Notes under the pieces: model-generated
Told to the model about the DNA's origin: nothing
The model's input: only the letters and a program-made list of their open reading frames with translations
Database searches by the model: none
Shown: positions 1 through 64,000 of the stretch, piece by piece
Position numbering within the stretch: the first letter of the stretch is position 1
Layout of the letters: every line of letters begins with the position of its first letter
DNA from: a virus
IMG/VR virus record: IMGVR_UViG_3300045988_103907
Span: 1-64,000 of that record
DNA: 64,000 nt
Strand: one strand, 5' to 3'
Made by a program: the position numbers and the translations under genes

Positions 1-77
1 GGTAAGACCTCCTGCTTATCTGTGTGAGTTTCAAAATTAGGTATATTATACCTTACTTTCTACTTTTTTTCAAGATG

Positions 78-186
78 GTCTATGCAAATCTCTATAAGTC
101 TATATTTATCGATATTGCGACATTATTTCGAAGTCGTTTTTTGCCATTCCAAAATGGACTCTATGCAAATCTCTGTAAGTCTATAT
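78..186. repeat. Two ~28-nt direct repeats (ATGGnCTATGCAAATCTCT[A/G]TAAGTCTATAT) at ~78-105 and ~156-186, followed by tandem TGGTGTCAAAAT x2 at ~200-223, immediately 3' of the integrase gene
   Basis: Read directly in sequence; position next to the int gene suggests arm-type recombinase binding sites or an att-flanking region. Confidence 0.5.
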
Positions 187-225
187 ATCTTTTGAAGATT
201 TGGTGTCAAAATTGGTGTCAAATAA

Positions 226-1392
226 TTAGGAAACAATCCTATTAAACTGTTTGATTGCCTCTGCTTCGGTCTCTTCTTTTAAGATATGAGTATACACTTT
301 TAAGGTTATATCGGGCGACGAATGTCCCATGAGGTATTGAACCGATTTAACATCCATCTTGGCTTTGACAAGCCGTGTACAATATTCGTGGCGCATACTA
401 TGGGCAGTGACTTCAGGCAATGGTTCATCATGGCAACTATTATAGGCTTTGATTAGTCCTTCAAAAATTCTAACAAGGTTTTTATTCGTATAGGGCCTTC
501 CAGTTTTTGCTATAAACAAGAAGTCGGCTTGCCCATCTATTATTCTCTCTGCTTTTACAATCGGTCGTTGTTTTATCGCTTCTTCAAAAGCAATGATGGC
601 GTCTTTAGACAATGGGATAGTCCTTATCCCACTTTCTGTTTTTGTAGGTGCTAAATACAGCCCGCCGCTCTTTCCATCGTACACCATCTGATGAGATATA
701 GTAACAGTGTTGTTATCAAAATCAAATGACTTTTTTGTTAGCCCGCATAATTCTCCTGCTCGAAGTCCTGTCTCGTGCAAAAGCATCACCATGCCAACAT
801 GCCTTTTATATACTCGACTAGATTTCATGAACTTGATCAGATTTTGATACTGCTCTTCTGTTAATATTTCTTTTTCTTTTGAGTCACATTTGACAACTGT
901 ATTTAATTTAAAAACGAATGGATTTCTAGGAATTATATTCTCATCAAACATTTCTTGAAATGCCGGTCTAGCTAAAGACATGACATCTCTGATTGTTGTA
1001 TAACAATATCCTTCGTTATCCAATTCTCGTGCAAATTGTTTTACATCGCGCACTAAAATATCAGTTGCATTCATTTCCCCAATTAGGTGATTCTGAAAGA
1101 TTTTCAAATTCTGCGATTTTGTTTTATAGCTGCTTGGCCTAATAGTGAGTTTTGTTTCTTCGAGATGTCTTTTTGCTAATTGGTACACTGTGATTTTTGA
1201 AATAGACGTTACACCAAAATTAAGTTTTTCTTGGATTTCAGCTTCTTTTTCTCTCAATTCTTTAAGTGAAGTGGCGTATATTATTGAGCGTTTTCCAAGT
1301 TTGTTTGTCCATCTATATTGGTATCTCCCATCCTTTCTCTGGCTCTCGCCGTCTTTTAAAACTTTGCCATTATTATCTTTACGTCTTATCAT
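226..1392 (-). CDS. int: Tyrosine-type site-specific integrase
   Basis: C-terminal catalytic signature AHSMRHEY...LMGHSS...KVYTHI (R..HxxR..H..Y), N-terminal SAM-like domain, 388 aa. Confidence 0.85.
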   Translation of the reverse strand: MIRRKDNNGKVLKDGESQRKDGRYQYRWTNKLGKRSIIYATSLKELREKEAEIQEKLNFGVTSISKITVYQLAKRHLEETKLTIRPSSYKTKSQNLKIFQNHLIGEMNATDILVRDVKQFARELDNEGYCYTTIRDVMSLARPAFQEMFDENIIPRNPFVFKLNTVVKCDSKEKEILTEEQYQNLIKFMKSSRVYKRHVGMVMLLHETGLRAGELCGLTKKSFDFDNNTVTISHQMVYDGKSGGLYLAPTKTESGIRTIPLSKDAIIAFEEAIKQRPIVKAERIIDGQADFLFIAKTGRPYTNKNLVRIFEGLIKAYNSCHDEPLPEVTAHSMRHEYCTRLVKAKMDVKSVQYLMGHSSPDITLKVYTHILKEETEAEAIKQFNRIVS

Positions 1393-1465
1393 GATGCGGA
1401 ACTCCTTACGTTATATAAGAAGCTCTGGTGTGACACCATGAGTATACCACATCAGAGCCTATATT

Positions 1466-1660
1466 TCAAACAGAATACGTTTGATCTATATATTTTTCGA
1501 GAGCCTTACGTTTGATAAGACGTTTATTCCCCACCCAAAGTACCAATGGACAGTTTTCATCATCAGTAATCGCTCTTAGTCTGCAGACCCCAATCCCCGT
1601 GTAAGCAGCCGCTTCATTTAACGTCAGGGTCGTCTTTTCCCAAATTGGGACTTCCTTCAT
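1466..1660 (-). CDS. Excisionase-like HTH DNA-binding protein
   Basis: 64 aa, LTLNEAAAYTGIGVCRLRAITDDENCPLVLWVGNKRLIKRKALEKYI resembles excisionase-family HTH; lies directly upstream of int with a 4-nt overlap to the next gene. Confidence 0.55.
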   Translation of the reverse strand: MKEVPIWEKTTLTLNEAAAYTGIGVCRLRAITDDENCPLVLWVGNKRLIKRKALEKYIDQTYSV

Positions 1661-2484
1661 TCAATCACCTCCTCCAGCTTGTGCTCGCCATATTTCGCCA
1701 CACATACATTATAAAGTAGCATGGCACGGGTCATGAGGCCAACTCCGCCGATACGAGGGGTCACCTTGATATCTTCGATGTCATAAACAGCGTCGGAGCA
1801 GTCGCCGTGCTGCTTGCCATTCTCGTCATAGTTGATACCAACATCAATGCAGACATCTGCGTTAAATAAATCTAATGGCGAAATAAAATCGCGTTCCCCA
1901 ACAGCGGAGATCACAACATCTACAAGACCATCGTGAAGAGTATAATAACGAAGAGCGTTACCCGTGCTATTTACAGAGATTACGTTACAGTGCCGCTTAA
2001 TCAGCATATCAACCAGCGGGCGACCTACGATATCAGATTGGCCGCACACGAGCACATTCTTTCCATCCAGATCGTAACCGATAGAATCAAAAATCTTCAT
2101 AACACCCAGTGGAGTGCAAGGCTGAAATGGTGATGTAGAATTAAAACCATCAACGTCAAGTTCGTCTGGAATAATGATATTCTTAGGATTGATATGTTTG
2201 GGCAGTGGCAACTGAACAATGATGCCATCTGCTTCTTCATAAATACGATTCTGCAATATCATTTTATTTAATTCATCTTCAGTCGTTTTCTCTGGTAACT
2301 TGATATATTTTGCTTTAATTTTAACCTCTTCACAATCTCGCAGCTTGCCGCGAATATAAGCATTAGATGCAGGGTTGTCCCCTATTTGATAAATAAGTAA
2401 AACAGGAGCGTAGTCGGCTTTTGCGATAATATTCTTGATTTTATTTTTGATATCTTGTGCGATAGATTTGCAATCAATAATCAT
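1657..2484 (-). CDS. folD: Bifunctional methylene-THF dehydrogenase / methenyl-THF cyclohydrolase (FolD)
   Basis: 275 aa; GIIVQLPLP motif, NAD(P) Rossmann region, overall FolD architecture. Confidence 0.8.
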   Translation of the reverse strand: MIIDCKSIAQDIKNKIKNIIAKADYAPVLLIYQIGDNPASNAYIRGKLRDCEEVKIKAKYIKLPEKTTEDELNKMILQNRIYEEADGIIVQLPLPKHINPKNIIIPDELDVDGFNSTSPFQPCTPLGVMKIFDSIGYDLDGKNVLVCGQSDIVGRPLVDMLIKRHCNVISVNSTGNALRYYTLHDGLVDVVISAVGERDFISPLDLFNADVCIDVGINYDENGKQHGDCSDAVYDIEDIKVTPRIGGVGLMTRAMLLYNVCVAKYGEHKLEEVIE

Positions 2485-2524
2485 TGTGAACCTCCTTTAT
2501 AAAACCCTAATTCTTCCATAAGAA

Positions 2525-2890
2525 TCACCTCGTTACTGTACTAACTCCATTATTTTTAATCTGTCCTTTTTGAACATGAATTATTACAGAGTCAGCATTA
2601 ACAGTATTGGTTGACTTATATTCGATATATGGAGCGTTGCTATCATATACAATTTTTACATGTCCTTTGATATTCATATAAGTGCCATTGCAAAGAACCG
2701 TAAGCATCTCGTAATTTTCTGCTGGGACATTAGATACCATAGTAGATGTATATCCGTAGATGCCCGGTTCCAATTCTTCAATAGTGGCAGTCCACTCAAT
2801 CGGATTATAATGACGATAGATACCGTCGCCAATCGCCCATACAAAATATCCAACAACAAGAGTAATGAGCACACCGACTGTCAAAAACAA
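2525..2890 (-). CDS. Membrane-anchored hypothetical protein (N-terminal TM, extracytoplasmic domain)
   Basis: 121 aa ORF with hydrophobic N-terminus; co-oriented. Confidence 0.4.
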   Translation of the reverse strand: MFLTVGVLITLVVGYFVWAIGDGIYRHYNPIEWTATIEELEPGIYGYTSTMVSNVPAENYEMLTVLCNGTYMNIKGHVKIVYDSNAPYIEYKSTNTVNADSVIIHVQKGQIKNNGVSTVTR

Positions 2891-2920
2891 GATCTTTCTC
2901 CAAGAGTGAGTTTTTCGTTA

Positions 2921-3412
2921 TTACCATCCAAATTCAACACCACTTTCGTTTACAATATAGATGCCGTTGTCTTTCAAATACTCAATAAACTCTTCATGTG
3001 GTAATTTATGGGCGAGCTCACAAATAGTGTAGTTACTTCTGCCTTTCACCCATTTTGTTTCTTTCCTCAAGTTAGACCATTGATGTACACGAAATTTCTT
3101 ACAACGAAATTTTAAATGAAAGGCATCTGCACACAAATCGCAAATTGGTATCTCTACATAAAAGTCACCCGGATAGCGTTTTCTTCGCCACCACTCTATA
3201 TCATAGAATACAATACCATAGAGTTCAGGATAATCTTCAAATCCATGTTCTCTAAGATAAGTAAAACCTAATCCATTGATGGTCCATTCTGGCGACCTTG
3301 GAACTGTATACCGAAGCTGCGATTCTGTATGCGAGATACAGGTATTGTTATATTTTCCATCAATGCCCATAATGTACCAGTTGGATTTATAATAGCCTAT
3401 TTGTTTAGTCAC
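2921..3412 (-). CDS. Hypothetical protein (Trp/Cys-rich)
   Basis: 163 aa ORF, co-oriented, 8-nt overlap with next gene. Confidence 0.4.
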   Translation of the reverse strand: MTKQIGYYKSNWYIMGIDGKYNNTCISHTESQLRYTVPRSPEWTINGLGFTYLREHGFEDYPELYGIVFYDIEWWRRKRYPGDFYVEIPICDLCADAFHLKFRCKKFRVHQWSNLRKETKWVKGRSNYTICELAHKLPHEEFIEYLKDNGIYIVNESGVEFGW

Positions 3413-3866
3413 AACTAATCACCTCCCCCGTATCATCACCCAACGGCCACGTGCATCCATAAAATGTTCCAAAATTTTCGATTTTAAAATAGTACCATTT
3501 TTTCGTCACGTAGTCATAAATACTGTAGCAAGTGCAGCGGCCATCCGGCCAATGGTTCTTTTTAATAGCATCAATATCAAGTTCTAAAAATCGTTTGATT
3601 TCGGATAATTTATATGAAGCAAAAATATAATCCCATGGGCCACGCCAATGGATAAACCACATGTGCTCTACGAAGTTCGGCCATTCTACAGAAAATCGTT
3701 CGACTGGTTTACTTCTGCTAAAATTCTTATATTGAAGAAAATAGTTGCTGATACCGTGTACACCAGTCCAATAATGGTCTTTAGTGCAGATGAAATGAGA
3801 ATAGCTTTCCCATTCTGGATTTTGTATTTCCCAGTGATTCTTTTCGATTGAAAATCTATCGTCCAT
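3405..3866 (-). CDS. Hypothetical protein (Trp-rich)
   Basis: 153 aa ORF, co-oriented. Confidence 0.4.
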   Translation of the reverse strand: MDDRFSIEKNHWEIQNPEWESYSHFICTKDHYWTGVHGISNYFLQYKNFSRSKPVERFSVEWPNFVEHMWFIHWRGPWDYIFASYKLSEIKRFLELDIDAIKKNHWPDGRCTCYSIYDYVTKKWYYFKIENFGTFYGCTWPLGDDTGEVISCD

Positions 3867-3939
3867 TCAATTTACCTCATAAAAGTCTAGTTTTACCGTA
3901 TTTTTTACTTGTTTTTGTAACGATAACACGTTATTTATT

Positions 3940-4350
3940 TTACTTTTTATGTTCCATAAGTTCTTTGATTCGCATTCTGTCATCGAAAATAGACATAAGC
4001 GCGATCATTTTCCATAATTCGAGCTCGGACGCTTCCTCAATGGGCTTACATCCATCTTTTCTTGCTTTGTCTGAAATAGAATCCTTATGAAGCCATCTCC
4101 AAACCTCAACAATACCACATGTTGTGTAACCGTATACTCCAAATAAGTCTGGCATATCATACTCTGCATTATGCCACGGAATCATTTTGATAAGAATATC
4201 CAGAGGGCTGCACTCATATGGATTGAATCCAATGAGATCAGGAATATATCCAAACATACCATGACTCATACTCATTCTTTTATTCTCTTTTGCGTCGGTC
4301 GGCTTTCCGTATTGACAATCACTAATATGAGCTTTCATCTCTTGCACCAT
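3940..4350 (-). CDS. Hypothetical protein
   Basis: 136 aa ORF, co-oriented. Confidence 0.4.
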   Translation of the reverse strand: MVQEMKAHISDCQYGKPTDAKENKRMSMSHGMFGYIPDLIGFNPYECSPLDILIKMIPWHNAEYDMPDLFGVYGYTTCGIVEVWRWLHKDSISDKARKDGCKPIEEASELELWKMIALMSIFDDRMRIKELMEHKK

Positions 4351-4392
4351 CCTTCGATTTTCTCACATACTCTACAAATTGCGTCAAAAAAG

Positions 4393-4776
4393 TCAACTCT
4401 CGTCTGCATTAGAAACAATTTGAAGTACGCTCTCCGCTTCTTTGCGAGCCACCAATCGTTGTTCATATTCTTTGTTTGCGATTCGTTCTTGCTCATGCAA
4501 TTCAAGTCCTTTCAACCAGTAAGATGGGCATTCGTAAATTTTTTCAAGCGTGTTTGCATCGCAAAAGTATTCTCGATCTCTCTTATTGTAATCGTAATAT
4601 CCAATAAACGACAGACCGTAATCGCTTATTACAACGTTGTCTTTTAAAAGGACCGGACGTTCATCCATGACCTTAACCCAACCGAGGAAGTTTTCGCAAG
4701 ATTCTGCGCAACTATCTCTTATTTGCCTTCTATAAGCGCACACTTCTTTATGTAGACATTTACTGCAAATAGCCAT
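4393..4776 (-). CDS. Cys-rich hypothetical protein (start trimmed to internal Met to avoid overlap)
   Basis: CSKCLHKEVCAYRRQIRDSCAESCENF cluster; track ORF 4393..4932 overlaps its upstream neighbour, internal MAICSKC start more plausible. Confidence 0.35.
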   Translation of the reverse strand: MAICSKCLHKEVCAYRRQIRDSCAESCENFLGWVKVMDERPVLLKDNVVISDYGLSFIGYYDYNKRDREYFCDANTLEKIYECPSYWLKGLELHEQERIANKEYEQRLVARKEAESVLQIVSNADES

Positions 4777-5170
4777 TTTTTCTCGCTTTCCAGCAGAAAT
4801 TCTCTGCCCAATCATAAAATAGTTTTGGAATGTCTCGTACACGAGAAACAACTTTATAAAGTAAGGTGTCACTAGACTTGTCTTCATGAGGTTCTTTATA
4901 AATACATTCCCATTTATACTCCCAGAGTTCAACTGTATTATCGTCTTGTGTGCTAATCTTCACTAAAATAGAATGAAGCTTGTCGTTTATACTTACGGAA
5001 GCATGACAATTTTCTTGTTTGAGAGGCCACTCATTTATTTTTGCAAATAAATCAAATGCCCTATCGACTGCCATTTCGAATAATGGTTGTTCATCAGAGC
5101 ACATACATATTCGTTCTATATCCCCATAATGCAGAAGATTTAGTTCCCAAACTTCCATTACGTTCACCAC
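4760..5170 (-). CDS. Hypothetical protein
   Basis: 136 aa ORF, co-oriented. Confidence 0.35.
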   Translation of the reverse strand: MVNVMEVWELNLLHYGDIERICMCSDEQPLFEMAVDRAFDLFAKINEWPLKQENCHASVSINDKLHSILVKISTQDDNTVELWEYKWECIYKEPHEDKSSDTLLYKVVSRVRDIPKLFYDWAENFCWKARKNGYLQ

Positions 5171-5405
5171 ACTTTAAAACATACATTTTAATCGTCAAAA
5201 ATTTCTTCTCGCAGAACCGGTTTATCATGGCTCTCTACACGACTGCTGCATTCTGGACATTGTGTTTGATAAAATAAAATCACATTCAATGACCTCGCAG
5301 CCAAAACACTTTCCGAATCAGACCAAAATTCACAACCACACCCTCATTTAAAATGATATGTAAGTTCTTTTGGGGTCTTCTTATGTTGAATAATTTTAAT
5401 CGCCA

Positions 5406-5738
5406 TTATTCTTCTCCTTCGCTCAGACTCTTCAAGATTTTTTGAATCCTATAATACCTACCGAGTGGTGTCTCAAAAATAGCTCTCAATCGCTCAAAAA
5501 ATGTTGGTTTACCGAACACCTCATTGTAATCTGCAATATCGATTTGTTTAGCGGTTTCTCCACATTCAGGGCAAGCGTATCGCAACTCAAAATTAGCAGC
5601 TGTGGTATAATAGTCTTTATAGATTGAATCAAATGTGTCGTCGGCATAAAAATCACAATGACAATAAGGGCATCTAAATTCAACTGCAAATTTTTGAAGT
5701 TCTGGTTCATGACCATGCTTTACAATCTTAGTCGCCAT
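5406..5738 (-). CDS. Zinc-ribbon hypothetical protein
   Basis: CPYCHC...CPECG cysteine pairs, 110 aa. Confidence 0.4.
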   Translation of the reverse strand: MATKIVKHGHEPELQKFAVEFRCPYCHCDFYADDTFDSIYKDYYTTAANFELRYACPECGETAKQIDIADYNEVFGKPTFFERLRAIFETPLGRYYRIQKILKSLSEGEE

Positions 5739-5746
5739 ATTTCACC

Positions 5747-5995
5747 TCAATCTATAAACACAAACGGGTTGTCAAACGCCCTCTGGAAGTTCATTGCATG
5801 AATCCTATTCTCTTCAGACAAAGCGACCTTGATAATTTCATCGTCGGTATGCGTCTCGTCATATTCTGCCGTGTCGCAAACCTTGTAAATTTTGCCGTCT
5901 TTGTTCTGAAGCAGCATTCCCTTACCAAGTTTTAATGGAGTTGTTTCCTTTTCTTCTCGAATATGTGCTTTCATATATTTATTCTTCCCACCCAC
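5747..5995 (-). CDS. Hypothetical protein
   Basis: 82 aa ORF, co-oriented. Confidence 0.35.
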   Translation of the reverse strand: MGGKNKYMKAHIREEKETTPLKLGKGMLLQNKDGKIYKVCDTAEYDETHTDDEIIKVALSEENRIHAMNFQRAFDNPFVFID

Positions 5996-6011
5996 CCATA
6001 AAATTTACCTT

Positions 6012-6323
6012 TTAATCGAGAGTCACTGCGCCATTCGGCCAGTTACCGGTCATTTCATACCATTCCGTCTGAAGTGCATTCTCCTTTTCCTTTATGCACA
6101 TTTTAACAAAGTCATGGATTTCTTCGTCCTGTGGCCTTTTAAAAGTCCATTGCTCATCCACGAATCCTATATCTTCAAGACACTTGCAGTAGCCAGCAAT
6201 CTCGTTATAAAAGATATGGTCGTATTCACCCAGAAGAGTATGCTCGTCAAACAGCTTTACTTGCCATGCAATTCCAAATGGAGCTTCTTTCTCGGCATAA
6301 GATTCAACCGTATAATACTTCAT
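6012..6323 (-). CDS. Hypothetical protein
   Basis: 103 aa ORF, co-oriented. Confidence 0.35.
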   Translation of the reverse strand: MKYYTVESYAEKEAPFGIAWQVKLFDEHTLLGEYDHIFYNEIAGYCKCLEDIGFVDEQWTFKRPQDEEIHDFVKMCIKEKENALQTEWYEMTGNWPNGAVTLD

Positions 6324-6341
6324 TATGTATTCTCCTTGCGT

Positions 6342-6875
6342 TTACTGCTTTCCGGTAGAACCAAAACCGCCTGCTCCACGCTCAGTTTCGTCCAATTCGG
6401 AAACCTCTTCAAAATCAGCCTGCCAGAACGGAACAACTGCCATCTGAGCAATGCGGTCGCCATGAGTAATCATTTGAGGGATATTGGAATGATTATGTAG
6501 TGCTACGATATATTCTCCACGGTAATCCTGATCACAAATCCCTGTTTTATTCGCAGGTGCAAGCCCCTGTTTCGTTGCCATACCACTGCGAGCATAGATA
6601 GCGACATACCAACCTTCCGGCGGAGCCATCCGCAAACCAGTATGTACCTTAACGGTCTCATGCGGCTGAATCATAATGCAGCGATCACCATTCTTGTTTA
6701 CAATCGTTGCGTCATCAAAACCGATATAGGCGTACAGGTCTGCACAAGCAGCGTTTTTTGAGCCATAAGTCGGCAGATGAGCATCTTCGTGCAGTTTATT
6801 GATTTTAATGTTGGGGCGATACGGCATCCGACTCATGCCATAGCCAAGATTAGTAGTTGCGTTTCCTAAATCCAT
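6342..6875 (-). CDS. dut: dUTP diphosphatase (dUTPase)
   Basis: Motifs ARSG, ICDQDYRGE, GDRIAQM, RGAGGFGSTG; 177 aa. Confidence 0.85.
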   Translation of the reverse strand: MDLGNATTNLGYGMSRMPYRPNIKINKLHEDAHLPTYGSKNAACADLYAYIGFDDATIVNKNGDRCIMIQPHETVKVHTGLRMAPPEGWYVAIYARSGMATKQGLAPANKTGICDQDYRGEYIVALHNHSNIPQMITHGDRIAQMAVVPFWQADFEEVSELDETERGAGGFGSTGKQ

Positions 6876-6876
6876 A

Positions 6877-7422
6877 TTATTTTCCTTTCTCTTCTGGAGT
6901 CCACCAAAGGACTATATTGTCGTATCCAGTAGTTTTCATGCAATCGATAACTCTCTGATTAGAGCTTCCCATATAAGGTAGTGAGATGTCACGTTTTGAT
7001 TCAATATATGAGCCATCCACGATGACATCAATAAGATTTAAAATCATATCGATGTCATCATTTTTATTGAGCGGATTTATCTGGCTTAGTAATTCTTCAT
7101 AGGTATATCCAGTCCACATCCAGATGTCTTTTTTATCTCCAAACTCAACTAAGACTTTATAAATAATATCACTGATTGTTTCTCGATTTTCTGGATATAA
7201 CGGATCTCCGCCCGTGAGCGTCAACCCTTGAATATAATCAGGCCGAAGCAGCTCAATTAGTTCGTCTAGCGTTTCTTCTGTGAATGGCTGACCTGCGTTT
7301 GGGTCCCATGTCTGTGGATTATGACAACCGGGGCAATGATGGTTACATCCCGCGCAGAATAACGTGACTCTTACGCCCGGACCATTTGCTATATCACATG
7401 GGACAATCTTCATATAATTCAT
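6877..7422 (-). CDS. nrdG: Anaerobic ribonucleoside-triphosphate reductase activating protein (radical SAM)
   Basis: CAGCNHHCPGCHNPQTW cluster; start moved to MNYMKIVPCD, preceded by GAGGGAA RBS (read on the minus strand). Confidence 0.8.
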   Translation of the reverse strand: MNYMKIVPCDIANGPGVRVTLFCAGCNHHCPGCHNPQTWDPNAGQPFTEETLDELIELLRPDYIQGLTLTGGDPLYPENRETISDIIYKVLVEFGDKKDIWMWTGYTYEELLSQINPLNKNDDIDMILNLIDVIVDGSYIESKRDISLPYMGSSNQRVIDCMKTTGYDNIVLWWTPEEKGK

Positions 7423-7831
7423 CAATGTTCCCTCGTGCTTTATTGATTTTATTTGCGGCAGCTTTCGCATCACTTTCTGTATCATAGATATTACGAATGT
7501 AATACTCAAAATCAGGATCGATGTTGTCGCTAATATCAAATCCTTCTAATTGAATAGACTCTTCCGCTATTATCAAATTGTCATCTTTTTCAAGTCTTGC
7601 ACCGATATTCACTCTCTTGACTTTACATTTTTTGATTCGATATACGTCTTTTACGATCTTTTTATATCCAAGGCAGATAGGACAACGATATTTCTTCTGA
7701 GTGCCATCAATGAATGTTATGTTCACATTTCCGTCAACATCACATTTATTACAATTTTTATCAGCATTCTCTCGCTCAATAATCCATGCAAAGCTTCCGG
7801 GAACGTGCTTTAAATTAAAGCTAGTATCCAT
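7394..7831 (-). CDS. Cys-rich hypothetical protein
   Basis: 145 aa, CNKCDVDGN...CPICLGYKK. Confidence 0.4.
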   Translation of the reverse strand: MDTSFNLKHVPGSFAWIIERENADKNCNKCDVDGNVNITFIDGTQKKYRCPICLGYKKIVKDVYRIKKCKVKRVNIGARLEKDDNLIIAEESIQLEGFDISDNIDPDFEYYIRNIYDTESDAKAAANKINKARGNIDELYEDCPM

Positions 7832-7832
7832 T

Positions 7833-8039
7833 TTAAATCACCTTTGTCCATAGACTCACACATACGATAATAAGAATATTCAGTGCAACGACAGTCCACT
7901 TTACATATTTAAGTTTGATGTCATACATTACAGTATTACATAAGAAATCGTATAGAATTTCTTCAGAGCGGATAATTGCTGCCGTAAGAATTAAAATAAA
8001 ATACGATTCAACAAGAAGCCAAGCAATCTCAGTCAACAT
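7833..8039 (-). CDS. Small membrane protein
   Basis: 68 aa, two hydrophobic segments. Confidence 0.3.
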   Translation of the reverse strand: MLTEIAWLLVESYFILILTAAIIRSEEILYDFLCNTVMYDIKLKYVKWTVVALNILIIVCVSLWTKVI

Positions 8040-8313
8040 CGATTAACACCTCCTCGACAGGAATAATCCGACCATCAACGTAGTAGCATATCTGACCGTG
8101 CTCATTATAATAAGGAGACATATAGCCATTATATATCATGTAGTACATAATCTTTGTATCTCGCTCATACACGATTGGGGAATTTCCAAGTCTGTAGAAA
8201 TATTTATACTCATCAACTGTTTCATTCCCATATGTATCAGTATCTGAACATCCAGTTAGCATAATCGCTGCTAAAAGTACGCATACGGCAGTATTTTTGA
8301 AAGTCTTAAACAT
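8029..8313 (-). CDS. Putative lipoprotein
   Basis: Internal start MFKTFKNTAVCVLLAAIMLTGCSD (signal peptide + LTGC lipobox), AAAGGA RBS upstream of that ATG. Confidence 0.45.
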   Translation of the reverse strand: MFKTFKNTAVCVLLAAIMLTGCSDTDTYGNETVDEYKYFYRLGNSPIVYERDTKIMYYMIYNGYMSPYYNEHGQICYYVDGRIIPVEEVLIDVD

Positions 8314-8341
8314 ACTTTTCCTTTCTAATAAAAGCGGAATT

Positions 8342-8644
8342 TTAGTTATTATGTCCACGCCATTCTTGTATTCTTTCGCACCATTCCTGTATGTCTTCGC
8401 TGTCATAAAAACAGCTTATAATTGCCACTCCGCAGATCATACCAATAAACGAAGACATCATTGCCAACAAAGCAGCTATCATACTATTCCTCCACTTGTG
8501 TAAATCATCACTGTAAAAATCACAAAAAGAATCGCTGCACTGGCTGGAATTGAAAACGAATGCTGTAACACAATGCCGCAGATTACGCTTATAATCGTAA
8601 ACACAATGGTCGTGCAAACATACGATTGCCCCATGGCTAACCAA
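8342..8644 (-). CDS. Small membrane/Cys-rich hypothetical protein
   Basis: 100 aa ORF with C-terminal hydrophobic segment. Confidence 0.3.
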   Translation of the reverse strand: MVSHGAIVCLHDHCVYDYKRNLRHCVTAFVFNSSQCSDSFCDFYSDDLHKWRNSMIAALLAMMSSFIGMICGVAIISCFYDSEDIQEWCERIQEWRGHNN

Positions 8645-8679
8645 ACTATCATATTCTATCTCCTAGAACGGCACTTTTA

Positions 8680-8901
8680 TCAAAATCTCAAATAACTCCA
8701 ATAATCAGTGTATAGAAGTTTTGCGCTTACGTCTGGCTCGTAAAAAGCAAGTGGATGTTCGCGATAGAATCCTTGACGAACAAAGTCCGTTGCCTCATTC
8801 TCGCTCTCGGCAGGAATCTCGTAGTATGAAAAACTACGTTCACCATTAGCCATTAAGTACGATAAGCTTACGCCATATACATGTGTTTGCCCGTAATTCA
8901 T
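8680..8901 (-). CDS. Hypothetical protein
   Basis: 73 aa, co-oriented. Confidence 0.3.
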   Translation of the reverse strand: MNYGQTHVYGVSLSYLMANGERSFSYYEIPAESENEATDFVRQGFYREHPLAFYEPDVSAKLLYTDYWSYLRF

Positions 8902-9110
8902 TACTTGTCCCTCTTTTTACGATACATTGTAACAGTATACGGTTCATAACCATCTTCTTCCGTCCAGTCCAAACTAAAACCAGCACGTTGGTAGACTTCC
9001 ATCTCAATTTGTTTTTCTGTCATATTGTCATCAACATAGAATTCAAAATTACAGTCTTCAAATCCTTTTGCTTTTAGAACTCCTGTGATTTTTTTCATAA
9101 TGCACCCCAC
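8901..9110 (-). CDS. Hypothetical protein
   Basis: 69 aa, co-oriented. Confidence 0.3.
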   Translation of the reverse strand: MGCIMKKITGVLKAKGFEDCNFEFYVDDNMTEKQIEMEVYQRAGFSLDWTEEDGYEPYTVTMYRKKRDK

Positions 9111-9239
9111 TTTTCACGACCGCAGGTATCACAGATAAAGTGCCACTTATCATGCCAGCTATGAGTGCTATCGTAAAGCATAACACCGCCACATCTACTG
9201 CATTCGGGAAGAAACCAATGGAGTAGACGTTTCAAGAGT

Positions 9240-9599
9240 TTAGCAATCATTCTTACTCTTTCTCCACAATCCGTGCTTTTTCATAATCTCGAAGAAATCT
9301 TCCATAAGAGCATCGGCCATCTTACCAGAGATTTCAGGAAGGTCTAAACCAAAATCTCTAAAAGCACAATGTAAACAACCCCATGGAGTTAAAGCAAATT
9401 TTTCATAAAACTCATCTTCAGGATTGCTTTCTTTTGAGTCTAACATATTCGTCTCGTACTCAAACTGTCTCACTTCATTCTTTGTGAGCCATTTCTGCCA
9501 CTTACCACAAACAGAGCAATACAGACCAATCTGGCTACCTTTGCTCTGGATAAAGAAAGATTTACTGCCACACTTACATTTGAAGTCCATCTCAGCCAC
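9240..9599 (-). CDS. Zinc-ribbon hypothetical protein
   Basis: CKCGSKSFF...CSVCGKWQKW; 119 aa. Confidence 0.4.
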   Translation of the reverse strand: MAEMDFKCKCGSKSFFIQSKGSQIGLYCSVCGKWQKWLTKNEVRQFEYETNMLDSKESNPEDEFYEKFALTPWGCLHCAFRDFGLDLPEISGKMADALMEDFFEIMKKHGLWRKSKNDC

Positions 9600-9792
9600 C
9601 TGCCTTTTCTACATTCTGAACCATGCAGCTCATACCGGGATGAGATTTTTCAAAACGATAATGTGCTTTGTTCATAGCATCATTTTGATCCGGTGCTTTA
9701 ACCATATATGTATTGAATGCCTGATGTCCATCATCATAGTACATTACTTCAACAGACCAATAATCCATATAGCTCCCTTCATGCCACCACAC
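9592..9792 (-). CDS. Hypothetical protein
   Basis: 66 aa, co-oriented. Confidence 0.3.
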   Translation of the reverse strand: MWWHEGSYMDYWSVEVMYYDDGHQAFNTYMVKAPDQNDAMNKAHYRFEKSHPGMSCMVQNVEKAGG

Positions 9793-9832
9793 CCACCCCC
9801 GCTAGTTAGTTTACTTGCTTCGACTGCCCTTA

Positions 9833-10044
9833 ATGAAGCACTCAAGCAAAATAAGAGCCAACCAAATACCTGTCGCGATCTTGACCGTAAAAGTGATGTT
9901 TAACAGCTTAAAAATCAGCCAGATAATACCAATCGTGGTAATCCACGAAATAAAGTAAGTTAAGGCAAGAAATAAAACGGTTCCAAGAAAAGAACCAAGT
10001 GCCTTAAAGAAATTCTTCCACGCTTCTATTCCAATTACCTTCTT
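9833..10044 (-). CDS. Orphan two-TM membrane-protein coding region with no canonical start (ends ...LLECFIKGSRSK), in frame directly after the TGA stop of the upstream gene
   Basis: Translated by hand: KKVIGIEAWKNFFKALGSFLGTVLFLALTYFISWITTIGIIWLIFKLLNITFTVKIATGIWLALILLECFIKGSRSK; strong TM character; no ATG/GTG/TTG in frame. Confidence 0.3.
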
Positions 10045-10266
10045 TCAATCATTCTCGATATGGACACAAGCCGGAATAACCATCTCAGAGTTGTATAAAT
10101 GTACGAGACCCCCATCTTTAAGCACTACCGCATTCACGTAGCAATTATTTTCTATTATAGTAGAAACTTTCATACACAGTGTTTTATTATTTCCGTAATA
10201 AAACGGAGCGCCTTGATCGATACATTCGAATTCTATCGGCTCATATCTACTTTCAAAAATTTTCAT
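10045..10266 (-). CDS. Hypothetical protein (ends at TGA that is in frame with the downstream TM-coding region)
   Basis: 73 aa ORF. Confidence 0.35.
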   Translation of the reverse strand: MKIFESRYEPIEFECIDQGAPFYYGNNKTLCMKVSTIIENNCYVNAVVLKDGGLVHLYNSEMVIPACVHIEND

Positions 10267-10267
10267 T

Positions 10268-10543
10268 TTATAGCTCCTCTTTGATGCACTGATTAGTCAG
10301 CTTTTCATATACATCCTCGTAAAGCTCCTGCTTGTCGCCGTTATAGGTATACTCTGCATAGATGCCGTCACCGCTAATGGTGGTGGACAGCAGAGCCTTA
10401 TAGTTCTGGAGAGTTTTGCAGCCCCAGACCACAAAAACGTTTTCCAGCGTAATTTCATCGGACGTATGCTCATAGTACCACTTGACAAGAGCATTCTTAC
10501 AAACACTTTCGAAGTGAGCCATACCTGTAATAATCATAATCAA
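10268..10543 (-). CDS. Hypothetical protein
   Basis: 91 aa, co-oriented. Confidence 0.3.
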   Translation of the reverse strand: MIMIITGMAHFESVCKNALVKWYYEHTSDEITLENVFVVWGCKTLQNYKALLSTTISGDGIYAEYTYNGDKQELYEDVYEKLTNQCIKEEL

Positions 10544-11031
10544 GTCTCCTTTTTGAATATAACCGTAATCCAGTTATCTGGATAATCATCTTCTTCCTTT
10601 GTTGTTTTCACATATCCGGGCATTTCAAAATTCCACGCAAGATAATTTAGAATTTCAAGGTTGTGTAAATCGCAATAATACCAGTCCCATGGTCTACTCC
10701 ATTCCGACCAATGAAGAAGATATGCATTATCACGGCAAGTAAGATAAAAACTATTGTCCAAAGTACACACGCTGCACACTTTTGGAAACGCATGTCTTAG
10801 GATACGGTCAGTTCGCTTATCGCTCCACTTATTCAACTTCTTGCGACGGAACCTCTCTGCGACAACAAAGAGTCTCTCAAGCCAGTAGATAATGATAAGA
10901 ATCGGATACAGAAACCAATAAGGTGTTTTAATGTTCATGTCCTTGTAATGATAGTATTTTGTGACCTTGGTTTCTTTCTTCTTTTCTTCTTGCAGCTTCT
11001 TACTAAGTCTGTCCATATTTAATCCCACCAA
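10540..11031 (-). CDS. Membrane hypothetical protein
   Basis: 163 aa with internal hydrophobic helix. Confidence 0.35.
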   Translation of the reverse strand: MVGLNMDRLSKKLQEEKKKETKVTKYYHYKDMNIKTPYWFLYPILIIIYWLERLFVVAERFRRKKLNKWSDKRTDRILRHAFPKVCSVCTLDNSFYLTCRDNAYLLHWSEWSRPWDWYYCDLHNLEILNYLAWNFEMPGYVKTTKEEDDYPDNWITVIFKKET

Positions 11032-11066
11032 CCCACCCTGCTTTTATTCCATCAATAAGATGCTAC

Positions 11067-11918
11067 TTACTCACCCTTAGTTACAACGGTGTCAGCACCC
11101 TGTACAGTTACCCAGCCATGCTTCAAACGTGCCTCTGCTTCCTTCATCTGAATCAGTTCAGGAGTGATGGACTCGGAAAGTACCTTATTTGCATCAGCCT
11201 CAGCCTGTGCCTCAATCATCTTAACGTCAGCTTCCGTCTGAGCCTTGACCTTATCAGTTTCGGCCTGAGCCAGAGCGGTCTGCTTGTTCAGTTCGGCAAT
11301 CTCCGCATCCTGCTTGGCCTGCTCCTTAGCACGAATCTTCTGCATCAGGGTATCGTCCGGCTGTGCATCAACAATCAGAGCAGAAGAGACATTGATACCA
11401 TATTCGGCGGTCAGCTTCTCATTTAGGTAATTAGTGATTGCGGTATTCACACCTGCTCGATCATCAGAATAAATCTGCATGACACTAAACTGAGGAGTCA
11501 CTTCCTTGACATAAGCAATAATGTCATTCTGAATCTTGCTCTCCATAAGGCTCTCGCCGTCCATGCCACCAAACTTGGTATACAGCTCAACGACATGTTC
11601 AGGCAGGAAATTATAGTTTACAGTCAGATTGATTGCAATCGTACCGCCATTTGCAGGAGCATCAATATGCCAGTCTGCGTGCTCCTTTGCACCGTAATCA
11701 GATGCTGCATTAGAAAAGACTACTCGCTGCTGAGTAATCGGGAACTCAGACACATGCTTTAGAGGACTCATAAAATGCCAGCCCTGAGAAATAGTCTGCT
11801 GCTCGACCCCCTTCGCGGAATAAACAACACCAACATAACCAGTATGTACCCGCTCGGTACAAAGCACTGCGCCAATTGCAACGAGGAACGCAACAAAAAT
11901 TGCCATAAATTTCTTCAT
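11067..11918 (-). CDS. SPFH/band-7 (prohibitin/HflK-like) membrane protein
   Basis: N-terminal anchor, SPFH core, C-terminal coiled coil AKEQAKQDAEIAELNKQ... Confidence 0.7.
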   Translation of the reverse strand: MKKFMAIFVAFLVAIGAVLCTERVHTGYVGVVYSAKGVEQQTISQGWHFMSPLKHVSEFPITQQRVVFSNAASDYGAKEHADWHIDAPANGGTIAINLTVNYNFLPEHVVELYTKFGGMDGESLMESKIQNDIIAYVKEVTPQFSVMQIYSDDRAGVNTAITNYLNEKLTAEYGINVSSALIVDAQPDDTLMQKIRAKEQAKQDAEIAELNKQTALAQAETDKVKAQTEADVKMIEAQAEADANKVLSESITPELIQMKEAEARLKHGWVTVQGADTVVTKGE

Positions 11919-12040
11919 AAATATCTCCTTAATCTTTATAGTTGTCTTTCAGAATGTAATAGGCGATAACCCATACAATCACGAAGAAAACAATGATTTC
12001 TTTCATATGTAACCCCACCAACCCACCGCTTATACATTAT

Positions 12041-14242
12041 TTAGTTGTCGCTCAAATGAACCACTCGATCTCGAATTTCCTGAGTGCGCCCCTGATTCCA
12101 AAAATTGGTTCCCAGGTAACCGCAGGTACGTCTTACGACATTCATTTTGTTCTGGTCACGATTACCACAATTCGGGCACTCCCATACAAGCTTGTGGTTT
12201 TTCTCATCTTCTACAATTTTAATTTCGCCGTCGTAACCACAGCACTGGCAGTAGTCGGACTTGGTGTTCAGCTCCGCATACATGATGTTGTCGTAAATGA
12301 ACTGCATAACACTAAGCACCGCAGGAATGTTCTGCTGCAGATTTGGCACCTCGATATAGCTAATCGCTCCTCCGGGAGAAAGCTTCTGGAACTCGCTCTC
12401 AAACTTTAGCTTAGTGAAAGCATCGATATGTTCACGGACAACGACATGATAAGAATTTGTTACGTAGTCATGGTCAGTAACATCTGGAATCATACCGAAC
12501 CGCTTCTGCAAGCAACGTGCAAATTCATATGTAGTGGACTCCAAAGGAGTACCATACAGGGAGTAATCGATGTTTTCAGCGGCCTTCCACTCGTTACACT
12601 TATCATTCATGTGCTGCATAATTTCGAGAGCGAAAGGTTTAGCATCAGGATCGGTGTGGCTCTTGCCGGTCATATACTTCACACACTCATACAGACCGGC
12701 ATAGCCCAGGCTGATGGTGGAATAGCCGCCGAAGAGTAACTTGTCGATCTTCTCGCCCTTCTTTAGACGAGCTAATGCACCGTACTGCCACAGGATAGGG
12801 GCCATATCAGAAGGAGTGCCGAGTAGACGCTTGTGACGAATCTGTAGAGCTCGATGACACAATTCGAGTCGTTCATCGAAGATTTTCCAGAATTTATCCT
12901 TGTCCCTTTTTGAACTGCAAGCCACATCTACCAGATTGATAGTTACCACACCCTGGTTAAAGCGGCCATAATACTTATGCCCCTTAACCCAATTCTTGGC
13001 ATTAGCTACGTTCTCAGTGGTGCGGTCAGGAGTAAGGAAGGATCTACAGCCCATGCTAGGCCACACACCGCCTTTAAGCTCCTTCATAACCTTTGCGGAA
13101 ATATAATCAGGAACCATTCGCTTGGCAGTACACTTAGCCGCCAGCTCAGTCAGGTAATAATACTTAGAATCAGGATGAATGTTATCCTCATCAAGAGCAT
13201 AAATGAGCTTTGGGAAGGCCGGAGTAACCCATACACCAACTTCATTCTTTACACCCTGAATGCGCTGTTTTAACACTTCTTCAACAATTAGAGCTAAATC
13301 ATCACGAGTCTGACCTTCTGGAACTTCATCGAGATACATGAACACGGTGATAAAGGGGGCCTGACCATTGGTGGTCATCAAAGTGACGACCTGATACTGG
13401 ATGGTCTGCACGCCACGAGCAATTTCTTTATGTAAACGCTCTTCTACAATTCGATTGATAGTTTCAGACTCCGGCATCTTATCGATTTCATTATTCTGAA
13501 CCATCTCGTAAAATTCTTGGTGTACTTCACTTGTAATCTTCTTGCGGGAAACATCCACGAATGGAGCCAGATGTGAAAGTGTAATACTCTGACCTCCAAA
13601 TTGCATCGAAGCCACCTGTGCGATGATCTGGGTCGCAATATTGCAGGCCGTGGAAAAGCTGTGGGGCTTTTCGATATAGGTGCCGGAGATGACAGTGCCG
13701 TTCTGGAGCATATCTTCCAGATTGACCAGATCGCAATTATGGCAGTGCATCACAAAATAATCTTTATCATGCACATGAATTAAACCATTTTTGTGTGCAT
13801 CTCGGATATCCTTTGGAAGTAGAAGTCTGTCAGTTAGTTCCTTAGATACCTCTCCGGCCATGTAATCACGTTGCGTGCTATTGATGGTTGCGTTCTTATT
13901 ACTATTTTCCTGATTGATTGCGTCGTTCTGGGCATCAAGAATTTCAAGAATACTTGCGTTGGTTTTCTCTTTATCTCGAATTTCCTGACGATACTGTCGC
14001 CACTGACTATATGCATCTGCAACATCGATGAACGGGCTATTTGCTAGACTGTCCACTACGATATCCTGAATCTGCTCAACAGAAAGAATGTCCGGCATGT
14101 CTGCGATATAGTCAGCAATCGCATTCGACACACGAGCGTCGATACCACCCGGCGTACAGGTCATCGCCTTCTCAATCGCATTTACAATCTTACTTTTGTC
14201 AAAAGGAACTTTCGTTCCGTTTCGTTTAATCACATAATCCAT
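12041..14242 (-). CDS. nrdD: Anaerobic ribonucleoside-triphosphate reductase (class III RNR)
   Basis: N-terminal ATP-cone (VIKRNGTKVPFDKSKI), C-terminal Zn site CPNCGN and glycyl-radical motif RTCGYLG; 733 aa. Confidence 0.9.
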   Translation of the reverse strand: MDYVIKRNGTKVPFDKSKIVNAIEKAMTCTPGGIDARVSNAIADYIADMPDILSVEQIQDIVVDSLANSPFIDVADAYSQWRQYRQEIRDKEKTNASILEILDAQNDAINQENSNKNATINSTQRDYMAGEVSKELTDRLLLPKDIRDAHKNGLIHVHDKDYFVMHCHNCDLVNLEDMLQNGTVISGTYIEKPHSFSTACNIATQIIAQVASMQFGGQSITLSHLAPFVDVSRKKITSEVHQEFYEMVQNNEIDKMPESETINRIVEERLHKEIARGVQTIQYQVVTLMTTNGQAPFITVFMYLDEVPEGQTRDDLALIVEEVLKQRIQGVKNEVGVWVTPAFPKLIYALDEDNIHPDSKYYYLTELAAKCTAKRMVPDYISAKVMKELKGGVWPSMGCRSFLTPDRTTENVANAKNWVKGHKYYGRFNQGVVTINLVDVACSSKRDKDKFWKIFDERLELCHRALQIRHKRLLGTPSDMAPILWQYGALARLKKGEKIDKLLFGGYSTISLGYAGLYECVKYMTGKSHTDPDAKPFALEIMQHMNDKCNEWKAAENIDYSLYGTPLESTTYEFARCLQKRFGMIPDVTDHDYVTNSYHVVVREHIDAFTKLKFESEFQKLSPGGAISYIEVPNLQQNIPAVLSVMQFIYDNIMYAELNTKSDYCQCCGYDGEIKIVEDEKNHKLVWECPNCGNRDQNKMNVVRRTCGYLGTNFWNQGRTQEIRDRVVHLSDN

Positions 14243-14254
14243 GTGATTCCTCCT

Positions 14255-15778
14255 TTACTCAACGTTCTGTGCGTTGTTATTCTCGGAAGTGATAGTAGAA
14301 TCACTTACAAGATTTACATTCTTAGTAACCTTGGCATCGTAACTGTTGGCACGTACAATCTCTCGCATATCAATGCCAGTGGCTTCCTTAACAGCCTCAA
14401 AAGTCTGTGCCATGACCGCCGGGACATTCCCAGAAATCTCAGAAACGCCATTTGCGTTACCGCCGATAATGGAAACCTTATCAATAGATGCCAGAGGCTT
14501 TGCAACCTGTTCTGCGATACTAGGCAGAATTTTAATGATCATCTCGCCCATTGCAGCACCGTTATACTGTTTGTAAGCCTCAGCCTTCTTCAGCATAGCC
14601 TCTGCTTCGGCAATACCCTTCTGCTTGATAGCATCTGCTTCAGCAGTACCAACCATTCGGATACCTTCAGCTTCCTGCTCCTTAGCAAACTTGGCAGACT
14701 CGGCAGCACGCTCTGCCTCGTACTTCTTTGCCTCAGCTTCCTTTTGACGCTTATACAGGTCTGCATCAGCCTGTTTGCGAATTTCAGCGTCCAACTTCTG
14801 CTGACGAACCTCTGCTTCCTGAGCGGCCAGTTCAACCATCTTTTTCTGTTTTGCAATCTCTGCATCAGCCTCAGCTTCCTTGATTTCCTTGGCACGAAGA
14901 TTCATCTGAATTTGACCAGCAGCTTCAGCATCAGCGGTCGCCTTGTCAGCTTTAGTCTTCAGAGCAGCCTGTGCCAGGACGAACTCATTGTTGCGTTGCG
15001 CAATAGCAGTCTTAGATTCAATTTCCTTCTCGTTTGCTTCGCGAGTAGTATCAGCCTTAGCGCGAGCAATATCACGAGCTGCTTCAGCCTTAGCAATCTC
15101 TGCCTGCTTCTTCACCAACTCTTCCTGCTGAACACCAATTGCCTCGATGACACCATGATTATGACCCTGAGCATCAATAGCATCCTTGATATCCTGAACA
15201 TTGAAAGTAACAACTTCCAGACCCATCTTTGCCAGATCAGGACGAGCATTCTCAACGACGGAAATTGCCATCTGCTTACGATTAGTCAGGATATCGTTGA
15301 CAGTCATCTCAGAAACAATCTCTCGCAGATTGCCCTGAAGGACATCATTGATCTTCTCGTTAATGCCATCTTCACTCATGCCAAGGAAGTTGGAAATAGC
15401 AGCCTGCTGACGAGCACTAATGTAAGTCTTTGCATCCTCGCAACCGGCGCTCTTAATCTCATCATCAGTTACAGTAGAGTTTTCAGAGTAAACCTGAACA
15501 GTAACAACAGAGTCCAGCCACAGAGAAACACCCTCTTTAGTCTTAACACCTGTTTCAGGAGTCTTAACATCAATCTTAAGCAGTCGCATATTTAGACGGT
15601 CAGCTCGCTGAATAACCGGAAGGACGAACACGCCACGACCACAGATAACTTTTGGCTTAGACAGCCCAAAACCTGTCACGACGATTGCCTGAGTAGGAGG
15701 AGCCTTCTTGTAGCAAGTAAATGCAAAGGCGACCAGAAGGACAATAACGACAGGAATTGCAATAAACATCATATTCAT
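14255..15778 (-). CDS. Flotillin-like SPFH protein (FloT/YqiK family)
   Basis: N-terminal TM, SPFH domain, long Ala/Glu/Lys-rich coiled coil; 507 aa. Confidence 0.75.
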   Translation of the reverse strand: MNMMFIAIPVVIVLLVAFAFTCYKKAPPTQAIVVTGFGLSKPKVICGRGVFVLPVIQRADRLNMRLLKIDVKTPETGVKTKEGVSLWLDSVVTVQVYSENSTVTDDEIKSAGCEDAKTYISARQQAAISNFLGMSEDGINEKINDVLQGNLREIVSEMTVNDILTNRKQMAISVVENARPDLAKMGLEVVTFNVQDIKDAIDAQGHNHGVIEAIGVQQEELVKKQAEIAKAEAARDIARAKADTTREANEKEIESKTAIAQRNNEFVLAQAALKTKADKATADAEAAGQIQMNLRAKEIKEAEADAEIAKQKKMVELAAQEAEVRQQKLDAEIRKQADADLYKRQKEAEAKKYEAERAAESAKFAKEQEAEGIRMVGTAEADAIKQKGIAEAEAMLKKAEAYKQYNGAAMGEMIIKILPSIAEQVAKPLASIDKVSIIGGNANGVSEISGNVPAVMAQTFEAVKEATGIDMREIVRANSYDAKVTKNVNLVSDSTITSENNNAQNVE

Positions 15779-15794
15779 GTATTTTTCTCCTTGA

Positions 15795-15884
15795 TTATTT
15801 TAAAACAAATTTGGCAAAGCCAAAAAACAACATTGTAACAAACAGGGCGAATGCCGCAAATGGTTCTTCCCAGTTGTATCTCAT
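15795..15884 (-). CDS. Small hydrophobic peptide (MRYNWEEPFAAFALFVTMLFFGFAKFVLK) immediately upstream of flotillin
   Basis: AAGAGG RBS 8 nt upstream of ATG; below ORF-track size threshold. Confidence 0.3.
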   Translation of the reverse strand: MRYNWEEPFAAFALFVTMLFFGFAKFVLK

Positions 15885-15897
15885 ATATGTAAACCTC

Positions 15898-16338
15898 TTA
15901 GAATTTGACTTCATCGGCACAATCAGGAACCACGGCAGTCTCAATGTTTGGAGCATGAATCTCTGGACAGAAAACCAAATCATCCGTATAGTCAGGCTTT
16001 GCATGACGAGGAATGTAATCCGGCATCGTAGTCAGCTTGTCAGTTACCTCGTTAGGAATCTTCTTTAGCGTATCTACGACACTTTCAGCAACTTTCTGCT
16101 GTTCCTCTAAAAGTCGGATTTTATAGTCCAAATACCAACGTGCCTTCGTTAAATCTTGAAGCAGAGAATTGCCATCCTTGTGCCCTGCACGGCTCAGATA
16201 CTTACCAGTGTTCCAAAGATAAGCATCCTTGTCCAATCCCCATTCATGAAGCACCTTAATTGCTTCATACGGATTATCTGCGCCTCCGTAGTGGGAAGGA
16301 TGGTCTGTATTTTTCTTGATGTCATCAAGTGTTTCCAT
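15898..16338 (-). CDS. DUF3310-like phage protein
   Basis: HPSHYGG...PYEAIKVLHEWGL...KYLSRAG signature recalled from DUF3310 family. Confidence 0.45.
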   Translation of the reverse strand: METLDDIKKNTDHPSHYGGADNPYEAIKVLHEWGLDKDAYLWNTGKYLSRAGHKDGNSLLQDLTKARWYLDYKIRLLEEQQKVAESVVDTLKKIPNEVTDKLTTMPDYIPRHAKPDYTDDLVFCPEIHAPNIETAVVPDCADEVKF

Positions 16339-17116
16339 TTAAAGCCTCCTGTTTCAGTTTGTCGTATTTATCACGAATCTCGTGGAACTTACCACAAGAC
16401 ATCATTCCTTCAGTACAACCATTACCACAGCAGTTGGGGCCAGCATACTTAAACAGATGAGGAGCAATCGGATAAACCAGCTTTAACATCTCGGTTGCAA
16501 GCTCCCTGATTTCCGGCTGCGCTCGCTCACAACAACGCAGGTTAAAGAAATTATTCAACGAACGAGCGTTCATTGTAACAATCATCTTTGTAGAACAAGC
16601 ATTTGGAAGAACAGAACGTGCATTCTCGTTTGCAATCTTGGACGCTTTTGCGCGTGCCTTTTTCTCAGTCAAACGAGAATCAGCAACCATCAGTTCCTCA
16701 GTAATCTTGTCCTCAAGAATCTGACATAGGTGCTTATAGGAATATTCAGCAGTCTGAATTGCCTGTTCAAACACTTCTCGTGCTTCGCTATCCTCATCAA
16801 TAACATCAGGAATGATGATTTCTGCATTATTCATTCGCACATAGCGCTGACTCTGCACACTAAATGACGCAATGCGGTGGCGGGTTATCTGAGCAAGCAA
16901 AGAACGGCTCACACTTTCGATTCCAAAAGTAAAAGTCACATGTTCAGTAGGACTGGCGTGACCAAGGCTAGAAAGTCGATTCAAAAATTCATCGACCTTC
17001 TCATCGGTCAGTCCATCCATCAAATCCTGAATACTCGAATTGGAATAGCACAGCTTTGCAGCGGCAGCTACCACCTTTTCAGGATCAGGAGTATGTGCAA
17101 TCAGTTCAACAGTCAT
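16325..17116 (-). CDS. thyX: Flavin-dependent thymidylate synthase
   Basis: ThyX motif RHRIASFSVQSQRY; 263 aa. Confidence 0.85.
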   Translation of the reverse strand: MTVELIAHTPDPEKVVAAAAKLCYSNSSIQDLMDGLTDEKVDEFLNRLSSLGHASPTEHVTFTFGIESVSRSLLAQITRHRIASFSVQSQRYVRMNNAEIIIPDVIDEDSEAREVFEQAIQTAEYSYKHLCQILEDKITEELMVADSRLTEKKARAKASKIANENARSVLPNACSTKMIVTMNARSLNNFFNLRCCERAQPEIRELATEMLKLVYPIAPHLFKYAGPNCCGNGCTEGMMSCGKFHEIRDKYDKLKQEALNGNT

Positions 17117-17126
17117 TTAACTCTCC

Positions 17127-17351
17127 TTAATATTCATCCTGCCAGTTTTCAGGAATGTCGTTCTTACCAATTACAATGCAATTTTTAGGTGCAACATTTA
17201 AAGTGTACTTTCCATCTTGAACTTTAATCATTACGTTCATAATGGCGACAACTTTATGAATACTCCAAAGAACTCCTCGACCTTTTCGAGTTCTAGCTCT
17301 AAGAACTGTATCGCCAACATGAATCTCTCTATTGAGAATATCGGTTACCAT
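17127..17351 (-). CDS. Hypothetical protein
   Basis: 74 aa, co-oriented. Confidence 0.3.
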   Translation of the reverse strand: MVTDILNREIHVGDTVLRARTRKGRGVLWSIHKVVAIMNVMIKVQDGKYTLNVAPKNCIVIGKNDIPENWQDEY

Positions 17352-17510
17352 TTAATTCTCCTTTATTTTAGAAGTGCAAACTTAAACCAATCCGGAAAGC
17401 TGGATACTGAAATTCCATATTTGATAAGGCAAGACAGCAGCCACAACGCAATCATGATTCCGACCGCAATAAAATAATCCTTGAAAATCTTAATAAAAGA
17501 GATCCACATC

Positions 17511-17714
17511 TTAATCCTGTCTCTCATTTACCTCACCTCTTTCAATCAACTCATCCACGGTAACCTCTCCACAGAGAACCTGTTTAAGCTGCTCTTCCGA
17601 TAACTGATATGTAATCGGCTCTCCACACTCGACAGGATATCGAGCTAAGGTTCTATAGTACTCTGCAAGGGCTCGTTCCTTACGACCCTGCTCACGATGG
17701 TCAATACCAATCAT
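17511..17714 (-). CDS. Hypothetical protein
   Basis: 67 aa, ATGA overlap with neighbour. Confidence 0.3.
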   Translation of the reverse strand: MIGIDHREQGRKERALAEYYRTLARYPVECGEPITYQLSEEQLKQVLCGEVTVDELIERGEVNERQD

Positions 17715-17959
17715 ATCGCCCCACCTCCTTCCTCAAATTCTTCACTCTTTCCGGTCACGACATAGACGTCATCTTCGAGATCTTCTTTATCAACAAACGA
17801 TATTTCTCCTAGTCGCAGGCCGCACTTGTTACTTTCCGGTCTGTTGTCAATTATGTAGAAGTCGCCAGCATCACAAAGAACCTTATACCAGTGCCCTTTC
17901 TGCAAAGTGGCTTCTGCCGGGCCCCACTCTTTATAATCCGTCCTGAAGTACATCCTCAT
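17711..17959 (-). CDS. Hypothetical protein
   Basis: 82 aa. Confidence 0.3.
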   Translation of the reverse strand: MRMYFRTDYKEWGPAEATLQKGHWYKVLCDAGDFYIIDNRPESNKCGLRLGEISFVDKEDLEDDVYVVTGKSEEFEEGGGAI

Positions 17960-18306
17960 TAGGACTCCTTATAGGGCTCCATATCACCCTTCCAAATCTG
18001 GAAATAAGGATGTGCGTCAATGCCGTAGACCTGACCCTTCATGCCGGTGCTAGTAATCTTATAAGGCTTTCCGTCTTCAAGGCTATTGATGAAATCCTGA
18101 TACTGCGGACTCATCTTGAAGAAATCCTTCTTACCCTGAATCCTCTTTACCTTAATGGTGACCTCATCACCAATCTTTGGTTCCCATTCCTCTACTGGCA
18201 TTCCAGCCAGAAAGTCAGGGCCACCAGCCTTCTTGATTCTCCGGGCAAGGATTCGTGCTTTACGCTGCTCTCTGCGCCGGTCTTCTCGATTCATCGAATT
18301 ACTCAT
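17959..18306 (-). CDS. Hypothetical protein with basic N-terminus
   Basis: 115 aa; REDRRREQRKARILARRIKK. Confidence 0.35.
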   Translation of the reverse strand: MSNSMNREDRRREQRKARILARRIKKAGGPDFLAGMPVEEWEPKIGDEVTIKVKRIQGKKDFFKMSPQYQDFINSLEDGKPYKITSTGMKGQVYGIDAHPYFQIWKGDMEPYKES

Positions 18307-18565
18307 ATTCTGTTCCTTTCAGCTTATCAAAGTAGGGATCGCCGTCTCGCTTCTCTAATAAGTTGAGCTCCCCGGCGGAGCCTACAGAATACAAACGAAA
18401 ATTTTTAAAAATCTCAGCACCTTTAATAGTGGCTAGAGATGCGATTATATACAATATATTGTGTTCTTCTGTGCCATCCATAAGCTGAACTTCAAGCCGC
18501 TCACGTTTTGGAATGGCAAGTTTTCGGAAGTCTGTCATACAATGCCTTCCTGTTCTGCTTTCCAC
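18299..18565 (-). CDS. Hypothetical protein
   Basis: 88 aa. Confidence 0.3.
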   Translation of the reverse strand: MESRTGRHCMTDFRKLAIPKRERLEVQLMDGTEEHNILYIIASLATIKGAEIFKNFRLYSVGSAGELNLLEKRDGDPYFDKLKGTEYE

Positions 18566-18963
18566 TGGGCGTATCGATCTTGACCAGCTTTAATTGCATG
18601 GTTTCTATCCTTAGCAAAAACATAGGCAGACCAGACAAAACATTCTTTTCCATAAACTGTTGTTTTCCTTGCATAAGGAGACTTCTCTACATCATCTTCT
18701 CCATAAAACTCTGGTCTTTCACAAAACGTGCTCCACTTTGTTTCTCCGTCTTTATATTCTTTATAAAAAACACACCAAACACCAACTGGGTCGATAATAT
18801 TATCTTCGTATTCCTCCACACAAGCATCATAGGCTGCAGCGATACGCTCTGCGTTTTCCTTGTTGTCCGTAATAGTGATGATGAAATGTTCAGAACAATC
18901 ACAAGAAGTTACTGCATAAAACTTTTTCATTTTGTTCTCCATTACTTTTGTGGAATTGTACAA
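18535..18963 (-). CDS. Hypothetical protein
   Basis: 142 aa. Confidence 0.35.
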   Translation of the reverse strand: MYNSTKVMENKMKKFYAVTSCDCSEHFIITITDNKENAERIAAAYDACVEEYEDNIIDPVGVWCVFYKEYKDGETKWSTFCERPEFYGEDDVEKSPYARKTTVYGKECFVWSAYVFAKDRNHAIKAGQDRYAQWKAEQEGIV

Positions 18964-19220
18964 GACAGACTACCTTTCGAGTACGATTCGTAAATCTCAG
19001 AAATGACATCGTGGCATCTACTCTCGGAGTCATAACCGCCAAGAAGAATTCCTCTATCATTTATATCTTGTCTTGCGTACACATTAAAATTTGAAGTGTC
19101 GTACACATCAAAACTTGAAATGTCGATGATAGCCATGCGGTCAAGATTTATAATTTCTCCGCCTTGTGTTAAAAGTAGCATTTTAATCCTCCGGCATATC
19201 GAAACCAATACGGTTTTCAC
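18942..19220 (-). CDS. Hypothetical protein
   Basis: 92 aa. Confidence 0.3.
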   Translation of the reverse strand: MKTVLVSICRRIKMLLLTQGGEIINLDRMAIIDISSFDVYDTSNFNVYARQDINDRGILLGGYDSESRCHDVISEIYESYSKGSLSCTIPQK

Positions 19221-19407
19221 AAAGAGCAGTGTTAATCTCTTGAATTACGTCCTTTGCCCTCTCTGTAGTTTGATAATAGCCAAGTCGAAACCATGTGTGT
19301 GAATCGGGTCCATAAGCTCTAATTGTCGTTGTGTTTTCCACTATACGAATAGAAAAGCATTCATTTGTATTAACAACTCCTGTTTTATTCTGTGTTAAAA
19401 TAAACAT
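19183..19407 (-). CDS. Hypothetical protein
   Basis: 74 aa. Confidence 0.3.
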   Translation of the reverse strand: MFILTQNKTGVVNTNECFSIRIVENTTTIRAYGPDSHTWFRLGYYQTTERAKDVIQEINTALCENRIGFDMPED

Positions 19408-19416
19408 TGTAAAGCC

Positions 19417-19689
19417 TCATAAATCTGCAAGCTGGGCAGGAGACCAGATGTCTGGAATATCCCAATCTTCCTTTGTCTGCCCGTTATAAATTCCGTAAAA
19501 ATATCCTTCAGACGGCACATAGACGATTCTTTGCCAGCCATTCATTCCGTGTGACTCCTTTGGCTCAAAATCACGAGTCAAAATTCTACGTCCACCATTG
19601 CTATAAGCGAATGCCTTTGTAGGAACCTCGATACATTTGTTATCCAGAATCCGAAGGATGTACTTAATTGTCTTCTTTGAAAGATTCAT
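19417..19689 (-). CDS. Hypothetical protein
   Basis: 90 aa. Confidence 0.3.
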   Translation of the reverse strand: MNLSKKTIKYILRILDNKCIEVPTKAFAYSNGGRRILTRDFEPKESHGMNGWQRIVYVPSEGYFYGIYNGQTKEDWDIPDIWSPAQLADL

Positions 19690-19789
19690 CTCTTGACTCC
19701 TCTACATCAATCATATCTAAAATCTCATCCAGATTTTTGCTGACCCAACTTTCCTTGCAAAATCAATAAAATCCTTAACCTGATCTTCT

Positions 19790-20086
19790 TTAATAACCAT
19801 CTTCATCCTCCACTTTTATCCACCCACATCCCGGAACATAATCCGCTTCCCAGTAATCTCTTGCCATGAAGATGAACCGTTCTCCTTCTTCGTTTACAAA
19901 ACCGGCGATAAGCGATTCTTTTGCAGAGATATACATGAAGTCAGCCTTGCCAGAAGGAACATTCTTGAGATGTTCTTTTACTTCCTTAATTCTTTTCGCA
20001 ACAGACTTATCAAGCAAGTTCACATCACATTCATTACCATTTTTGCCCATCCAATAAAAGGAATCTTTTAACTTATTTTTAGGCAT
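19790..20086 (-). CDS. Hypothetical protein
   Basis: 98 aa. Confidence 0.3.
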   Translation of the reverse strand: MPKNKLKDSFYWMGKNGNECDVNLLDKSVAKRIKEVKEHLKNVPSGKADFMYISAKESLIAGFVNEEGERFIFMARDYWEADYVPGCGWIKVEDEDGY

Positions 20087-20097
20087 TGTTTATCACC

Positions 20098-20325
20098 TTA
20101 TCGTGCATACAAGTCAAGTAGTCGCCCAACAAAATCATCAATATATTTCAAATGATTTGTATTACACGCAATACTTTCCATCGCACATCGCCTATCAACT
20201 GCAATCCACCATGCGCAGTTCTCTTTTGAGCATTTGCACTTATCTTTGTAGTAAAATAAACCAGAACTGGCGAACTTCAGCGGACAATCTTTTACATCAG
20301 CCATAAGACACCTCATTCTTGTCAT
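20098..20325 (-). CDS. Cys-rich hypothetical protein
   Basis: 75 aa, multiple Cys. Confidence 0.3.
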   Translation of the reverse strand: MTRMRCLMADVKDCPLKFASSGLFYYKDKCKCSKENCAWWIAVDRRCAMESIACNTNHLKYIDDFVGRLLDLYAR

Positions 20326-21628
20326 CTCTAAATCTTACAAAGGTCGGGAATTGCAGGGATTCAGCACCAGTTTTCTTGTCGCATGACTTTTCTTTGTATT
20401 TTACTTCTACGATTTTTCCGATATAGTCATCAAGATTTGCCCACACGGCAGCTCTCGTAGCGTCATCAAAGCCAGAACCAACCCGAAGTTCGTTGCCCTT
20501 GTAGTCCACAACTAGGGCACCCATCGTACCAGCCAGCCGATTCTGTCCTTCCTCGATTGCAGTAATGCGAAGGTCAACCGTGTAGAAACGCTTGATTTTA
20601 AGACAACCAGTATGACGCTTACGCTGATAAGGAACGCTCGTGTTTAACATCAAACCCTCCCAATCATGTGCCACAGCATAATCAAGCCACTTCGGAATCA
20701 CACTCTGGTCAGTACCTTCGTATACCATTGGAACAATTTCGATGTTTTCAAGGTTCTTACGAGCAATCTCCGCACGAAGACAATTTAGCCATTCCCGGCG
20801 GGTTTGATACTGGACAGCACACTTTCCACAGTCGAACTCTACAACAGGAATTACATCAAAAATCACAAATTTAATTCCAGTCTTGTTCTTGCTGTCAGAA
20901 TTAAGTAGGCCAGTGCCGAAACGAAACGCCTCTCCGTCCGACATTCCTTCAGGGTTCTTATAAATGAGTTCGCCATCAAACACCAAAGAATCTCGCCTCT
21001 CCACACCTCCATCATATAGAGCGAGCAGATCATTCTTAATATGGTCGAGTCCTTCAAACTTCTGCGCTTGACGAGAAATTAAATCTCCACGATACATTGT
21101 GCCCCTATTGCCGTTCATCTTCTGGCTCAGACTGAACCAGATGCCGGGTTTCAGTTTCACCTTATCGATTGGATATCCCTGCTGAACTTCCCAGACAGGA
21201 ATGATTTCCTCGCCATATACCTTGTTAATGGTGGCTGCTTCCACGCCAATCGGCAGGTTCTTGGTAAACAGTCGTTTCAAGAATTCTTCGTGCTCAGGAT
21301 TTTTATGTAAATAATTCTGGATTGTTGCGATAGACACGTCAGAACCAGTGTTGTGACCAGCACCTGTAATATAAAGGTATCCGCAACTGAGATACTGAAT
21401 ATCAATTTCAGGCTTGGCATTAACCTGCTTATTGATTTTTGCATCCGACAGTCCAGTTACGATTGCTGGATCAAGCAAGAATCGGAAGAAGGCCATCAGC
21501 TCGTCAGCCTCATCTCCGAAATCCTTTCGTACATCCAGTAAAATGCGGGCTTTGTCTGTCTTTTTCTTCGTGCTTTGTAATGCCCTTACCATCGCATTGA
21601 GCTTACCTATGAGCTCCTTATCTGTCAT
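20297..21628 (-). CDS. ATP-dependent ligase-family nucleotidyltransferase (probable DNA ligase)
   Basis: Motif I KMNGNRG (K-x-[D/N]-G-x-R), motif III LVFDGELIY, motif IV FVIFDV, motif V WEGLMLN...KIK; GAGGAGG RBS before ATG. Confidence 0.6.
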   Translation of the reverse strand: MTDKELIGKLNAMVRALQSTKKKTDKARILLDVRKDFGDEADELMAFFRFLLDPAIVTGLSDAKINKQVNAKPEIDIQYLSCGYLYITGAGHNTGSDVSIATIQNYLHKNPEHEEFLKRLFTKNLPIGVEAATINKVYGEEIIPVWEVQQGYPIDKVKLKPGIWFSLSQKMNGNRGTMYRGDLISRQAQKFEGLDHIKNDLLALYDGGVERRDSLVFDGELIYKNPEGMSDGEAFRFGTGLLNSDSKNKTGIKFVIFDVIPVVEFDCGKCAVQYQTRREWLNCLRAEIARKNLENIEIVPMVYEGTDQSVIPKWLDYAVAHDWEGLMLNTSVPYQRKRHTGCLKIKRFYTVDLRITAIEEGQNRLAGTMGALVVDYKGNELRVGSGFDDATRAAVWANLDDYIGKIVEVKYKEKSCDKKTGAESLQFPTFVRFRDDKNEVSYG

Positions 21629-21641
21629 AAAGCCTCCTCAT

Positions 21642-21659
21642 GCATCCTGTGTTGTGTAG
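21642..21659 (-). promoter_or_regulatory. Recurrent motif copy (CTACACAACACAGGATGC on the coding strand) directly upstream of ligase RBS
   Basis: Member of the GTATCCTGT/ACAGGATAC motif family, downstream of a terminator hairpin. Confidence 0.4.
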
Positions 21660-21667
21660 TTACAACC

Positions 21668-21700
21668 AATAAAGAAAGGCTTGCCATTACGAGCAAGCCA
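21668..21700 (-). terminator. Rho-independent terminator (GGCTTGC-TCGTAATG-GCAAGCC followed by TTTCTTTATT on the minus strand)
   Basis: 7-bp GC-rich stem plus T-rich tail read on the minus strand, downstream of the recD-like gene. Confidence 0.5.
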
Positions 21701-21710
21701 TTTCTTTCTC

Positions 21711-21790
21711 GTATCCTGTATTATATAGCTAAAGAGAGATTTTTAAGCCTCCGAGATGGAGACTTTTTATAGCTATATTATACAGGATGC
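21711..21790. promoter_or_regulatory. Inverted pair of the recurrent motif (GTATCCTGTATTATATAGCT ... AGCTATATTATACAGGATGC) with 40-nt spacer containing a small CTCC/GGAG hairpin
   Basis: Exact 20-bp inverted repeat read in sequence. Confidence 0.5.
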
Positions 21791-21801
21791 TTATATAATT
21801 G

Positions 21802-24132
21802 TCAATGCTTTTCTGAAAATTCTTTCCGTAAAAATTCCTTCAGGAACGTCCGCTTATATGGAACTCTCGAAGTCTTTACCGCCCGATCAAGAGCATGAGT
21901 TTCAGCACAAATCACACAATACTTCTTAGCACGAGTGATGGCCGTATAGAGCCATTCTCTCGTCAACATCAAGTACGCAGAGTTATCCATACCAACAATC
22001 ACATACGGAGCCTCACTGCCCTGCAGTTTATGACAACTTAAAGCATAAGCAAGTTCAAGCGTTGCCCAGATGTTATTCCCACCAAAGTAATGTGGAATGA
22101 AGATCGTTCCCCACTGGTCAAAATCAACCAGAATAAAACTGCTTTCAATCTTTCGAATGATGCCACGGTTGCCGTTAAACACCGGACACTTCTCTTCTTT
22201 TTTCTTTGTCTTGAGATTGTATGTATGAAGTTCATAGTTATTCTTGTTGATAATGACCTGATCGCCCTCGCGCAGAGTGTACACTCTGTCCTTTCCATCA
22301 CCATAGACGGAAATCTTCGCTTCGGTCTGACCACGATTTGGATTCACAATCTCCTGAATAGCGTTATTCACCTCGTAGGTGCAGATGCTACCACGGAGCT
22401 TCTGCGGAAGTACAATCTGAATCTTCGCACTATCATTCCCTACCTTATTATATAAGGTACGGTACTGATTGATGATGTGGTTGAACGACTCATTTGCATC
22501 CTTATAGATATCAAGCTCCAAGTCACGAAGTTCACCACGAATCTCATTGCCAGCCCAGCCATAAGGAACCAACTGCGTAGCATTACGAACCTTAATGCTT
22601 TCCGTGATAATTGCAGACTTAGCTGCCTGACGATGGATCTTAGTCAAACGAGCAACAGGAACAACCTTAGATGCAAGCATATCCTTGAAGATGTTGCACA
22701 TACCGATACTCTCAAGCTGTCCGTCATCACCAATCATGATAAATCGCTTACCAGTTTCGATTGCTTGAATCAAATCGTAAAATAATTTAGCGCCAACCAT
22801 AGAGGTTTCATCCAGAATGATGATATCCTCCTCTAAAGGATTGTTCTTATTATGAATAAAGCCACCATTTTCAATGTCGTAACCAAGGAGGCGGTGAATT
22901 GTCTTGCCGTCCTGACCAGTAATCTCCTGCATACGAGCAGCAGCACGACCAGAGAGTGCAGTCTGGGCAAACGACTTACCACGAAGAACCTTTAGGACAC
23001 CAGCGACAACGGTACTTTTACCGGTTCCTCCGTAGCCTGTCAAGATACAGACATTACTAGAGCATACCTTTTTAATAGCATCTCTCTGCCCCTCGGTGTA
23101 CTCGATGCCAAGAGCACGTTCCGCCTCATCGATTGCAGCGTCCATGTTTCGACCAATCGGCTCAACAGGTGCATCCGCCAGACGCTTAATTTCCTTTGCA
23201 ATCTCATTTTCCAGATTCCACACTCTGGTCAAAGCAAATTCTTGACGATCATCACTCCACCAAAGCGTTTCACGGACATCGTGCAGATGGAAAAGTGCTC
23301 TCTTGATAACCTCTTGGTCACCCTCATCCAAGCCAAGTTCCTTAATGCAACTATTTATTGTCTGGTTTGCCGGGATGATAGAATTGCCTTCTTCGGCACG
23401 GTCGGCAAGAAAATGCATGACGTAAGCTTCAATTCGGAACTGAGAGTTTGGCTTCAATCCCATATTCAATGCAAGAGCGTCAGCTTTCTTCCATCCAATA
23501 CCATATACATCGTCAATCAGAACATAAGGGTTCTCTTCAATCTTCCTAACCAGAGTGTCTGCACCGTGATATTGATGAACAAGTTTCCCGATTGCACTGG
23601 GAGTCAAACCATACTCAATCAGCTTCGTGTATGCTTCGCTATTATCAATATTATTTTCAAAGGCATCGATAATTTTCTGTGCTCGACCTTCCGTGATGCC
23701 ACTAACAGTGCAAAGAGACTTGATATCACCGTTCTTGATGATCTCATACGGATTGTCAAATGCTTCATAAAGCATCTCAAACTGATGTTCTGTTAAGATA
23801 AAATGGAGAAAGCTTTTCTGTTCTTCTGGGTCAGTAATCTCTTGAAACTCATTCATGTAGACGATTTTATACTGGTCACCAAACTTTTCATGGTGAACAT
23901 ACTCGCCACAGAACGAATAAGTCTTATCCATATCAAGACTAGGGACGTTGCCTTTCAGTCGGAGGTCACTATATCGGCTCATGATAGGGTTTCCCTGCTT
24001 GATTTTTACCACTTCGGCAGAGAAAGTGGCGAAGCCGCCGGGCTCCACCTCCTTCCCATCTTTCGGATAAAAGACTCGTTTTATCCTGATATAGCAACGA
24101 ATCATATTTTCATTAAATTTCTTATTTGCCAC
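21802..24132 (-). CDS. RecD-like SF1 DNA helicase
   Basis: Walker A ILTGYGGTGKST, C-terminal HKLQGSEAPYVIVGM typical of RecD/RecD2; 776 aa. Confidence 0.8.
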   Translation of the reverse strand: MANKKFNENMIRCYIRIKRVFYPKDGKEVEPGGFATFSAEVVKIKQGNPIMSRYSDLRLKGNVPSLDMDKTYSFCGEYVHHEKFGDQYKIVYMNEFQEITDPEEQKSFLHFILTEHQFEMLYEAFDNPYEIIKNGDIKSLCTVSGITEGRAQKIIDAFENNIDNSEAYTKLIEYGLTPSAIGKLVHQYHGADTLVRKIEENPYVLIDDVYGIGWKKADALALNMGLKPNSQFRIEAYVMHFLADRAEEGNSIIPANQTINSCIKELGLDEGDQEVIKRALFHLHDVRETLWWSDDRQEFALTRVWNLENEIAKEIKRLADAPVEPIGRNMDAAIDEAERALGIEYTEGQRDAIKKVCSSNVCILTGYGGTGKSTVVAGVLKVLRGKSFAQTALSGRAAARMQEITGQDGKTIHRLLGYDIENGGFIHNKNNPLEEDIIILDETSMVGAKLFYDLIQAIETGKRFIMIGDDGQLESIGMCNIFKDMLASKVVPVARLTKIHRQAAKSAIITESIKVRNATQLVPYGWAGNEIRGELRDLELDIYKDANESFNHIINQYRTLYNKVGNDSAKIQIVLPQKLRGSICTYEVNNAIQEIVNPNRGQTEAKISVYGDGKDRVYTLREGDQVIINKNNYELHTYNLKTKKKEEKCPVFNGNRGIIRKIESSFILVDFDQWGTIFIPHYFGGNNIWATLELAYALSCHKLQGSEAPYVIVGMDNSAYLMLTREWLYTAITRAKKYCVICAETHALDRAVKTSRVPYKRTFLKEFLRKEFSEKH

Positions 24133-24144
24133 TTTATAGTCCTC

Positions 24145-27100
24145 TTACGCTATCTCTCTATCATGCAGCCACTGCTTGTAAGGTTTGAAGTCGCTTGCAA
24201 TAACGTGCGATTCATCTTCCTTCTTTCCGAGCACAGCTACCTGACTTCCCTTTACAATCAAATCCTGATAATCTGACAAGACTCTCGGCCATACGGTCAG
24301 CTCAATGATACCATCGCCAGAATACAGATTTACAAATGCAAACTGCATACCAGTCTTTGTTTTCTTCTTTTGGATCTTTGCGATAATACCAACAAGCACA
24401 CAAGAATCACCTTCTTCAATTTCAGAAAAATCCTTAATGTAAGTAAATGCCTTCTCGAAAGGATTCGGGTCACTGATAAAGGTCTGCAAAGTCTGGAACT
24501 CCCAAAGTTCTTCATCTTGTAGATATTTCGTAGTCTGCTCGGCCATATATGCTTCTTTCTTTTTCAGCTTCTCAGTTTCATGTACGACACGACGCTTTTC
24601 ATTATAGATTCGTAGGACGGTTTCTTTATCAACCTTCTTACCAACCTTACAATGCTCCGTATCAATATCCCACTTACTCAGCAAAACTGCCTTGGTAGGA
24701 AGTGTACTGACTGGTTTAAATTCAGATTGTTCCAAACCGCTGGCAATATACTTTTCCAAAAATACTCGTTTGTTCTTTGTAGGAATCGCACCGGATTTGA
24801 CCAACGCAATGATCTGCGCTTTCGTTGCACGAACACGACTCGTAAAATCATCAAGTCCCTTAAATTTTCCATTTCTATCTCGTTCTGCAATGATAGTTTC
24901 AGCAAGTGTATTGCCAATACCACCGATAGCAGATAAGCCAAACAGAATTTTGCCATTTGACACAGTGAAATCCATACCGGAACGATTGATACTCGGCGGA
25001 AGAATCTGAATATCAAAGCTGCGTGCATCCACCATAATCTTGTTGACCTTGCCAACCTTTGCTTTATTTAGGTTCAACATAGCCTTAAAGAATGCAAGCG
25101 GATGGTGTGTTTTTAAGTATGCGGTTTGAAGGCAGATAACGGCATACGCCTGAGAATGGCTGGCGTTGAACCCATAGCCGCCCTTCGTTGACAACTCGTT
25201 GCAAATGTACTCGGCGGTCGCTTTATCGTATCCATTCGCAATAATCTCATCATGAAGAAGTTCGACTTCTTCCTTGACTTTCTCAGGTTTCTTCTTTGCC
25301 AAACACTTACGCATTCTATCAGCACCGGCATCGTTTCGACCGCCAAAGACCTTCGTGAGCTTCATGCTCTGTTCCTGATAGATGTTCACGCCATAGGTAC
25401 TGCGGAAAATTGGTTCCATATCAGGATGGAAGTAGTGAATATGTTCAGGATGATACTTGCAATCAACGTATGTAGGAATCGACGGCATTGCATCAGGACG
25501 ATAAAGAGCAATCAGAGCAGACAACTCTTCAATCGACCTAGGCTGAAGCTGCGCAACCAGATCTTTCATGCCAGACGATTCAATCTGGAATAGATTGTCT
25601 GTCTTACCGGAACAAATCAAATCGTAAGTTGCCTTGTCGTTCTCGAACTCTGGATTGTTGATATCAATTTCCCAGTCTGGAATATTATCCTCACGCTTCG
25701 CTTCATCAATAGCAACCAGCGACGCAACACCAAGAATATCAAACTTGACGAGTCCAATCTTCTCGTCCATCACTTTATCAACAGAAATAACGTGTTCTCC
25801 GTCAGTGCCGTGCCGAATGCCGATATACTCATAATAAGGATGTCGGCAGACAATAACACCGCCAGCATGAATACCATATCCTCGTGGGCGACCATTGATA
25901 TGACTTGCGATGTCAAGTAGTTCCTTATACTTCGGATTTTCAACCACTTCCGGGTTGGCTTCACGACAATCCTTCCATGTCTTTTGAACAAACTTCTCGC
26001 TGATTTTTCTTATTTCGGCATACGGAAAACCGAGAACTTTACCAACGTCCTGAATCGAAGTGACCGGAGTAGTGTACACGATGTTCATAACCTGAACTAC
26101 TCGATCTTCTCCATACTTCTGTGTCAGATACTCGACGACCTTGGCACGGTCACTGACATCAACATCAACGTCAGGAAGGTCTTTTCGCTCAATGGTAAGG
26201 AATCGTCCGAAGTCAAGTTCATACTTGATGGAATCAAGCTGCGTAATGCCAATCAGGTAACATACAAGTGAGCCAGCTGCAGAACCACGACCAGGGCCAA
26301 CAATGACATCATTTTTCTTACACCAGTTGATGTAATCAACCAGAATCAAAAAGTAATCACAGAAGTCTTTCTTCTCAATGACAAATAACTCGTCATCAAC
26401 ACGCTTACGATAGATTTTCTGTTTTTCTACATCAAACTTGTCAATACCGCGTTTCTTCCATCCCTCTTTTACAAGGTCTTTCAAGTAAGCTGCTGAGTTA
26501 GAATACTGTGGAGGAATCTCGATTTTAGGAAGTTCAGGTTCGTGCCAAGGCATATCCACATAGTCACATAAGTCAGCAACCTCATCAGTATTGTTGATAC
26601 ACCATTCTGCTGCATCATATCCAATCTGACTATCAAGGACCTCATGTTGCTCTTTACGAGACATAAAATAGCATCCCTCGTAGATTTCTGCGGCAGTTTC
26701 CGTATCATGTGCGATACGAAGGAAGTAATCTTGATAATAAAGATCCTCTTTGGTAGCAGCATGAACATCGTTTGTGACGACTACTTTTGTATGAGTATCG
26801 TTTGCCAACCGCATGATTTTCTGATTATATTTTGCTTGTTCACTGTTTGCGTGAGCCTGAACCTCAAGATAATAGTGAGGGAATAAGTTCTTATACTCTT
26901 GAACCAGCTTGACACAAGTGTCATAATCATCCGTTCTGGACAGCCTACTCGCCAAACAAGCAGACAGGATAATTAAATTATTCGTATCTTCCTTAGCGAT
27001 ATCCTCTTTTGTGATACGAGGACGGCTGTAAAAGCCATGAAGATGACCGAGTGTAGATAAGCGATTGACTGCCTGACGACCAGCTTCGTTTTTTGCGATG

Positions 27101-27360
27101 ATAATCAAGTGCCAGTATTTACTGTTCTTGTCCTTTACTTCCCTGTCCTCGCACTCGTATGCCTCAATACCATAAAGAAGTTTTACACTAGGATATTTGT
27201 CTTTTAGTTCTGAGTAGTACGGCCAGCTTGTTACCTCACCATGTTCCGTAATGGCAATGGCTTTTAAACCGAGTTCAGATGCTCTTTTTAGATTTTCTTC
27301 AGGAGAAGAGTACCCATCTAGCAGACTATAATTCGAGTGCGTGTGTAAACTACTTGACAT
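24145..27360 (-). CDS. dnaE: DNA polymerase III alpha subunit (DnaE-type, PHP domain)
   Basis: N-terminal PHP MSSSLHTHSNYSLLDG...ITEHG, 1071 aa, polymerase core and OB fold region. Confidence 0.9.
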   Translation of the reverse strand: MSSSLHTHSNYSLLDGYSSPEENLKRASELGLKAIAITEHGEVTSWPYYSELKDKYPSVKLLYGIEAYECEDREVKDKNSKYWHLIIIAKNEAGRQAVNRLSTLGHLHGFYSRPRITKEDIAKEDTNNLIILSACLASRLSRTDDYDTCVKLVQEYKNLFPHYYLEVQAHANSEQAKYNQKIMRLANDTHTKVVVTNDVHAATKEDLYYQDYFLRIAHDTETAAEIYEGCYFMSRKEQHEVLDSQIGYDAAEWCINNTDEVADLCDYVDMPWHEPELPKIEIPPQYSNSAAYLKDLVKEGWKKRGIDKFDVEKQKIYRKRVDDELFVIEKKDFCDYFLILVDYINWCKKNDVIVGPGRGSAAGSLVCYLIGITQLDSIKYELDFGRFLTIERKDLPDVDVDVSDRAKVVEYLTQKYGEDRVVQVMNIVYTTPVTSIQDVGKVLGFPYAEIRKISEKFVQKTWKDCREANPEVVENPKYKELLDIASHINGRPRGYGIHAGGVIVCRHPYYEYIGIRHGTDGEHVISVDKVMDEKIGLVKFDILGVASLVAIDEAKREDNIPDWEIDINNPEFENDKATYDLICSGKTDNLFQIESSGMKDLVAQLQPRSIEELSALIALYRPDAMPSIPTYVDCKYHPEHIHYFHPDMEPIFRSTYGVNIYQEQSMKLTKVFGGRNDAGADRMRKCLAKKKPEKVKEEVELLHDEIIANGYDKATAEYICNELSTKGGYGFNASHSQAYAVICLQTAYLKTHHPLAFFKAMLNLNKAKVGKVNKIMVDARSFDIQILPPSINRSGMDFTVSNGKILFGLSAIGGIGNTLAETIIAERDRNGKFKGLDDFTSRVRATKAQIIALVKSGAIPTKNKRVFLEKYIASGLEQSEFKPVSTLPTKAVLLSKWDIDTEHCKVGKKVDKETVLRIYNEKRRVVHETEKLKKKEAYMAEQTTKYLQDEELWEFQTLQTFISDPNPFEKAFTYIKDFSEIEEGDSCVLVGIIAKIQKKKTKTGMQFAFVNLYSGDGIIELTVWPRVLSDYQDLIVKGSQVAVLGKKEDESHVIASDFKPYKQWLHDREIA

Positions 27361-27362
27361 TC

Positions 27363-28118
27363 TTACTCCTTCCTCTTATCTCCAAACTTAATAATGTCAT
27401 CAAAAAGCATCACATAGTCGTCAGTGTACTTGTTACCATGAAAATGGCCGAAGTACCAGAATGGTTTACAATCGTTAGGATAGCATTCGTATATATTATC
27501 AAAGAATATTTCAGTTGACTGGTCTACTGTGCTTTGATCAATACCACCGATAAACAATTCAGTTGGAATGAACCGGAATGGACAGGTATGCGTGAGCATA
27601 ACATCAATATCATCGATTTGAGGATCGTGTGTAATATTCCAGATCTTTTTCTTAGTCTTCTCATTAGGCTGTTCATCCGGCCACCAGTTCCATCCACGCT
27701 CCAACCGATAACATTTATCTACGGAATAAGCTCCGCCACAAACAAGACAGTTCAGAATTTCCCTATCAGCAAGAATCTGGTAAACTTCGCCATCAATAGC
27801 GAAATACTGATTTGGATAATGTGAATCATGCCACACCTTACTACAAATATCTCCACTGATTTTCTTTGTCCTATAACCATCCTTACGAGACGGGCGGCGC
27901 TCGTGGTTGCCATGAATACAAAACAGATTTGCAGGAATATCTGCGGCGATAGTCTTGATACTCCATTCGCAAGGGTCGTCCTTGCCGTAATAGTTCAAAC
28001 CGACATCGCCAAGGCAGACAATCCAGTCATTCTTTCCAAGATTGTGTTCGTGGCAAAACTTTTCCAATTCTAAAAAACGATTGTAATCACCATGAATATC
28101 GCCTGTAATGTAAACCAT
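27363..28118 (-). CDS. Calcineurin-like metallophosphoesterase
   Basis: GDIHGDY ... CLGDVGLNY ... IHGNHE motifs. Confidence 0.65.
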   Translation of the reverse strand: MVYITGDIHGDYNRFLELEKFCHEHNLGKNDWIVCLGDVGLNYYGKDDPCEWSIKTIAADIPANLFCIHGNHERRPSRKDGYRTKKISGDICSKVWHDSHYPNQYFAIDGEVYQILADREILNCLVCGGAYSVDKCYRLERGWNWWPDEQPNEKTKKKIWNITHDPQIDDIDVMLTHTCPFRFIPTELFIGGIDQSTVDQSTEIFFDNIYECYPNDCKPFWYFGHFHGNKYTDDYVMLFDDIIKFGDKRKE

Positions 28119-28310
28119 TCATTCACCCCTCTCATAAACTCGCCAATGCCATGTGCTACCATCGCCCGGATAAAACCTATCGCAAAAGTCCTCAAAACGA
28201 CATCCTTCACATGGATCATCTTTTGATAAATCTATCACTGGATGGCTTTGGCATTCTGCGATAAATTCTTTAACGTCTGCTTCAAACTGTTCAGGCATCA
28301 GCATTGTCAA
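28119..28310 (-). CDS. Cys-rich hypothetical protein
   Basis: 63 aa; its TGA is immediately followed in frame by the ATG of the phosphoesterase gene. Confidence 0.35.
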   Translation of the reverse strand: MTMLMPEQFEADVKEFIAECQSHPVIDLSKDDPCEGCRFEDFCDRFYPGDGSTWHWRVYERGE

Positions 28311-28638
28311 TTAACTCTCCATTTTTTACAACCTTAGCCTTATCATCCCAATATTCATTAGCTCCAACCTTTCTAGGAGCAGTGCCAAAATGTTCTTTCC
28401 ATTCAGGAAGACTCTCGTTGATGGCATCAAAATACAGTCCCCATTCAGCACAAGCCTCAAGTGCGTTATAAAGCAGTTCACCTTCCCGGCAAGTCCAGAG
28501 AATCAAACCAGCACCATGCTTCTGTTCCTGAATTGCCTGATAGATAACATTCCAATTCGGCTCACCAATATCAGGATATTCATTCTCGCAGAGCGTACCA
28601 TCAAAGTCGATGGCGATAGCACGTTTCCAATTTCCCAT
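28291..28638 (-). CDS. Small HAD-like hydrolase (DxDGT motif)
   Basis: IAIDFDGTLC motif I; 115 aa is short for a full HAD fold. Confidence 0.45.
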   Translation of the reverse strand: MGNWKRAIAIDFDGTLCENEYPDIGEPNWNVIYQAIQEQKHGAGLILWTCREGELLYNALEACAEWGLYFDAINESLPEWKEHFGTAPRKVGANEYWDDKAKVVKNGELIDNADA

Positions 28639-28639
28639 A

Positions 28640-30364
28640 TCAAATCACCTCAAAATCAACAATCTGTGCCTGCGGAGTCACCTTGTTTCCGTATTGATTT
28701 AAGGATAACCGGCACACAGCATTGATATATTTTTCTTCCCGACCACCATAAAAGTCATTGTTGATCCAGTCAATCATCCGGCCATTATCTACAAAGCACA
28801 CAAAATCAATGCCTTTTTCTTCGTCAGAATATTTCCACATATTACCGTTCTTGCCCATCGGAGCACATCCACTATGAATCAGCGGGATGTTTTTAATGTA
28901 AAAATACGGCTCAGAGATTCCCTGTGCCCAGATTTTATGCATCTCGTACATGGTCTTCGGCAATGCAACGGTCAGCCTACTATAGTCAAAATCAAAATCA
29001 ACTACGATCGCCTTACTCATCGTGACATTTTTAAGCAGCTCATTACAATCCGCAATCGCTTTTGGCACATTTTCTTTCTTGATTTTCACACCAGCTGCGT
29101 TATCATGACCAAGAACTGACTCAAAATCTCCGGTACTCATCAAGAACTCCTTTAAACTTTCAATCGGAGAACCGTCAGGATTTCTCATTGAACCACCGTA
29201 ATGATCCGGTTCATCAGCGAAGGTACGAAGCAGTACGCACGGTTTTGCATACATTTCAGCCAGCTTGATTGCCACAACACCAGTCAGAGTGTTATCAAGA
29301 ATGCCGGTGGAGTTACAGAAAAGAATCTTATTCTGGTCTGCACCATGCTTTTCAATCAGTTCCTGAAGCTCTGCGACAGCCTTATCCTTGGCCTTGTTTT
29401 GCTGATACTTACAAGAGGAGCACTCGCGAGCCACATGCTGCGCCAGAGTTTCATCAATCGTAACACCAGCATTCTTACCACGAGTCGGAGTGTACTGGAA
29501 CGTCTGTTCCTCACCAACCATCGCACGGAACATCCGCTTCTTTTGCTCGGACGAGCCAACGCGAATCAGTGCGTTCATCATCGGAACGACGTAGAATTGA
29601 ACGTCATTGATAGTCGGGTCACCCTTGATGTTGAAACTATTCGCCTCAATCAAAGCACAAATCATCGGATTTACAATTCGTGCCAGACCTTTCGTGCAAA
29701 GGCGCTTTGTCTCATGCGAGTGCATATCCATAACGTCACCGATGTTTCCGACGGCCACCAGATCAAGATATCGGTCTGCAACATCAGTCCAATTATATTC
29801 ATCAACAGCCTGAAGGAATTTATACACCACGCCAGCGCCAGAAAGTTCCTTGTTAGGATATGTACCATTCTGATTATTGACGATTACTGCGTAAGGATTC
29901 TCTCTATCACAGATATGATGGTCAAGAATCAGAATATCGATGCCCTTATCACGAAGTTCTTTGCATTGCTCAACATCGTTACTGCCAGCGTCAGGAATAA
30001 TCAGCAGAGTGGTTTCAGGTGGAACCTCAATTTCTTTAGAGAGTCCATGCTCCTTGCCACTATGATGCAGAACATTGATTTTTCCAAAATAACCAATCGT
30101 CTTCAAATACTGAAACATCATTGAGGCACTTGTGAAACCATCCACATCACAGTCTACAAGGATAGAGATAATAGACTTATTCCAGATGTGTTTGTTCAAC
30201 AGCCTGACAGCATCTTCTATGTTGTCCAGTTCCCACGGAGAATTTAAGCAAGAATCATCCAGATTCATGTAGGTCTTATAATCCTCAATCCCTCTATTCT
30301 CCATAATCGTTCCAATCGGGTCTGATAGGTCGTTCCTACTCCCATTCCAGAGTTTTACATTCAT
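28640..30364 (-). CDS. RecJ-like DHH-family exonuclease
   Basis: ILVDCDVDGFTSA and ILDHHICD (DHH) motifs; 574 aa. Confidence 0.65.
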   Translation of the reverse strand: MNVKLWNGSRNDLSDPIGTIMENRGIEDYKTYMNLDDSCLNSPWELDNIEDAVRLLNKHIWNKSIISILVDCDVDGFTSASMMFQYLKTIGYFGKINVLHHSGKEHGLSKEIEVPPETTLLIIPDAGSNDVEQCKELRDKGIDILILDHHICDRENPYAVIVNNQNGTYPNKELSGAGVVYKFLQAVDEYNWTDVADRYLDLVAVGNIGDVMDMHSHETKRLCTKGLARIVNPMICALIEANSFNIKGDPTINDVQFYVVPMMNALIRVGSSEQKKRMFRAMVGEEQTFQYTPTRGKNAGVTIDETLAQHVARECSSCKYQQNKAKDKAVAELQELIEKHGADQNKILFCNSTGILDNTLTGVVAIKLAEMYAKPCVLLRTFADEPDHYGGSMRNPDGSPIESLKEFLMSTGDFESVLGHDNAAGVKIKKENVPKAIADCNELLKNVTMSKAIVVDFDFDYSRLTVALPKTMYEMHKIWAQGISEPYFYIKNIPLIHSGCAPMGKNGNMWKYSDEEKGIDFVCFVDNGRMIDWINNDFYGGREEKYINAVCRLSLNQYGNKVTPQAQIVDFEVI

Positions 30365-31383
30365 TTAATTCTCCTAACACAGTTCTCGATCAATGCCTTA
30401 AATTTTTCAGGATTATCAGTCGGGGCTTCCTTTTCATCCAGAATCCCTTTATCATCTACTACAGCATACACACTTACGCCATCAACGAATCGATTGGCGA
30501 GAACCATAAGCTCACTAAGCTGAACGTCTTTATCAAAGACAAAACAAATATCAACGCAAAGACGTGTCAAAATTTCAATTTGATTTTGTGAAACCTTCTT
30601 ACCGCCAGTCGCCACACAGTTGCAGACATCCATGTTCCACATCTGCATGACAGACTTTTCAGCTTCACCAACATATACCAGACCTTCATTCTTAATGTAC
30701 GGCTCTGTCTTAAACAAACCATACAGAATACGGTTTCTGGCACACGGCTCAAGATACAGATACTTTAATTCACCTTCAGGCGGCTTACCAAAGTATCTTC
30801 CCTTTACACCAACCAGAGTGCCAATTTCATCTCTTATTGGAATCGTAATTCTATTTGTTAGTTCATCAAAGCCAATCTCAAACTCCTGCTGCGTCTCATA
30901 AGATATCCCATCGTCAGCAAAAATCTGGTTCACATAAGGTTTGTAATAACCGAGGATGGCTTCGGAGATGGGGACTATCGGACGGTCATCCTCGTGTTCT
31001 TCACCTTCATTTTGCATGGCAATGAGCTCTTTTAGAATCAACATACTTTTAGGAAGGTCTTCCTCGAAGTTGTGATAATAGTCAAGTCCAACCCATTCGC
31101 AGATTTGCTTAATAGCTTTTGGGAAAGACAGTTCCAGAAAGAACTGGACGACAGAAATCAAATCATAACTGGTCTTTCCATTTGCAATATCTCGTGTGTA
31201 ATCTACCGCAGTAAGATTTTCATTCTCGTAAATGCAGAGTGCCGTTCTATTATCACCATCTGGATTTGCACACTGGTAATAATCAGTCTTGTGACTGATG
31301 TGATGACAACCAAGTTCCTCCAGAATCGGTTCAATCTGCTGTTCTTCAAGAATGTAATTTTTCAGATCTGCGATATTTACCAT
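30361..31383 (-). CDS. DnaG-like DNA primase (RNA-polymerase + Toprim domains)
   Basis: ITIPIRDEIGTLVGVKGRYF (primase GxGGR-like), Toprim VYVGEAEKSVMQMW...FVFDKD. Confidence 0.6.
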   Translation of the reverse strand: MVNIADLKNYILEEQQIEPILEELGCHHISHKTDYYQCANPDGDNRTALCIYENENLTAVDYTRDIANGKTSYDLISVVQFFLELSFPKAIKQICEWVGLDYYHNFEEDLPKSMLILKELIAMQNEGEEHEDDRPIVPISEAILGYYKPYVNQIFADDGISYETQQEFEIGFDELTNRITIPIRDEIGTLVGVKGRYFGKPPEGELKYLYLEPCARNRILYGLFKTEPYIKNEGLVYVGEAEKSVMQMWNMDVCNCVATGGKKVSQNQIEILTRLCVDICFVFDKDVQLSELMVLANRFVDGVSVYAVVDDKGILDEKEAPTDNPEKFKALIENCVRRIK

Positions 31384-31392
31384 TGTAGTTCC

Positions 31393-32916
31393 TTACTTTC
31401 TGGTGCAGACACCGACCTCTTTCCAGACATTCTGGTTCAAATTCACTTCAAACATGATTTTCTTCTTCTCACCAAAACGGTTCTTATCGATGTTTCCGAC
31501 GTAATACCGTTTATCTGGATTCAACCGATGGGCACAGTCACCGCCCCATTCAGGGTCATGAGAGATATATTGATACTTCGCAAACTTATCTTTTGGGATC
31601 TCCTTGAATAGAACCATTGTCCAAGCAACGTGCTTAATCATCTTTGACTCAGCAATATTATTTGAGTTCAGTTCATCAGGAAGATATTCATGAGCATTTT
31701 CAGCCAACTGGATACTACCGTAGATAAAGATTTTAAGGTTTTTCGCAATCTCTTCAAGTTCGGTGGCTGTAACCTTAAACGCTGCCCATTCACCAATCGA
31801 AGCAATATCGTTCTTTAGAGTATCATAGAACACATACTTGACACCCTGGGTGAGAGCTGCCTTCTGGATTTCGAACCGCAAAGACTTATCACTGTAATCA
31901 GCAGAGACATCCTTTGCGATAATCAAACCCTGTGATTCATTCTCGATCCACTGGCAAACATCAAGCACATTGCGATACTCTTCACTTTCCTCGTAGACAC
32001 GAGCGGTGAATTCATCAATGCTTTCTATGTACTCTCCATCTTCATTTTGTTTTCGGAAGATGAAGTCCCCGTTTGCATCACGGTACATTCCAAGGGTGAT
32101 TTCTCGTTCATCCTTATGAAAACGATGACCATGCAGCTCTTGAAACTCAGGATTATTGATAGCAGTGACCAGTAAGCAGTATCGGACGGATTCGAGATCC
32201 ATCTCATTTAGCAGCAGAAGTGCTTTTTGCTTCTGAACCAATGTGACGTATGCAACAATCGCCATCATATATCTAGTCTTGCCAGCATTAGATGGCATAC
32301 CATTAAACATCACTGTGCCCAACTTTAACCCTCGGAACAAATCGTTCATGATAGGATACTGGAACGGCAAGCCCATATCAGGAACGCTTAGACGTTCATT
32401 GACCATCGGCAATAGACCGTTATTCAAAATCTCAGCGTCATCGTTTGTAATGATGACGGTATTGATCTTGTCGGCCTTACCACGAATCAGTTTGTAAATG
32501 TCCTGAGCACTAAACATTTCAAACTGCCGATGCTTCAAGATTCCTTCAATGTTGAATCCGTTTCTCTGATACTCACGAAGTAACGAATATTTCTTCAGGA
32601 TATTGAAATATCCCTTGATATCATCGTCATTCGCAAGGCTCATGTAGTATTCAATGGTTGACCAGCCCTTCAGCCGCTTATACTGGGACAATCTGGACTC
32701 GTCTTCAGCCATAAACGTTAAAACAGATGTTTTATTGAATTCTTGCGTCCGAGTTTCGTAAATAATTAACGCTGCATCGTAGAAAAATTTTGTTGCTTCA
32801 TCGGCAAAATCGTACTTGCTCTTGACATAATGCCCATACTCAACCAAATAGTCAGGATGCTTGTAAATTGCGCCGACAAATAGAATTTCGTTCGGGATAT
32901 TTGAAATGAGTTCCAC
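31393..32916 (-). CDS. DnaB-like replicative helicase
   Basis: Walker A GMPSNAGKTRYMM, H4-like NRFGEKKKIMFEVNL; 507 aa. Confidence 0.7.
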   Translation of the reverse strand: MELISNIPNEILFVGAIYKHPDYLVEYGHYVKSKYDFADEATKFFYDAALIIYETRTQEFNKTSVLTFMAEDESRLSQYKRLKGWSTIEYYMSLANDDDIKGYFNILKKYSLLREYQRNGFNIEGILKHRQFEMFSAQDIYKLIRGKADKINTVIITNDDAEILNNGLLPMVNERLSVPDMGLPFQYPIMNDLFRGLKLGTVMFNGMPSNAGKTRYMMAIVAYVTLVQKQKALLLLNEMDLESVRYCLLVTAINNPEFQELHGHRFHKDEREITLGMYRDANGDFIFRKQNEDGEYIESIDEFTARVYEESEEYRNVLDVCQWIENESQGLIIAKDVSADYSDKSLRFEIQKAALTQGVKYVFYDTLKNDIASIGEWAAFKVTATELEEIAKNLKIFIYGSIQLAENAHEYLPDELNSNNIAESKMIKHVAWTMVLFKEIPKDKFAKYQYISHDPEWGGDCAHRLNPDKRYYVGNIDKNRFGEKKKIMFEVNLNQNVWKEVGVCTRK

Positions 32917-32937
32917 TCATCCACCTCCCTCGTGCTT

Positions 32938-33630
32938 TTATATCTCATCGAGAATTGCATTTATATCAATTTCATTCTCGTTTTTGCTCTGTTTTGGTAC
33001 TGTTTTCATCCGTTTCAGTACCGTTTCCGTCAGGTTTTCCTTCGTTTTACCTTCGCATTCACTACGAATCGAAGCTTGTCTTTCTTTTTGTTCGAGATAA
33101 CTCGGATATTGTGCCAGCAAAACAGCCAAGTCATAGTTCCATCGCTGGCTCATATCACAACCCTTTGCTTCTTTCTCGGCAATTATCTTATCTAGTCGGG
33201 GTTTCGCTAGAACCCACATATCGTAAAGTTCTAGCGGAGGAATAGAACCTCTATATTTGTAATAATTGCCGGAAATCAACTGCGTAAGTTTCGAGTAGAA
33301 GCTGCCCGGAACAACCGCCGGGGCGTATGTATCTCGAATATGGTCGAAAAGAATCTTTTTTTCTTCCTGTTTGATCTGTGCAAGCTCACGATTGTGGTCT
33401 TGTTCTCTCTTTTTGGAAAGAAGATCATCGACTTTTTTATCCGTAGCATCTTTTACTGTGTCAAAAAATGCCCTTAGCAGGTCATCTGTCCAAGGGCGTT
33501 TTTGATTTTTCTTTTTTTCTACAAAGCAATCCTTGTGGTAAAAACCAGTCTTGTCGTAGAAAAAAGTGCTACGGTCTCGCTCGATGAAAATGTTCTTCCC
33601 GCAAATTTTGCATTTACGGGTAAGTTCCAT
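32938..33630 (-). CDS. Zinc-finger hypothetical protein (possible replication accessory)
   Basis: CKICGKN...HKDCF N-terminal Zn motif, charged helical remainder. Confidence 0.4.
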   Translation of the reverse strand: MELTRKCKICGKNIFIERDRSTFFYDKTGFYHKDCFVEKKKNQKRPWTDDLLRAFFDTVKDATDKKVDDLLSKKREQDHNRELAQIKQEEKKILFDHIRDTYAPAVVPGSFYSKLTQLISGNYYKYRGSIPPLELYDMWVLAKPRLDKIIAEKEAKGCDMSQRWNYDLAVLLAQYPSYLEQKERQASIRSECEGKTKENLTETVLKRMKTVPKQSKNENEIDINAILDEI

Positions 33631-34766
33631 TAAGCCAGTTCCTTCTCCATGATTGCGGCAACCTTCTTCAGTTCCTCGATATCAGTCATGGAACGGAATC
33701 GAGTAGACAAGCCAGCTTCCTCAACCGCATTCTTTGCTGCGTTTTTCTTAATCGGAGATGCATCAGACAACATCTTGCTTAGATTGGCCTTTAGCTCATC
33801 AAGCGAAAGTTCTTTCTTTACATCAGAAGATTCTTCAATTTCATTCTCATCAAGACCAAGATCACGCATATTCAGCTTGATTTCAGTCTTGACTGCATCG
33901 CTCAGTCCGTTTTTAATAACGAAATCCTTATTCTTTGCACTATTAGAGATAAGGCTTTGGTATTCCAGCAAGGTAAGATCTTCAACAATTTCTTCGTCTC
34001 GATGCACATCAGATCTGTCTTTAACGAAATAAGCAAGATGTGCACCGTTCTGTTTGTACAGACGAATTTCAGTATCAACATTATGACCCTGACCTTTAAA
34101 TCCATCAGGAATCTTTCGACCAGTCGATACGCTAACAGAAGAACCATTCACAATCTTGTTTTCAGTCTCGTCCTTTTCGCGGCAGACAACAACATAATGA
34201 ACACCAGTTGCATTCAAATCCAGAATTAAAGATTGGCCCTTAAAGTTCAGTTGCTGGTAGTCCTTCAATTCCATACCAGCGCCTTCAATCTTGACTGCCT
34301 TTTCATCGCCAGTCAAACCTTGTGCGTTTGCTTTTACTTTTGCACGCTTTTTCGAGAATTCCGAAAGCCCCTGCTTACAAGTAAGGGTCAAAATATACGT
34401 GGAATCAACAACAATCGCATCAGCACGGAATGGATTACCATCCGCATCGAGAATTACGCTTCCATCCGAATACTCAAAGTCTTCATCGTCAGCAACAGTC
34501 TTAATGAAATCCTGTACCTCTGCGAGAGACTGCGTATATACAACAAGCAGGTTTTCAGGATTAACACCATTTGCCTCAAGTTCCTCTGTGTAATTGTCAA
34601 CAGAGCCATTCTCGGTATCAATATATAAAACACGAAATGGACGGCCATCAGCATTCTTCAAATAACACATCTGCATAGCCAGACGAGATTTCCCAGTCCC
34701 CTGTTCGCCATAGACAAGAATCTTAATTTTCTTGCGAATGGCATTTGCCTTACGAATCATAGCCAT
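33630..34766 (-). CDS. P-loop NTPase (RecA-like/AAA; possible helicase loader or recombination ATPase)
   Basis: Walker A GEQGTGKSRLAMQM, Walker B-like AIVVDSTYI. Confidence 0.6.
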   Translation of the reverse strand: MAMIRKANAIRKKIKILVYGEQGTGKSRLAMQMCYLKNADGRPFRVLYIDTENGSVDNYTEELEANGVNPENLLVVYTQSLAEVQDFIKTVADDEDFEYSDGSVILDADGNPFRADAIVVDSTYILTLTCKQGLSEFSKKRAKVKANAQGLTGDEKAVKIEGAGMELKDYQQLNFKGQSLILDLNATGVHYVVVCREKDETENKIVNGSSVSVSTGRKIPDGFKGQGHNVDTEIRLYKQNGAHLAYFVKDRSDVHRDEEIVEDLTLLEYQSLISNSAKNKDFVIKNGLSDAVKTEIKLNMRDLGLDENEIEESSDVKKELSLDELKANLSKMLSDASPIKKNAAKNAVEEAGLSTRFRSMTDIEELKKVAAIMEKELA

Positions 34767-34799
34767 ATATGTAAATTCCTCTCTAAATCTTTTCTTTTA

Positions 34800-35093
34800 T
34801 TAAACTTTCAAACACTCATACCATGGATCACCAGTCTCAACTGCATGAGCAATATAATCCAACTGGCGGGTAATGCTATCCACACTATCAGCCAGAATAT
34901 CCTTACACCCTACCGGAATAGCATTATCATTACATTCCGCATAAGCTATAGCTTCTTCAATAATCTCAGGATGCGTAGTAAACAAAATAGACATCATGGG
35001 AGAATCTTCTTCTGGCTCTTTTTCAAGCGTCTCAATATAAACAATGTAAAACTTCATGCCATTATAGGCAGTATATTCAAGAGTATTTTGCAT
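34800..35093 (-). CDS. Hypothetical protein
   Basis: 97 aa; motif copy and AGAGAGGG RBS immediately upstream. Confidence 0.35.
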   Translation of the reverse strand: MQNTLEYTAYNGMKFYIVYIETLEKEPEEDSPMMSILFTTHPEIIEEAIAYAECNDNAIPVGCKDILADSVDSITRQLDYIAHAVETGDPWYECLKV

Positions 35094-35107
35094 AACTAGC
35101 CCTCTCT

Positions 35108-35127
35108 GTATCCTGTATTACTTAGCT
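35108..35127 (-). promoter_or_regulatory. Recurrent motif copy GTATCCTGTATTACTTAGCT
   Basis: Read in sequence, intergenic. Confidence 0.4.
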
Positions 35128-35138
35128 AAGACTAAAAA

Positions 35139-36242
35139 TTACAGTCCCCAGTCATCTTCTTCCTCGTTTACAGGAGTTGCAGTAGACTTGTTAGAATCAC
35201 CCCACCAAGAAGTGTCGTTCTCAGCGGCCTTACCGTCGAAGTCCTTCTTTGCCTGAGCATTGGCAGCAATCTTTGCCCGTGCCTCGGAGATATTGTCCTC
35301 AGTGTAAGTGGGCTCTGCATCCTTCTCGCCAGGGTTCGGATCAAAGGAATCAGGGTTAACACCCTCAATATACAGCTTGCGAACCGCCGGAGTGCTCTGG
35401 CGCTTCATCTTGTTGGGGCCACCCCAGATATTCTCGGTCTCAACTTCCTCAACCTTCTGCTGATTAACGATAGGGCCAAAGCACTCAAAACTGGTATAGG
35501 GCTTCAAACGCTTACGAATAGAGTCTGCCAGAACCTTATTCTGAGTGTTTGCCTTATAGTCAATGAAAAACTCTGCATCCTCGATAGTGTTGTAATTCAC
35601 GATCTTTGCATCGACAACTACCTCATCGCACTCATCGCTCTTGCGGCAACCAGTGTAAATAATGGTCTGAGTAAACAGAGCCAGCTCCTCGAAACCCTCT
35701 GCATCGAAGTCAATTTCCTTGGAGCTCAGAGACACCTGAGTAGGAACGAAGCGGATCTGGTGCTTGTCGTTGTAAGTGCTGTACTCGATGTTGCCACGGA
35801 TATACACGTTGTCACCGTCATGCAGATTCTCGGAAATCTCCTTGGCTGCATCGAAGTCGGTCAGAGTCTTGTTATCATTGACAACCTTACCAGACTCATT
35901 CGTCTTCTTGGTAACACCGACCTTAACGCCAATCATATCATAGCCTTCCGGTGCAACATAAGTCAGACGATCCTTCCAAGCGACTTCCTTCTTATCCTTC
36001 TCGATGCCCTTGTCCTTATCGGCACGGCGGAAGAAGTAAACCTTATCACGAGGCATACCAGCCAGATCAATATAGAAAGTGTTTTCATTGGAAGTCTGAA
36101 CGCCAAAGCTTAGGACACGGCGCATAGCGCCACTCTTGGTCTCCTTCTCGTTATAGAAGTTACTACGCTGGGTGCCGGTGACCTTACCAGCCATCTCAAA
36201 AGAACCACGGGTCTGAGGAAGATTAAAAATTCTATCTGCCAT
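35139..36242 (-). CDS. Hypothetical protein with acidic C-terminal tail (possible SSB-like)
   Basis: 367 aa ending NEEEDDWGL; position next to the ATPase in the replication module; no firm motif. Confidence 0.3.
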   Translation of the reverse strand: MADRIFNLPQTRGSFEMAGKVTGTQRSNFYNEKETKSGAMRRVLSFGVQTSNENTFYIDLAGMPRDKVYFFRRADKDKGIEKDKKEVAWKDRLTYVAPEGYDMIGVKVGVTKKTNESGKVVNDNKTLTDFDAAKEISENLHDGDNVYIRGNIEYSTYNDKHQIRFVPTQVSLSSKEIDFDAEGFEELALFTQTIIYTGCRKSDECDEVVVDAKIVNYNTIEDAEFFIDYKANTQNKVLADSIRKRLKPYTSFECFGPIVNQQKVEEVETENIWGGPNKMKRQSTPAVRKLYIEGVNPDSFDPNPGEKDAEPTYTEDNISEARAKIAANAQAKKDFDGKAAENDTSWWGDSNKSTATPVNEEEDDWGL

Positions 36243-36388
36243 ATCAAGTCTCCTTTATGTAATTTTGTTTCATTGATAATCACTTATATTTCTTTTTTGT
36301 TGTCTTGAATCAATTCATGCACTATTCATTTTATGTATTCTCCTCCGTTTGGCTTATTGATGGCTTATATTTTATACGGCATTCGCCG

Positions 36389-36601
36389 TTAAAAATCGTC
36401 CTTTAAAGGATTATGTACAAACATTGCGCCGAGCACTACTGGAAACCGTTCTGAACACTCAGGACATAAATCAAAACTCAAAAACAAACCATCAAGTTGG
36501 CTACCATAAGAGTATTGATGCTCAAAACTGATTCCCTGCTCGCTACCTATCGGCTTGATTTCACGACCACACCAGTTACATATTTTTTTACATGTGTTCA
36601 T
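36389..36601 (-). CDS. Cys-rich hypothetical protein
   Basis: 70 aa, CNWCG...CPEC. Confidence 0.3.
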   Translation of the reverse strand: MNTCKKICNWCGREIKPIGSEQGISFEHQYSYGSQLDGLFLSFDLCPECSERFPVVLGAMFVHNPLKDDF

Positions 36602-36618
36602 ACGGCATCACCCCATTT

Positions 36619-36897
36619 TTAATATTCTCTATCACGGAACATTTTAGATTGAGCACGAGTCAGTCTGTTGTTCCGACCATACTTAGGTCTGAATGCGGAC
36701 TGCAATTTGTTGTTTACATATTCGAGGTCACTCTCCAGAATCTTCGCAGCTTCTTCAATGTAATCTCGAATGGCACAATACTGGTCGTTGTTGATACAGT
36801 GCGTCTTTAGATAATCAAGCATATCGACTGCCTGATTTTTCAAAAGAAGTGTATCCTCAAGCTGAGTCTTACGCCGTTGGAAGAAATCTATATTCAA
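36619..36897 (-). CDS. Hypothetical protein
   Basis: 92 aa. Confidence 0.3.
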   Translation of the reverse strand: MNIDFFQRRKTQLEDTLLLKNQAVDMLDYLKTHCINNDQYCAIRDYIEEAAKILESDLEYVNNKLQSAFRPKYGRNNRLTRAQSKMFRDREY

Positions 36898-37103
36898 CTA
36901 AACATCTCCTCCTTCTTTTCAGTAAACCTACTCCAATCCATCTTGTGATGACATTCTGGACACTTCAGCTCAAGCTTTTCCAGCTTCGTCACACAAAACG
37001 GACAAAGATATGTATTTTTCTCCTTCTGGAAAATGGGACTCGCTGGAATGCTTAAAGAACCGGGGTCGATGGTTGCATTGATTGAGATTTTGTTGTTCAT
37101 CAT
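36894..37103 (-). CDS. Zinc-ribbon hypothetical protein
   Basis: CPFC...CPEC; 69 aa. Confidence 0.3.
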   Translation of the reverse strand: MMNNKISINATIDPGSLSIPASPIFQKEKNTYLCPFCVTKLEKLELKCPECHHKMDWSRFTEKKEEMFS

Positions 37104-37120
37104 GTCACCTCTTATTTGAA

Positions 37121-37657
37121 TTAGCCTTTTATAAGTTTTCGTAACTCCAACTTGCTTGGTAAGAAGTCTCGGCAGAAATACGCACTGCCAAATGACACTC
37201 CCTCGACGGGCTTGTCCTTATGCTTGTCATCCATAAATCCGATTCTTGAGTCAAAGCAGAGCATTTGAACATCGTTATTGAAGATTTCAAATCTCGTCTT
37301 GCCTTGGATACTGTTTGCCGGAAGTAATAAAGCAAATGGTTTTCCAAGCTCATACGCTCTGCGGAGCACCCTATCTTTCTTACTAAACGGCGGATTTGAA
37401 ATCATAATATCCCAGCACTCAGGTTCATATGTAAAGAAATCTTGCCCATTATCAATGTGGCTGCACTCTACTTGATATCCCGCTTCTCGAAATACTTTTG
37501 CGAATTCAGACCAATCCTTATCAAATGGACACCAAATCACTACTTGGCTCGATGGGGGGATGAACTCAAGCAACGGAGTTACTGCGTACCGTGGCGTGTA
37601 TCGCTCATCTCCATTAGATGAACGGTCTGCCGTAAGATAACCCTTATTTTCTGGCAT
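37121..37657 (-). CDS. Dam-like DNA N6-adenine methyltransferase
   Basis: ISNPPFSKKD catalytic motif; start set at MPENKGY with GTGAGGG RBS; resembles phage Dam family. Confidence 0.7.
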   Translation of the reverse strand: MPENKGYLTADRSSNGDERYTPRYAVTPLLEFIPPSSQVVIWCPFDKDWSEFAKVFREAGYQVECSHIDNGQDFFTYEPECWDIMISNPPFSKKDRVLRRAYELGKPFALLLPANSIQGKTRFEIFNNDVQMLCFDSRIGFMDDKHKDKPVEGVSFGSAYFCRDFLPSKLELRKLIKG

Positions 37658-38288
37658 TTTCGCCCTCACTTTCGATGTAAGCCGTGAACTGTTCTGCAAA
37701 GGCACGAGCAACACCATGAAAAGTCTTGGCTCTATTTTTCGCATCCTCACCACGTTTGGCTGCGCCACGATTCCTTACATTGCCTTTATTGGCCGAAGTT
37801 CCACAAGGACAATACGGACCCTTCGGTTCAACCGCTTCAACCGGAACCAGATTAGGAAGACCTTTCAGCCATAAACAGGTCTTCTTTGTCCATGGGTGGT
37901 CCTTACCATAAAATTCATATGGCTGAATCATCTGCGATGGTTTTGGCATTTTATAGACAGCACTTGGAATTGGATTCTCAACACAAATGTGTTTAATCGG
38001 TGCGTTATAAAACGCCATAAAAAATTCCTTAGCTTCCAATCCTTGTTGATACCGTTCTTGATTCAATTTGTGCCCAGCCCACAACCATCGTGCGCCAGCA
38101 TTTGATAAATATGTACACGGAGGATGCGCAATCAATAGATCCCACTGCTCAACATAGTGTTGTATGCCATCCATTGTGACTATCTGCCCACCCTGTAGAG
38201 CTACCAGTGCATTACCCAAAATATGCCACTCTGGGTGACCACCGGACGGAGGTTGAATATCGCAAGAATACGCTTCATGACCAAGCAA
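37644..38288 (-). CDS. C5-cytosine DNA methyltransferase-like protein (short; start uncertain)
   Basis: Motif IV-like AHPPCTYLSNAG and motif VI-like ICVENP; coding signal extends upstream of the TTG start toward an AAGGAGG RBS with no canonical in-frame start. Confidence 0.55.
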   Translation of the reverse strand: MLGHEAYSCDIQPPSGGHPEWHILGNALVALQGGQIVTMDGIQHYVEQWDLLIAHPPCTYLSNAGARWLWAGHKLNQERYQQGLEAKEFFMAFYNAPIKHICVENPIPSAVYKMPKPSQMIQPYEFYGKDHPWTKKTCLWLKGLPNLVPVEAVEPKGPYCPCGTSANKGNVRNRGAAKRGEDAKNRAKTFHGVARAFAEQFTAYIESEGENARK

Positions 38289-38362
38289 TCGAAATGCTTT
38301 ACAAACTTCCTGTGATTCCTCACAGGCAATTAGAACTCGTAAGATTACACATTCCTCCTTTT

Positions 38363-38382
38363 CGTATCCTGTGTAATATATC
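38363..38382 (-). promoter_or_regulatory. Recurrent motif copy CGTATCCTGTGTAATATATC just upstream of the methyltransferase RBS
   Basis: Read in sequence. Confidence 0.4.
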
Positions 38383-38487
38383 TAAAACTTTAAAAATGAG
38401 CGAAAAACAATAGACGTATTAACGTCATATTATTCATTCGCTTATAAAACAAAAGTTCTAGCAGGTTTTATGTACGCCCTATCGGGC

Positions 38488-38579
38488 TGGTGGGACGTAA
38501 GGGACTCGAACCCCTGTGAGGTGTTATTCTCATCACCCGGTTATGAGCCAGGAGCTTTAACCAACTAAGCTAACGTCCC
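38488..38579 (-). tRNA. tRNA with CAU anticodon (Met/Ile2-type anticodon loop CUCAUAA) and an unusual ~20-nt variable arm; 92 nt with encoded CCA
   Basis: Hand-folded: acceptor GGGACGU/ACGUCCC, D arm GCUU/AAGC, anticodon stem CCUGG/CCGGG, T arm AGGGG-UUCGAGU-CCCUU. Confidence 0.5.
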
Positions 38580-38589
38580 ATGCAAACGC

Positions 38590-38680
38590 CGACTTTCATC
38601 GGCGCGATACCAGTGAAGGAATCGAACCTTATCTCTCGGTGTTTCCGAGCGCTTTTACCATTAAGCTATCCAGCCGTATA
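38590..38680 (-). ncRNA. tRNA-like element with canonical T arm (AAGG-UUCGAUU-CCUU) and D-arm-like segment but no foldable acceptor/anticodon stem; possible pseudo-tRNA
   Basis: Hand-folding fails (anticodon stem CUCGG/CCGAG encloses only 5 nt); followed by hairpin CGCCGA-UGAAAG-UCGGCG. Confidence 0.25.
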
Positions 38681-38806
38681 CCTCAGAATTTAATTCTCAC
38701 TATCCAAGCTACGTCGCGTTCCAATATGATCACTCTTGGCAACCATGTCGTAACATATAGGTTTCTTTCGGCTCTGAGTAACCGGTGCAGCGTAAGGGGC
38801 TGCGTG

Positions 38807-38882
38807 TGGAGCGACTGACGGGGTATGATCCCGCAACATTCAGATTGGAAATCTGACGCTCTGCCAATTGAACTACAGTCGC
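38807..38882 (-). tRNA. tRNA-Gly (UCC)
   Basis: Acceptor GCGACUG/CAGUCGC, anticodon loop UUUCCAA, 76 nt with CCA; atypical T loop AUCAUAC. Confidence 0.7.
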
Positions 38883-38988
38883 ATAATCACCCAGCTTGCA
38901 AAGCACTACTGCACCATCACTGGCGAGCTGGGAATAATAGTGGTAATCAAAGGAGATCAACAAACGGTACGCAACCATAAGTTGATAA

Positions 38989-39077
38989 TGGTGGACACGA
39001 CCCGATTTGAACGGGCACACCGCTGTTAACGGCAAAAGAGCCTAAATCTTTCATGTCTGCGATTCCATCACGTGTCC
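38989..39077 (-). tRNA. tRNA-Leu (UAG), class II
   Basis: Acceptor GGACACG/CGUGUCC, anticodon stem AAAGA/UCUUU loop UUUAGGC, variable arm CCG-UUAACAG-CGG, T arm GCCCG-UUCAAAU-CGGGU, CCA encoded. Confidence 0.65.
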
Positions 39078-39082
39078 ATAAA

Positions 39083-39172
39083 TTGAGGGTGTCGGGATCG
39101 AACCGACGATCGGCTATAAAGCACGCTGTCTGGGTCAAAGCCAGATGCCATTTACCACTTGGCGAACCCTCA
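39083..39172 (-). tRNA. tRNA with UUG anticodon (Gln-type loop CUUUGAC) and an unusual 21-nt variable arm; 90 nt, no encoded CCA
   Basis: Acceptor UGAGGGU/ACCCUCA, D arm GCCA/UGGC, anticodon stem UCUGG/CCAGA, T arm GUCGG-UUCGAUC-CCGAC. Confidence 0.5.
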
Positions 39173-39271
39173 TTATGTAACTTGGCTTGCTGCGTCCTAC
39201 TGCTCCGTTTTTTTGGAGAGCCAAGAATAATAGGAAGGTATTCATGAAAAGCAAGTGGAATACTCCACTGG

Positions 39272-39343
39272 TCCAAAATGTCGAATTCGAATCGCTCTTC
39301 TGCGTCCCAAACGCAGCGTGCTGCCATTACACTACATTCTGGA
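39272..39343 (-). ncRNA. Degenerate tRNA-like sequence (intact acceptor and UGG anticodon arm, defective D and T stems); possible pseudo-tRNA-Pro
   Basis: Acceptor UCCAGAA/UUUUGGA, anticodon stem CUGCG/CGCAG loop UUUGGGA; T stem pairs only 3 bp around UUCGAAU. Confidence 0.3.
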
Positions 39344-39345
39344 TA

Positions 39346-39433
39346 TGGTGCTACCGGAGGGGTATGATCCCTCAATTCCTCTCGGACGGTTGCTTTTAAG
39401 GCAACTGTGTCTCGCCAATTGCACCACGGTAGC
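39346..39433 (-). tRNA. tRNA-Leu (UAA), class II
   Basis: Acceptor GCUACCG/CGGUAGC, anticodon stem GUUGC/GCAAC loop CUUAAAA, variable arm UCC-GAGA-GGA, T arm GAGGG-AUCAUAC-CCCUC, CCA encoded. Confidence 0.7.
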
Positions 39434-39465
39434 ATATAATGTGGCGAGATAACTCGCCACATGTA

Positions 39466-40347
39466 TTATTTTCTTAATTCTTTCCTAGTTGCCGGGAGGC
39501 CATAATATCTACACCATTTTCTAACGGCATTATCAGTCACTCCATATTTTTCGCCAACCTTTAAGAAAGACATAGTTGTTATATCATTCAACAAAGTTTC
39601 TTTTGATGGCCATTCAACATTCCTTCTATCCGGCGAATGCCTATAGCATTCTTTACACAATGTTCCTTTCGTATTGTATTGTAAAGGTTTGCCACACACA
39701 GAGCATCGTCTGCATCTACATTCTCTTTTCTTAACAGGAACTGAAACTTCCTTTTTAGTAAATTCGATATTGTTTTCTTTAATCAATCTTTTAGCTTTGT
39801 CGTACCAACTCTTCGCGGAATAATTTATACCAATTTTAGAAAGTGCTTGTTTTATATTTGGTGATACTTTAAGTGCTTCTATCAACTTTTCTTCTGGAAC
39901 GGCCTCTTTGTATCTTATATTTTTCCCGCAGTAATTATCTGTTTGAGCATGACAATTTGGACATAAAAGTTGTAGATTGCTCAACTCATTGTTAAGCCTA
40001 TCTCCATCTACATGATGAACCTCCAATGGAATTTCATGTCCCAACTATTCTGTATTGCCACAACATTCACATTTATGAGGTCTTATGTAAAGCAAGGCTT
40101 TCCTTAACTGACTGCTAAAATATACTCCCTTTGTAAATTTTGACAAATCAAAGTTACCTTTGTTCTAGCCTTGTCCAGTAAAATGGGATATGTCTATATT
40201 ATTCTCTTCAACATATTTCTTTAAAGCCGAGTGAGTTCCACCGCTGTTGTCTTTATATCCAAGTTTTCTTGCAACAGCATCTAAGCTTTTACTCTCTCTA
40301 AAAGCTTGCTCAATTTCTTTTTTTGTAAATTTGTCGATTCTTTTCAT
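39466..40347 (-). CDS. HNH homing-endonuclease-like gene whose single reading frame is interrupted by two in-frame TAG codons (40165-40167 and 40045-40047): pseudogene or amber-recoded/suppressed gene
   Basis: Joined frame: N-terminal HTH-like 60 aa, TAG, ...IRPHKCECCGNTE, TAG, LGHEIPLEVHHVDGDRLNNELSNLQLLCPNCH (classic HNH), Zn-finger region, C-terminal KYGVTDNAVRKW HTH. Confidence 0.6.
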
Positions 40348-40538
40348 GAATTTGCCTCCAATATCTAATATGTGGACGTTCGGACTCTGGTGCCAAGGAC
40401 GGTATTCGAAACCGCATGTGTTTCCACAGCGAGGTTTGGGCTCGCCCTGTCTCCCATTTGCAGCACCTTGGCATATTGCCGGTCTTTCCCGGCTGTCAGC
40501 CCCGCGCAGGGCATTTTCGGAGGAAGAAAATATCTTAG

Positions 40539-42749
40539 TTATTCGTGCCGATTCTCATAGAATTCATTCCGTAACTGAATAATACCCTTCTTGCAAAAAG
40601 ATTCCTGGTCTTTCTCTCGTTGCTCACGCATCCAACCATAGAACAGGTTATCCTCAGCAGTAAACAACTTTGCGGTATTTTCATAATAGCCACGCTTCTG
40701 AACGCTCTGCATAACACCACGCAAGAACTTCCAGTGCTTATAATAAGGAAGCTTCAGCTTAAACATAAAATTGTTGTTATCTCTCAAAACAAAGCCTTCA
40801 ATATGCTCGATGCCATGGTACAGATAATTCTCATTCATGACCTCTTCATACCAAGGATAGAATTCACTCCAGCTCTCAAAGATCTTAACCTTCTCCTTAA
40901 TCTGCAAATGACACTTTTCAGCAACACGCTTCAGATCATCGTAATCCATCACACTGAAGTTCATATCATTCGCAACAATATCCAGCAAAACAATGTGCGG
41001 TTTCTTGTATTCGATGATATGAGCATCATTCACAGGATCAATCACTTCAAAAATGATGGAACCATTCTCTTTTGCAACCTCCTTCAAATTCTTACGGTCT
41101 TCATCAGAGGTCGTATCCATGAGAATCTTTCGGAACATATCTGCAAAAGGCCCTTCAGGAGTGGATTTACTTGCAATGAACATACCATCCTGTTCTGCAT
41201 CATACGAGACAATGCCAAGAAATCCGTTTTCCTTCAGATATGCAGTCACCGGGAACTTCAAAGTGTTCTGTAGGTTTCCAATTCTCGTTTCATTCCGCTC
41301 ATCGACCGCAAAGGACTTATCATAGCTTCGAGCTACAATCTTATTCGTCTTTGTGTTAATGAACAATCCCCTTGCTTTGGTAGAAACCTCATCCCAGTGC
41401 TTCTTATAAAATGCTTCACGAGAGAAGTTGAAGGAAGAAATATCTCCGAATCGCTTCTCAAACACATATTTGCTTTGACGCATCTTACTGACAAGTTCTG
41501 CGTTATCGAACTCAGTTTTCATTTCAACGGCAGTTTCAGTCTTTGGCTCCTCTTTTCGGAATACATCGTTCTTTGTTTCTACACATTTGATTGACTGACC
41601 GTGTTCAAGTTCCACGCAACGGAGATATCCACCAAACTCAATTTTTCCTTCGAGGTTGTAGCACCGATGCCCCATATCAATAGGAACATCCTGCACATTT
41701 CGATGACCGAATATCTGAATGTAGCTATCCGGCATCGATTTTTCCCAAGACTCAGCCACGGTTAGCATATCAGGATAGCGACCAACACCCTTTACCATCT
41801 GGTCAGTAGACACGAATGGTAGAAATTCAGGCAAATAACTCAAACCACCATGGCTAACGAAGTATCTTTTCTCGTCGTAATCAAAATAGGAGCACTGTCC
41901 TACTCTCGAATAAACCTTACGAGCCGTATTATGGTCAATCCCTGCTTTGAAAAGCTGCGGACGAGTGTAGTTTGCGAACTCCTCGCTCTGAACCGGTTCA
42001 TCATGGCCCCACTTGTTCAGCCACCGTTCGTGATTTCCTTCAAGGAGAATTACATTCTTCCGATTATTGTCTACAACATCACAAAGGAACTTGAACATCT
42101 CTACATTCTCAATACCGCGATCCAGATAATCACCAACAAAAATGTACAGTTCATCATCCTTCAGGTCACCAAGGTACTCTTTCAAGCAACTGTAACATCC
42201 ATGTACATCACCGATGATATGAATTTTGTTCCAGTTGTTAAAGTCCTGCGGAACATAGTTCAATTTCTCAAGGACATTTACATCTGACGAAAGTACAGTC
42301 ACACCAGACGGAATCTTCTGTGTAGCAAATCGCGCATACATCTTATCAATAGCAGCATCTGGAACTCGCTTCAGAGGAGCACGAAGCGCATTACGCCGTT
42401 TACACTCATCAATCGGCAAATCAGTCATGTCGATGATGTACATTCTGTATCTGTACTGCTTTGCAAGATTCTTATAGCGATTGATTTCAACAGTTTTAGA
42501 GTTCGTTGCATCAATCACGGTAAATTCACCGTGAGACATCCGAACCTCCAACAGTTTAAAGAGCATATCCCAGACAACATCATCGTTCTGAGGAGAGATT
42601 TCCATTGTGCCAGCCGGGGTTTCCTGACCACCCTGACACATAAGGCGAATCGTATCGGCACTAAGCGTATACTTTTCCAGATCATGCTCTTTAATATAGG
42701 TGGATTTCCCGCATCCGGGTGCTCCACGGAAAAGAAGCAAAGTTCTCAT
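40539..42749 (-). CDS. Pnkp-like polynucleotide kinase / metallophosphatase / ligase-like adenylyltransferase (end-healing and sealing RNA-repair enzyme)
   Basis: N-terminal P-loop GAPGCGKST, central calcineurin-like IHIIGDVHGCYSCL...GDYLDRG...GNHE, C-terminal ligase motif I-like LKENGFLG; 736 aa. Confidence 0.65.
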   Translation of the reverse strand: MRTLLLFRGAPGCGKSTYIKEHDLEKYTLSADTIRLMCQGGQETPAGTMEISPQNDDVVWDMLFKLLEVRMSHGEFTVIDATNSKTVEINRYKNLAKQYRYRMYIIDMTDLPIDECKRRNALRAPLKRVPDAAIDKMYARFATQKIPSGVTVLSSDVNVLEKLNYVPQDFNNWNKIHIIGDVHGCYSCLKEYLGDLKDDELYIFVGDYLDRGIENVEMFKFLCDVVDNNRKNVILLEGNHERWLNKWGHDEPVQSEEFANYTRPQLFKAGIDHNTARKVYSRVGQCSYFDYDEKRYFVSHGGLSYLPEFLPFVSTDQMVKGVGRYPDMLTVAESWEKSMPDSYIQIFGHRNVQDVPIDMGHRCYNLEGKIEFGGYLRCVELEHGQSIKCVETKNDVFRKEEPKTETAVEMKTEFDNAELVSKMRQSKYVFEKRFGDISSFNFSREAFYKKHWDEVSTKARGLFINTKTNKIVARSYDKSFAVDERNETRIGNLQNTLKFPVTAYLKENGFLGIVSYDAEQDGMFIASKSTPEGPFADMFRKILMDTTSDEDRKNLKEVAKENGSIIFEVIDPVNDAHIIEYKKPHIVLLDIVANDMNFSVMDYDDLKRVAEKCHLQIKEKVKIFESWSEFYPWYEEVMNENYLYHGIEHIEGFVLRDNNNFMFKLKLPYYKHWKFLRGVMQSVQKRGYYENTAKLFTAEDNLFYGWMREQREKDQESFCKKGIIQLRNEFYENRHE

Positions 42750-42825
42750 TGTTTTCTCTCCTTTTACTTAACGCATTATCATTATTTATTCATTTCCAAT
42801 TCTTTATAAAATGTCTATTTTAGTT

Positions 42826-42845
42826 TAGTATCCTGTGTCATATAG
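42826..42845 (-). promoter_or_regulatory. Recurrent motif copy TAGTATCCTGTGTCATATAG between terminator and Pnkp-like gene
   Basis: Read in sequence. Confidence 0.4.
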
Positions 42846-42849
42846 TTAT

Positions 42850-42890
42850 GATGTTAAAATCAAGGGGCCGAAGCCCCCTGTTTTTAATTT
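42850..42890. terminator. Bidirectional Rho-independent terminator GGGGCCGAAGCCCC flanked by A/T runs
   Basis: GC stem with GAA-type loop, TGTTTTTAATTTTT on plus side, TTGATTTTAA on minus side. Confidence 0.6.
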
Positions 42891-43810
42891 TTGTGGAAGT
42901 ATTCGACCCAGCCCTTGTATCCCTGCCGGAAACTAATGTAAGCTACCTTGCTACACTTTCTTCCAATAATGTCTGCAAGAGGTTTTTTACCATTTCCGAA
43001 ACTAAGCTCCGCAAGGTTGAACTCTGAATTACTCTTACAGTAATCGTAGACCTTCACATACTCACCATTTCTGGTCAGATGTCTTCGATCTAAAATCTTT
43101 GTATGATGTCTTTTTTCGAGAATGTCATTCAGCCTCACAAAATAACTATGGATTGTATTTACAGACATCTTCGGGTCGCTGTCTACACCAGTTCTATCCT
43201 CTGTTTTACGAAGAATGTAATCACCATTTATGACATAAAATGTTCTGTATCCTCCCATATTGGGCGCATCATACTGTTTCATTTCATAACACTGCTTGAT
43301 GATATCCATCAACCTTGCGTCAACATCAGTCCTATCGAGGACAGTACGAGATTCAAAGTCTACATCGTTAATTGTTAGATTAGAAACCTCACTAGAAGTA
43401 AGACCGATCCAGTACAAAACAGCAATCACATTCATACGAATCTGATACGCTTCTTCATACTTGTTTAAGAAACCAACAAACTCATCAACCGATGCAAAAT
43501 ACTTGTCCTCGTACATATTGTCTGAACTCACATCGCTCTCTGAGAATTCAGCCAAATCATACATGCTTGTACGATTTTCGTTCTTGATATAACCAGTGAT
43601 TATCGATTTCACATTTCTGAATGAACGACTTGAGTTTACCCAATTGTATTTGGCAAACATCTTTACAAAATCATCTTTTGTGAAGTCGAATAGCTCATAC
43701 CCGCACTCCGCTTCGTAGTCCATAACATGGTTAAGTGTCGATATAACAAACTCGCCGCTTCTATCAGAATACTTTTCAGCAAAAGCGTTGATCTTTTCTT
43801 CAGTAAGCAT
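42884..43810 (-). CDS. Hypothetical protein
   Basis: 308 aa ORF; no firm motif recognised. Confidence 0.4.
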   Translation of the reverse strand: MLTEEKINAFAEKYSDRSGEFVISTLNHVMDYEAECGYELFDFTKDDFVKMFAKYNWVNSSRSFRNVKSIITGYIKNENRTSMYDLAEFSESDVSSDNMYEDKYFASVDEFVGFLNKYEEAYQIRMNVIAVLYWIGLTSSEVSNLTINDVDFESRTVLDRTDVDARLMDIIKQCYEMKQYDAPNMGGYRTFYVINGDYILRKTEDRTGVDSDPKMSVNTIHSYFVRLNDILEKRHHTKILDRRHLTRNGEYVKVYDYCKSNSEFNLAELSFGNGKKPLADIIGRKCSKVAYISFRQGYKGWVEYFHKN

Positions 43811-43863
43811 AATGGCACACTCCTTCTTATTATATGTAGTGTACCATTAACCCTTATAAAAAA

Positions 43864-44283
43864 TCAAGCAAATGCGGCAAAATTCTGAAATTCCATAGTA
43901 TGTTGTACGCCGCTCACGAACGCCGAGATCAAAAACGGTTCATCCTTGCATCTGGCCATTGCGATCATATTCATATGACGCTCAGACAAGACACCAAGCT
44001 TTTTGATAAACTGCCCTTTGTTAAGTGTGTCAGTCTCTTCACAGAGAACGATACTGTCAACCTCTAGGAAATCGCAATCTTCCTTTGAGAGCAGGACATG
44101 AACCGGAGAACGCTTGTATGTTCTGGAAGACAACGGATTCCCTTTGATTGTGGGACTGAAGAAGTTGCGCTTATTGTTACTCGTCACAACGAACGGTCGA
44201 ATACCGCGCTGCTGATGACCTGTCGCATTGGATAGATCAACCAACCAAACCTCTCCGACCTTTGGGTCAATATTGTTGTCCAT
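43864..44283 (-). CDS. MazF/PemK-like endoribonuclease toxin
   Basis: GEVWLVDLSNATGHQQRGIRPFVVTSNN...VHVLL...LEVDSIVLCEETDTLNKGQF pattern typical of PemK/MazF. Confidence 0.6.
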   Translation of the reverse strand: MDNNIDPKVGEVWLVDLSNATGHQQRGIRPFVVTSNNKRNFFSPTIKGNPLSSRTYKRSPVHVLLSKEDCDFLEVDSIVLCEETDTLNKGQFIKKLGVLSERHMNMIAMARCKDEPFLISAFVSGVQHTMEFQNFAAFA

Positions 44284-44320
44284 AGTCTTTCTCCTCTATA
44301 ATAGTGTAGCTCCGTTCCAT

Positions 44321-44340
44321 AGCTATATTATACAGGATAC
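44321..44340 (+). promoter_or_regulatory. Recurrent motif copy in inverted orientation (AGCTATATTATACAGGATAC) upstream of the MazF-like gene
   Basis: Read in sequence. Confidence 0.4.
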
Positions 44341-44374
44341 CTTTACAGAAGTCAATAGGTTTTCGAAAATATTT

Positions 44375-44701
44375 TTAGTGCCCGTACAACTCTGGATTCT
44401 CTGATACGAACACGCTGGTGTTATCGAAGATCATCTCATACGCTTTCTCTTTATCGCCCGGCCTAAACTCAACCCTCCTTACTTCGTAGCATTCTTGCCG
44501 CAGCTCAACATGACTTTCGTTTCCAAAAAATCCAATGCCTTTGACAATCCCATGTGTCTCTACACCAATATCGTTCATCTTCTTGCAGATCATGTGAACA
44601 TCCACACCATTACAAATAAAGCAGACCCACACTCGCTTTTTTCTTATGTACTTCAAAAAGTTTTCAACCTGTATAATTTCCAAAACCTTTTTCTCACTCA
44701 T
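44375..44701 (-). CDS. Hypothetical protein upstream of MazF-like toxin (candidate non-canonical antitoxin)
   Basis: 108 aa; no AbrB/MazE-like motif seen. Confidence 0.35.
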   Translation of the reverse strand: MSEKKVLEIIQVENFLKYIRKKRVWVCFICNGVDVHMICKKMNDIGVETHGIVKGIGFFGNESHVELRQECYEVRRVEFRPGDKEKAYEMIFDNTSVFVSENPELYGH

Positions 44702-44737
44702 TGAAATACCGCCTTCCGCTCACATAAACAACTTTCA

Positions 44738-44795
44738 AGATATATTATACACATCTTTTTGTTTTCGTCAATATATTACACATCTTTTTGTTGTA
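44738..44795. repeat. Tandem degenerate copies ATATATTATACACATCTTTTTGTT / ATATATTACACATCTTTTTGTTGT related to the recurrent motif
   Basis: Read in sequence, intergenic. Confidence 0.4.
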
Positions 44796-44824
44796 TTATT
44801 TATCGAAATTTTAGATGATGCCAT

Positions 44825-45451
44825 TTACTCAGCATCATCCACAACCAGCTTCGCGTCATAATAAAACCTGTGTGCGCCAAATTGTCCAGCAAATGTTGCT
44901 CCTCGCTCGTGCCAACTGCCGGGAGCTGCCGCCGGGGTTACAAACCATTGAATAGGTTTGTCCGAAATCTTAGCGCCGTAGTCAAACACCATAGATACGG
45001 CCAGCTCGTTCTCTGCCATCACATTCCTATTATATAAGGTACTATACCCATACTTCTTAAAGACTTCCTGTATTGTAATCCCATCAATCACAGCAGAATC
45101 ATAAAGACATTGAGCCACAGCCATCTGACCTTCTAAGCTATCAGCACCTGCTTCACAAGCAACGATCTGCTCTGCAAGAGCACGCTCGTCATCGGTGAGT
45201 TCGCATTTCCCCTGGCTAAAGTTCACCACTTTCGTCTCAACAACAGTCTCTACAATGACTTCTGGCTCCTTTTCCTCTTGCTGCACAGTACTCACTGCCG
45301 GAGGACTACTATTATAAAGGTACGAATTGCTCTGATTCTGAATCACCGGGCTGATCTTCGATACCAGATTCCCTGCCAGCAGGCACATTATACATATAAT
45401 AGCAATACTTTGCTCACGATTTATTAACAAATTAGGGTTAATAAGAATCAC
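44825..45451 (-). CDS. SleB/CwlJ-like cell-wall hydrolase with N-terminal membrane anchor
   Basis: LAEQIVACEAGADSLEGQMAVAQCLYD resembles Hydrolase_2 signature; N-terminal IAIICIMCLLAGNLV. Confidence 0.55.
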   Translation of the reverse strand: MILINPNLLINREQSIAIICIMCLLAGNLVSKISPVIQNQSNSYLYNSSPPAVSTVQQEEKEPEVIVETVVETKVVNFSQGKCELTDDERALAEQIVACEAGADSLEGQMAVAQCLYDSAVIDGITIQEVFKKYGYSTLYNRNVMAENELAVSMVFDYGAKISDKPIQWFVTPAAAPGSWHERGATFAGQFGAHRFYYDAKLVVDDAE

Positions 45452-45472
45452 TTCCTTTCAAAAATATTGGTT

Positions 45473-45628
45473 TTATAAGCTGCGCAAAAATTCATACAAC
45501 TCAATTTCACCTTGTAGCCAAACGACATCTCCGCCAGTCTTCAAATATACCGAATAGATTTCATCAAGATGCTCGAAGATAGATTCCACTTTCTTAACTG
45601 TATTCCAATCAATAGGTACACTACTCAT
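45473..45628 (-). CDS. Small hypothetical protein (51 aa, MSSVPIDWNTVKKVESIFEHL...)
   Basis: GGAG RBS 9 nt before ATG; below ORF-track threshold. Confidence 0.3.
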   Translation of the reverse strand: MSSVPIDWNTVKKVESIFEHLDEIYSVYLKTGGDVVWLQGEIELYEFLRSL

Positions 45629-45634
45629 AGTCAC

Positions 45635-46411
45635 TCACTCCATTTCGTTCAGAAGCTCTTTTGCATGGTCAAGCACAGTATTGGAAACGACCTTGCCGCC
45701 GCGATTTAGAAGCAAGAACACACGCAACGTATCCTTCTTAGAAAGATTCCGCAAATCCGCGATAGCAATTGCAGTCTCATCAAAGGTTCTCTTATCCTTC
45801 TTAGAGAGTTCACTGTACAGATATCCTTTATAACGGAACCGATCTTCGTAGAACGCAGCAAGTGTCAGAAGTCTCTGCTTACCGTCAATGATTTCATAAA
45901 GGTAGTTCTGATTTTCATGCCATTCGTCCATGCCAATGTTTTTCAGAACAAATCGACCGATTTCACCACCCATAAAAATTGTCTCAAGAAGCAGTTTACG
46001 GTCATCATCCGTCCATACGGACCCACGCTGGTAACTCGGATTGCAATTGATGCCAAAGAAATAATACCTGTGAAGTAAAGATTCAATAGTCACGTTTGAG
46101 TAAGAAATCTTAATATCTTCATTCTCTGTCAGTTGAGATTTTTTCTCAACACCTGCTTTACGAATGTTAAACCACGTTTCGTACCTATATCCATCATCAT
46201 AAGAAACACCGTAATATAAACCACCGTCGCAGACTTCATCAATCTTGCATCCGCTAAGATTACCAATCTCTACAGCATCTCCCACATCATAATAGTATGT
46301 AGGCTCGCCAGCACGACTTGCCATCTCAGGAAGCTCCGTAAAAGTAGGCGACTTACGAGCTATTTCTTTCGGTGCCAATTGTTTAGCTTCTACTGTCTTC
46401 TTTTTCAGCAC
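45635..46411 (-). CDS. DUF262/ParB-like domain protein
   Basis: IIDGKQRLLTLAAF resembles the DGQQR motif of DUF262 (GmrSD N-domain) / ParB DGHHR. Confidence 0.5.
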   Translation of the reverse strand: MLKKKTVEAKQLAPKEIARKSPTFTELPEMASRAGEPTYYYDVGDAVEIGNLSGCKIDEVCDGGLYYGVSYDDGYRYETWFNIRKAGVEKKSQLTENEDIKISYSNVTIESLLHRYYFFGINCNPSYQRGSVWTDDDRKLLLETIFMGGEIGRFVLKNIGMDEWHENQNYLYEIIDGKQRLLTLAAFYEDRFRYKGYLYSELSKKDKRTFDETAIAIADLRNLSKKDTLRVFLLLNRGGKVVSNTVLDHAKELLNEME

Positions 46412-46431
46412 AATAAAGCTCTCCTTAAATC

Positions 46432-46665
46432 TTAGTTTTTATTTAACTTTTCAAAGAACAGCTTTTGCTTCAATTCATCGGGAAGTTCAGGAAGTGGCAT
46501 CCAGTATTCAACATTGTCAAGCGGAATGCTTTCTCGGCTTTCTGCCCAAGTCCCATCACTGTAAACGAATGCTTTCAAAATGTCTCCATCAGAACATGCT
46601 ACAAACACATCTTCCATTGTCTTAGTAGGAAGTCCATCTTTTACACTAACCCAATCCATAGTCAT
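46432..46665 (-). CDS. Hypothetical protein
   Basis: 77 aa. Confidence 0.3.
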   Translation of the reverse strand: MTMDWVSVKDGLPTKTMEDVFVACSDGDILKAFVYSDGTWAESRESIPLDNVEYWMPLPELPDELKQKLFFEKLNKN

Positions 46666-46689
46666 ACCATCCTTAAATCTCAGCTTTTA

Positions 46690-46938
46690 TCAAAAATCAG
46701 AATGCAGCACTACCGGGGAACGACTGTCTACATCGCAGAACACACACTCCCATTTTGGGGATTCCTCGTAATATTTATAGTTTCCTTGCGGTTTCCATGT
46801 TAAAACCAAAACATTTTTTTGACTGCTATAATAAGCAGTATTCACCTCTGTTGCATCACATTCCCAGCCGCTATCCGTTTCGATAAAAACATCACTTGGT
46901 AGCTTTTCCAAAATCTTAATTAACTCTGTAGCAATCAT
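46690..46938 (-). CDS. Hypothetical protein
   Basis: 82 aa. Confidence 0.3.
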   Translation of the reverse strand: MIATELIKILEKLPSDVFIETDSGWECDATEVNTAYYSSQKNVLVLTWKPQGNYKYYEESPKWECVFCDVDSRSPVVLHSDF

Positions 46939-46956
46939 ATAAAGCTCTCCTAGAAC

Positions 46957-47166
46957 TTAACTTTTATCAGTCGTATCAATCGCAACATTCAAAAAAGAAA
47001 TCAATAATTGAGCATTTTCTTTTGTTAATGTCACAGAACTTAATTCCATATCTGGAGCATCACTGAAATATCCCAGCGTGATATTATTATCTGGCGTAGA
47101 AATACAAATGTCAACATTATATTTTCCATCGGTTGTGCTTAACCATCCAATGATTTTACTATCCAT
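46957..47166 (-). CDS. Hypothetical protein
   Basis: 69 aa. Confidence 0.3.
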   Translation of the reverse strand: MDSKIIGWLSTTDGKYNVDICISTPDNNITLGYFSDAPDMELSSVTLTKENAQLLISFLNVAIDTTDKS

Positions 47167-47523
47167 TTTATATCACTCCTTCCGGCCATGTTCCCTTGTT
47201 AACCGCTCATTTTGAGCATCGTCAAGCTTAATCACCTTCCGCTCACTCTGAGCATCAGCAAGAGAGGCTACTTTCATCATACTATACACAAGCACGATAT
47301 TAGCCACCATAAGCAAAAACTATCATAGTCCACATTATACTACCCTCACATTTCTTTTGGCTTGATTATCTTGTATTGAGGTCGTCTCAAGCATACACCG
47401 CATAAAGATATTATTCAACACAATTATCAAAATTACCAAAATTTTACTAATAATCCTACGTCATCAATAGTTATATCATCGGTCTACACATCCTTTTGTT
47501 AAGTATCCACAAGAACCCGGATT

Positions 47524-47814
47524 TTACTCCGTCTCTGCCTTTCCACCAACTCCGGCGATAAACACCCGATGCTTTCCATTCTCGTCACGCTGCCAATCAC
47601 CACCAAGCATCTCAACAGTATTCAAGGCTGTATGATAAATCTCAACGGAATCCATTGCCTTTTCTTCATCTCCAAAATCATTGGTATGAATCCAACGCCA
47701 ATTATTATCCAACCAGCTGACAACTTTCATAACACCAGCCCGCAGTTCTTTTTCTTTCGTGTTTGTCATTTTTCCACTCCTTTGTTTTACATATCCTGGT
47801 TCACGGCATTCCAT
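47524..47814 (-). CDS. Hypothetical protein
   Basis: 96 aa. Confidence 0.3.
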   Translation of the reverse strand: MECREPGYVKQRSGKMTNTKEKELRAGVMKVVSWLDNNWRWIHTNDFGDEEKAMDSVEIYHTALNTVEMLGGDWQRDENGKHRVFIAGVGGKAETE

Positions 47815-48296
47815 ACCTCAGTCGAAATCATGTCGTTCTCATCGGATAGGCGATCAATCCAAGCATTGAGCACTTCACGGTACACTGTCATATTTGGACA
47901 AAAATGACTGTTGGTGAATACCGGCATATCGTCATTACACAGAATTCTCATAATAGCAGCACACACGGCTGCAGATCTTGATACACCAGCACCACAATTC
48001 ACGCAGAACCAATCCGTCTTATCTGCTTCGTGATTGTCAAGAACAAACTTCACAATATTCTTGGCCTGAACATCCGTAATGCAGGTGCCTTCCAAATCAG
48101 TAGTGCAATCATCAAACTTCAGCGGTAGAAAAGTAATATTACCCTCACACTTATGAAAATCAATATGATGACCATTAGCTTCAGTGATTGAGATAAACCG
48201 AATCCGTTCAAAATGTGGCCGTCGGATAAAGTCTTCTGCATCTTCTGCGCTCATCACCGAGAACTTCCATTTTCTTCGATACATAGTAATAATCAT
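47787..48296 (-). CDS. CX5R dual-specificity/tyrosine phosphatase-like protein
   Basis: WFCVNCGAGVSRSAAVCAAIM (HCxAGxxRS-type P-loop). Confidence 0.6.
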   Translation of the reverse strand: MIITMYRRKWKFSVMSAEDAEDFIRRPHFERIRFISITEANGHHIDFHKCEGNITFLPLKFDDCTTDLEGTCITDVQAKNIVKFVLDNHEADKTDWFCVNCGAGVSRSAAVCAAIMRILCNDDMPVFTNSHFCPNMTVYREVLNAWIDRLSDENDMISTEVWNAVNQDM

Positions 48297-48317
48297 TTCG
48301 TTTTCCCTCCAAAGAAT

Positions 48318-48560
48318 TTAGGTTTTATATGGGTCTACGTTAAAAGCTTCCTTGATATATTCTGCCTTAACCCTTTCGAGCACTTCATCGACGATGTTAA
48401 TAGCAATTTCTAACCCATGCACTTTACCATGTAGATATATTCTGTCACCATTCTTTTTCATATCGAGAGCAGACTCAAAATGCTCTCGTCTAGCGTCAAT
48501 GTATTCATCATATAATCGATTGTAAATTTCTTCCAGTTCTTTCATATTCGCACCTCCCAC
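48318..48560 (-). CDS. Hypothetical protein
   Basis: 80 aa. Confidence 0.3.
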   Translation of the reverse strand: MGGANMKELEEIYNRLYDEYIDARREHFESALDMKKNGDRIYLHGKVHGLEIAINIVDEVLERVKAEYIKEAFNVDPYKT

Positions 48561-48831
48561 TCAAAACACAAACGGATTGTTGTTCACTGTTATTATAATT
48601 GCCACATTCAAAGCAAACATTATAAATGCGGTCATTCCCTATCACCTCAATTTCTAAATTCAATATCTACAACAATATTCTCAGGCTCTGTCATGTACCT
48701 TCGTGCCAGCAGTTCTACCATGCGTTCCTTGTCCCCAAGATTGCTATTACGCAAAAGATACGAATAAACTTGTCTGCCTCTATACAAGAACACAGCCCAT
48801 GCATTTCTCCTCAATGGATTCGTGGTCTTAA

Positions 48832-49176
48832 TCATTCCATCGCTTCCTCCAGAGAGGTGGTCACGTCACCAAAGTCAAAGTCCAGAGCACCAATCATATC
48901 ATCCAAAGCGTCTACTGCATCAGACAGGTTTGTACAAGCCTCGTCTGCCTTATCATACCGCTCACTCCCCTGCAGATTCTCAGGCATGTTATCACGATAC
49001 TCTTCTTCTTCCCACTGAATATCCTCAACGTCTGATTTTACACTTTCGAACTCCGACACCAGCTCATCCAGCTTCTTACGGATAGAATCAAAGCGGTCAA
49101 TGGTCTGCTTAATGTTTTTTCTACGAGTGTTATTCATTTTCAAATCTCCTCTCAATCTACAATACCAAGCTTGCAA
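48832..49176 (-). CDS. Acidic coiled-coil hypothetical protein
   Basis: 114 aa. Confidence 0.3.
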   Translation of the reverse strand: MQAWYCRLRGDLKMNNTRRKNIKQTIDRFDSIRKKLDELVSEFESVKSDVEDIQWEEEEYRDNMPENLQGSERYDKADEACTNLSDAVDALDDMIGALDFDFGDVTTSLEEAME

Positions 49177-49553
49177 ATGTTTTTCGGATCAGTGATATAA
49201 CCAAACGTCAATGTGTTTCGCAGATACCCTTTATACTCAAATCCACGATCACGAGCTGCCAAACGACACACATCTCGAATCGCAGACTCTCTCGGCCAAG
49301 AAACACCAGCCAACTGATACTTCCACTGAAGATCTCTCAGCTTCTGCCATTCAATCACAGGCTTCTTTTCATCTTCGAAACACAAGCCATTCTGCACGGC
49401 ATACTTCAGAGCATCACACCGCTTGCTCTCTTCCGATGTGCAAGTTCCCCACTCATTTTCGAGACGGCGATACGCCCTATCAAACGGTGCTTGCTTCACT
49501 GCATCAATACCAAACGCTGCGCCAAGCAGGCCCAAACCAAGTAACAGTCCCAT
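49152..49553 (-). CDS. Secreted hypothetical protein (signal peptide)
   Basis: MGLLLGLGLLGAAFGIDA N-terminus. Confidence 0.35.
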   Translation of the reverse strand: MGLLLGLGLLGAAFGIDAVKQAPFDRAYRRLENEWGTCTSEESKRCDALKYAVQNGLCFEDEKKPVIEWQKLRDLQWKYQLAGVSWPRESAIRDVCRLAARDRGFEYKGYLRNTLTFGYITDPKNICKLGIVD

Positions 49554-49568
49554 AATTCAAACCTCCAT

Positions 49569-50258
49569 TTATGCTGTTCCCAGCTCTCTTTTAACAAGCG
49601 GACGACGTTTTGTTGCGTTTTTCAACCAATCGTTTCCACTAGGAGCTTGTCTATCCACTCTTGTATTACGGCCACTCCCTATCGGACACACCCGTCGATA
49701 ATCATCAACGGTCTTACAACCAAGAGATTCAGCTTCGTCCAGTGCTTTTCGCACATAAGCCCATGTACCACCGCCTAGATCAGAACACTTTCCAATCACG
49801 GCAAGCACGAGTTCATCACCCATACGCTCAACATATTCTGCCAATGCCTTCTTTCCTGTGGCACCGAGCTTCCCGATATTCTCTCGAAATACGTCCTCGA
49901 TAGATTTCGTCGTTGTCTCTTCATAAGACGAAGACGATATCTTTTCTTTTTCTTTCTCTTTTTCTTTTTCTAGCTTGCTCTTGCTTGCGTTTGCTTCGTT
50001 TTGCTTACGCTTGCTTTCTCCGCCAGCCCTTCCAGAAATGCGCTTACCTTCGATGTATTCAGCATCCTTAATTAAATCCCTCTTGATAGCAGGCCACACA
50101 TACCGCTCATTTCCGTTAAGTTCAGGCTCCGTTCCAGACGATTTATATTTCATCATCGCCAGTACCAGACGCCCCACCTCAGCAGCACTAAGTGGTTCAA
50201 AGTAGCTCTCATAAGTATCCCAGATTTTAATATAAGTATCAGCCATCATACACCTCAA
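49569..50258 (-). CDS. Hypothetical protein with KE-repeat linker and DnaD-like C-terminal region (possible replication-associated)
   Basis: KSKLEKEKEKEKEK low-complexity run; C-terminal LAEYVERMGDELVLAVIGKCSDLGGGTWAYVRKALDEAE reminiscent of DnaD-like domains. Confidence 0.35.
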   Translation of the reverse strand: MRCMMADTYIKIWDTYESYFEPLSAAEVGRLVLAMMKYKSSGTEPELNGNERYVWPAIKRDLIKDAEYIEGKRISGRAGGESKRKQNEANASKSKLEKEKEKEKEKISSSSYEETTTKSIEDVFRENIGKLGATGKKALAEYVERMGDELVLAVIGKCSDLGGGTWAYVRKALDEAESLGCKTVDDYRRVCPIGSGRNTRVDRQAPSGNDWLKNATKRRPLVKRELGTA

Positions 50259-51124
50259 GAGTCTTCATGACAGTCCACGCCATAATCAATCCCAGAGTAG
50301 TATTCATCATCCACTTCTTCATCCAGACCAATATAGCGAAGCGTAATTGCCTGACTACTGTGATTCAGACTATGCTGCAACCACGCAAGAGCTTTTACGT
50401 CATTTGGATGAGATTCAATAAACTGATATCCGAAAGTTTTGCGGCAACTATGAGAACCAAGCTGTACAGAAAGATTTAACTCCTTACCAACTTGACGCAT
50501 GATTCTACCAAAAGAATCTACATCAAGCGGATCGCCCATTTCTTTTGGATTCGCATCATACTTACGGAACACATCAGATTTACTCACGCTTGTTCCACCG
50601 TTTGTTCTCATGGAGTTCTTCCAACTGCCTTGCCGAGACGGGAAGAGCCAATCGTCATAAGACAATCCATCAATATTGATATAAGTTTGAATACACTTTA
50701 ATGCCGGGACCGGAACTTTAAGAATGCGATACTTATTTGTTTTCTTTTCCTTAACACGAAGTTTTGCGTTGAAATTCACCACAACCTTTCCATTCATATC
50801 TGTAGCTGCTACATCAGAAACCTTCAAACGAAGCAAATCACTTGCTCTGAATCCTGTGCAACATCCTACATTAAACAAACACCAGTTGCGGTACTGACGT
50901 TTAATCCAAAAATATTCTGAAATACGTTTGATATCCTCTTTGTCTTTAATTGGCTGAACTGACCCATGATTTGCTTCCATACGAGTTAGGCTATAATTCT
51001 TTTTAACTACGTTCTGACGTTTTTCTTTGTTAGAAGAATCGTAGTCAGAAAAATCAAGAGCAACAGTATTTTCGATTTTCTTTTCGTTTTCAAGCGCACT
51101 CATCACATTCACCTTAAACTCCAT
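50255..51124 (-). CDS. Second tyrosine recombinase (XerC/D-like)
   Basis: LGSHSCRKTFG ... LQHSLNHSSQAITLRYI (R, H-x-x-R, H, Y). Confidence 0.7.
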   Translation of the reverse strand: MEFKVNVMSALENEKKIENTVALDFSDYDSSNKEKRQNVVKKNYSLTRMEANHGSVQPIKDKEDIKRISEYFWIKRQYRNWCLFNVGCCTGFRASDLLRLKVSDVAATDMNGKVVVNFNAKLRVKEKKTNKYRILKVPVPALKCIQTYINIDGLSYDDWLFPSRQGSWKNSMRTNGGTSVSKSDVFRKYDANPKEMGDPLDVDSFGRIMRQVGKELNLSVQLGSHSCRKTFGYQFIESHPNDVKALAWLQHSLNHSSQAITLRYIGLDEEVDDEYYSGIDYGVDCHEDS

Positions 51125-51338
51125 ACTTCAAACAATACTTACCGTAAGATAATCCTTCAGCATCTGCCATTCTTACAATCTCAACAAATGTTGGTTTATG
51201 TTTCTTTTTGTTCTTACATCGAATGGATGCCTCATTTCTTATTATCTTACGACATTTATCACAATAGAGCTTTCCACATTTAGGGCCATACCATGTAATG
51301 CCACAGCGATTACACGTTATGTTTCCATATACCATCAT
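51114..51338 (-). CDS. Zinc-ribbon hypothetical protein
   Basis: CNRCG...CGKLYCDKC; 74 aa. Confidence 0.35.
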   Translation of the reverse strand: MMVYGNITCNRCGITWYGPKCGKLYCDKCRKIIRNEASIRCKNKKKHKPTFVEIVRMADAEGLSYGKYCLKYGV

Positions 51339-51341
51339 AAT

Positions 51342-51611
51342 TCACACCTCAAACTTGTCAATTTTCCAATGATGTCGATAGTAATTTCCAGAGCTCCCAC
51401 TCACAACGGACGCCTCACATGAATCACACCACGTTTCGTCCTGGTTCACACTATTTCCTTCCGAGTCCCGGCAATCCTTATAAAGCAAGAACATCTTTTC
51501 AGACAACTTCTCTTTATCTTTGTTAGTGGTAATAATATTCCCTTCCGCGTAGAAATCGCTAGAGTCGATACATTCATGTAAAATATGAATCGTCATTTTT
51601 ATGTACCTCAA
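51342..51611 (-). CDS. Hypothetical protein
   Basis: 89 aa. Confidence 0.3.
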   Translation of the reverse strand: MRYIKMTIHILHECIDSSDFYAEGNIITTNKDKEKLSEKMFLLYKDCRDSEGNSVNQDETWCDSCEASVVSGSSGNYYRHHWKIDKFEV

Positions 51612-52228
51612 TTCTTTTCAAACAGATCGTTGCGAACTTTCGGAGTAAACTGACGAGTGTCAAGTTGCTCAATGGCAGTTTCCAACCTACCATCCATCCA
51701 GCCCTTATCTTTTTCATTCATAATGATTTCAAGCAAAAACTTTGCATCCTTAGCTTCCCTACGCTTCCGGCGAGCCCTTTTAAGTTCTGCCATAAGCTGA
51801 TAACCTTGCGCTGCGTTTACAGTCTTGAACTCAATAGCGTGTTCCAGATCATCAATCTCGTCGCCTGCAGCAGTTAAGTCACCATACACTTTTGAATACA
51901 TTTCATTCAGATTACACATAGTCCTATCCGTAATGACCAAATCCTTTTTGAGTTTTGCAAGCCATTCGGAATCTTCCATCTGAAATGCGTATGTATTCGG
52001 CCTTACAACCGGAGCCGTTATATTCGGACTTTTGCCTGCGATGGTAGCTTCATCCATAGACTTCGGTGCGTAGTGCCCGCTCTTATACCCGGCGGGAAGC
52101 TTGTTGATTTCACAAATCGCCAGTCCCTTAGATTCAAACTGTAACGCCAGGTTAATATCACAAGTTGCACAAATCCGACCCCCTTTCCGCTTCATAATAT
52201 AGTTATGACCATTCGATATTACGTACAT
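51608..52228 (-). CDS. Hypothetical protein
   Basis: 206 aa. Confidence 0.35.
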   Translation of the reverse strand: MYVISNGHNYIMKRKGGRICATCDINLALQFESKGLAICEINKLPAGYKSGHYAPKSMDEATIAGKSPNITAPVVRPNTYAFQMEDSEWLAKLKKDLVITDRTMCNLNEMYSKVYGDLTAAGDEIDDLEHAIEFKTVNAAQGYQLMAELKRARRKRREAKDAKFLLEIIMNEKDKGWMDGRLETAIEQLDTRQFTPKVRNDLFEKN

Positions 52229-53533
52229 TTACTTGTTCTCCTGTTCTTTCATCAGTTCTTTGACCGCTTTCTTAAACACTCGCATGGCTTTATCATTCTC
52301 AAGAAACACTTTTGTCTTGGGACTCGGAGCCCGACCATGAATACGTTTGTACTGCTTCATCATATTATCCATCTTGGTGAATCCAATCCTGTTATAAACC
52401 ATACGATAAGTCCTGTGATAATGAATGGTTTTATCACCAAGCTTTTGTGCCAACGGTTCGATGATCGGGACCAGGTAAGTTGCCGTCTCACTCTGCTTCT
52501 TAGGCTTCTCATTAACAACTTCCTTGGCTTCCACCTCAACCACGGGAGCATCACTTACATTTACTTCAGGAATTACTTTAATAGTATTCAAAACTGGGCG
52601 AAGTTCATTTTGATTCTGATGCAGACGTTCAATAGATGCCGCGTACATATCTGCGACAACAGCACCCATAACGGATTTCCAAGTGGAGTCCTCTTCGATA
52701 ATATCAATCGTAGAGATTTTCCCACTACGATTCGTTCTTTTAACATACTTCGCACGAGCGTCTTCCAAAACGAAACCATAATTACGATTCAGATATTCAT
52801 AGATCTTGTGAATCGTTTCTTTATTCGTATAACCTTTTGTATTTGCAATCACACCAATCTTGCTATACAAATCTTTACGCCAGCCACTCATTTCATCCTG
52901 AAACACATTGCGAGGAGTGTAGCTCTTAGCACGAATCGCGTTATCCATCTGCTTTTCCTTAATCTGATGAACACACTGAGATACACTGCTAATTGCATTC
53001 AGTGCTTCATTGCTGGTGGCACGAGCTTCCTCAATCTGGTCACTAAGATCCTTCCTAGTAGAATCAAGTTCACTCTGAAGATTCTTCATACTATCAAACA
53101 GAGCATGAAGTCTTACATCAATGAACTCCTTACTCAGTGCAGCGTCCATCTGAGGAGTAGCCAGAACGGAATCACCATGCATCAGAGATTCCATAATGTC
53201 CCAGCAAAAATCCATAAACGCATCTGCTTTCGGCTGACGAGAAAGACGGCAGATTTCCATAACACCACGCAAACTGTAACATACGACTTCACGTTCTACC
53301 GTTCTATTTCCTTCAACTTTAATCAAATTGATTAAGGTTGAAAGCGGATCAAGGCGGTCTGCGTTTCGCTTGTGAATTGTACCAATTGAGATTTGCGGAT
53401 TCCCATACTCAAGTGCCGCGCCAATCTGTTCACGGGTCATATAATACTGGTGTTTATCATTCTGGTACACATCCACATTCAGTGCGCCGAAGAGCTTAGA
53501 GGTTATTACGGTCATAGAATTGTTAGTAGCCAT
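52229..53533 (-). CDS. Bro-N/antirepressor-like protein
   Basis: N-terminal ...TREQIGAALEYGNPQISIGTIHKRNADRLD...EGNRTVEREVVCYSLRGVMEICRLSRQPKADAFMDF resembles Bro-N/KilAC-type domains; 434 aa. Confidence 0.45.
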   Translation of the reverse strand: MATNNSMTVITSKLFGALNVDVYQNDKHQYYMTREQIGAALEYGNPQISIGTIHKRNADRLDPLSTLINLIKVEGNRTVEREVVCYSLRGVMEICRLSRQPKADAFMDFCWDIMESLMHGDSVLATPQMDAALSKEFIDVRLHALFDSMKNLQSELDSTRKDLSDQIEEARATSNEALNAISSVSQCVHQIKEKQMDNAIRAKSYTPRNVFQDEMSGWRKDLYSKIGVIANTKGYTNKETIHKIYEYLNRNYGFVLEDARAKYVKRTNRSGKISTIDIIEEDSTWKSVMGAVVADMYAASIERLHQNQNELRPVLNTIKVIPEVNVSDAPVVEVEAKEVVNEKPKKQSETATYLVPIIEPLAQKLGDKTIHYHRTYRMVYNRIGFTKMDNMMKQYKRIHGRAPSPKTKVFLENDKAMRVFKKAVKELMKEQENK

Positions 53534-53554
53534 TTTGTTTTACTCCTTTTTATT

Positions 53555-53578
53555 TATTTAATAACGTAAATACGTTAT
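53555..53578. promoter_or_regulatory. Perfect palindrome TAATAACGTA-AA-TACGTTATTA upstream of the antirepressor-like gene
   Basis: Read in sequence; operator-like. Confidence 0.45.
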
Positions 53579-53615
53579 TATTTCGCTTTCGAATTTTCAT
53601 AGAAGAACTGTTTTA

Positions 53616-53876
53616 TCAAATTTCTACGATTTTCCACCAATCGTATACGTCACAAGCATCAATACGAATATCACCTTTTAATCGCAAAACACTAAAATTC
53701 TGTTCACCGTTTTCATCTTCATAATATCTACAATAATGATTTACAAGAATATCGTCCACTTGTTTGTTCATTTCATTTTCCGCCTCAAGAATCGTATTGA
53801 AACCCTTTTTATAAACAACTTCTGGGAGAAATGAATTCTCACCTTTTGCAATATAAATATTGATAAGTGCAAACAT
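53616..53876 (-). CDS. Hypothetical protein
   Basis: 86 aa, packed co-oriented ORF. Confidence 0.3.
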   Translation of the reverse strand: MFALINIYIAKGENSFLPEVVYKKGFNTILEAENEMNKQVDDILVNHYCRYYEDENGEQNFSVLRLKGDIRIDACDVYDWWKIVEI

Positions 53877-53897
53877 TTTGTCCTCACAATCTATTCA

Positions 53898-54158
53898 TCA
53901 AGCCGTCTCTTTTTCCATGTATTTCAAAGCGTTAGCGAGATATCTGAACTCCTTACTCTTGTGCATTCCATCAAACCACTGAGCAACATACCAGTTGCCA
54001 AGACAATCACAGCGACACTTCAATTTGCCAAACCTGAACTCCGGTCGTACCGTTGGCATCCTACTCAGCTTATTCCACAGGTTTAAAGCCTCTTCTCTAT
54101 TCATTGGAAATGATATCCAAGGCTCATGCCCATCTGTAAATTCAAGCTTCAAAACCAT
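53898..54158 (-). CDS. Hypothetical protein
   Basis: 86 aa. Confidence 0.3.
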   Translation of the reverse strand: MVLKLEFTDGHEPWISFPMNREEALNLWNKLSRMPTVRPEFRFGKLKCRCDCLGNWYVAQWFDGMHKSKEFRYLANALKYMEKETA

Positions 54159-54167
54159 ATCATCACC

Positions 54168-54380
54168 TCAAAACTGATATTTCCAAAACAGCTTTGCATT
54201 GCCGGTAATGGTCTGCAAATAACAAATATACTCACTAAAGGAGCACACGCCCTTCATTTTCATCTTACGTGCTCCCACAGCTCGCGCAGCCACCTTCGGA
54301 TCATAATCAACAGCGTCAATAAATGCACTGTCAATCATCTTCTGCTCAAACTCTTTAATCTTATTGACATCCATATCCAT
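54168..54380 (-). CDS. Hypothetical protein
   Basis: 70 aa. Confidence 0.3.
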   Translation of the reverse strand: MDMDVNKIKEFEQKMIDSAFIDAVDYDPKVAARAVGARKMKMKGVCSFSEYICYLQTITGNAKLFWKYQF

Positions 54381-54649
54381 TACTCCTTACACAGATTCTC
54401 AATTTTACGGGTCACTTTAAATCCTTGCCAAGTCCAACTCATATCTTTATTACCGACCAATGCAACCATTCCTTCTGGGTCAAATGCAATCTGAAAATCC
54501 TGATAGTCAGAATAAGTTGCCATGCACTCCTCTGAATCTCTTTTTATGAAATCCTTTGCCGCCCGTTCACTCTTAAAAAACTCCGGCTCAAATGCTGCGC
54601 CGTCAGAACTGCATTCAATAACGCACCAAACCTCATCACACAGTTTCAT
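54380..54649 (-). CDS. Hypothetical protein
   Basis: 89 aa. Confidence 0.3.
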   Translation of the reverse strand: MKLCDEVWCVIECSSDGAAFEPEFFKSERAAKDFIKRDSEECMATYSDYQDFQIAFDPEGMVALVGNKDMSWTWQGFKVTRKIENLCKE

Positions 54650-54661
54650 TTTTAAATCTCC

Positions 54662-54895
54662 TTACTCAAAATCCCACCATGCGTTAATAGATGTATTCGG
54701 AACATAAACCTCAAGCATATGATGACCGTCACGAATCCATTCAGGTTCATAACCTTCGTCTCGCAGTTCTTTCATTAAACTCTCAAAATCATTATTAACA
54801 GACTCCACCGCATCTTCCATTGTTTTGTGCTCTACACGGTAAGGACCATTGCACATCGTATCGTCATAAATAACAACCACTGCTTTATTTTTCAT
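54662..54895 (-). CDS. Hypothetical protein
   Basis: 77 aa. Confidence 0.3.
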   Translation of the reverse strand: MKNKAVVVIYDDTMCNGPYRVEHKTMEDAVESVNNDFESLMKELRDEGYEPEWIRDGHHMLEVYVPNTSINAWWDFE

Positions 54896-54905
54896 ATCTA
54901 AAACC

Positions 54906-55160
54906 TCAACAACAATCAGCTACAATTTTCTCAAGCATGTTCATAAATTCATTAAAATTATTAAAGCTATCACGTTTAATTTCTGCCCCGAAAATAGAAC
55001 AATAAAGAATCTTTGCGCCGCTATCAGGGGTATAATCAATGCCACAATTCTCATATGCTTGAATTAAATCAGACGGTTTGGCATTTACGACATATACATC
55101 ACCAAATTCTTCTACGATTAGAGTGCACTCATACCATAATCTTGTTTTATAATATTTCAT
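54906..55160 (-). CDS. Hypothetical protein
   Basis: 84 aa. Confidence 0.3.
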   Translation of the reverse strand: MKYYKTRLWYECTLIVEEFGDVYVVNAKPSDLIQAYENCGIDYTPDSGAKILYCSIFGAEIKRDSFNNFNEFMNMLEKIVADCC

Positions 55161-55177
55161 TTTCTAAAACCTCGATT

Positions 55178-55495
55178 TTATTTAATTTCAATATTCATTT
55201 TGCCAAATAAATATTTAACAGATTCTTCAATCGCATCAATAGACCAAACATTAGGATTACACACACCAAGAATTTTATCGCCAGAAGCATTATCACGTGC
55301 ATCACAAAAATGCCACCAGCTATTATCGCCAGCATCATATTCATAATAAACATCCACATCAATTTCAGGGTGACCATCTACATGATATTTAATCTGATCT
55401 TTATCATTAAATGTATCCGGTTTGTATCCACGTCCATTCCATCCAGAAGGATTCATCTTAGAAAGAAAATCTCTTGCAATTTCACGTGCCGTCAT
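55178..55495 (-). CDS. Hypothetical protein
   Basis: 105 aa. Confidence 0.3.
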   Translation of the reverse strand: MTAREIARDFLSKMNPSGWNGRGYKPDTFNDKDQIKYHVDGHPEIDVDVYYEYDAGDNSWWHFCDARDNASGDKILGVCNPNVWSIDAIEESVKYLFGKMNIEIK

Positions 55496-55686
55496 AAACT
55501 CATACTCCCTAAAATAAAAGCCTTTTTTGAATCAAAAGGTTTTAGTAGCTCAAACTTGTCGGTTTCTTCATTAAAAATTCCAACCGTCGCACCTTCTTTT
55601 AACCAATAAGAAAGTGTATCAAGTGCTTCCTTAATCTCGTCCATCGAGTTATCCCATCCACCATTGGAAACAATCACAACACTCAC
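55492..55686 (-). CDS. Hypothetical protein
   Basis: 64 aa. Confidence 0.3.
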   Translation of the reverse strand: MSVVIVSNGGWDNSMDEIKEALDTLSYWLKEGATVGIFNEETDKFELLKPFDSKKAFILGSMSL

Positions 55687-55943
55687 TCCCTTAATTCTCC
55701 ATCCTCATAATCAAAAACATGACAACAATCTTCGCAGCCTTTCTTATACAGGTCGGTTTGAATCTTATCATTTACTGCATCTTGCTCAATAACCGTAATT
55801 AAATCGTACCACGAAAATGTCTTTCCGTCTTTAGAGTAAAAAATCAGCATACCCGGATAGCATTCTTTGTCTGCCGACCCCGTGGCAATCAACCAACCAT
55901 TATGAATTTTGATTTTGAAATCATGTTCATTAACGTTAATCAT
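55683..55943 (-). CDS. Hypothetical protein
   Basis: 86 aa. Confidence 0.3.
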   Translation of the reverse strand: MINVNEHDFKIKIHNGWLIATGSADKECYPGMLIFYSKDGKTFSWYDLITVIEQDAVNDKIQTDLYKKGCEDCCHVFDYEDGELRE

Positions 55944-55956
55944 TCATCTTTCTCCT

Positions 55957-56151
55957 TTATATTATTATCTTCTCTTCACCAAGCGTTTCGGTTTCATACG
56001 TTGTATAGACAAGCTCTGTCGGCTTGCTGTAACACGTTTTCATCCAGTCAAGTTCTGCATCACGCAGCTCTTTTGTGGGATAGACTTCATGCCCTCTATA
56101 TGTATCGCCGTACATAAAGTGTCTGACAGAGTATTCAAGATGGTAATACAT
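55957..56151 (-). CDS. Hypothetical protein
   Basis: 64 aa. Confidence 0.3.
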   Translation of the reverse strand: MYYHLEYSVRHFMYGDTYRGHEVYPTKELRDAELDWMKTCYSKPTELVYTTYETETLGEEKIII

Positions 56152-56336
56152 TATCGTTTTTCCAACTCCTCACACACTTTTGCAATGATAGCCAAACCTG
56201 TACGCCGAAAATCTGCATTGTAAGGATTTTGTGCTTGAACATCTAAATGGTACAGCAATTTTTCCAAATCAGAGCTATATTCAACGCCTGCTGTTTTACA
56301 AAGGACCTCGGCCATCGCTTGAGTGTCATATTTCAT
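56151..56336 (-). CDS. Hypothetical protein
   Basis: 61 aa. Confidence 0.25.
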   Translation of the reverse strand: MKYDTQAMAEVLCKTAGVEYSSDLEKLLYHLDVQAQNPYNADFRRTGLAIIAKVCEELEKR

Positions 56337-56351
56337 AATAAAACTCTCCTT

Positions 56352-56687
56352 TTACACACTCACGTTCTCGTAAACCCAACCGACGCCTTTACTATGGAAT
56401 TCATCCACCCAAAGGAACCAATCATCTTGTGTAAAGTTACCAACTGGGAAACCTCTCCAATTCTGATCAAGAACTAATTCTCCACGTTCATTTTCCGTCC
56501 ATGCAATATCAGTATTCTCTCTCCAAAGACGTTCAACAAACTTATCACAGTCCTCTTTATTCCGACTCATTTTGTGCATCCACTGTGCATCCGAATATGA
56601 ATTATCAATAGGTTCTGCAACAGCACACGGGCAATTCTTACATGATTTTTCAATACAAGAAAAACAAGGACCGTTATAATAGCTCAT
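56352..56687 (-). CDS. Cys-rich hypothetical protein
   Basis: CFSCIEKSCKNCPC; 111 aa. Confidence 0.35.
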   Translation of the reverse strand: MSYYNGPCFSCIEKSCKNCPCAVAEPIDNSYSDAQWMHKMSRNKEDCDKFVERLWRENTDIAWTENERGELVLDQNWRGFPVGNFTQDDWFLWVDEFHSKGVGWVYENVSV

Positions 56688-56690
56688 AAT

Positions 56691-57209
56691 TTACACCTCA
56701 CTAAAATCAACATTAGCTAATACTTCATTACCATATTCAACAAGCGCATTCCTAAACCAGTTTTCATTCTTTTTCCACCACTGCTCTGCTTGCTGCGGAG
56801 TCATTTCAATTCCATTGTCTTTTGCAATACCAATAATATCATCGGTACACCAACGTGTTTCTGCAAACCAATACTGATTTACGTCATTATCCTTTTCCTG
56901 TTCGTCTTCAATATAGTTAGGGCAATAGTTGGTGTAGAAATCCACATCAAAAAGTGTGATAGTCATATCATTTCCGCTTAATTCACGTTCAACGTCAGCT
57001 ACTTCTTCTCTGAGATACAGCTCAGACATAATACCGTCTTCATGTTCCTGAATCCATTTCTCTGTAATATTGAACTTTTTCGCCAGTTCATCAACCTCAA
57101 ACACCCATGTGCCATAATTTGTATTCTTAGTGCCATACTCTACCATATAATCAGCAATCTGACGTTCCATCATGTTGTCATCCATCTTTATTTTCCTCCT
57201 AAAATTCAA
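56691..57209 (-). CDS. Acidic hypothetical protein
   Basis: 172 aa. Confidence 0.35.
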   Translation of the reverse strand: MNFRRKIKMDDNMMERQIADYMVEYGTKNTNYGTWVFEVDELAKKFNITEKWIQEHEDGIMSELYLREEVADVERELSGNDMTITLFDVDFYTNYCPNYIEDEQEKDNDVNQYWFAETRWCTDDIIGIAKDNGIEMTPQQAEQWWKKNENWFRNALVEYGNEVLANVDFSEV

Positions 57210-58072
57210 CGTTTATCAAAGTTATAAGTGACCGTCACAACCTTTTCTGCATCACCAATACGGCATCGATCTTCCCTCAATGCCTTTTCAAGACCATAGC
57301 TTACACTGTATGTGATACCGTTTTCAAACACGTCAGAACCGATAAATCCGAATGTTCTGTCAATCTCCTTCCATTCTCCGTGTTCTTCTCGATAAAGCGT
57401 ATATCCATAGTTCTCACCGGAAAGATAATCGCTATAAGTCTTTACCTCATCACGCATGATTCGTTCTGCTTCATTTTTGGTACTATCAGAACCATCCGTA
57501 ATAGCGGTCACAATCCAGCCAACATTACTATCGTCCCATGAACCTCTGAACTGTGTATCGCAATCCATGGACAAGCCAGAATGGTCATGCAGCCAAAGAG
57601 GAAGCCATGCAATATACTTATCAAGAAGAATCTGACAATCGCGAATCGAAAACTCACCAGTAACGTATGTAACAATCTCGTTATACTTCAAACCAACATA
57701 CATCGGGTTTACCGAAACCTTTTCATTAAAAAGAGTTCCAATACCGCAGATGGCATATCTTTTTTCGTCGCTATAATTTTCATCAACAACGACACATGTA
57801 TCTTCCAGCTTCATATTAAAAAGCGCATCAAGAACTTCATCATCATAACAATATTTGTAAACCAGGTTATTCCAAAACTCTTCCGGTGTTTTTGCATCAA
57901 CCTTATCGCCCAGATTGTATCGAGAATGGAAACAGGCCATTACAGAATCGTGGTCATCCCACCAACGAGGATTATTATCCGCTTCATTATCGCGCTGGAT
58001 ATGCAAGCAATACAGATTATCGCCGTAAGTCCACTTTATTATTTCGTTGTCATAACAATACAGAGCAGTCAT
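57206..58072 (-). CDS. Hypothetical protein
   Basis: 288 aa. Confidence 0.35.
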   Translation of the reverse strand: MTALYCYDNEIIKWTYGDNLYCLHIQRDNEADNNPRWWDDHDSVMACFHSRYNLGDKVDAKTPEEFWNNLVYKYCYDDEVLDALFNMKLEDTCVVVDENYSDEKRYAICGIGTLFNEKVSVNPMYVGLKYNEIVTYVTGEFSIRDCQILLDKYIAWLPLWLHDHSGLSMDCDTQFRGSWDDSNVGWIVTAITDGSDSTKNEAERIMRDEVKTYSDYLSGENYGYTLYREEHGEWKEIDRTFGFIGSDVFENGITYSVSYGLEKALREDRCRIGDAEKVVTVTYNFDKR

Positions 58073-58090
58073 GTTTATTCTCCTTGAAGT

Positions 58091-58576
58091 TTATTCATAC
58101 CAGTAAGTTTCTTTATCGTCTTCATCGATGTCATCATGATTTGCAGCTGAATAATCTACGCCATCAATAGTGACATATTCTTCGTCGAGTTCATTCACGG
58201 CATCTGCAGTAGATTCCGACACCTCGATATCAAAAATCTCTTTTGTTTCCGTATTCACCTTGCATTTCGTAGTGACTTCAAAGCCACCGTCCCAAACAGA
58301 AGTAAACATGACATCTTTAATATTTTCAGGGTATTTCGTATCAACCACTTCGCAAATTGCAAAATCCCAGTTTCCATCGCCAAGCTCAAAATGAGCGTCC
58401 GTCACATAGGCACTGTCATTGTTGATTTCAAAATCAACTTCTGTTTCTCCGCCAGATTGACTCACGATTTGCTCAACACGTTTTCTCATCTCTGCTTGAG
58501 CCTCATCAAGAGTTTCAAAACAATCAGGTTCGAAAATTTTCCGTTCGTTAACAGCGATCAAAATATAGTTTTTCAT
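58091..58576 (-). CDS. Acidic hypothetical protein
   Basis: 161 aa, C-terminal DDIDEDDKE. Confidence 0.35.
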   Translation of the reverse strand: MKNYILIAVNERKIFEPDCFETLDEAQAEMRKRVEQIVSQSGGETEVDFEINNDSAYVTDAHFELGDGNWDFAICEVVDTKYPENIKDVMFTSVWDGGFEVTTKCKVNTETKEIFDIEVSESTADAVNELDEEYVTIDGVDYSAANHDDIDEDDKETYWYE

Positions 58577-58592
58577 ATCTAAAATCTCCCTT

Positions 58593-58784
58593 TTATAAAA
58601 TGATTCCGTAATTCTTCATTTTTTTGATTGTCTCAATAGACTTTTTAATTCCGGTTGCTTTGCCATAATACCATGTCATTCTCTCTTCATCGCCTTCTTT
58701 TTGTGCAGTGTAAGCAATATCTTGGCAATAAGAATATTCGTCCTTTAAGGCAATGATAATCTTTTTAACATCATTCATATTCAT
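58593..58784 (-). CDS. Hypothetical protein
   Basis: 63 aa. Confidence 0.25.
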   Translation of the reverse strand: MNMNDVKKIIIALKDEYSYCQDIAYTAQKEGDEERMTWYYGKATGIKKSIETIKKMKNYGIIL

Positions 58785-58791
58785 TCACCTC

Positions 58792-59064
58792 TTATGCACT
58801 AGCCTTTTCTTCAAAAGCGTCCCAATCAGACCAAATCTTATCGACCTCTCCGTTCTTAAAACCATTTTTATAATCGGTAAACTCAACATAATAGTTGCTC
58901 GTCCACTCGTTCAAAGGATGCTCATAAAAGGCTGCGATTCCACGCTTCGTTTCAACAACAAAACTATCGACCAAAACACCTTCAATATAAGCACCAGTGT
59001 ATAGTGCTTTATTCTGGTGCATCCAACGGCCAAAAGCACCCGCATTAAGATAAAACCGAGTCAT
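58792..59064 (-). CDS. Hypothetical protein
   Basis: 90 aa. Confidence 0.3.
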   Translation of the reverse strand: MTRFYLNAGAFGRWMHQNKALYTGAYIEGVLVDSFVVETKRGIAAFYEHPLNEWTSNYYVEFTDYKNGFKNGEVDKIWSDWDAFEEKASA

Positions 59065-59067
59065 AAT

Positions 59068-59388
59068 TCATTCCACCTCCATAAGTCTACTAGCTAATTC
59101 TTCCAACATTTCTTTAATAGCATCAGCGTCGTCAATAAGTTCTCTGACACTAGAAGGACAACCGCCTTCCCCACGATGTCCCACCCACATCTCTGCGTGC
59201 TCATCAGCATCAAAATCACGAGCATATTCATAAACTGATTCAGGGAAGTTCTCAACCTCCACACAAACGATTAAGTTCTCTCCTGTTGGAGAATAATTTT
59301 CAATTTCAATTCTGCCATCACCTGTATAGTCACATACGCGCCAATCCAGCGATTCCAAAACATCAATATATTTAGGATGAATTTTCAT
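59068..59388 (-). CDS. Acidic hypothetical protein
   Basis: 106 aa. Confidence 0.3.
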   Translation of the reverse strand: MKIHPKYIDVLESLDWRVCDYTGDGRIEIENYSPTGENLIVCVEVENFPESVYEYARDFDADEHAEMWVGHRGEGGCPSSVRELIDDADAIKEMLEELASRLMEVE

Positions 59389-59401
59389 AACTCATTCTCC
59401 T

Positions 59402-59650
59402 TTACTCTGCTATAATCATAGCTAGAACTGGTTCACCAGAATCCTTTAGCTGAAGTTCTAGGATATCGCCATCATCCACGACCTCACATTTGTTCAGATA
59501 ATCCTGAAGGAAGAACATCTGACATTCTTGCCAAAAGATTTCTCTCGGGTTTTCGTTCTCATCTACAAATACATCCTTGTGATGAAAAGATTCATTCCAA
59601 ACCCAACCTTCACCATCAAAACAAGCGTGAACTTCCATCAGATCCCACAT
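59402..59650 (-). CDS. Small acidic protein (MWDLME... N-terminus)
   Basis: 82 aa. Confidence 0.3.
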   Translation of the reverse strand: MWDLMEVHACFDGEGWVWNESFHHKDVFVDENENPREIFWQECQMFFLQDYLNKCEVVDDGDILELQLKDSGEPVLAMIIAE

Positions 59651-59652
59651 AA

Positions 59653-59904
59653 TCAGTCCTCCCCAAAAATATGACGCTTGTTAAGATCATCATAGATAAT
59701 ATCTTCAATTTTGTTTTTGGTATTATCATCGAGTTCTCCGTAAGGAGCATCATCAAGATAATAGAAGTAAATTTCATTTCCAAGATTCTTGTACATGACA
59801 CTTACATAAAATCCAGCTGAAATTCCATTCAGTAAAGCATATCCAATACCGTATACTTCTGAATAATTGTTACCCATTAAATCCCACATAATTAATCCTT
59901 CCAA
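59653..59904 (-). CDS. MWDL-family small protein, paralog 1
   Basis: MWDLMGNNYSEVYGIGYALL...MYKN...FGED. Confidence 0.4.
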   Translation of the reverse strand: MEGLIMWDLMGNNYSEVYGIGYALLNGISAGFYVSVMYKNLGNEIYFYYLDDAPYGELDDNTKNKIEDIIYDDLNKRHIFGED

Positions 59905-60113
59905 AAGTTGAGTTTCTTTTTGATTGTCATCTCAATTTCATCTTTATCACCGTCAGATAGAATCTTATTATCGTACTCGGAATAGCAAAACATAACGCTA
60001 CGGCCATTATATTTATACATAACCATTGCTGTTTTTAATTGTTTGTCACGAAAAAAGGTTGCGCACCCAATCCCATATTTTTTAGAATATTCATTTTCAA
60101 CTAAATCCCACAT
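59892..60113 (-). CDS. MWDL-family small protein, paralog 2
   Basis: MWDLVENEYSKKYGIGCATF...MYKY...FWKD. Confidence 0.4.
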   Translation of the reverse strand: MWDLVENEYSKKYGIGCATFFRDKQLKTAMVMYKYNGRSVMFCYSEYDNKILSDGDKDEIEMTIKKKLNFWKD

Positions 60114-60115
60114 AG

Positions 60116-60367
60116 TTAATCCTCTACAAAAATCCCTTTCTCTTTCAAATAGGCTTTTAAAATATTCTCACACGTTTTCTTTTCTAGCCGAGTGCTCACT
60201 TCTAATAGACAATAAAAGAACTCAATAGAATTTGTATCTTCATATATTTTGAACATAAGTGTTACACACCCAAGCTTATCAATATCGTAAAATACAGCAT
60301 ATCCAATCTTGTTATCATTTGAATATTGACATTTAGCTAAAACCCACATTTTATCACTCCTCCGCAT
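60116..60367 (-). CDS. MWDL-family small protein, paralog 3
   Basis: MWVLAKCQYSNDNKIGYAVF...MFKIY...FVED. Confidence 0.4.
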   Translation of the reverse strand: MRRSDKMWVLAKCQYSNDNKIGYAVFYDIDKLGCVTLMFKIYEDTNSIEFFYCLLEVSTRLEKKTCENILKAYLKEKGIFVED

Positions 60368-60563
60368 TCCTTACCGTAACATAATCAATATCTATCGGAT
60401 TCGGATTGTCAGGTTCGATTTCTCCGGCAATAAACCTATCTTTTGCAATCTCATAAGCATCATCTTTATTGTCTGCTTCAACAAACGTTGTGTAAGTAAC
60501 ACTTGTTTCAATAGTAACGTAATAGCCGTTCATTTTATACTCCTCCAACATTCTTAAATCCAT
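60354..60563 (-). CDS. Hypothetical protein
   Basis: 69 aa. Confidence 0.3.
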   Translation of the reverse strand: MDLRMLEEYKMNGYYVTIETSVTYTTFVEADNKDDAYEIAKDRFIAGEIEPDNPNPIDIDYVTVRNAEE

Positions 60564-60771
60564 AAAGGCTATAACCTTTATATTTGAAATACCGCATCGC
60601 TTTGTTAATCTGAGAAGAGCTTGCTGTCGGATGACTTTTTAGGTATGTATTCTTATATTCGCACAGCTTTTTATACTCGTCACTTTCACGATAGGTTTTC
60701 AGTTTCTCACAATGGTCGTGGCAACCAGGATAACGATCCGGTGCCACACAGTAACGACAAGGATCAGTCAT
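60535..60771 (-). CDS. Cys-rich hypothetical protein
   Basis: CRYCVAPDRYPGCHDHC; 78 aa. Confidence 0.3.
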   Translation of the reverse strand: MTDPCRYCVAPDRYPGCHDHCEKLKTYRESDEYKKLCEYKNTYLKSHPTASSSQINKAMRYFKYKGYSLYGFKNVGGV

Positions 60772-61231
60772 TTTCTGCTACCTCATCAATCCATTCTTTA
60801 ATTTCCTTCCACGAATTAAAATACATCGGAAGGCTACTCCAATTACAACAAATACGAATATCACCATTAGAGCTTTCAAGTTCATCAACCCAATATCCAT
60901 TACATTCCAACTTTTGTTTAATCTTTTCTACTCTACCAAGAGAGCTAAATACATCTGCGATGCAGTTACTCCATGCGTCGTTTTCAGGTACATTACAATC
61001 AAAATTTTCATTAAAGCACTCTGCTAATTCTTCTGCATACTCAATCGCTTCATCGTAAGAATAACCATATTTTTCTTCAATCAAGTCAATATTAAGTTCA
61101 ATCTGGTTTTTTGCATCGCTGATACGATACTGAAATTCTCTATAGCGGTAAGCTGCTTCAATCTGTTCAGGTGTCATCTCCCAAGAGTTCCCATTCCAGC
61201 TAGTCACAACAATCTTATTTTCGTTATTCAT
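60764..61231 (-). CDS. Acidic hypothetical protein
   Basis: 155 aa. Confidence 0.35.
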   Translation of the reverse strand: MNNENKIVVTSWNGNSWEMTPEQIEAAYRYREFQYRISDAKNQIELNIDLIEEKYGYSYDEAIEYAEELAECFNENFDCNVPENDAWSNCIADVFSSLGRVEKIKQKLECNGYWVDELESSNGDIRICCNWSSLPMYFNSWKEIKEWIDEVAEND

Positions 61232-61419
61232 ACTGCAAACTCCTTTTCTCTCGTAAACTTAATCACCAGCGCATTCACGTTGGCTGCTTCCATCGTGCTC
61301 GCTTTCGCATCTTCATGGTTTCCTGCTCTAAGGAACACAACAGACTGGTCAATCAGTTTTCTGCGGTAGAAACTAAGTGCTGTGAGAATCACTTTCATAT
61401 CTTTGTTGGTCATACTCAA
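61228..61419 (-). CDS. Hypothetical protein
   Basis: 63 aa. Confidence 0.25.
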   Translation of the reverse strand: MSMTNKDMKVILTALSFYRRKLIDQSVVFLRAGNHEDAKASTMEAANVNALVIKFTREKEFAV

Positions 61420-61637
61420 ATCTCCTTATCGTATTCGTACCCACCACCACAACGATTCTGAAGATACCAAAGAGCATCGTTTTGCGTTTCGTGACACGAC
61501 ACATGATAATTGAATCCGTAAGAATCATAGATAGCCAACTGATATCCACGTTGCACTGGAGCACCGTAATAAGGATGCATCATAACTTCACTAATATAAG
61601 CCGTATTCTTCGATTCCTTGCTCTTATAAACTTTCAT
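61416..61637 (-). CDS. Hypothetical protein
   Basis: 73 aa. Confidence 0.3.
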   Translation of the reverse strand: MKVYKSKESKNTAYISEVMMHPYYGAPVQRGYQLAIYDSYGFNYHVSCHETQNDALWYLQNRCGGGYEYDKEI

Positions 61638-61651
61638 AGTGTAATCTCCTT

Positions 61652-62083
61652 TTACATCATTTCGTAATAGTTATTGTAATATTTGAAAGATTTATCTGTT
61701 CTTTTATCTTCGTTGCATACAATCTTTAACGGAACCCACTTCAAAACAGTTGGTTTTCTTCTGTACACTTCACGTAAAGATAAGGTTCTACAAACATCAA
61801 TGCGATCAAAATACCATTGATTGTCTTGATAGCTGTAATAACATGAAAGGTCAACATACGTTCCGTATTCTGTACCATCACTCATAAAAACAATACACGG
61901 AACGGAAAGATATTTTGATTCTCCTAAAATCCCAAAATCAAGTTTTGGTGGAAGTTCGCTTTCTGCATCATGAATATATTTCGTTGGAATCATAGAAAAT
62001 TGTCTTTCTACTCTTTCGACGATATCCAAATAGTATGGATCGGAAAATAACGGACGATTCTTTTTATACTGTTCAAATGTCAT
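61652..62083 (-). CDS. Hypothetical protein
   Basis: 143 aa. Confidence 0.35.
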   Translation of the reverse strand: MTFEQYKKNRPLFSDPYYLDIVERVERQFSMIPTKYIHDAESELPPKLDFGILGESKYLSVPCIVFMSDGTEYGTYVDLSCYYSYQDNQWYFDRIDVCRTLSLREVYRRKPTVLKWVPLKIVCNEDKRTDKSFKYYNNYYEMM

Positions 62084-62095
62084 AATGTAACCTCC

Positions 62096-62317
62096 TTAGT
62101 CATTGTAAAAGTCATTAAGTAATTCTAAACGACACTCTTGTTCTTCCTCCTCTAACAGATCATAATATCGGTCCAAATAATCCTGTTCGTAATCTCTGAT
62201 TTCTTCTTCGAGTTTTTGCTTTTCTTCTTCGAGTCTTTGTTTTTCTTCAAAGAAAGCATCTATTCCTTCTTCGATAGGATTATCTCTTAATGGTTTCATT
62301 AGAATCTCCTTAATCAT
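62096..62317 (-). CDS. Acidic coiled-coil hypothetical protein
   Basis: 73 aa, EEKQRLEEEKQKLEEE. Confidence 0.3.
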   Translation of the reverse strand: MIKEILMKPLRDNPIEEGIDAFFEEKQRLEEEKQKLEEEIRDYEQDYLDRYYDLLEEEEQECRLELLNDFYND

Positions 62318-62335
62318 TGTAAAATATCTGTTTTA

Positions 62336-62530
62336 TTACATATCCATATCGACAGCAATGACATCTTTCAGTCCACTGTTATCAGTAATATCGAGGCCAC
62401 GGTAACAAAAAGGATTTCCCAATTCGTGCCAATCACGAAACCCAGTCTTATCATAGACACCAAAGACAAGCTCCGTGTACTCGTCGTAGCCGATCTGATT
62501 CAGACGATTGATAAATTCGATAACTTTCAT
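62336..62530 (-). CDS. Hypothetical protein
   Basis: 64 aa. Confidence 0.25.
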   Translation of the reverse strand: MKVIEFINRLNQIGYDEYTELVFGVYDKTGFRDWHELGNPFCYRGLDITDNSGLKDVIAVDMDM

Positions 62531-62558
62531 AATATTTCTCCTTTATAAAAGCATGATT

Positions 62559-62783
62559 TTAGATATTCCAAGCATCACAAAGATCTTTGGGCTTATCATT
62601 CGGCATCCATACTTTTGCATTATCATTAAGGAAGTAACAGCAACCAAAAAATCCCATAGGAGAATCACAAAGATTCTGTTCCCCATCTTTAACACCAACT
62701 TGATAAATAATATAGATAAACTCAGCAAGTTCATGCTTATCCATCCGCTTAATACGATCGTACATTGTTTCCATATCAATCAT
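62559..62783 (-). CDS. Hypothetical protein
   Basis: 74 aa; preferred over the overlapping hydrophobic frame 62543..62779. Confidence 0.3.
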   Translation of the reverse strand: MIDMETMYDRIKRMDKHELAEFIYIIYQVGVKDGEQNLCDSPMGFFGCCYFLNDNAKVWMPNDKPKDLCDAWNI

Positions 62784-62788
62784 TCCTT

Positions 62789-63178
62789 TTAGATATCACT
62801 CTCTTCGTTTTTAAGACGACACTGTTCTTGACACTTGTCATAATAATCAATAACTTCGTTAATCTTCTCAGGAGATTCTTCTCTATATTTCTTATACATC
62901 TCCACTGCCTCTTTCGCTTTACAATCGTATGCCCACCGATAAGCCTTTACAAATCTCTGCTGGCGGCGACCATAATTCTTATCCTTCTCTCTAGCTTCAT
63001 ATATCTTTTTAACAGTTCTTTTAGTGACTTTATCGTTGTTTATCGAAACTCTATGCATTACATCGGAAAACTCAAGAAACATACTTTCAGGTACATATCC
63101 ATTGTGATCTCGCATCTGTGTCCACATCTTTCCAAGCATCTGAAAGTCCTTTTTACCGATATAAGCCATACATAACAC
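62789..63178 (-). CDS. Hypothetical protein
   Basis: 129 aa. Confidence 0.35.
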   Translation of the reverse strand: MLCMAYIGKKDFQMLGKMWTQMRDHNGYVPESMFLEFSDVMHRVSINNDKVTKRTVKKIYEAREKDKNYGRRQQRFVKAYRWAYDCKAKEAVEMYKKYREESPEKINEVIDYYDKCQEQCRLKNEESDI

Positions 63179-63259
63179 TCCTTTTAATATTATTGTGTTT
63201 TCACATTCTGGTAGCGGTTATGTCTGCCCTAGTACCGCTAATCACCTAGCATCTGCTGC

Positions 63260-63508
63260 TTATACCACCCAGACTTGACTTCTTATGTAGTCCTCAATGT
63301 CTGCCGGGTATCTATTGCGCTGGATATACTGACACAGAACACGCTGCACATCTCTGTTATCGCCGTAATCCATTGCAATAGAAATATCTTCACAATGAGT
63401 GCCAACACCCAGACGCTCATACTTTCTAACCTCAAGATAGAAATCATGTGCGCTGTATCGTCTGCCGTTTTTACGGTCAAGAATCAGATCAATTATCAAA
63501 ATTTTCAC
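63260..63508 (-). CDS. Hypothetical protein
   Basis: 82 aa. Confidence 0.3.
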   Translation of the reverse strand: MKILIIDLILDRKNGRRYSAHDFYLEVRKYERLGVGTHCEDISIAMDYGDNRDVQRVLCQYIQRNRYPADIEDYIRSQVWVV

Positions 63509-63511
63509 CTC

Positions 63512-63748
63512 TTAACCAAAAATATAAATTGCTGACGTTCTGGAAGTCACGGCATAATATGTTCCGGTTTTGTATCCTTTGAGTAACATTCCATCGCAAC
63601 CATAAACACCAGAGGAATATCCGACCTGAGAAAGATAATCTTCTCTTTTGATAATCTTTTCATAATCCTCATTGTTTGCACGAGTAACATCTTCTGCCAT
63701 TCCAAGGGCAACCATATTCTTCAGTTCTTTCCGAGTGTACTTACGCAT
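63512..63748 (-). CDS. Hypothetical protein
   Basis: 78 aa. Confidence 0.3.
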   Translation of the reverse strand: MRKYTRKELKNMVALGMAEDVTRANNEDYEKIIKREDYLSQVGYSSGVYGCDGMLLKGYKTGTYYAVTSRTSAIYIFG

Positions 63749-63977
63749 TTTCTTCCATCTCCTTTACAGTCTCATCGTCCCAATGGAATCCACGCTTTTC
63801 ATAAAGCGGAATCCAATGAGATTCGTAAAAGTCGTACCCACAGCCATCAATACCGAAAACGTACTCAAAATCTTCCTGTTCGTAGATACGGAATCCGCAA
63901 TCTGCCATTTCCTGAAGATGATTTTCAAGCCACCAGTTATCACACGAATCGCCAAACTGCCACATCGTTCCCCACAT
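63741..63977 (-). CDS. Hypothetical protein
   Basis: 78 aa. Confidence 0.3.
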   Translation of the reverse strand: MWGTMWQFGDSCDNWWLENHLQEMADCGFRIYEQEDFEYVFGIDGCGYDFYESHWIPLYEKRGFHWDDETVKEMEENA

Positions 63978-64000
63978 AGGAAAGAAGTCGTCACGCTCGA

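Follow-up and report, generated by a model that had tools for sequence, protein, structure and literature searches.

The region described here is probably a nucleotide-precursor block that raises the dTTP supply of a phage of 41% GC in a host of about 57% GC. It lies in a window (the whole stretch of DNA analysed, 64,000 nucleotides) of a large temperate Faecalibacterium phage, which is inserted in the promoter region of the host carboxyltransferase operon. The block comprises five enzyme genes, folD, dut, nrdG, nrdD and thyX, all of them intact in their translations with catalytic motifs kept, and this gene set is conserved across the phage lineage. The features of the block and of the integrase end, in window coordinates, are:

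1..76, no strand: left prophage junction, from empty-site comparison with Faecalibacterium loci
79-105 and 160-186, no strand: direct repeats, 27-nt copies, from the repeat search
200-210 and 212-222, no strand: direct repeats, 11-nt copies, from the repeat search
226-1392, minus strand: tyrosine integrase (int); Pfam Phage_integrase 118 bits and Integrase_DNA 68 bits
1466-1660, minus strand: Tn916-type excisionase (xis); Pfam Tn916-Xis 76.5 bits
1657-2484, minus strand: folD, 5,10-methylene-THF dehydrogenase / 5,10-methenyl-THF cyclohydrolase; Pfam, PHROG 7320
6342-6875, minus strand: dut, trimeric-type dUTPase (dUTP to dUMP); Pfam dUTPase (PF00692) 73.5 bits, PHROG 135 at E 3e-57
6877-7422, minus strand: nrdG, radical-SAM activase of the class III RNR; Pfam Fer4_12 164.5 bits, PHROG 626
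12041-14242, minus strand: nrdD, class III anaerobic ribonucleoside-triphosphate reductase; Pfam NRDD (PF13597) 640.8 bits
15898..16338, minus strand: DUF3310 protein; Pfam DUF3310, PHROG 236 'nucleotide kinase' at E 8e-19
16325-17116, minus strand: thyX, flavin-dependent thymidylate synthase; Pfam Thy1 (PF02511) 231.5 bits

Enzymes of the precursor block

An earlier note on this DNA listed the five genes with their coordinates and proposed profile searches for FolD, dUTPase, NrdD/NrdG and ThyX; these searches confirmed each ORF at its coordinates, on the minus strand, with scores above the Pfam curated cut-off, concordant PHROGs and motifs kept. The folD product is a predicted bifunctional dehydrogenase/cyclohydrolase in the compact 275-aa form, with a catalytic N-domain and a NAD(P)-binding Rossmann domain and with matches to THF_DHG_CYH (PF00763, 86.9 bits) and THF_DHG_CYH_C (PF02882, 116.5 bits). 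PDB FolDs match it at E 1e-37, and its AF2 model (pLDDT 92.3) has the fold of cellular FolD, with Foldseek TM scores of 0.83-0.89 to FolD/MTHFD structures (E. coli 1B0A/5O28; human MTHFD1/2 domain) at 30-36% identity. Residues Y43, K47, Q91 and D112 align to E. coli Y50, K54, Q98 and D121 (in YxxxK, QLPLP and DVDGF), so that the catalytic Tyr/Lys/Gln/Asp set is shared with the cellular enzymes, and these residues are invariant across a 34-sequence alignment. The dinucleotide loop GxSxxVGxP, also shared, is kept as GQSDIVGRP. The phage protein differs from cellular FolD in the loop that follows DVDGF, which is about 10 residues shorter, as it is in the nearest relatives, likewise phage-borne, and in the positions that contact the NADP 2'-phosphate, where the alignment gives N-S-T in place of the H-R-F of E. 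coli.

The JGI annotation already names this product as FolD, and alleles in NCBI nr that are 83-86% identical are labelled FolD of 'Caudoviricetes sp.'. The best relatives outside this clade are 41-61% identical, and both of those whose context was inspected are phage-borne; the nearest outgroup FolDs belong to other phages, where they are located among replication or early genes and have no integrase beside them. Outside the clade, the ten top-ranking representatives are all metagenomic proteins, from contigs no longer than 103 kb. Nine of them are known from metagenome assembly only, while the tenth cluster has a shortened NCBI member on a 1.8-kb contig.

In the other four enzymes the expected motifs were likewise read from the translations. 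For Dut the check covered motifs 3 and 5 of the five, and both are present, motif 3 (DxxYxGE) as GICDQDYRGEY and the C-terminal motif 5 (GFGSTG) as RGAGGFGSTG; the gene begins 1 nt past the nrdG stop. NrdG carries CNHHCPGC, which fits the CxxxCxxC motif of the radical-SAM cluster, and starts with the ATG at 7422 (181 aa), as in the gene call of the source contig and in disagreement with a longer ORF starting with TTG. NrdD, with PDB matches to 9d3x (E 5e-120) and to T4 NrdD (2e-100), also has the N-terminal ATP-cone and Gly_radical domains in Pfam, and shows the glycyl-radical motif RRTCGYLG, the active-site loop SMGCRSF and the zinc site CQCCG...CPNCG (CxxC...CxxC). The ThyX motif RHR(X)7S was found as RHRIASFSVQS. 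The start of the DUF3310 gene and the stop of thyX share 14 nt, and a homologue in the related locus L001 lies about 0.8 kb from thyX. From its PHROG match the DUF3310 protein is a candidate, as yet unproven, for a nucleotide (dTMP) kinase; its homologues in deposited phages are annotated mostly as 'hypothetical'. Ten small ORFs at 17127-20086, searched for further nucleotide genes, gave no Pfam match.

Relatives and known phage systems

At least 80 close relatives, mostly of 100-150 kb, are present in IMG/VR. In 76 of 80 of them dut and nrdG lie upstream of folD, and the folD ORF is intact in 78 of the 80 loci, and thyX was found in every relative whose retrieved flank extends that far, including those in which a different allele (32% identity) has taken its place. 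The FolD clusters found at 82-100% identity number more than 120, catalytic residues are retained in 63-64 of the 64 clade alleles, and a median dN/dS of 0.15 shows purifying selection on folD. The integrase adjacent to folD is of at least four types among the relatives, and three different Faecalibacterium insertion sites are occupied among the window, L001, L004, L005 and L006.

T4-type phages have a dNTP set of their own (td, frd, nrdAB, nrdDG, dCTPase/dUTPase and cd). T4, like the window phage, encodes enzymes to reduce ribonucleotides, to produce dUMP and to make thymidylate for its replication, including a class III RNR with its activase, but it is virulent, has a facultatively anaerobic host, uses ThyA and DHFR and is not known to have a FolD. 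The FolD of the cultured Enterococcus phages VRE9_2 (PP680568) and EF1/EF5 belongs, as here, to PHROG 7320, and in phages of this type it lies, again as here, in a nucleotide block that also encodes NrdD, NrdG and thymidylate synthase, within a genome of about 140 kb with a tRNA cluster, although it is only about 32% identical to the FolD of the window. These phages are virulent in a facultatively anaerobic host and have ThyA and DHFR, with no integrase beside folD, whereas the window phage is temperate in a strictly anaerobic host and has ThyX, with folD beside int/xis. The described Faecalibacterium phages (Lagaffe, Mushu, Lugh, Taranis, Epona, Toutatis, Brigit, Oengus and FP01) have genomes of 31-56 kb, compared with at least 132 kb in the window lineage. 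FP01, which is lytic, encodes ThyX as the window phage does, but has a host-like GC of 57.6% and no tRNAs, in contrast to the 41% GC, seven tRNAs, FolD and class III RNR of the window lineage. FP01 is the sole described Faecalibacterium phage with a published composition.

A phage-borne folD had been called uncommon. By number this is so, FolD being found in 54 of 50,697 GenBank phage records, but it already forms a PHROG family and ranks among the 50 most frequent auxiliary metabolic genes of gut viruses: the Chinese Gut Virus Catalogue lists K01491 (methylene-THF dehydrogenase), K03465 (ThyX) and K00560 (ThyA), of folate metabolism, among them (PMC11938785), as counts at catalogue level that say nothing on lineage, host, mechanism or the context of the genes. 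Our literature search brought up no experimental work on a phage FolD, and no paper on phage FolD together with ThyX or on Faecalibacterium prophages with an anaerobic RNR. Phage FolD is thus rare yet known, and its annotation here is correct and useful but incremental as a discovery, because both phage FolD and phage modules of NrdDG with thymidylate synthase were already on record.

Prophage end and host

Positions 1-52 of the window are host DNA, in which a carboxyltransferase operon of Faecalibacterium has its -10 box and 5' leader. They are identical in eight uninterrupted Faecalibacterium loci (genomes or contigs), from which the window diverges starting at position 53, or at position 63 in the case of two strains. 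The att crossover region therefore lies at about 53-76, outside int and xis. The earlier note had taken folD as phage-borne unless an att site lay between 1392 and 1657, and its view stands, since folD sits 1.6 kb inside the boundary. The left junction is identical across three independent assemblies, and two human-gut contigs from ENA, of 140,045 and 132,261 bp, match the window identically. Within the 64-kb window no virion genes were found; just past the window end, genes for an anti-repressor, a head-maturation protease and PhoH are present in IMG/VR relatives. The left junction, the eight empty sites, int/xis and the head-maturation protease of the relatives together identify an integrated prophage.

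Because the host flank encodes an exact match to a Faecalibacterium protein, the host is a strict anaerobe, as the earlier note had it, but the inference it had drawn from the class III RNR does not hold, given that VRE9_2 has nrdD/nrdG and a facultative host. Between junction and int a direct-repeat block spans 79..222; the repeats are likely arm-type Int/Xis binding sites, and doubled motifs of an analogous kind come after int in L005 and L006. The N-terminal DNA-binding domain of int is of Tn916 type. As claimed earlier, folD adjoins xis/int: the start codon of xis and the stop of folD overlap by 4 nt (ATGA). As for the source of folD, acquisition from a neighbouring host folD was considered and dropped, the flank gene of MT835556 being a guanylate kinase, and capture through aberrant excision is ruled out by geometry, since folD is on the inner side of int/xis, as well as by composition and depth of divergence.

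The Tn916-type Int/Xis, typical for conjugative elements, the window free of virion genes and a GC step of 16-20 points at the junction could also be read as signs that folD lies in host flank or in a chimeric assembly, or that the element is an integrative conjugative element. This is very improbable and largely refuted by the shared junction and the empty sites, by the place of folD inside the boundary and its conservation at three insertion sites, by the phage genes that relatives have just past the window, and by the many IMG/VR relatives and 'Caudoviricetes sp.' alleles. It is somewhat less improbable, though still quite unlikely, that folD is a lysogenic-conversion gene (moron) which aids the one-carbon metabolism of its host, as the earlier note implied in speaking of a moron position. 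The integrase-proximal prophage end is a frequent place for such genes, and F. prausnitzii has auxotrophies for most B vitamins and misses more vitamin-pathway genes than most other tested butyrate producers (PMC7360928). Against it, folD is separated from its upstream gene by only 40 nt and shares its stop with the start of xis, a gene normally silent in lysogens; no terminator was found across window positions 1-8000, and promoter-like sites were no more frequent than in shuffled sequences, with none in the 40-nt gap, in a consensus scan that counts as weak evidence, so that folD has no convincing promoter of its own, while one inside the upstream ORF is possible. Its GC of 41.2% and GC3 of 40% equal the phage average (host flanks 57-63%), and none of the nearest outgroup FolDs is integrase-adjacent. 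Since folD has the orientation of the genes around it and its translation is coupled to that of xis, expression is most likely with early or induction genes rather than as an independent conversion gene. An Rfam scan of the whole window gave tRNAs only, with no ZTP, THF or cobalamin riboswitch.

Proposed role of folD and the block

In the proposed dTTP-supply role, NrdD, once activated by NrdG, would reduce UTP and the other NTPs straight to dNTPs, Dut would hydrolyse dUTP to dUMP, and ThyX would convert dUMP to dTMP with 5,10-methylene-THF as carbon donor, giving off THF. Phosphorylation of dTMP may begin with the DUF3310 protein. FolD would link the methylene-THF pool to the methenyl- and 10-formyl-THF pools, so the THF released by ThyX could be recharged from host 10-formyl-THF (made from formate by the host formate-THF ligase), besides the serine route of the host. 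That ThyX and FolD form a metabolically coherent pair, as was proposed earlier, agrees with established enzymology. A DHFR is not needed where ThyX gives off THF, and none was found in the window, whereas VRE9_2 has ThyA with DHFR, which fits the same logic of folate products. The probable benefit would be more dTTP for an AT-richer phage genome (window 40.8% GC, F. prausnitzii 56.3-57.2%) in a host for which auxotrophy for most B vitamins has been reported.

The block cannot be called self-contained, as it had been. Among the called genes of window positions 1-64000 there is no Pfam match to SHMT, formate-THF ligase, glycine-cleavage, thymidylate kinase or dCMP deaminase, so that the host has to provide the reductants, the one-carbon donor and the last phosphorylations; the DUF3310 protein is the only candidate for a step from dTMP to dTTP. 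The 64 kb covered, of a phage of at least 132 kb, hold no C1-donor genes, and such genes could lie in the remaining 70 kb or so.

FolD is a reversible enzyme, and in many bacteria its flux goes towards 10-formyl-THF, the usual housekeeping direction in established biochemistry. It might therefore run mainly forward in infection, yielding 10-formyl-THF for purines (dATP/dGTP) and for formylation of the initiator Met-tRNA, and not mainly recharge the THF of ThyX. An AT-rich genome needs additional dATP too, and the phage invests heavily in translation, with seven tRNAs, one of them with a CAT anticodon, and a PNK/RNA-ligase repair enzyme. We nevertheless consider a mainly forward FolD rather unlikely, as the called genes of the window include no purine-pathway or formyltransferase gene, and folD occurs together with thyX throughout the lineage and with ThyA and DHFR in the Enterococcus phages. 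The two roles are not mutually exclusive and may both hold.

The recharge reading can be extended to a closed phage THF cycle, in which FolD and ThyX would run on host formate and over-produce dTTP for the 41% GC genome, as a core trait of widespread, low-GC temperate Faecalibacterium phages of about 130-150 kb. Their compact FolD with its short loop would then come from an ancient clade found in viruses alone, in which cofactor use has changed. Taken as a whole this is tentative and on balance doubtful; host formate may in that case also serve as the reductant of NrdD.

Faecalibacterium is among the most abundant and health-associated bacteria of the human colon, and the window adds to its known phages a member of a prophage lineage, common in gut metagenomes, with far larger genomes and a base composition foreign to the host. 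If the dTTP-supply explanation is true, this would be a clean case of a virus offsetting a mismatch in base composition with its host. The compensation would then act at two levels, that of precursors (thyX, dut and folD) and that of translation, where the seven phage tRNAs read exactly those A/U-ending codons whose use is 3-20 times higher in the phage than in the host.

Genes of nucleotide and folate metabolism

The five genes of nucleotide and folate metabolism named in the earlier note were all recovered on the minus strand with exactly the same coordinates, and every one of them scored far over the Pfam curated cut-off:

1657-2484, minus strand: folD, Pfam THF_DHG_CYH and THF_DHG_CYH_C
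6342-6875, minus strand: dut, Pfam dUTPase
6877-7422, minus strand: nrdG, Pfam Fer4_12 / Radical_SAM
12041-14242, minus strand: nrdD, Pfam NRDD, ATP-cone and Gly_radical
16325-17116, minus strand: thyX, Pfam Thy1

These identities are consistent with the PHROG assignments, and the nrdG start chosen in that note, at 7422, agrees with the gene call of the source contig. Residues Y43, K47, Q91 and D112 of FolD align with E. coli Y50, K54, Q98 and D121, and its AlphaFold model (pLDDT 92.3) superposes on FolD/MTHFD structures with TM 0.83-0.89. NrdD possesses the RRTCGYLG glycyl-radical site, the SMGCRSF active-site loop and a zinc site of four Cys, and among solved structures it hits class III reductases with E 5e-120. 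The motifs CNHHCPGC, GFGSTG and RHRIASFSVQS are present in NrdG, Dut and the ThyX translation, respectively. A DUF3310 gene overlapping the thyX stop matches a PHROG with the weak label 'nucleotide kinase'. Within the nucleotide block, two SPFH/Band-7 membrane-scaffold genes lie on either side of nrdD, at 11067-11918 (97-100% conserved across 29 relatives) and at 14255-15778 (flotillin-like, 507 aa). On the compared contig L001 (MT835556.1, 13126-16472) nrdD is an unbroken 1000-aa ORF in which an in-frame, intein-like insertion adds ~290 aa behind residue ~170, and its final 24 codons are situated ~280 nt further downstream; Rfam detected no group I intron in this region.

From established enzymology we infer a pathway from dUTP through dUMP to dTMP with a link to FolD. 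Since class III RNR reduces nucleoside triphosphates, dUTP would be its direct product, which Dut would convert to dUMP. ThyX would then methylate dUMP from 5,10-methylene-THF and release THF rather than dihydrofolate, which would explain the absence of DHFR in the window. FolD would connect methylene-THF to methenyl-THF and formyl-THF; acting with a formate-THF ligase of the host, it could use formate to recharge THF, or it could equally run forward and provide the formyl-THF that purine synthesis and initiator tRNA require. The core interpretation, that a phage-borne folD acts with thyX, is thus reasonable, but the description of the module as self-contained went too far, as the SHMT, glycine-cleavage, formate-THF ligase, thymidylate kinase and dCMP deaminase families are absent from the window's called genes. 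The cultured Enterococcus phage VRE9_2 (PP680568) carries FolD, ThyA, DHFR and NrdD/NrdG within 15 kb, whereas here ThyX is present and DHFR is not. All relatives whose retrieved flank extends to thyX possess it, in two alternating alleles that are only 32% identical; such constant presence despite this divergence points to selection on function, and not linkage, as what keeps thyX in place. It had also been proposed that a class III RNR implies a strictly anaerobic host. The host happens to be a strict anaerobe, but the rule does not hold, as Enterococcus phages and T4 carry nrdDG in hosts that are facultative anaerobes.

The prophage, its boundary and its host

Two human-gut ENA contigs, of 140,045 bp (ERZ920094 k127_94550) and 132,261 bp, match the window with 100% identity. 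All genes of the window lie on a single coding strand and include those for a Pol III alpha-type polymerase, DnaB, primase, RecJ, an ExoV/RecD-like helicase and an ATP-dependent ligase, as well as a PNK/RNA ligase and seven tRNAs. Just past the window end, the divergent arm of relatives has genes for an anti-repressor, a head-maturation protease and PhoH. FolD alleles 83-86% identical to that of the window are labelled 'MAG TPA ... [Caudoviricetes sp.]' in NCBI nr, and the JGI annotation of the window's own protein is FolD.

An att site between 1392 and 1657, set beforehand as the sign that folD is host flank, was not found there. The empty insertion locus was recovered eight times from Faecalibacterium genomes and contigs (GCA_046979045.1 is one such assembly), in the order pseudouridine synthase gene, 146-nt spacer, carboxyltransferase gene. 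Positions 1-52 of the window match these empty sites exactly and identity ends at 53 (63 in two strains); the prophage boundary and the att crossover are therefore at about 53-76, outside int (226-1392) and xis (1466-1660) and 1.6 kb from folD, which is thus phage-borne. The GC content of the host flanks is 57-63%, that of folD 41.2% (GC3 40%) and the window mean 40.8%.

The flanking proteins identify the host as Faecalibacterium. One comes from a second assembly with a phage part identical to window 1-3495 and is an exact match to RefSeq 'MULTISPECIES carboxyl transferase [Faecalibacterium]'; in one relative (L006, CAKUYO010000131.1) the flank proteins are exactly Faecalibacterium YloU and NusB. 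The bin label of the latter contig, 'uncultured Bacteroidales', is wrong, its host flank proteins being identical to those of Faecalibacterium. Three host loci are occupied among the window, L001, L006 and two other compared contigs (L004, L005), with the phage upstream of the carboxyltransferase gene, groES or an Asp23-like gene.

Phage entry parts the carboxyltransferase -35 box from its -10 box (window 1-76 compared with positions 2855-3000 of the empty copies, L108-L115). The promoter of the empty site is TTGAGA-17 nt-TATAAT, and in the lysogen the phage end provides TTGAAA-17 nt before the same TATAAT, with 11/12 consensus matches. With this phage-supplied -35 box the host carboxyltransferase operon probably remains expressed. 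Two host strains carry a phage-like spacer variant (GAAAGTAAGG), possibly the scar of an earlier excision.

Besides the terminal Tn916-type int, the window has two more tyrosine-recombinase-like genes (42884-43810 and 50255-51124), with a match to PHROG 216 (integrase, E 8e-41) in one case and to PHROG 5830 (E 2e-12) in the other; a resolvase, an invertase or a second integration system are candidate roles for them. On another compared contig (L095, 1132-3461, about 4.6-7 kb right of the window end) a stretch of ~2.3 kb without called genes divides the long leftward gene block from the divergently transcribed arm, and is possibly a regulatory switch or origin region.

folD among relatives

At least 563 IMG/VR contigs encode relatives of FolD, and the best 80 among them all fall within the window's clade (77-91% identity). 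An allele of the P0018/P0115 type also occurs in NCBI genomes. The 80 contigs are mostly 100-150 kb long, with folD usually ~2.3 kb from the provirus end and with dut and nrdG upstream of it in 76/80, while the integrase beside it is of at least four unrelated types. This constant context, the varied integrases and the three host loci indicate that folD is stable phage cargo whose adjoining integration module gets exchanged. The gene is intact in 78 of the 80, the remaining two being cut by contig ends; catalytic residues are retained and dN/dS in relation to the window allele has a median of 0.15 (range 0.085-0.27).

An exhaustive search covered 1.84 billion cluster representatives; next after the clade (81% and 61%) came hits of 41-51% identity, most of them short (258-293 aa) and all without a name. 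Solved cellular FolDs were 30-36% identical to the window FolD. The two non-clade representatives inspected are phage-borne, on a ~52-kb siphovirus-like contig and an SPbeta-like contig, and many non-clade relatives share a deletion of ~10 residues following DVDGF. The distance of these relatives, the phage location of those inspected and the deletion argue for long viral residence of folD and not for its recent capture from Faecalibacterium. IS200/IS605-type genes come directly after folD in two other phage lineages, a 440-aa TnpB-like ORF in L002 (MT835745.1, 150-2418) and a Y1 transposase with OrfB in L008 (10001-12396); this recurrent pairing might mark a route of folD between phages.

The moron position that had been ascribed to folD is not in accordance with its 40-nt distance from the upstream gene, its 4-nt overlap with xis and its phage-average composition. 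No terminator was found at folD, nor a promoter-like site in the upstream 40-nt gap, and the gene looks like a member of an early/induction transcription block. Its designation as an uncommon auxiliary metabolic gene stands numerically, with 54 out of 50,697 phage records in GenBank, of which several are doubtful fragments, but folD has a defined PHROG and is annotated in cultured phages. K01491, like ThyX/ThyA, is listed among the 50 metabolic genes found most often in gut viruses (PMC11938785).

The carrier lineage and its proposed demand for dTTP

The five phage genes are thus confirmed, with phage FolD itself already catalogued. Less ordinary is the carrier, a temperate Faecalibacterium phage lineage of at least 132 kb and 41% GC, which is abundant in public metagenomes and was not among the Faecalibacterium phage descriptions found, whose genomes are 31-56 kb. 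The lytic phage FP01, the only one of these with a reported GC content, has in contrast a host-like 57.6%.

The A+T content of the phage is 59% and that of the host about 43%. Judged by codon use in the phage and in sampled host genes, the phage tRNAs show the same mismatch at the level of translation:

38488-40472: tRNA cluster, Leu-UAA, Leu-UAG, Leu-CAA, Gln-UUG, Pro-UGG, Gly-UCC and Met-CAU

The first six read UUA, CUA, UUG, CAA, CCA and GGA, codons 3-20 times commoner in the phage. Two of the tRNAs are unusually long, Met at 92 nt and Gln at 90 nt, and the three Leu tRNAs were not reported by the Rfam tRNA model at gathering score. A polynucleotide kinase / phosphatase / RNA ligase fusion of 736 aa adjoins the cluster (within 40539-46411), which suggests tRNA repair; PemK-toxin and GmrSD_N domains occur in called genes near it.

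Auxotrophy for most B vitamins has been reported for the Faecalibacterium host (PMC7360928). From the difference in A+T content the phage would need about 1.4 times more dTTP per base synthesised, and this mismatch in base composition is the favoured rationale for its dTTP supply genes.

Follow-up and report, generated by a model that had tools for sequence, protein, structure and literature searches.

SPFH-1 and a captured flotillin, two independently acquired SPFH-family genes around nrdD in a temperate Faecalibacterium phage

Results

Two SPFH Genes Are Embedded in a Replication and Nucleotide-Metabolism Block

The window analyzed here, a stretch of 64,000 nucleotides of viral DNA, carries two genes for SPFH-family proteins, to which we refer as SPFH-1 and the flotillin (Table 1). 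Both are part of a single long same-strand block devoted to replication and nucleotide metabolism, and genes for DnaB, a primase, RecJ, a polymerase and a ligase, together with tRNA genes, are positioned around them. A search of the entire 64 kb with an HMM of the SPFH-1 family and, by phmmer, with the flotillin returned only these two SPFH reading frames. Neighboring genes are spaced by 10-35 nt, ribosome-binding sites overlap stop codons and intergenic terminators are absent, so that co-transcription of the block is plausible from its layout. As the first-pass annotation had stated, the two SPFH genes flank the gene for the anaerobic ribonucleotide reductase NrdD, an assignment borne out by Pfam.

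Table 1. Features of the SPFH-nrdD region (window coordinates).
Feature	Position	Strand	Description
orf163	10540..11031	-	Variable membrane-protein gene directly downstream of SPFH-1
SPFH-1	11067..11918	-	283 aa; prohibitin/HflK-C-like SPFH protein, phage family PHROG_200
25-aa single-TM peptide gene	11929..12006	-	MKEIIVFFVIVWVIAYYILKDNYKD; absent from the first-pass annotation
nrdD	12041..14242	-	Anaerobic ribonucleotide reductase; ATP-cone, NRDD and Gly_radical domains (NRDD, E 2.7e-192)
Flotillin (FloT type)	14255..15778	-	507 aa; accessory cargo between the DUF3310 gene and nrdD
29-aa hydrophobic peptide ORF	15795..15884	-	MRYNWEEPFAAFALFVTMLFFGFAKFVLK; 5' resident of the variable slot
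DUF3310 gene	15898..16338	-	Pfam DUF3310 (1e-9); upstream boundary of the variable slot

SPFH-1 Belongs to an Old and Widespread Phage Family

The SPFH-1 reading frame lies where it had been annotated, and its product was recognized by the Pfam profile Band_7 with an E value of 7.5e-24 (85.2 bits; cut-off 23.6). Residues 1-280 align with positions 81-349 of the 379 positions of the phage protein family PHROG_200 (E 9.6e-55). An AF2 model with a pLDDT of 91 comprises a transmembrane (TM) helix (residues 2-20), the SPFH domain (residues 21-187), a 62-residue helix (residues 189-250) and a further helix (residues 253-266). The earlier description of the protein as HflK/prohibitin-like stands with respect to its fold, since Foldseek placed prohibitin, erlin and HflK/C at the top of the matches to this model (E 1e-14 to 1e-11; probability 1.0), with prohibitin and erlin ranking no lower than HflK/C. 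It does not stand as a statement about HflK/HflC family membership by sequence: no PDB chain, HflK/C included, was matched in a phmmer search with SPFH-1, and no NCBIfam model, those for HflK and HflC included, recognized it. As modeled, SPFH-1 resembles HflK/HflC at the level of the fold only.

The first-pass annotation considered it unusual for a phage to carry two such proteins within its nucleotide-metabolism block. This view is not supported, given that PHROG_200 relatives of SPFH-1 were detected by tblastn in 502 isolate phage records, that relatives are also found among many viral proteins of BFVD, and that phage SPFH genes have been on record since 2006 (PMC1524935). SPFH genes have by now been annotated in many viruses, and the SPFH-1 module is old and widespread in phages. 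The dN/dS values of SPFH-1 are 0.04-0.06. The gene context of PHROG_200 members differs from phage to phage; they are present in the lysis region of Kayvirus, in the lysogeny module of Javan532, and among nucleotide genes in the Faecalibacterium phage studied here, which argues against one specific role of the family. Some members have been labeled as lipoproteins. We reject this reading; Cys20 of SPFH-1 is preceded by A-V-L, so that a Leu instead of a small residue adjoins the Cys and the lipobox is poor, and the PHROG_200 consensus contains no conserved Cys.

The Second SPFH Protein Is a FloT-Family Flotillin

The flotillin was likewise recognized by Band_7 (E 2.7e-19, 70.3 bits; cut-off 23.6) and, C-terminal to this domain at residues 371-459, by the Flot domain PF15975 (E 1e-7, 32.5 bits; cut-off 27). 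Its residues 27-489 align end to end with residues 6-434 of human flotillin-1 (9l3g_A; E 1.6e-48), and flotillin-2 was matched with an E value of 3e-41; the assignment as a flotillin made in the first-pass annotation is therefore well founded. The NCBIfam model for FloT (NF058507) covers residues 7-477 with its positions 6-474 of 477 at 259 bits (E 7e-77), a score that does not reach the equivalog cut-off of 700 bits. Judged by these profile scores, the phage protein is a member of the FloT family, but not an equivalog of Bacillus subtilis FloT.

The N-terminal anchors and long helices that had been noticed in both proteins were recovered as well. Kyte-Doolittle hydropathy (17-residue windows) peaks at residues 4-20 in either protein, with values of 2.87 for SPFH-1 and 3.06 for the flotillin, and the helical stretch of the flotillin (residues 216-400) is rich in Ala (24%), Glu (16%) and Lys (14%).

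The Block Is Phage DNA and the Flotillin Was Captured from a Bacterial Lineage

The source of the window is a large (roughly 125-140 kb) temperate gut phage of Faecalibacterium. Viral contigs of 70-141 kb carry relatives of the block. A near-identical SPFH-1 carries the name of Faecalibacterium prausnitzii in its protein entry; it lies on contigs of 2.76-3.06 Mb, within the same syntenic block, at the end of which are Xis and an integrase. Integrases, Xis and the phage copies residing within these Mb-size contigs are the signs of a temperate life style. A search for a close relative among isolate phages yielded just three partial matches to "Bacteriophage sp." entries; the closest isolate with an SPFH-1 homolog is Clostridium phage Amboise (44%).

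Nearest to the phage flotillin among cellular proteins are the chromosomally encoded flotillins of Gemmiger formicilis ATCC 27749 and Subdoligranulum variabile, to which it is 75-77% identical from end to end, with 79% reached in the best segment aligned by tblastn; the clade that comes after them is just 48% identical. In a single pattern-based scan of bacterial genome contigs, flotillins were returned from Gemmiger and Subdoligranulum and none from Faecalibacterium. The close relatedness of the flotillin to chromosomal genes is what would favor the notion that the block comes from the host, a possibility already reckoned with in the first-pass annotation, or else that it is an assembly chimera or harbors a decaying passenger gene devoid of function. 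However, the flotillin arrangement is syntenic across at least 17 independent viral contigs, the reading frames are intact and preceded by good ribosome-binding sites, and the third-position GC content (GC3) of the flotillin gene (0.43) is close to that of the phage polymerase gene (0.42) and far from that in Gemmiger (0.88). Furthermore, its dN/dS values amount to 0.04-0.06 at dS values of 0.4-0.8. Synteny, GC3 and dN/dS effectively rule out host DNA or a chimera, and the replication and tRNA genes in the vicinity agree with a phage origin; we regard this alternative as a whole as extremely improbable. The clade of phage flotillins is about equidistant from three groups of bacterial or mobile-element flotillins that are mutually 76-83% identical, and the transfer is therefore not recent. 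Taken together, the comparisons indicate that the flotillin gene was captured from the Gemmiger/Subdoligranulum/Faecalibacterium lineage, was recoded to the codon use of the phage, and is under strong purifying selection. In the identity and origin of both SPFH genes we have very high confidence.

SPFH-1 and the Flotillin Vary Independently of Each Other and of nrdD

The first-pass annotation treated the two SPFH genes bracketing nrdD as a unit. A survey of 63 relatives does not sustain this view: SPFH-1 was present in 52/63, the flotillin in 9/63, and both genes in only three of the 63. In a blastp comparison of the two proteins (E 8e-5) the similarity was confined to the low-complexity helix, and we discard a recent duplication giving rise to two paralogs on this ground. 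Because their similarity is restricted in this way and because of the distribution found in the survey, we conclude that SPFH-1 and the flotillin were acquired independently and do not form a pair. SPFH-1 was missing from six of the nine flotillin-bearing relatives as compared to five of the other 54 (Fisher p 4.5e-4, uncorrected for phylogeny). This hints at redundancy between the two proteins, a reading that fits poorly with their predicted location on opposite faces of the membrane (see Discussion).

One might consider that both scaffolds are coupled to NrdD, for instance in a membrane-tethered factory for anaerobic dNTP synthesis, since nrdD is physically adjacent to both of them and since in two genera of the Herelleviridae, Schiekvirus and Bequatrovirus, the SPFH gene has a gene for an NrdG-like activase or thymidylate synthase as its neighbor. 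Yet SPFH-1 and the flotillin come and go while nrdD is always present, and the NrdD alleles found at the same position in the relatives (28% to 98% identity) have been swapped regardless of their neighbors. In addition, the chromosomal flotillin of Gemmiger is surrounded by thiamine-biosynthesis and ECF/ABC transporter genes with no ribonucleotide reductase gene adjoining it, and the SPFH contexts in Kayvirus and Javan532 are unrelated to NrdD. We consider such a coupling as very improbable; the position of nrdD between the two genes is an accident of genome layout with no functional tie.

Small Membrane Peptides Accompany SPFH Genes in Phages

Directly upstream of SPFH-1 we found a gene for a 25-aa peptide, the stop codon of which overlaps the ribosome-binding site of SPFH-1 (AAGGAG). 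The peptide (hydropathy 2.56) had no Pfam match at E <= 0.01. Its gene was present upstream of SPFH-1 in 78 of the 80 loci anchored on SPFH-1 and is missing where SPFH-1 is missing; from this arrangement, translational coupling of the two genes into one phage module is predicted. Directly downstream, the orf163 gene is present in only about 11 of these 80 loci, and its product gave no match in Pfam, PHROG, PADLOC or NCBIfam. Small TM genes also adjoin SPFH genes in seven of the eight other phage lineages examined; such genes are present in Kayvirus (MbpV), in Amboise, Schiekvirus, Bequatrovirus and Sextaecvirus, and in two lineages known from metagenomes. This recurring partner provides a concrete lead toward a client of phage SPFH cages.

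Such a partner could be taken to mean that the SPFH module sets the timing of lysis, with the small TM peptide acting like a holin or antiholin and the SPFH cage either sequestering it or aiding the export of lytic enzymes. In Kayvirus, mbpV-mbpS is indeed located between the endolysin gene lysK and the transglycosylase gene tgl, MbpV has been likened to holins, and MbpS was proposed to aid the Sec-dependent export of Tgl (PMC7150955). In the Faecalibacterium phage, Schiekvirus and Bequatrovirus, however, the module resides among nucleotide-metabolism genes with no lysis gene nearby; lysis genes were not identified in the flanking 10 kb, and the 25-aa peptide possesses almost no soluble tail. 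A role in lysis timing is hence an unlikely explanation in our judgment.

The Flotillin Occupies a Variable Slot

The interval between the DUF3310 gene, which is conserved in all surveyed relatives, and nrdD is a variable slot that is found in three states sharing one common 5' junction: it contains a LemA cassette, the small peptide gene only, or this gene plus the flotillin. The cassette encoding LemA and a two-TM protein is commoner than the flotillin. The 29-aa hydrophobic reading frame noticed earlier upstream of the flotillin is indeed present, with the ribosome-binding site AAGAGG about 9 nt 5' of its ATG and overlapping the DUF3310 stop codon; of 17 relatives that bear the flotillin, 16 have kept this reading frame open, and the peptide had no match in Pfam or PHROG. 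Its start, i.e., the ribosome-binding site, the ATG and the MRYNW prefix, is in common with that of lemA, and a 30-aa relative (MRYNWEYPLV...) is encoded directly 5' of nrdD in phages lacking the flotillin. We consequently reject the peptide as a flotillin-specific partner. The Flotillin/NfeD-type pair suggested by the first-pass annotation was not recovered either: no NfeD domain (PF01957) was detected in the neighboring genes, and the 29-aa and 25/30-aa reading frames as well as orf163 had no Pfam match at E <= 0.01.

The alternation of the flotillin and the LemA cassette raises the possibility that they are lysogenic-conversion cargo, expressed from the prophage and altering the envelope of the lysogen (superinfection exclusion, defense or counter-defense, stress tolerance) rather than serving the lytic cycle. 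The slot is hypervariable and holds mutually replaceable membrane-protein cassettes in the manner of phage morons and defense islands, and the phage is temperate. An SPFH homolog is positioned between the repressor and the integrase of the Streptococcus prophage Javan532, and an SPFH protein from a prophage island is a virulence factor in Pasteurella (PMC9872710). Against this stands the PADLOC-DB 2.0 search, in which SPFH-1, the flotillin, orf163, LemA and the LemA partner all remained without a match to the defense models, and we reject membership in a known defense system on this basis. Moreover, the flotillin gene has neither its own promoter nor its own terminator and is closely flanked by early/middle genes of the same strand, which suggests that it is expressed along with the replication block and not from a repressed prophage. 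We rate a lysogenic-cargo function as rather unlikely, though less so than a role in lysis timing.

Discussion

Proposed Topology and Function of the Two Scaffolds

In the family of SPFH-1, Lys and Arg residues are enriched on the N-terminal side in 38 of 51 sequences and on the C-terminal side in one of the 51; in flotillins they are enriched on the C-terminal side in 12/12. The positive-inside rule, on which our topology assignment is based, predicts from these patterns that the two scaffolds lie on opposite faces of the membrane, with SPFH-1 being N-in/C-out, and hence on the outer face, and the flotillin being cytoplasmic.

SPFH proteins of solved structure form closed oligomeric cages on membranes, and FtsH-type proteases are the archetypal clients of HflK/C-like proteins. 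By analogy, SPFH-1 would assemble into a closed oligomeric membrane cage on the outer face, as HflK/C and prohibitin do, while the flotillin would face the cytoplasm, as does FloT. During infection or lysogeny, the scaffolds may subdivide the membrane of the host and surround client proteins in it; the phage would benefit from the expected effect, a stabilized integrity of the membrane and turnover of its proteins. Cage assembly is a probable element of this scheme; FtsH as the client, drawn purely from analogy, is a rather doubtful one. The functions suggested in the first-pass annotation, control of FtsH and the organization of membrane microdomains, are plausible candidates. The account as a whole, in which an SPFH-1 module and a captured flotillin are two independently acquired scaffolds that partition the membrane, is one that we favor with moderate confidence.

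A more far-reaching and speculative reading, to which we assign little likelihood, is that phage SPFH genes and the mini-TM peptides coupled to them, which comprise 24-102 aa and lack an NfeD fold, constitute a minimal module of two components, a cage and the client caged in it, that is conserved across large Firmicutes phages. The module would decide between lysis and lysogeny, or time lysis, by capturing either a membrane machine of the host, FtsH for example, or a holin-like peptide encoded by the phage itself; in the Faecalibacterium phage clade, the flotillin and LemA cassettes would be interchangeable counterparts on the cytoplasmic face. If true, the Faecalibacterium phage clade would represent a natural swap experiment on the function of bacterial SPFH scaffolds.

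The role of SPFH and flotillin scaffolds in bacterial physiology is still debated, and in 20 years of annotating such genes in phages none has received a tested function. Our findings are incremental and do not overturn current knowledge. Nevertheless, the flotillin is a clean example of how a temperate phage takes up a membrane-organizing gene of its host, here a gut bacterium associated with health, and keeps it long term. Metagenomes of the human gut very commonly contain this phage clade. Its natural variants, with SPFH-1 only, the flotillin only, both genes, or a LemA cassette at the flotillin site, are ready comparison sets. In the literature on the phage group, on phage flotillins and on NrdD of Faecalibacterium phages, we found neither a description of this clade nor a tested function of a phage SPFH protein; the Perkons paper deals with integration into the host floA gene and not with a flotillin borne by a phage.

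Comparison with Known SPFH Systems

The closest known counterpart of the SPFH-1 module is the MbpV-MbpS pair of Kayvirus (Staphylococcus phages K, G1 and P4W). MbpS and SPFH-1 both belong to PHROG_200, are 26% identical in a full-length tblastn alignment (E 8e-22), and share the order of N-terminal TM segment, SPFH domain and helix, with a coupled gene for a small single-TM protein located directly upstream. MbpV, however, comprises 102 aa with a charged tail, while the partner of SPFH-1 comprises 25 aa and has no sequence similarity to it, and the Kayvirus pair resides in the lysis region, whereas the SPFH-1 module resides in a nucleotide-metabolism block of a phage whose host is a strictly anaerobic gut member of the Clostridia. 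Other phage proteins of PHROG_200 bear lipoprotein, HflK or prohibitin-family labels.

In structure, the SPFH-1 model comes closest to the Escherichia coli HflK/HflC-FtsH cage (7VHQ, 7WI3, 9CZ2) and to the cages of human prohibitin and erlin (8RRH, 9O9Z, 9VVJ). An N-terminal TM segment, an SPFH domain predicted to be extracytoplasmic, and a long wall helix are common to all of them, but sequence identity amounts to 15-19% only. HflK/C and PHB1/2 are heteropairs, whereas SPFH-1 is the single reading frame of its subfamily in the window and is neighbored by the 25-aa peptide gene.

The phage flotillin is colinear with FloT (YuaG) of B. subtilis and with flotillin-1/2 (9BQ2, 9L3G); it shares with them Band_7, Flot and the Ala/Glu/Lys-rich helix, and its charge pattern predicts the cytoplasmic orientation of FloT. 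It differs from FloT in lacking an adjacent NfeD (YuaF-like) gene, and at the chromosomal locus in Gemmiger, too, no NfeD neighbor was present among the reading frames scanned. In the SPFH-NfeD operons of E. coli (QmcA-YbbJ; 8Z5G) and in PH1511-PH1510, the SPFH gene is co-transcribed with an adjacent membrane-protein gene, as is plausible for the phage genes too, and QmcA is a structural match of the SPFH-1 model (E 7e-10). The partners encoded by the phage are, in contrast, bare TM helices of 25-29 aa, in which an NfeD domain, an OB fold or a protease domain was not found.

Identity and Predicted Structure of the Two SPFH Proteins

The first-pass annotation had placed two membrane-scaffold genes of the SPFH type on either side of nrdD, and Pfam searches bore this out: Band_7 was detected in the 283-aa protein SPFH-1, Band_7 together with Flot in a 507-aa protein, and NRDD in the product encoded between them. 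Profile searches over all ORFs of the window recovered these two SPFH proteins only.

Features of the SPFH region and of other parts of the window discussed in the text
Feature	Position	Strand	Remarks
thyX	16325-17116	-	first in the order of the region
DUF3310 gene	15898-16338	-	
29-aa ORF	15795-15884	-	
flotillin, 507-aa ORF	14255-15778	-	Pfam Band_7 E 2.7e-19; Flot E 1e-7 (above cut-off)
nrdD	12041-14242	-	Pfam ATP-cone, NRDD, Gly_radical
25-aa ORF	11929-12006	-	called as 30 aa if started at upstream TTG
SPFH-1, 283-aa ORF	11067-11918	-	Pfam Band_7/SPFH E 7.5e-24
orf163	10540-11031	-	variable membrane-protein gene 3' of SPFH-1
Tn916-type integrase	226-1392		terminal
seven tRNA genes	38488-40472		Met, Gly, Leu x3, Gln, Pro
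Pnkp/RNA-ligase fusion	40539-42749		736 aa; PHROG_8238
GmrSD_N-domain protein	45635-46411		mid-genome
tyrosine integrase (second)	50255-51124		mid-genome

The 507-aa protein is colinear from end to end with human flotillin-1 (E 1.6e-48) and flotillin-2 (E 3e-41), and it matches the NCBIfam FloT model with an E-value of 7e-77, under the strict equivalog cut-off. By sequence it is classed as a member of the flotillin family and not as a FloT equivalog. SPFH-1 lacks a sequence-level match in the PDB and in NCBIfam and is assigned, through its match to PHROG_200 (E 1e-54), to that family and to the SPFH superfamily. In an AlphaFold2 model built from 53 diverse homologues (pLDDT 91), a transmembrane helix (residues 2-20) leads into the SPFH domain (21-187); a helix of 62 residues (189-250) follows, and a short helix ends the chain. 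Prohibitin, erlin, HflK/C, stomatin and QmcA were the top Foldseek matches of this model (E 1e-14 to 1e-10), with flotillin ranked lower (1e-9). Since the similarity between SPFH-1 and the flotillin is restricted to a low-complexity helix, recent paralogy of the two proteins was ruled out.

The distribution of positively charged residues around the membrane anchor differs between the two families. In the SPFH-1 family, lysine and arginine are richer on the N side in 38 of 51 members and on the C side in one of 51, the pattern that the positive-inside rule associates with an N-in/C-out topology, while all 12 flotillins inspected display the opposite pattern. SPFH-1 and the flotillin are hence predicted to reside on opposite faces of the membrane.

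The Gene Block Belongs to a Large Temperate Phage

Proteins specified by the window include DnaB, primase, RecJ, a polymerase of 1071 aa, a RecD-like helicase, ligase, a Pnkp/RNA ligase, NrdG, dUTPase, FolD and two integrases; their genes and those of seven tRNAs share a single strand. The same block is present on IMG/VR contigs of 70-141 kb and inside contigs of 2.76-3.06 Mb, where FolD is followed at its end by a Tn916-type Xis and an integrase; these findings identify the element as a large temperate phage. Its host is Faecalibacterium: the megabase-sized contigs carry a 99%-identical SPFH-1 named 'SPFH domain-containing protein [Faecalibacterium prausnitzii]'. The possibility that the block is host DNA, or an artefact, was excluded by the loci of the relatives and by codon-use and selection data. 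Megablast revealed no close isolate phage, only three partial matches, and we found no description of this phage clade in the literature. In relatives (L129), a Tn916-type Xis gene separates FolD from the terminal integrase. The tRNA genes adjoin the Pnkp/RNA-ligase fusion, an arrangement that suggests tRNA repair countering host anticodon nucleases.

The Two Proteins Have Different Histories

Searches of the isolate collection with the flotillin yielded only 10 matching records, most of them weak matches or fragments. Among cellular proteins, those closest to it are encoded on the chromosomes of Gemmiger formicilis and Subdoligranulum variabile (75-77% identity across the full length), and the next clade follows at 48% identity. 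The Gemmiger gene is surrounded by thiamine-biosynthesis and transporter genes and has a GC3 of 0.88, as compared with 0.43 for the phage flotillin and 0.42 for the phage polymerase. Within the phage clade, flotillin dN/dS is 0.04-0.06 at a dS of 0.4-0.8. The kinship with these chromosomal proteins, the phage-like GC3 and the low dN/dS together show the phage flotillin to be an old capture from the host lineage that has been maintained by selection. The 5' leader of the chromosomal Gemmiger formicilis gene contains an inverted repeat (tcatcagc...gctgatga; L034, 5860-5955), and no NfeD gene lies beside it.

A profile scan detected flotillins on at least 201 IMG/VR contigs, among them elements of about 350 kb with 47% GC (76-78% identity to the flotillin of the window) and an ORFan-rich group of about 160 kb (38-39% identity); large mobile elements have thus captured flotillins several times. 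The former, very prevalent group (L033, L015, L022 and L027; contigs of 140-389 kb), which may be jumbo phages or megaplasmids, encodes near the flotillin a Dam methylase, an actin of ParM/Alp7A-like type and a surface protein of 1452 aa with MBG repeats. In the latter, a large phage-like clade (L265-L290; contigs of about 140-166 kb), a Band_7 + Flot flotillin lies among same-strand ORFans (e.g., L274, 4977-6437) and represents an independent capture.

SPFH-1, in contrast, is part of a broad viral family. It matches 1942 clusters (clustered at 50% identity; E <= 1e-3), and tblastn found it in 502 isolate phage records, including Staphylococcus Kayvirus, Enterococcus Schiekvirus, Bacillus Bastillevirinae, streptococcal prophages and haloarchaeal viruses, with Clostridium phage Amboise as the closest isolate match (44%). 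BFVD likewise contains many SPFH folds of phage and giant-virus origin. SPFH ORFs in phages have been on record since 2006 (PMC1524935) and MbpS of Kayvirus was discussed in 2020 (PMC7150955); our literature search found no tested function of a phage SPFH protein. Two IMG/VR contigs of 113-115 kb (L126, L128) encode SPFH-1 variants with 87-90% identity from residue 34 onward and a different N-terminus; their genes occupy another place in the genome, which lacks the 25-aa peptide and has no nrdD in its vicinity.

A Variable Slot for Membrane-Protein Cargo

We surveyed related phage genomes with a conserved 115-aa gene as anchor and kept the 63 loci with sufficient flank. SPFH-1 was present in 52, LemA in 43 and the flotillin in nine; the two SPFH genes occurred together in three, so that the arrangement in the window is a minority configuration. 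SPFH-1 was absent from six of the nine flotillin-bearing loci versus five of the 54 others (Fisher p 4.5e-4, shared ancestry ignored).

The interval between the DUF3310 gene and nrdD, hereafter the slot, holds LemA (PF04011) with a two-TM protein of 258 aa, nothing but a 30-aa peptide, the 29-aa peptide with the flotillin, or combinations of these. All three types of content begin identically with the same RBS, ATG and MRYNW (e.g., L131, 6041-7322; L067; L049), and the slot resembles, from these sequences, a junction at which cargo genes for membrane proteins recombine. That the slot proteins serve lysogenic conversion or exclusion is a reading to which such cargo in a temperate phage lends itself; neither SPFH-1 nor the flotillin matched any PADLOC defence-system model, and we regard it as unlikely.

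At its fixed syntenic position, nrdD is represented by alleles 28, 81, 90 and 98% identical to the window copy, and thyX by two (34 and 96%; L049-L128 for both), which indicates allelic replacement of core metabolic genes within one phage clade. Because these alleles are swapped among relatives, the bracketing of nrdD noted in the first-pass annotation is a matter of layout and not of linkage. SPFH genes also adjoin an NrdG-like activase or thymidylate synthase gene in Schiekvirus and Bequatrovirus, most simply through common residence among early/middle genes; a coupling of SPFH scaffolds to NrdD, for which this adjacency might be invoked, strikes us as very improbable. In these two Herelleviridae genera (Enterococcus phage GVEsP-1, L215, 481-2252; Bacillus phage vB_BcgM, L216, 1027-3123), the PHROG_200 SPFH gene neighbours a gene for an NrdG-like radical-SAM activase or for thymidylate synthase, and a small TM gene is adjacent.

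Small Peptide Genes

The 29-aa peptide gene noted upstream of the flotillin is a real ORF with a good RBS, and 16 of the 17 relatives that carry a flotillin keep it open. A role as flotillin-specific partner was rejected, since lemA of LemA-type genomes starts with the same RBS, ATG and five initial codons (MRYNW), and a 30-aa relative (MRYNWEYPLV...) is found immediately 5' of nrdD in flotillin-less genomes. A Pfam scan likewise rejected NfeD as its identity, and the suggested Flotillin/NfeD-type pairing fell with the absence of an SPFH-NfeD operon from this locus. By sequence, the peptide is best described as the slot's 5' resident or junction.

A second peptide, overlooked previously, is MKEIIVFFVIVWVIAYYILKDNYKD, the stop codon of whose gene overlaps the SPFH-1 RBS. 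This gene is present in 78 of 80 SPFH-1 loci and missing where SPFH-1 is missing. Small single-TM genes also lie beside the SPFH genes of Kayvirus (MbpV, 102 aa), Amboise (59 aa), Schiekvirus (67 aa, downstream), Bequatrovirus (44 aa), Sextaecvirus (91 aa) and two metagenomic lineages (42 aa; 24 aa, uncalled); in Javan532, none abuts the SPFH gene. We regard this recurrence as a lead, not a result.

Discussion

To our knowledge, all SPFH proteins of solved structure assemble into closed oligomeric cages, each enclosing a patch of membrane; HflK/C does so around FtsH, and prohibitin, erlin, stomatin, QmcA-YbbJ and flotillin-1/2 are further examples. We propose that the phage would provide an extracytoplasmic HflK/C- or prohibitin-like cage, SPFH-1, with a mini-TM partner, to which some variants would add a cytoplasmic flotillin; together these might govern the turnover of membrane proteins, or the integrity of the membrane, in infected cells or lysogens. 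From thyX through orf163 all genes share one strand, and their tight spacing, overlapping RBSs and lack of intergenic terminators suggest that the slot and SPFH genes are co-transcribed with replication and nucleotide genes. Control of lysis is, in our view, a quite unlikely role for the SPFH module.

FtsH would be the archetypal client of the proposed cage, and nothing in this analysis singles it out. SPFH-1 resembles HflK/C in fold but does not qualify as a member of that system, either by sequence or by forming part of a heteropair. The SPFH superfamily, PHROG_200 and the flotillin family are already known, and both proteins are additional members; the details worth noting are the swap-prone membrane-cargo slot, the flotillin acquired from the host lineage and the mini-TM partner that recurs.

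Follow-up and report, generated by a model that had tools for sequence, protein, structure and literature searches.

Genes and boxes in the region

The region described here is part of a 64-kb window (the whole stretch of phage DNA that was analysed) and contains several copies of a 21-bp repeated box, TAGCTATATAAYACAGGATAC, which is asymmetric. The boxes lie among a ligase gene, a YorF-like gene, a tRNA cluster, a C5-MTase-like ORF, a Pnkp/RNA ligase gene and an operon that begins with a PemK/MazF-like toxin gene and ends with the gene of an integrase-fold repressor. Every gene of the box region is on the minus strand, and therefore five boxes are in the sense orientation (reading TAGCTATATAAYACAGGATAC) while two are antisense to transcription. 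The features, in window coordinates, are:

21642..21662, minus strand: box copy A, sense, TAACTACACAACACAGGATGC; matrix score 29.5, the most degenerate copy
21678..21699, minus strand: terminator-like hairpin between copies B and A, GGCTTGC...GCAAGCC plus TTTCTTTATT
21711..21731, minus strand: box copy B, sense, TAGCTATATAATACAGGATAC; matrix score 35.9
21770..21790, plus strand: box copy C, antisense to transcription; its minus strand reads GCATCCTG-TATAAT-ATAGCTA
21777..21805, minus strand: predicted sigma-A-type promoter, TTGACA-17-TATAAT (12/12), pointing at the ligase gene
35108..35128, minus strand: box copy, sense, TAGCTAAGTAATACAGGATAC
38364..38384, minus strand: box copy, sense, TAGATATATTACACAGGATAC
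42828..42848, minus strand: box copy, sense, TAACTATATGACACAGGATAC
42863..42879, minus strand: terminator-like hairpin ending the PemK-repressor operon
42884..43810, minus strand: MrpR/YopR/SroF-like integrase-fold repressor gene, 308 aa; proposed box binder
43864..44283, minus strand: PemK/MazF-like toxin gene, first gene of the operon whose last gene is the repressor
44320..44340, plus strand: box copy, antisense to transcription; its minus strand reads GTATCCTG-TATAAT-ATAGCTA
44327..44355, minus strand: predicted sigma-A-type promoter of the PemK-repressor operon, TTGACT-17-TATAAT (11/12)
44740-44761 and 44771-44790, minus strand: two direct repeats, CAAAAAGATGTGTA(T)AATATAT, that are not box copies and share with the box only TGT.TAATATA (-10 context)
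44771-44744, minus strand: third strong predicted promoter, TTGACG-16-TATAAT, overlapped by the direct repeats; for the 108-aa orphan gene at 44375-44701

When the window was searched with GTATCCTGTRTWATATAG, allowing up to three mismatches, exactly seven matches were found (21642+, 21711+, 21773-, 35108+, 38364+, 42828+ and 44323-), against a chance expectation of 0.15, and none of 100 shuffles reached seven. These are the same seven places at which a sequence-only reading of this DNA had seen the motif, and the copy that it had called inverted, at 44321, indeed matches on the opposite strand. A 26-nt weight matrix built from the seven copies and run over all 64 kb gave them scores of 29-36, with the next best site at 14 and shuffle maxima of 8-16, and returned no copy beyond the seven. 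A genome-wide motif search had been proposed as a check on the motif; within the window, all seven copies, spread over 23 kb, are intergenic, although about 92% of the window is coding by crude ORF calling. The "degenerate tandem copies" that had been described at 44738-44795, on the other hand, are a separate element (the direct repeats above), which has no GGATAC and scores below the matrix threshold. The information content of the box drops sharply at both edges.

The boxes at 21642, 35108 and 38364 end 13-15 nt 5' of a start codon and adjoin its Shine-Dalgarno sequence, in agreement with the earlier remark that several copies are placed directly 5' of such a sequence. Copy A is 13 nt from the ligase ATG (21628), directly before the Shine-Dalgarno sequence and just past a terminator hairpin; the 35108 box takes up most of the 45-nt gap from the YorF-like gene (35139-36242, a Pfam YorF match) to a 97-aa gene (start 35093), whose ATG is 14 nt from the box end; and the 38364 box lies past the tRNA cluster and a weak hairpin, adjoining the Shine-Dalgarno sequence of the C5-MTase-like ORF. 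Three boxes, one more than had been noticed, come after terminator-like hairpins (21678-21699, 42863-42879 and, more weakly, 38413-38426); among these the 42828 box lies 15 nt past the repressor-operon terminator, with the Pnkp/RNA-ligase gene (start 42749) following about 80 nt further on. Copy B, the downstream partner of an inverted pair, spans roughly +40 to +60 relative to the start predicted for the promoter at 21805, and a terminator hairpin comes after it. All five sense boxes are within the transcribed path, with the TAGCTA end always toward the oncoming polymerase, and lie either 40-130 nt past a box-covered promoter or directly between a terminator and the ribosome-binding site of the next gene. 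The uniform orientation of these boxes and the terminator-box-Shine-Dalgarno layout would also suit a directional element, e.g. a promoter.

Boxes on predicted promoters

The window has no more than six promoter-like matches at 11/12 or better, and two of the three such matches that are intergenic and on the coding strand carry a box in identical register, TTGAC(A/T)-N9-GTATCCTG-TATAAT (a consensus match). These are the two antisense boxes: copy C covers the last 8 nt of the promoter spacer, the -10 and the start region, and the 44320 box overlaps the spacer and -10 of the predicted PemK-repressor operon promoter, which is 44 nt upstream of that operon. Related phages keep both the -35 and the box unchanged, whereas the 9-nt spacer between them is variable. 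Where the box stands with respect to promoters is not constant in relatives: it lies over the -10, or boxes lie on both sides of a TTGAAC-17-TATAAT promoter, which fits an operator and not a promoter element.

The motif had been suggested to be either a phage-specific promoter class or the operator set of a phage regulator. Under the former, the box would be a directional promoter, either served by an RNA polymerase or sigma factor of the phage or working without a -35, from which transcription resumes past terminators; the RNA would begin at GGATAC or just after it. Five boxes do share one orientation relative to the genes, three of them lie between a terminator-like hairpin and a Shine-Dalgarno sequence with scant room for another promoter, and this pattern is seen again in several other contexts of relatives; moreover, a conserved asymmetric sequence of 21 bp has the size of the promoters of single-subunit RNA polymerases. 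However, the other two boxes, read as promoters, would be directed at the 3' ends of upstream genes, although base for base they match the consensus sigma-A -35/-10 of the sense direction. A sigma-A promoter has its -35 and -10 hexamers 16-18 nt apart and a T at the critical last position of the -10, whereas the sense boxes have no conserved -35 and their would-be -10 ends in C (TATAAC) in 15 of 27 related contexts. There is also a related context in which the sigma-A promoter lies between two boxes and not inside one, and one in which the box starts 8 nt past TATAAT, i.e. downstream of the promoter. Neither an RNA polymerase nor a sigma gene was present among the window ORFs examined. Because the promoter-overlapping copies are antisense, the sense copies have no -35 and often a TATAAC, and a promoter can lie between boxes, the promoter class is unsupported and we regard it as unlikely. 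The other half of the suggestion, the operator set, is supported by the fixed register on sigma-A promoters, by boxes that flank the repressor operon and by their change together with the repressor allele (see below).

The putative repressor

The last gene of the PemK-repressor operon encodes a 308-aa protein that matches the Pfam family MrpR_N_CB with 21.9 bits, under the gathering score of 27 and thus marginal for a single protein; in an alignment of its HMMER relatives, 29 of 42 sequences matched the same family. This alignment included MrpR of phage SPbeta itself, probably the source of its best E-value; a family profile built without MrpR aligned to SPbeta MrpR in hhalign with a probability of 91.7% and an E-value of 7.6e-7 over 258 columns. 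An AF2 model of the protein (pLDDT 89.5) had, as its top seven Foldseek matches in the PDB, structures of phi3T SroF-DNA (9rd5), SroF-Sar (9rgl), YopR (8bpz/8bj6) and MrpR (8a0a), with E-values of 6e-8 to 7e-7, whereas true tyrosine recombinases reached only about 1e-3 in the same search. The first catalytic arginine (Arg-I) is replaced by T137, GLTSSE being aligned to GLRISE of the Tn1549 integrase; in the family alignment this column holds T, S, N or K and the Arg-II column is not conserved, while Y297 is invariant and aligns with Y304 of MrpR. By its sequence, the repressor at 42884-43810 is a remote homologue of SPbeta MrpR that is catalytically degenerate. A tblastn search with it against 50,697 phage records gave no match.

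One may also consider that the boxes are recombination or inversion sites of a tyrosine recombinase, or the terminal repeats of a small mobile element, since three proteins with the tyrosine-recombinase fold are encoded in the window, an inverted pair of boxes 1.5 kb apart brackets the PemK-repressor operon, and closely spaced boxes invariably form inverted pairs, 36-40 bp apart and with outer ends 78-81 bp from each other. The 21711/21771 pair does have the 40-nt spacer that had been given for it, but it is not perfect as had been claimed: GTATCCTGTATTATATAGCT and the reverse complement GCATCCTGTATAATATAGCT differ at 2 of 20 positions (18/20 complementary). The box, however, has no internal dyad and no core with a 6-8 bp crossover spacer (a core site consists of two inverted arms of 9-13 bp), and the MrpR-like protein has lost the first catalytic arginine. 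Furthermore, box positions are conserved across dozens of genomes, and none of the related contigs that were read departs from the common gene order and orientation or shows an inverted or excised variant. Recombination sites are therefore an extremely improbable reading of the boxes.

An RNA role, either as a hairpin of the inverted pair for processing or termination or as a 5'-UTR site for cleavage or binding, e.g. by a PemK/MazF-like RNase, also appears highly unlikely. The minus-strand RNA of 21625-21800 folds at -59.9 kcal/mol (z -7.9) with both boxes paired, and five boxes are transcribed in sense orientation just before a Shine-Dalgarno sequence; in addition, UACA, which is present in the box, resembles known MazF sites. 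Nevertheless, the strength of this fold follows trivially from the inverted repeat, most boxes stand alone and cannot form a hairpin, and the conserved sequence of 21 nt far exceeds the length of a MazF site. No Rfam family was matched, and relatives showed no compensatory changes that keep the pairing. Transcripts from the box-covered promoters would start past GTATCCTG, so that these boxes would be absent from the RNA.

Box and repressor alleles in related phages

Three related contigs, L150-L152, have the same gene order and a PemK that is 91% identical, while their repressor is only 37% identical. ACAGGATAC is absent from these three contigs, which carry instead, at the same two positions flanking the operon, an inverted pair of a different box, AAGTATAGTAWACAGAATTT. 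In contrast, a repressor allele that is 75% identical retains the ACAGGATAC box. No box is present ahead of the methylase gene in the type-B phage.

This concerted change of box and repressor is not exclusive, since L150 is a mosaic (individual proteins are 35-91% identical) and the two types also have different versions of the 108-aa orphan beside the operon, so that another type-specific factor could be the binder. Candidates are the 108-aa protein, which is encoded immediately upstream of the box-covered promoter and lacks a BLAST match in the type-B contig, so that it too co-varies with the box, and a 289-aa integrase-family protein (50255-51124) that is only 55% identical between the types. 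We nevertheless consider it rather improbable that either of them is the binder: for the 108-aa protein neither a DNA-binding domain nor a homologue was detected in Pfam, PHROGs, NCBIfam or the PDB, and a Sar-like antirepressor would be expected to be just such a small, type-specific partner, whereas the MrpR/SroF family is the one for which binding to long, asymmetric, multi-copy boxes has been shown experimentally, and the boxes bracket the operon of the MrpR-like gene itself.

A proposed set of operators

Taken together, it is likely that the boxes are the operators of the MrpR/SroF-like protein encoded at 42884-43810, which would be the master lysogeny repressor of this phage, i.e. a new set of the MrpR/SroF-SPBRE kind and not a class of promoters. 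It speaks against this reading that a recognisable promoter is overlapped by only two of the seven boxes. By analogy with phi3T SroF, we infer that each box would be clasped by a single repressor molecule, acting as a monomer. At the two boxes that extend over the spacer, the -10 and the start site of predicted, near-consensus sigma-A promoters of the host type, bound repressor would exclude RNA polymerase. One of these promoters is that of the PemK-repressor operon, so that binding would result in negative autoregulation, and the boxes probably do autoregulate the operon that they flank; the other stands ahead of the ligase gene. The five sense boxes, in contrast, may serve as roadblocks or insulators against read-through into replication, repair and tRNA genes in the lysogen. 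The phage indeed looks temperate, given its Tn916-type integrase (226-1392) and the presence of repressor homologues on contigs of up to 784 kb.

A more elaborate scenario is one in which the box has a dual use, as a DNA operator and, through UACA in the 5' UTR ahead of the Shine-Dalgarno sequence, as an RNA site for the PemK/MazF-like endoribonuclease of the same operon. The same replication and repair genes would then be silenced by both products of a single operon, by one on the DNA and by the other on the RNA, although we think this quite unlikely. In a milder version, the sense boxes would be orientation-dependent (polar) roadblocks that, together with the terminators, insulate lytic genes in the lysogen.

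Comparison with known systems

The SPBRE boxes of Bacillus phage SPbeta (Lazarevic 1999, as cited in PMC10516654) coincide with the ChAP-seq peaks of MrpR (Kohm et al. 2023, PMC10516654). In the SPbeta genome (NC_001884) we found SPBRE between the -35 and -10 at yorE, yorZ, yonP and yosX, and directly before the Shine-Dalgarno sequence at yopM, yopV and yonX, and both of these contexts, the promoter core and the position directly before the Shine-Dalgarno sequence, are found here too. The two systems also share an integrase-fold repressor without recombinase residues, encoded by the last gene of an operon and followed by a terminator, as well as a long, non-palindromic, AT-rich box in some 7-12 copies. 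In both, the boxes are intergenic and in the early-gene arm, some of them on sigma-A promoter cores including that of the repressor's own operon, and they occupy comparable places of a replication module whose gene order is that of SPbeta yorF/yorG-yorL.

The differences are nonetheless considerable. Homology of the repressors is detected only at the profile and structure level (14-17% identity), and the box sequences are unrelated, TAGCTATATAAYACAGGATAC here as opposed to ACAAATAATATGTAT in SPbeta; no shared alignment was found between TAGCTATATAAYACAGGATAC and either the SPBRE copies in NC_001884 (..ACAAATAATATGTATA..) or the phi3T box CAGTAATTTTATTTTTATTCTTAATG. With so low an identity between repressors, a box unlike SPBRE is expected, and the element is to be seen as an analogue or distant homologue of SPBRE, not as the same element. 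Boxes here occur in both orientations, with inverted pairs of fixed span, whereas those of SPbeta have one orientation and are mostly in promoters. The operon here consists of PemK/MazF and the repressor, in place of sroA-F in SPbeta, and the phage comes from human-gut metagenomes and has an anaerobic NrdD, rather than being a Bacillus phage.

Phi3T provides the best structural matches to the predicted protein (SroF structures 9rd5 and 9rgl, E-values 6e-8 to 8e-8). According to bioRxiv 10.1101/2025.11.27.690993, the SroF monomer binds a non-palindromic box of 26 bp, of which it reads 24 bp, and many such boxes are dispersed over the genome; a monomeric read-out of about 24 bp would explain an asymmetric 21-bp box with sharp edges. 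The phage-specific pairs of repressor and partner parallel the two immunity types observed here. No Sar/YopT-like antirepressor was found one ORF downstream of the repressor, where a 736-aa Pnkp/RNA ligase is encoded instead; the candidate partner here is the unrelated 108-aa orphan, upstream of the repressor. LexA-like boxes, a sign of the LexA control under which such antirepressors stand, were not enriched (13 found vs. 18 expected).

In lambda, the HTH proteins CI and Cro bind as dimers to short palindromic operators that cluster at two sites, whereas here copies of a long, asymmetric box are scattered over 23 kb and the associated protein has an integrase fold. What this phage has in common with lambda is the presence of several operators, on early promoters as well as on that of the repressor itself, and of immunity types in which repressor and operator are matched. 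Most likely, the system adds a new case to a kind of lysogeny switch that was described only recently, that of SPbeta and phi3T.

Box copies in the window

All seven copies of the recurrent motif listed by the sequence-only reading are present as matches to GTATCCTGTRTWATATAG with up to three mismatches (21642, 21711, 21773(-), 35108, 38364, 42828 and 44323(-)), and none occurs elsewhere in the window; the chance expectation, obtained from dinucleotide-preserving shuffles, is 0.15 matches. A scan of both strands of the 64 kb with a 26-nt weight matrix derived from the copies recovered only the same seven, with scores of 29-36, while the runner-up scored 14, which is within the range of shuffled sequence. 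The proposed intergenic preference was also borne out, since 7/7 copies are intergenic although about 92% of the window is coding (crude ORF calling). The box is thus a real and non-random feature, 21 bp long and asymmetric, with sharp boundaries. For the 21711/21771 pair the 40-nt spacer was confirmed, but complementarity extends to only 18/20 positions and is not perfect, and the supposed degenerate tandem copies at 44738-44795 turned out to be a separate element, two minus-strand direct repeats CAAAAAGATGTGTA(T)AATATAT that have nothing but a -10 context in common with the box. A search for LexA boxes showed no enrichment.

Boxes and promoters

Judging by GC skew and the ORF map, essentially all genes of the window lie on the minus strand. 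Relative to transcription, five boxes are sense (TAGCTATATAAYACAGGATAC) and two are antisense (21770-21790 and 44320-44340). Both antisense boxes sit, in identical register, on the region's best predicted sigma-A-type promoters:

21805-21777, minus strand: predicted promoter, TTGACA-17-TATAAT, 12/12 consensus
44355-44327, minus strand: predicted promoter, TTGACT-17-TATAAT, 11/12 consensus

In both, the spacer ends in the 8 nt GTATCCTG, followed by TATAAT as the -10 and by ATAGCTA over the start region; promoter-like matches of at least 11/12 number only six in the entire window. Both promoters are parts of a 57-nt paralogous module (repeat family D6) that has a palindromic TTTTC(T)GAAAA immediately 5' of the -35 (21809-21819 and 44360-44369), which we take to resemble a CodY box (AATTTTCWGAAAATT) or an UP element. 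A related phage with a different box (type B, see below) has TTTTCCAGAAAA at the place of this palindrome (contig L150, ~9438-9449).

The sense boxes are located in the transcribed path, TAGCTA end first toward transcription, each preceded by a box-covered promoter or a terminator and followed immediately by the Shine-Dalgarno sequence (SD) of the next gene:

21642, sense: copy A, after a terminator hairpin, ending 13 nt before the ligase ATG
21711, sense: copy B, ~40-60 nt downstream of the 21805 promoter
35108, sense: box occupying the 45-nt gap between two genes
38364 and 42828, sense: boxes each after a hairpin

In relatives, 27 sequence contexts show the box in three positions relative to promoters:

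Position (i): over the promoter spacer and -10
Position (ii): in inverted pairs, GTATCC..TAGCTA-N36-40-TAGCTA..GGATAC, whose outer span stays at 78-81 bp
Position (iii): in the order terminator-box-SD

One of the inverted pairs in relatives encloses a TTGAAC-17-TATAAT promoter between its boxes. A position that varies in this way with respect to the promoter hexamers is characteristic of an operator and not of a promoter element. At the promoter-overlapping sites of relatives the -35 and the box are invariant and the intervening 9 nt freely variable; as footprinting this is weak, since the flanks are also ~95% identical and only the 9-nt spacers stand out.

The sequence-only reading had wavered between a phage-specific promoter class and the operator set of a phage regulator. 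A directional promoter class is disfavoured: the two copies that match sigma-A hexamers exactly are opposite in orientation to the others, the last -10 position is C in 15/27 contexts, and no -35 signal was found for the sense boxes, either by eye at each copy or across the 27 contexts, which speaks against a -35 of their own. Action at the RNA level is possible, and the inverted pair does fold strongly (z -7.9), but any such repeat would fold in this trivial way, the majority of boxes stand alone, and a search of Rfam returned tRNAs only and no matching family. Recombination sites are likewise disfavoured, the box having no dyad core and no rearranged variants having been seen. It is the operator reading that is favoured by the promoter overlap in fixed register, together with the co-variation of box and repressor described below.

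The operon of PemK and the putative repressor

The predicted promoter at 44355 heads a two-gene operon:

43864-44283, minus strand: PemK/MazF-like toxin gene, first in the operon (Pfam E 4.5e-19)
42884-43810, minus strand: gene of the 308-aa putative repressor, second in the operon
42863-42879: terminator hairpin of the operon, with the 42828 box directly after it

The 308-aa protein has a weak Pfam match to MrpR_N_CB (21.9 bits) and aligns with the box-I region of Tn1549 integrase, where it has another residue in place of the catalytic Arg (GLTSSE vs GLRISE). Exhaustive searching by HMMER with a family profile yielded 68 relatives, and MrpR_N_CB was present in 29/42 aligned relatives, in an alignment that included SPbeta MrpR itself. 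With a 23-member family profile built without MrpR, to avoid circularity, hhalign matched SPbeta MrpR over 258 columns (probability 91.7%, E 7.6e-7). An AlphaFold2 model based on the 23-member alignment reached a pLDDT of 89.5, compared with 51 on a shallow alignment, and its top seven Foldseek matches in the PDB were to phi3T SroF-DNA (9rd5), SroF-Sar (9rgl), YopR (8bpz, 8bj6) and MrpR (8a0a), with E 6e-8 to 7e-7, genuine tyrosine recombinases following four orders of magnitude behind.

We consider it likely that the boxes are operators of this MrpR/SroF-like repressor. A monomer bound to the promoter-overlapping boxes would occlude the -10 and the start site, which at 44355 would result in negative autoregulation of the PemK-repressor operon and at 21805 in repression of the promoter ahead of ligase. 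We infer that the five sense boxes function as roadblocks or insulators that, in the lysogen, would keep transcription from reading through into genes for repair, tRNAs and replication.

Next to the toxin gene, nothing resembling an antitoxin gene was recognised. For a 108-aa orphan (44375-44701, minus strand), Pfam, PHROG, NCBIfam and PDB gave no match; its gene has a separate near-consensus promoter (TTGACG-16-TATAAT, 44744-44771), overlapped by the two 20-21 bp direct repeats mentioned above. The orphan protein is a candidate for an antirepressor analogous to Sar, or for a second regulator.

Co-variation of box and repressor

The most telling comparative result comes from three related contigs (L150-L152) that have the same local gene order and a PemK that is 91% identical, whereas the adjacent repressor is only 37% identical. 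The box sequence ACAGGATAC is absent from these contigs; a different box, AAGTATAGTAWACAGAATTT, occurs there as an inverted pair at the two orthologous positions, namely over the spacer and -10 of the operon promoter and just after the repressor terminator. A repressor allele of 75% identity retains the original box. Since two sites 1.5 kb apart change in concert, one type-specific factor presumably reads both, and the comparison yields at least two immunity types, box and repressor having changed together between them, with the caveat that L150 is mosaic and that the upstream 108-aa orphan is also not conserved between types; another type-specific protein could thus be the binder. A 15-mer of the type-B box gave only chance single matches and two unrelated tandem arrays in IMG/VR.

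Spread and host

The exact motif was found in more than 115 IMG/VR stretches, mainly contigs of 70-140 kb, among which the spacings of the window (62, 69, 131 and ~1495 bp) were found again. Human-gut-type metagenome assemblies are the source of the repressor homologues of 75-99% identity, which lie on contigs of up to 784 kb. Along with the integrase of Tn916 type, this points to a temperate phage whose host is an anaerobic Firmicute. Among 50,697 phage records there was no match to 21-24 kb by megablast or to the repressor by tblastn, and the relatives of the DNA polymerase (Alicyclobacillus KKP_3916, Brevibacillus Sundance) are just 29-35% identical. In the search for a host, a scan of genome contigs for the repressor protein found nothing and a motif scan of them gave 27 single matches in unrelated taxa, no more than a rough chance estimate (a few dozen). 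Searches for related loci seeded with the repressor-family profile built without MrpR (A3) and with three proteins (P0079, P0083, P0145) returned none.

Other genes of the window

Several further features were observed:

226-1392: integrase of Tn916 type, at the edge of the window, where the prophage likely ends
37644-38348, minus strand: ORF after the 38364 box, C5-methyltransferase-like (PPCTYLS motif)
37121-37768: 215-aa ORF overlapping the latter
38488-40472, minus strand: cluster of seven tRNA genes (Met, Gly, Leu x3, Gln, Pro); several measure 85-92 nt, lengths that are long variable or intron-like
39466-40044: HNH endonuclease ORF interspersed in the tRNA cluster
49569-50258, minus strand: DUF6291/DnaB_2-like protein, adjoining the next
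50255-51124, minus strand: second, short (289-aa) Phage_integrase-family protein upstream of the repressor region, 55% identical between immunity types

The methyltransferase-like ORF matched no Pfam or NCBIfam model and has no in-frame ATG/GTG/TTG near its strong SD, the first canonical start being TTG 38288; its translation may begin at a non-canonical codon or involve a frameshift. In relatives the place is taken by an unrelated 457-aa DNA_methylase, and one of them (L153, 12936-14225) has a Cas12f1-like gene (TNB, TnpB-type) as an insertion that separates the tRNA region from the methylase; the tRNA-methylase region is a hotspot for mobile insertions. Auxiliary genes (226-1392, 1657-2484, 11067-17116) include FolD and ThyX, two SPFH/flotillin-family proteins flank the anaerobic ribonucleotide reductase NrdD, and these genes suggest an anaerobic host.

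Comparison with known systems

To our knowledge, Bacillus SPbeta-like arbitrium phages are the only ones for which a master repressor of integrase fold, acting through long and asymmetric boxes dispersed in the genome, has been described (2023-2025). In SPbeta-like phages this master repressor is MrpR/YopR/SroF, and ChAP-seq in SPbeta placed MrpR on the SPbeta repeated element (SPBRE) in ~10 promoter regions, its own operon's included (PMC10516654). In phi3T, the SroF monomer encircles a 26-bp non-palindromic box, reading 24 bp, and the boxes are scattered among widely separated genome regions (bioRxiv 10.1101/2025.11.27.690993); our asymmetric, sharply bounded 21-bp box fits this binding mode. 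SPBRE copies that we extracted from NC_001884 lie either between the sigma-A -35 and -10 (yorE, yorZ, yonP, yosX) or directly before an SD (yopM, yopV, yonX), the same two contexts as in the window, which also has in common with SPbeta the yorF/yorG-yorL gene order (YorF-like, Sak4-like, helicase-sized, primase-like, RecJ and PolIII-alpha genes). The 289-aa integrase-family protein recalls the integrase-like YopP of the SPbeta sro operon.

From sequence and model, the system is probably a new, distant member of MrpR/SroF-SPBRE lysogeny control in a gut phage family, suggesting the same repressor logic in an abundant family of human-gut metagenome phages of 70-140 kb. The box offers a ready sequence tag to find and type such phages, along with natural variants in specificity through which the read-out of 20+ bp by a monomeric integrase fold could be studied, and the system is a test case of a phage with its own MazF-like toxin in the repressor operon. 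In phi3T it is the host MazF that takes part in the lysis-lysogeny decision (bioRxiv 10.1101/2025.11.27.690993), whereas here a MazF-like copy is phage-borne. This toxin in the repressor operon, a box unrelated in sequence to SPBRE and the phi3T box, its use in two orientations and the presence of at least two immunity types are traits of this new member.
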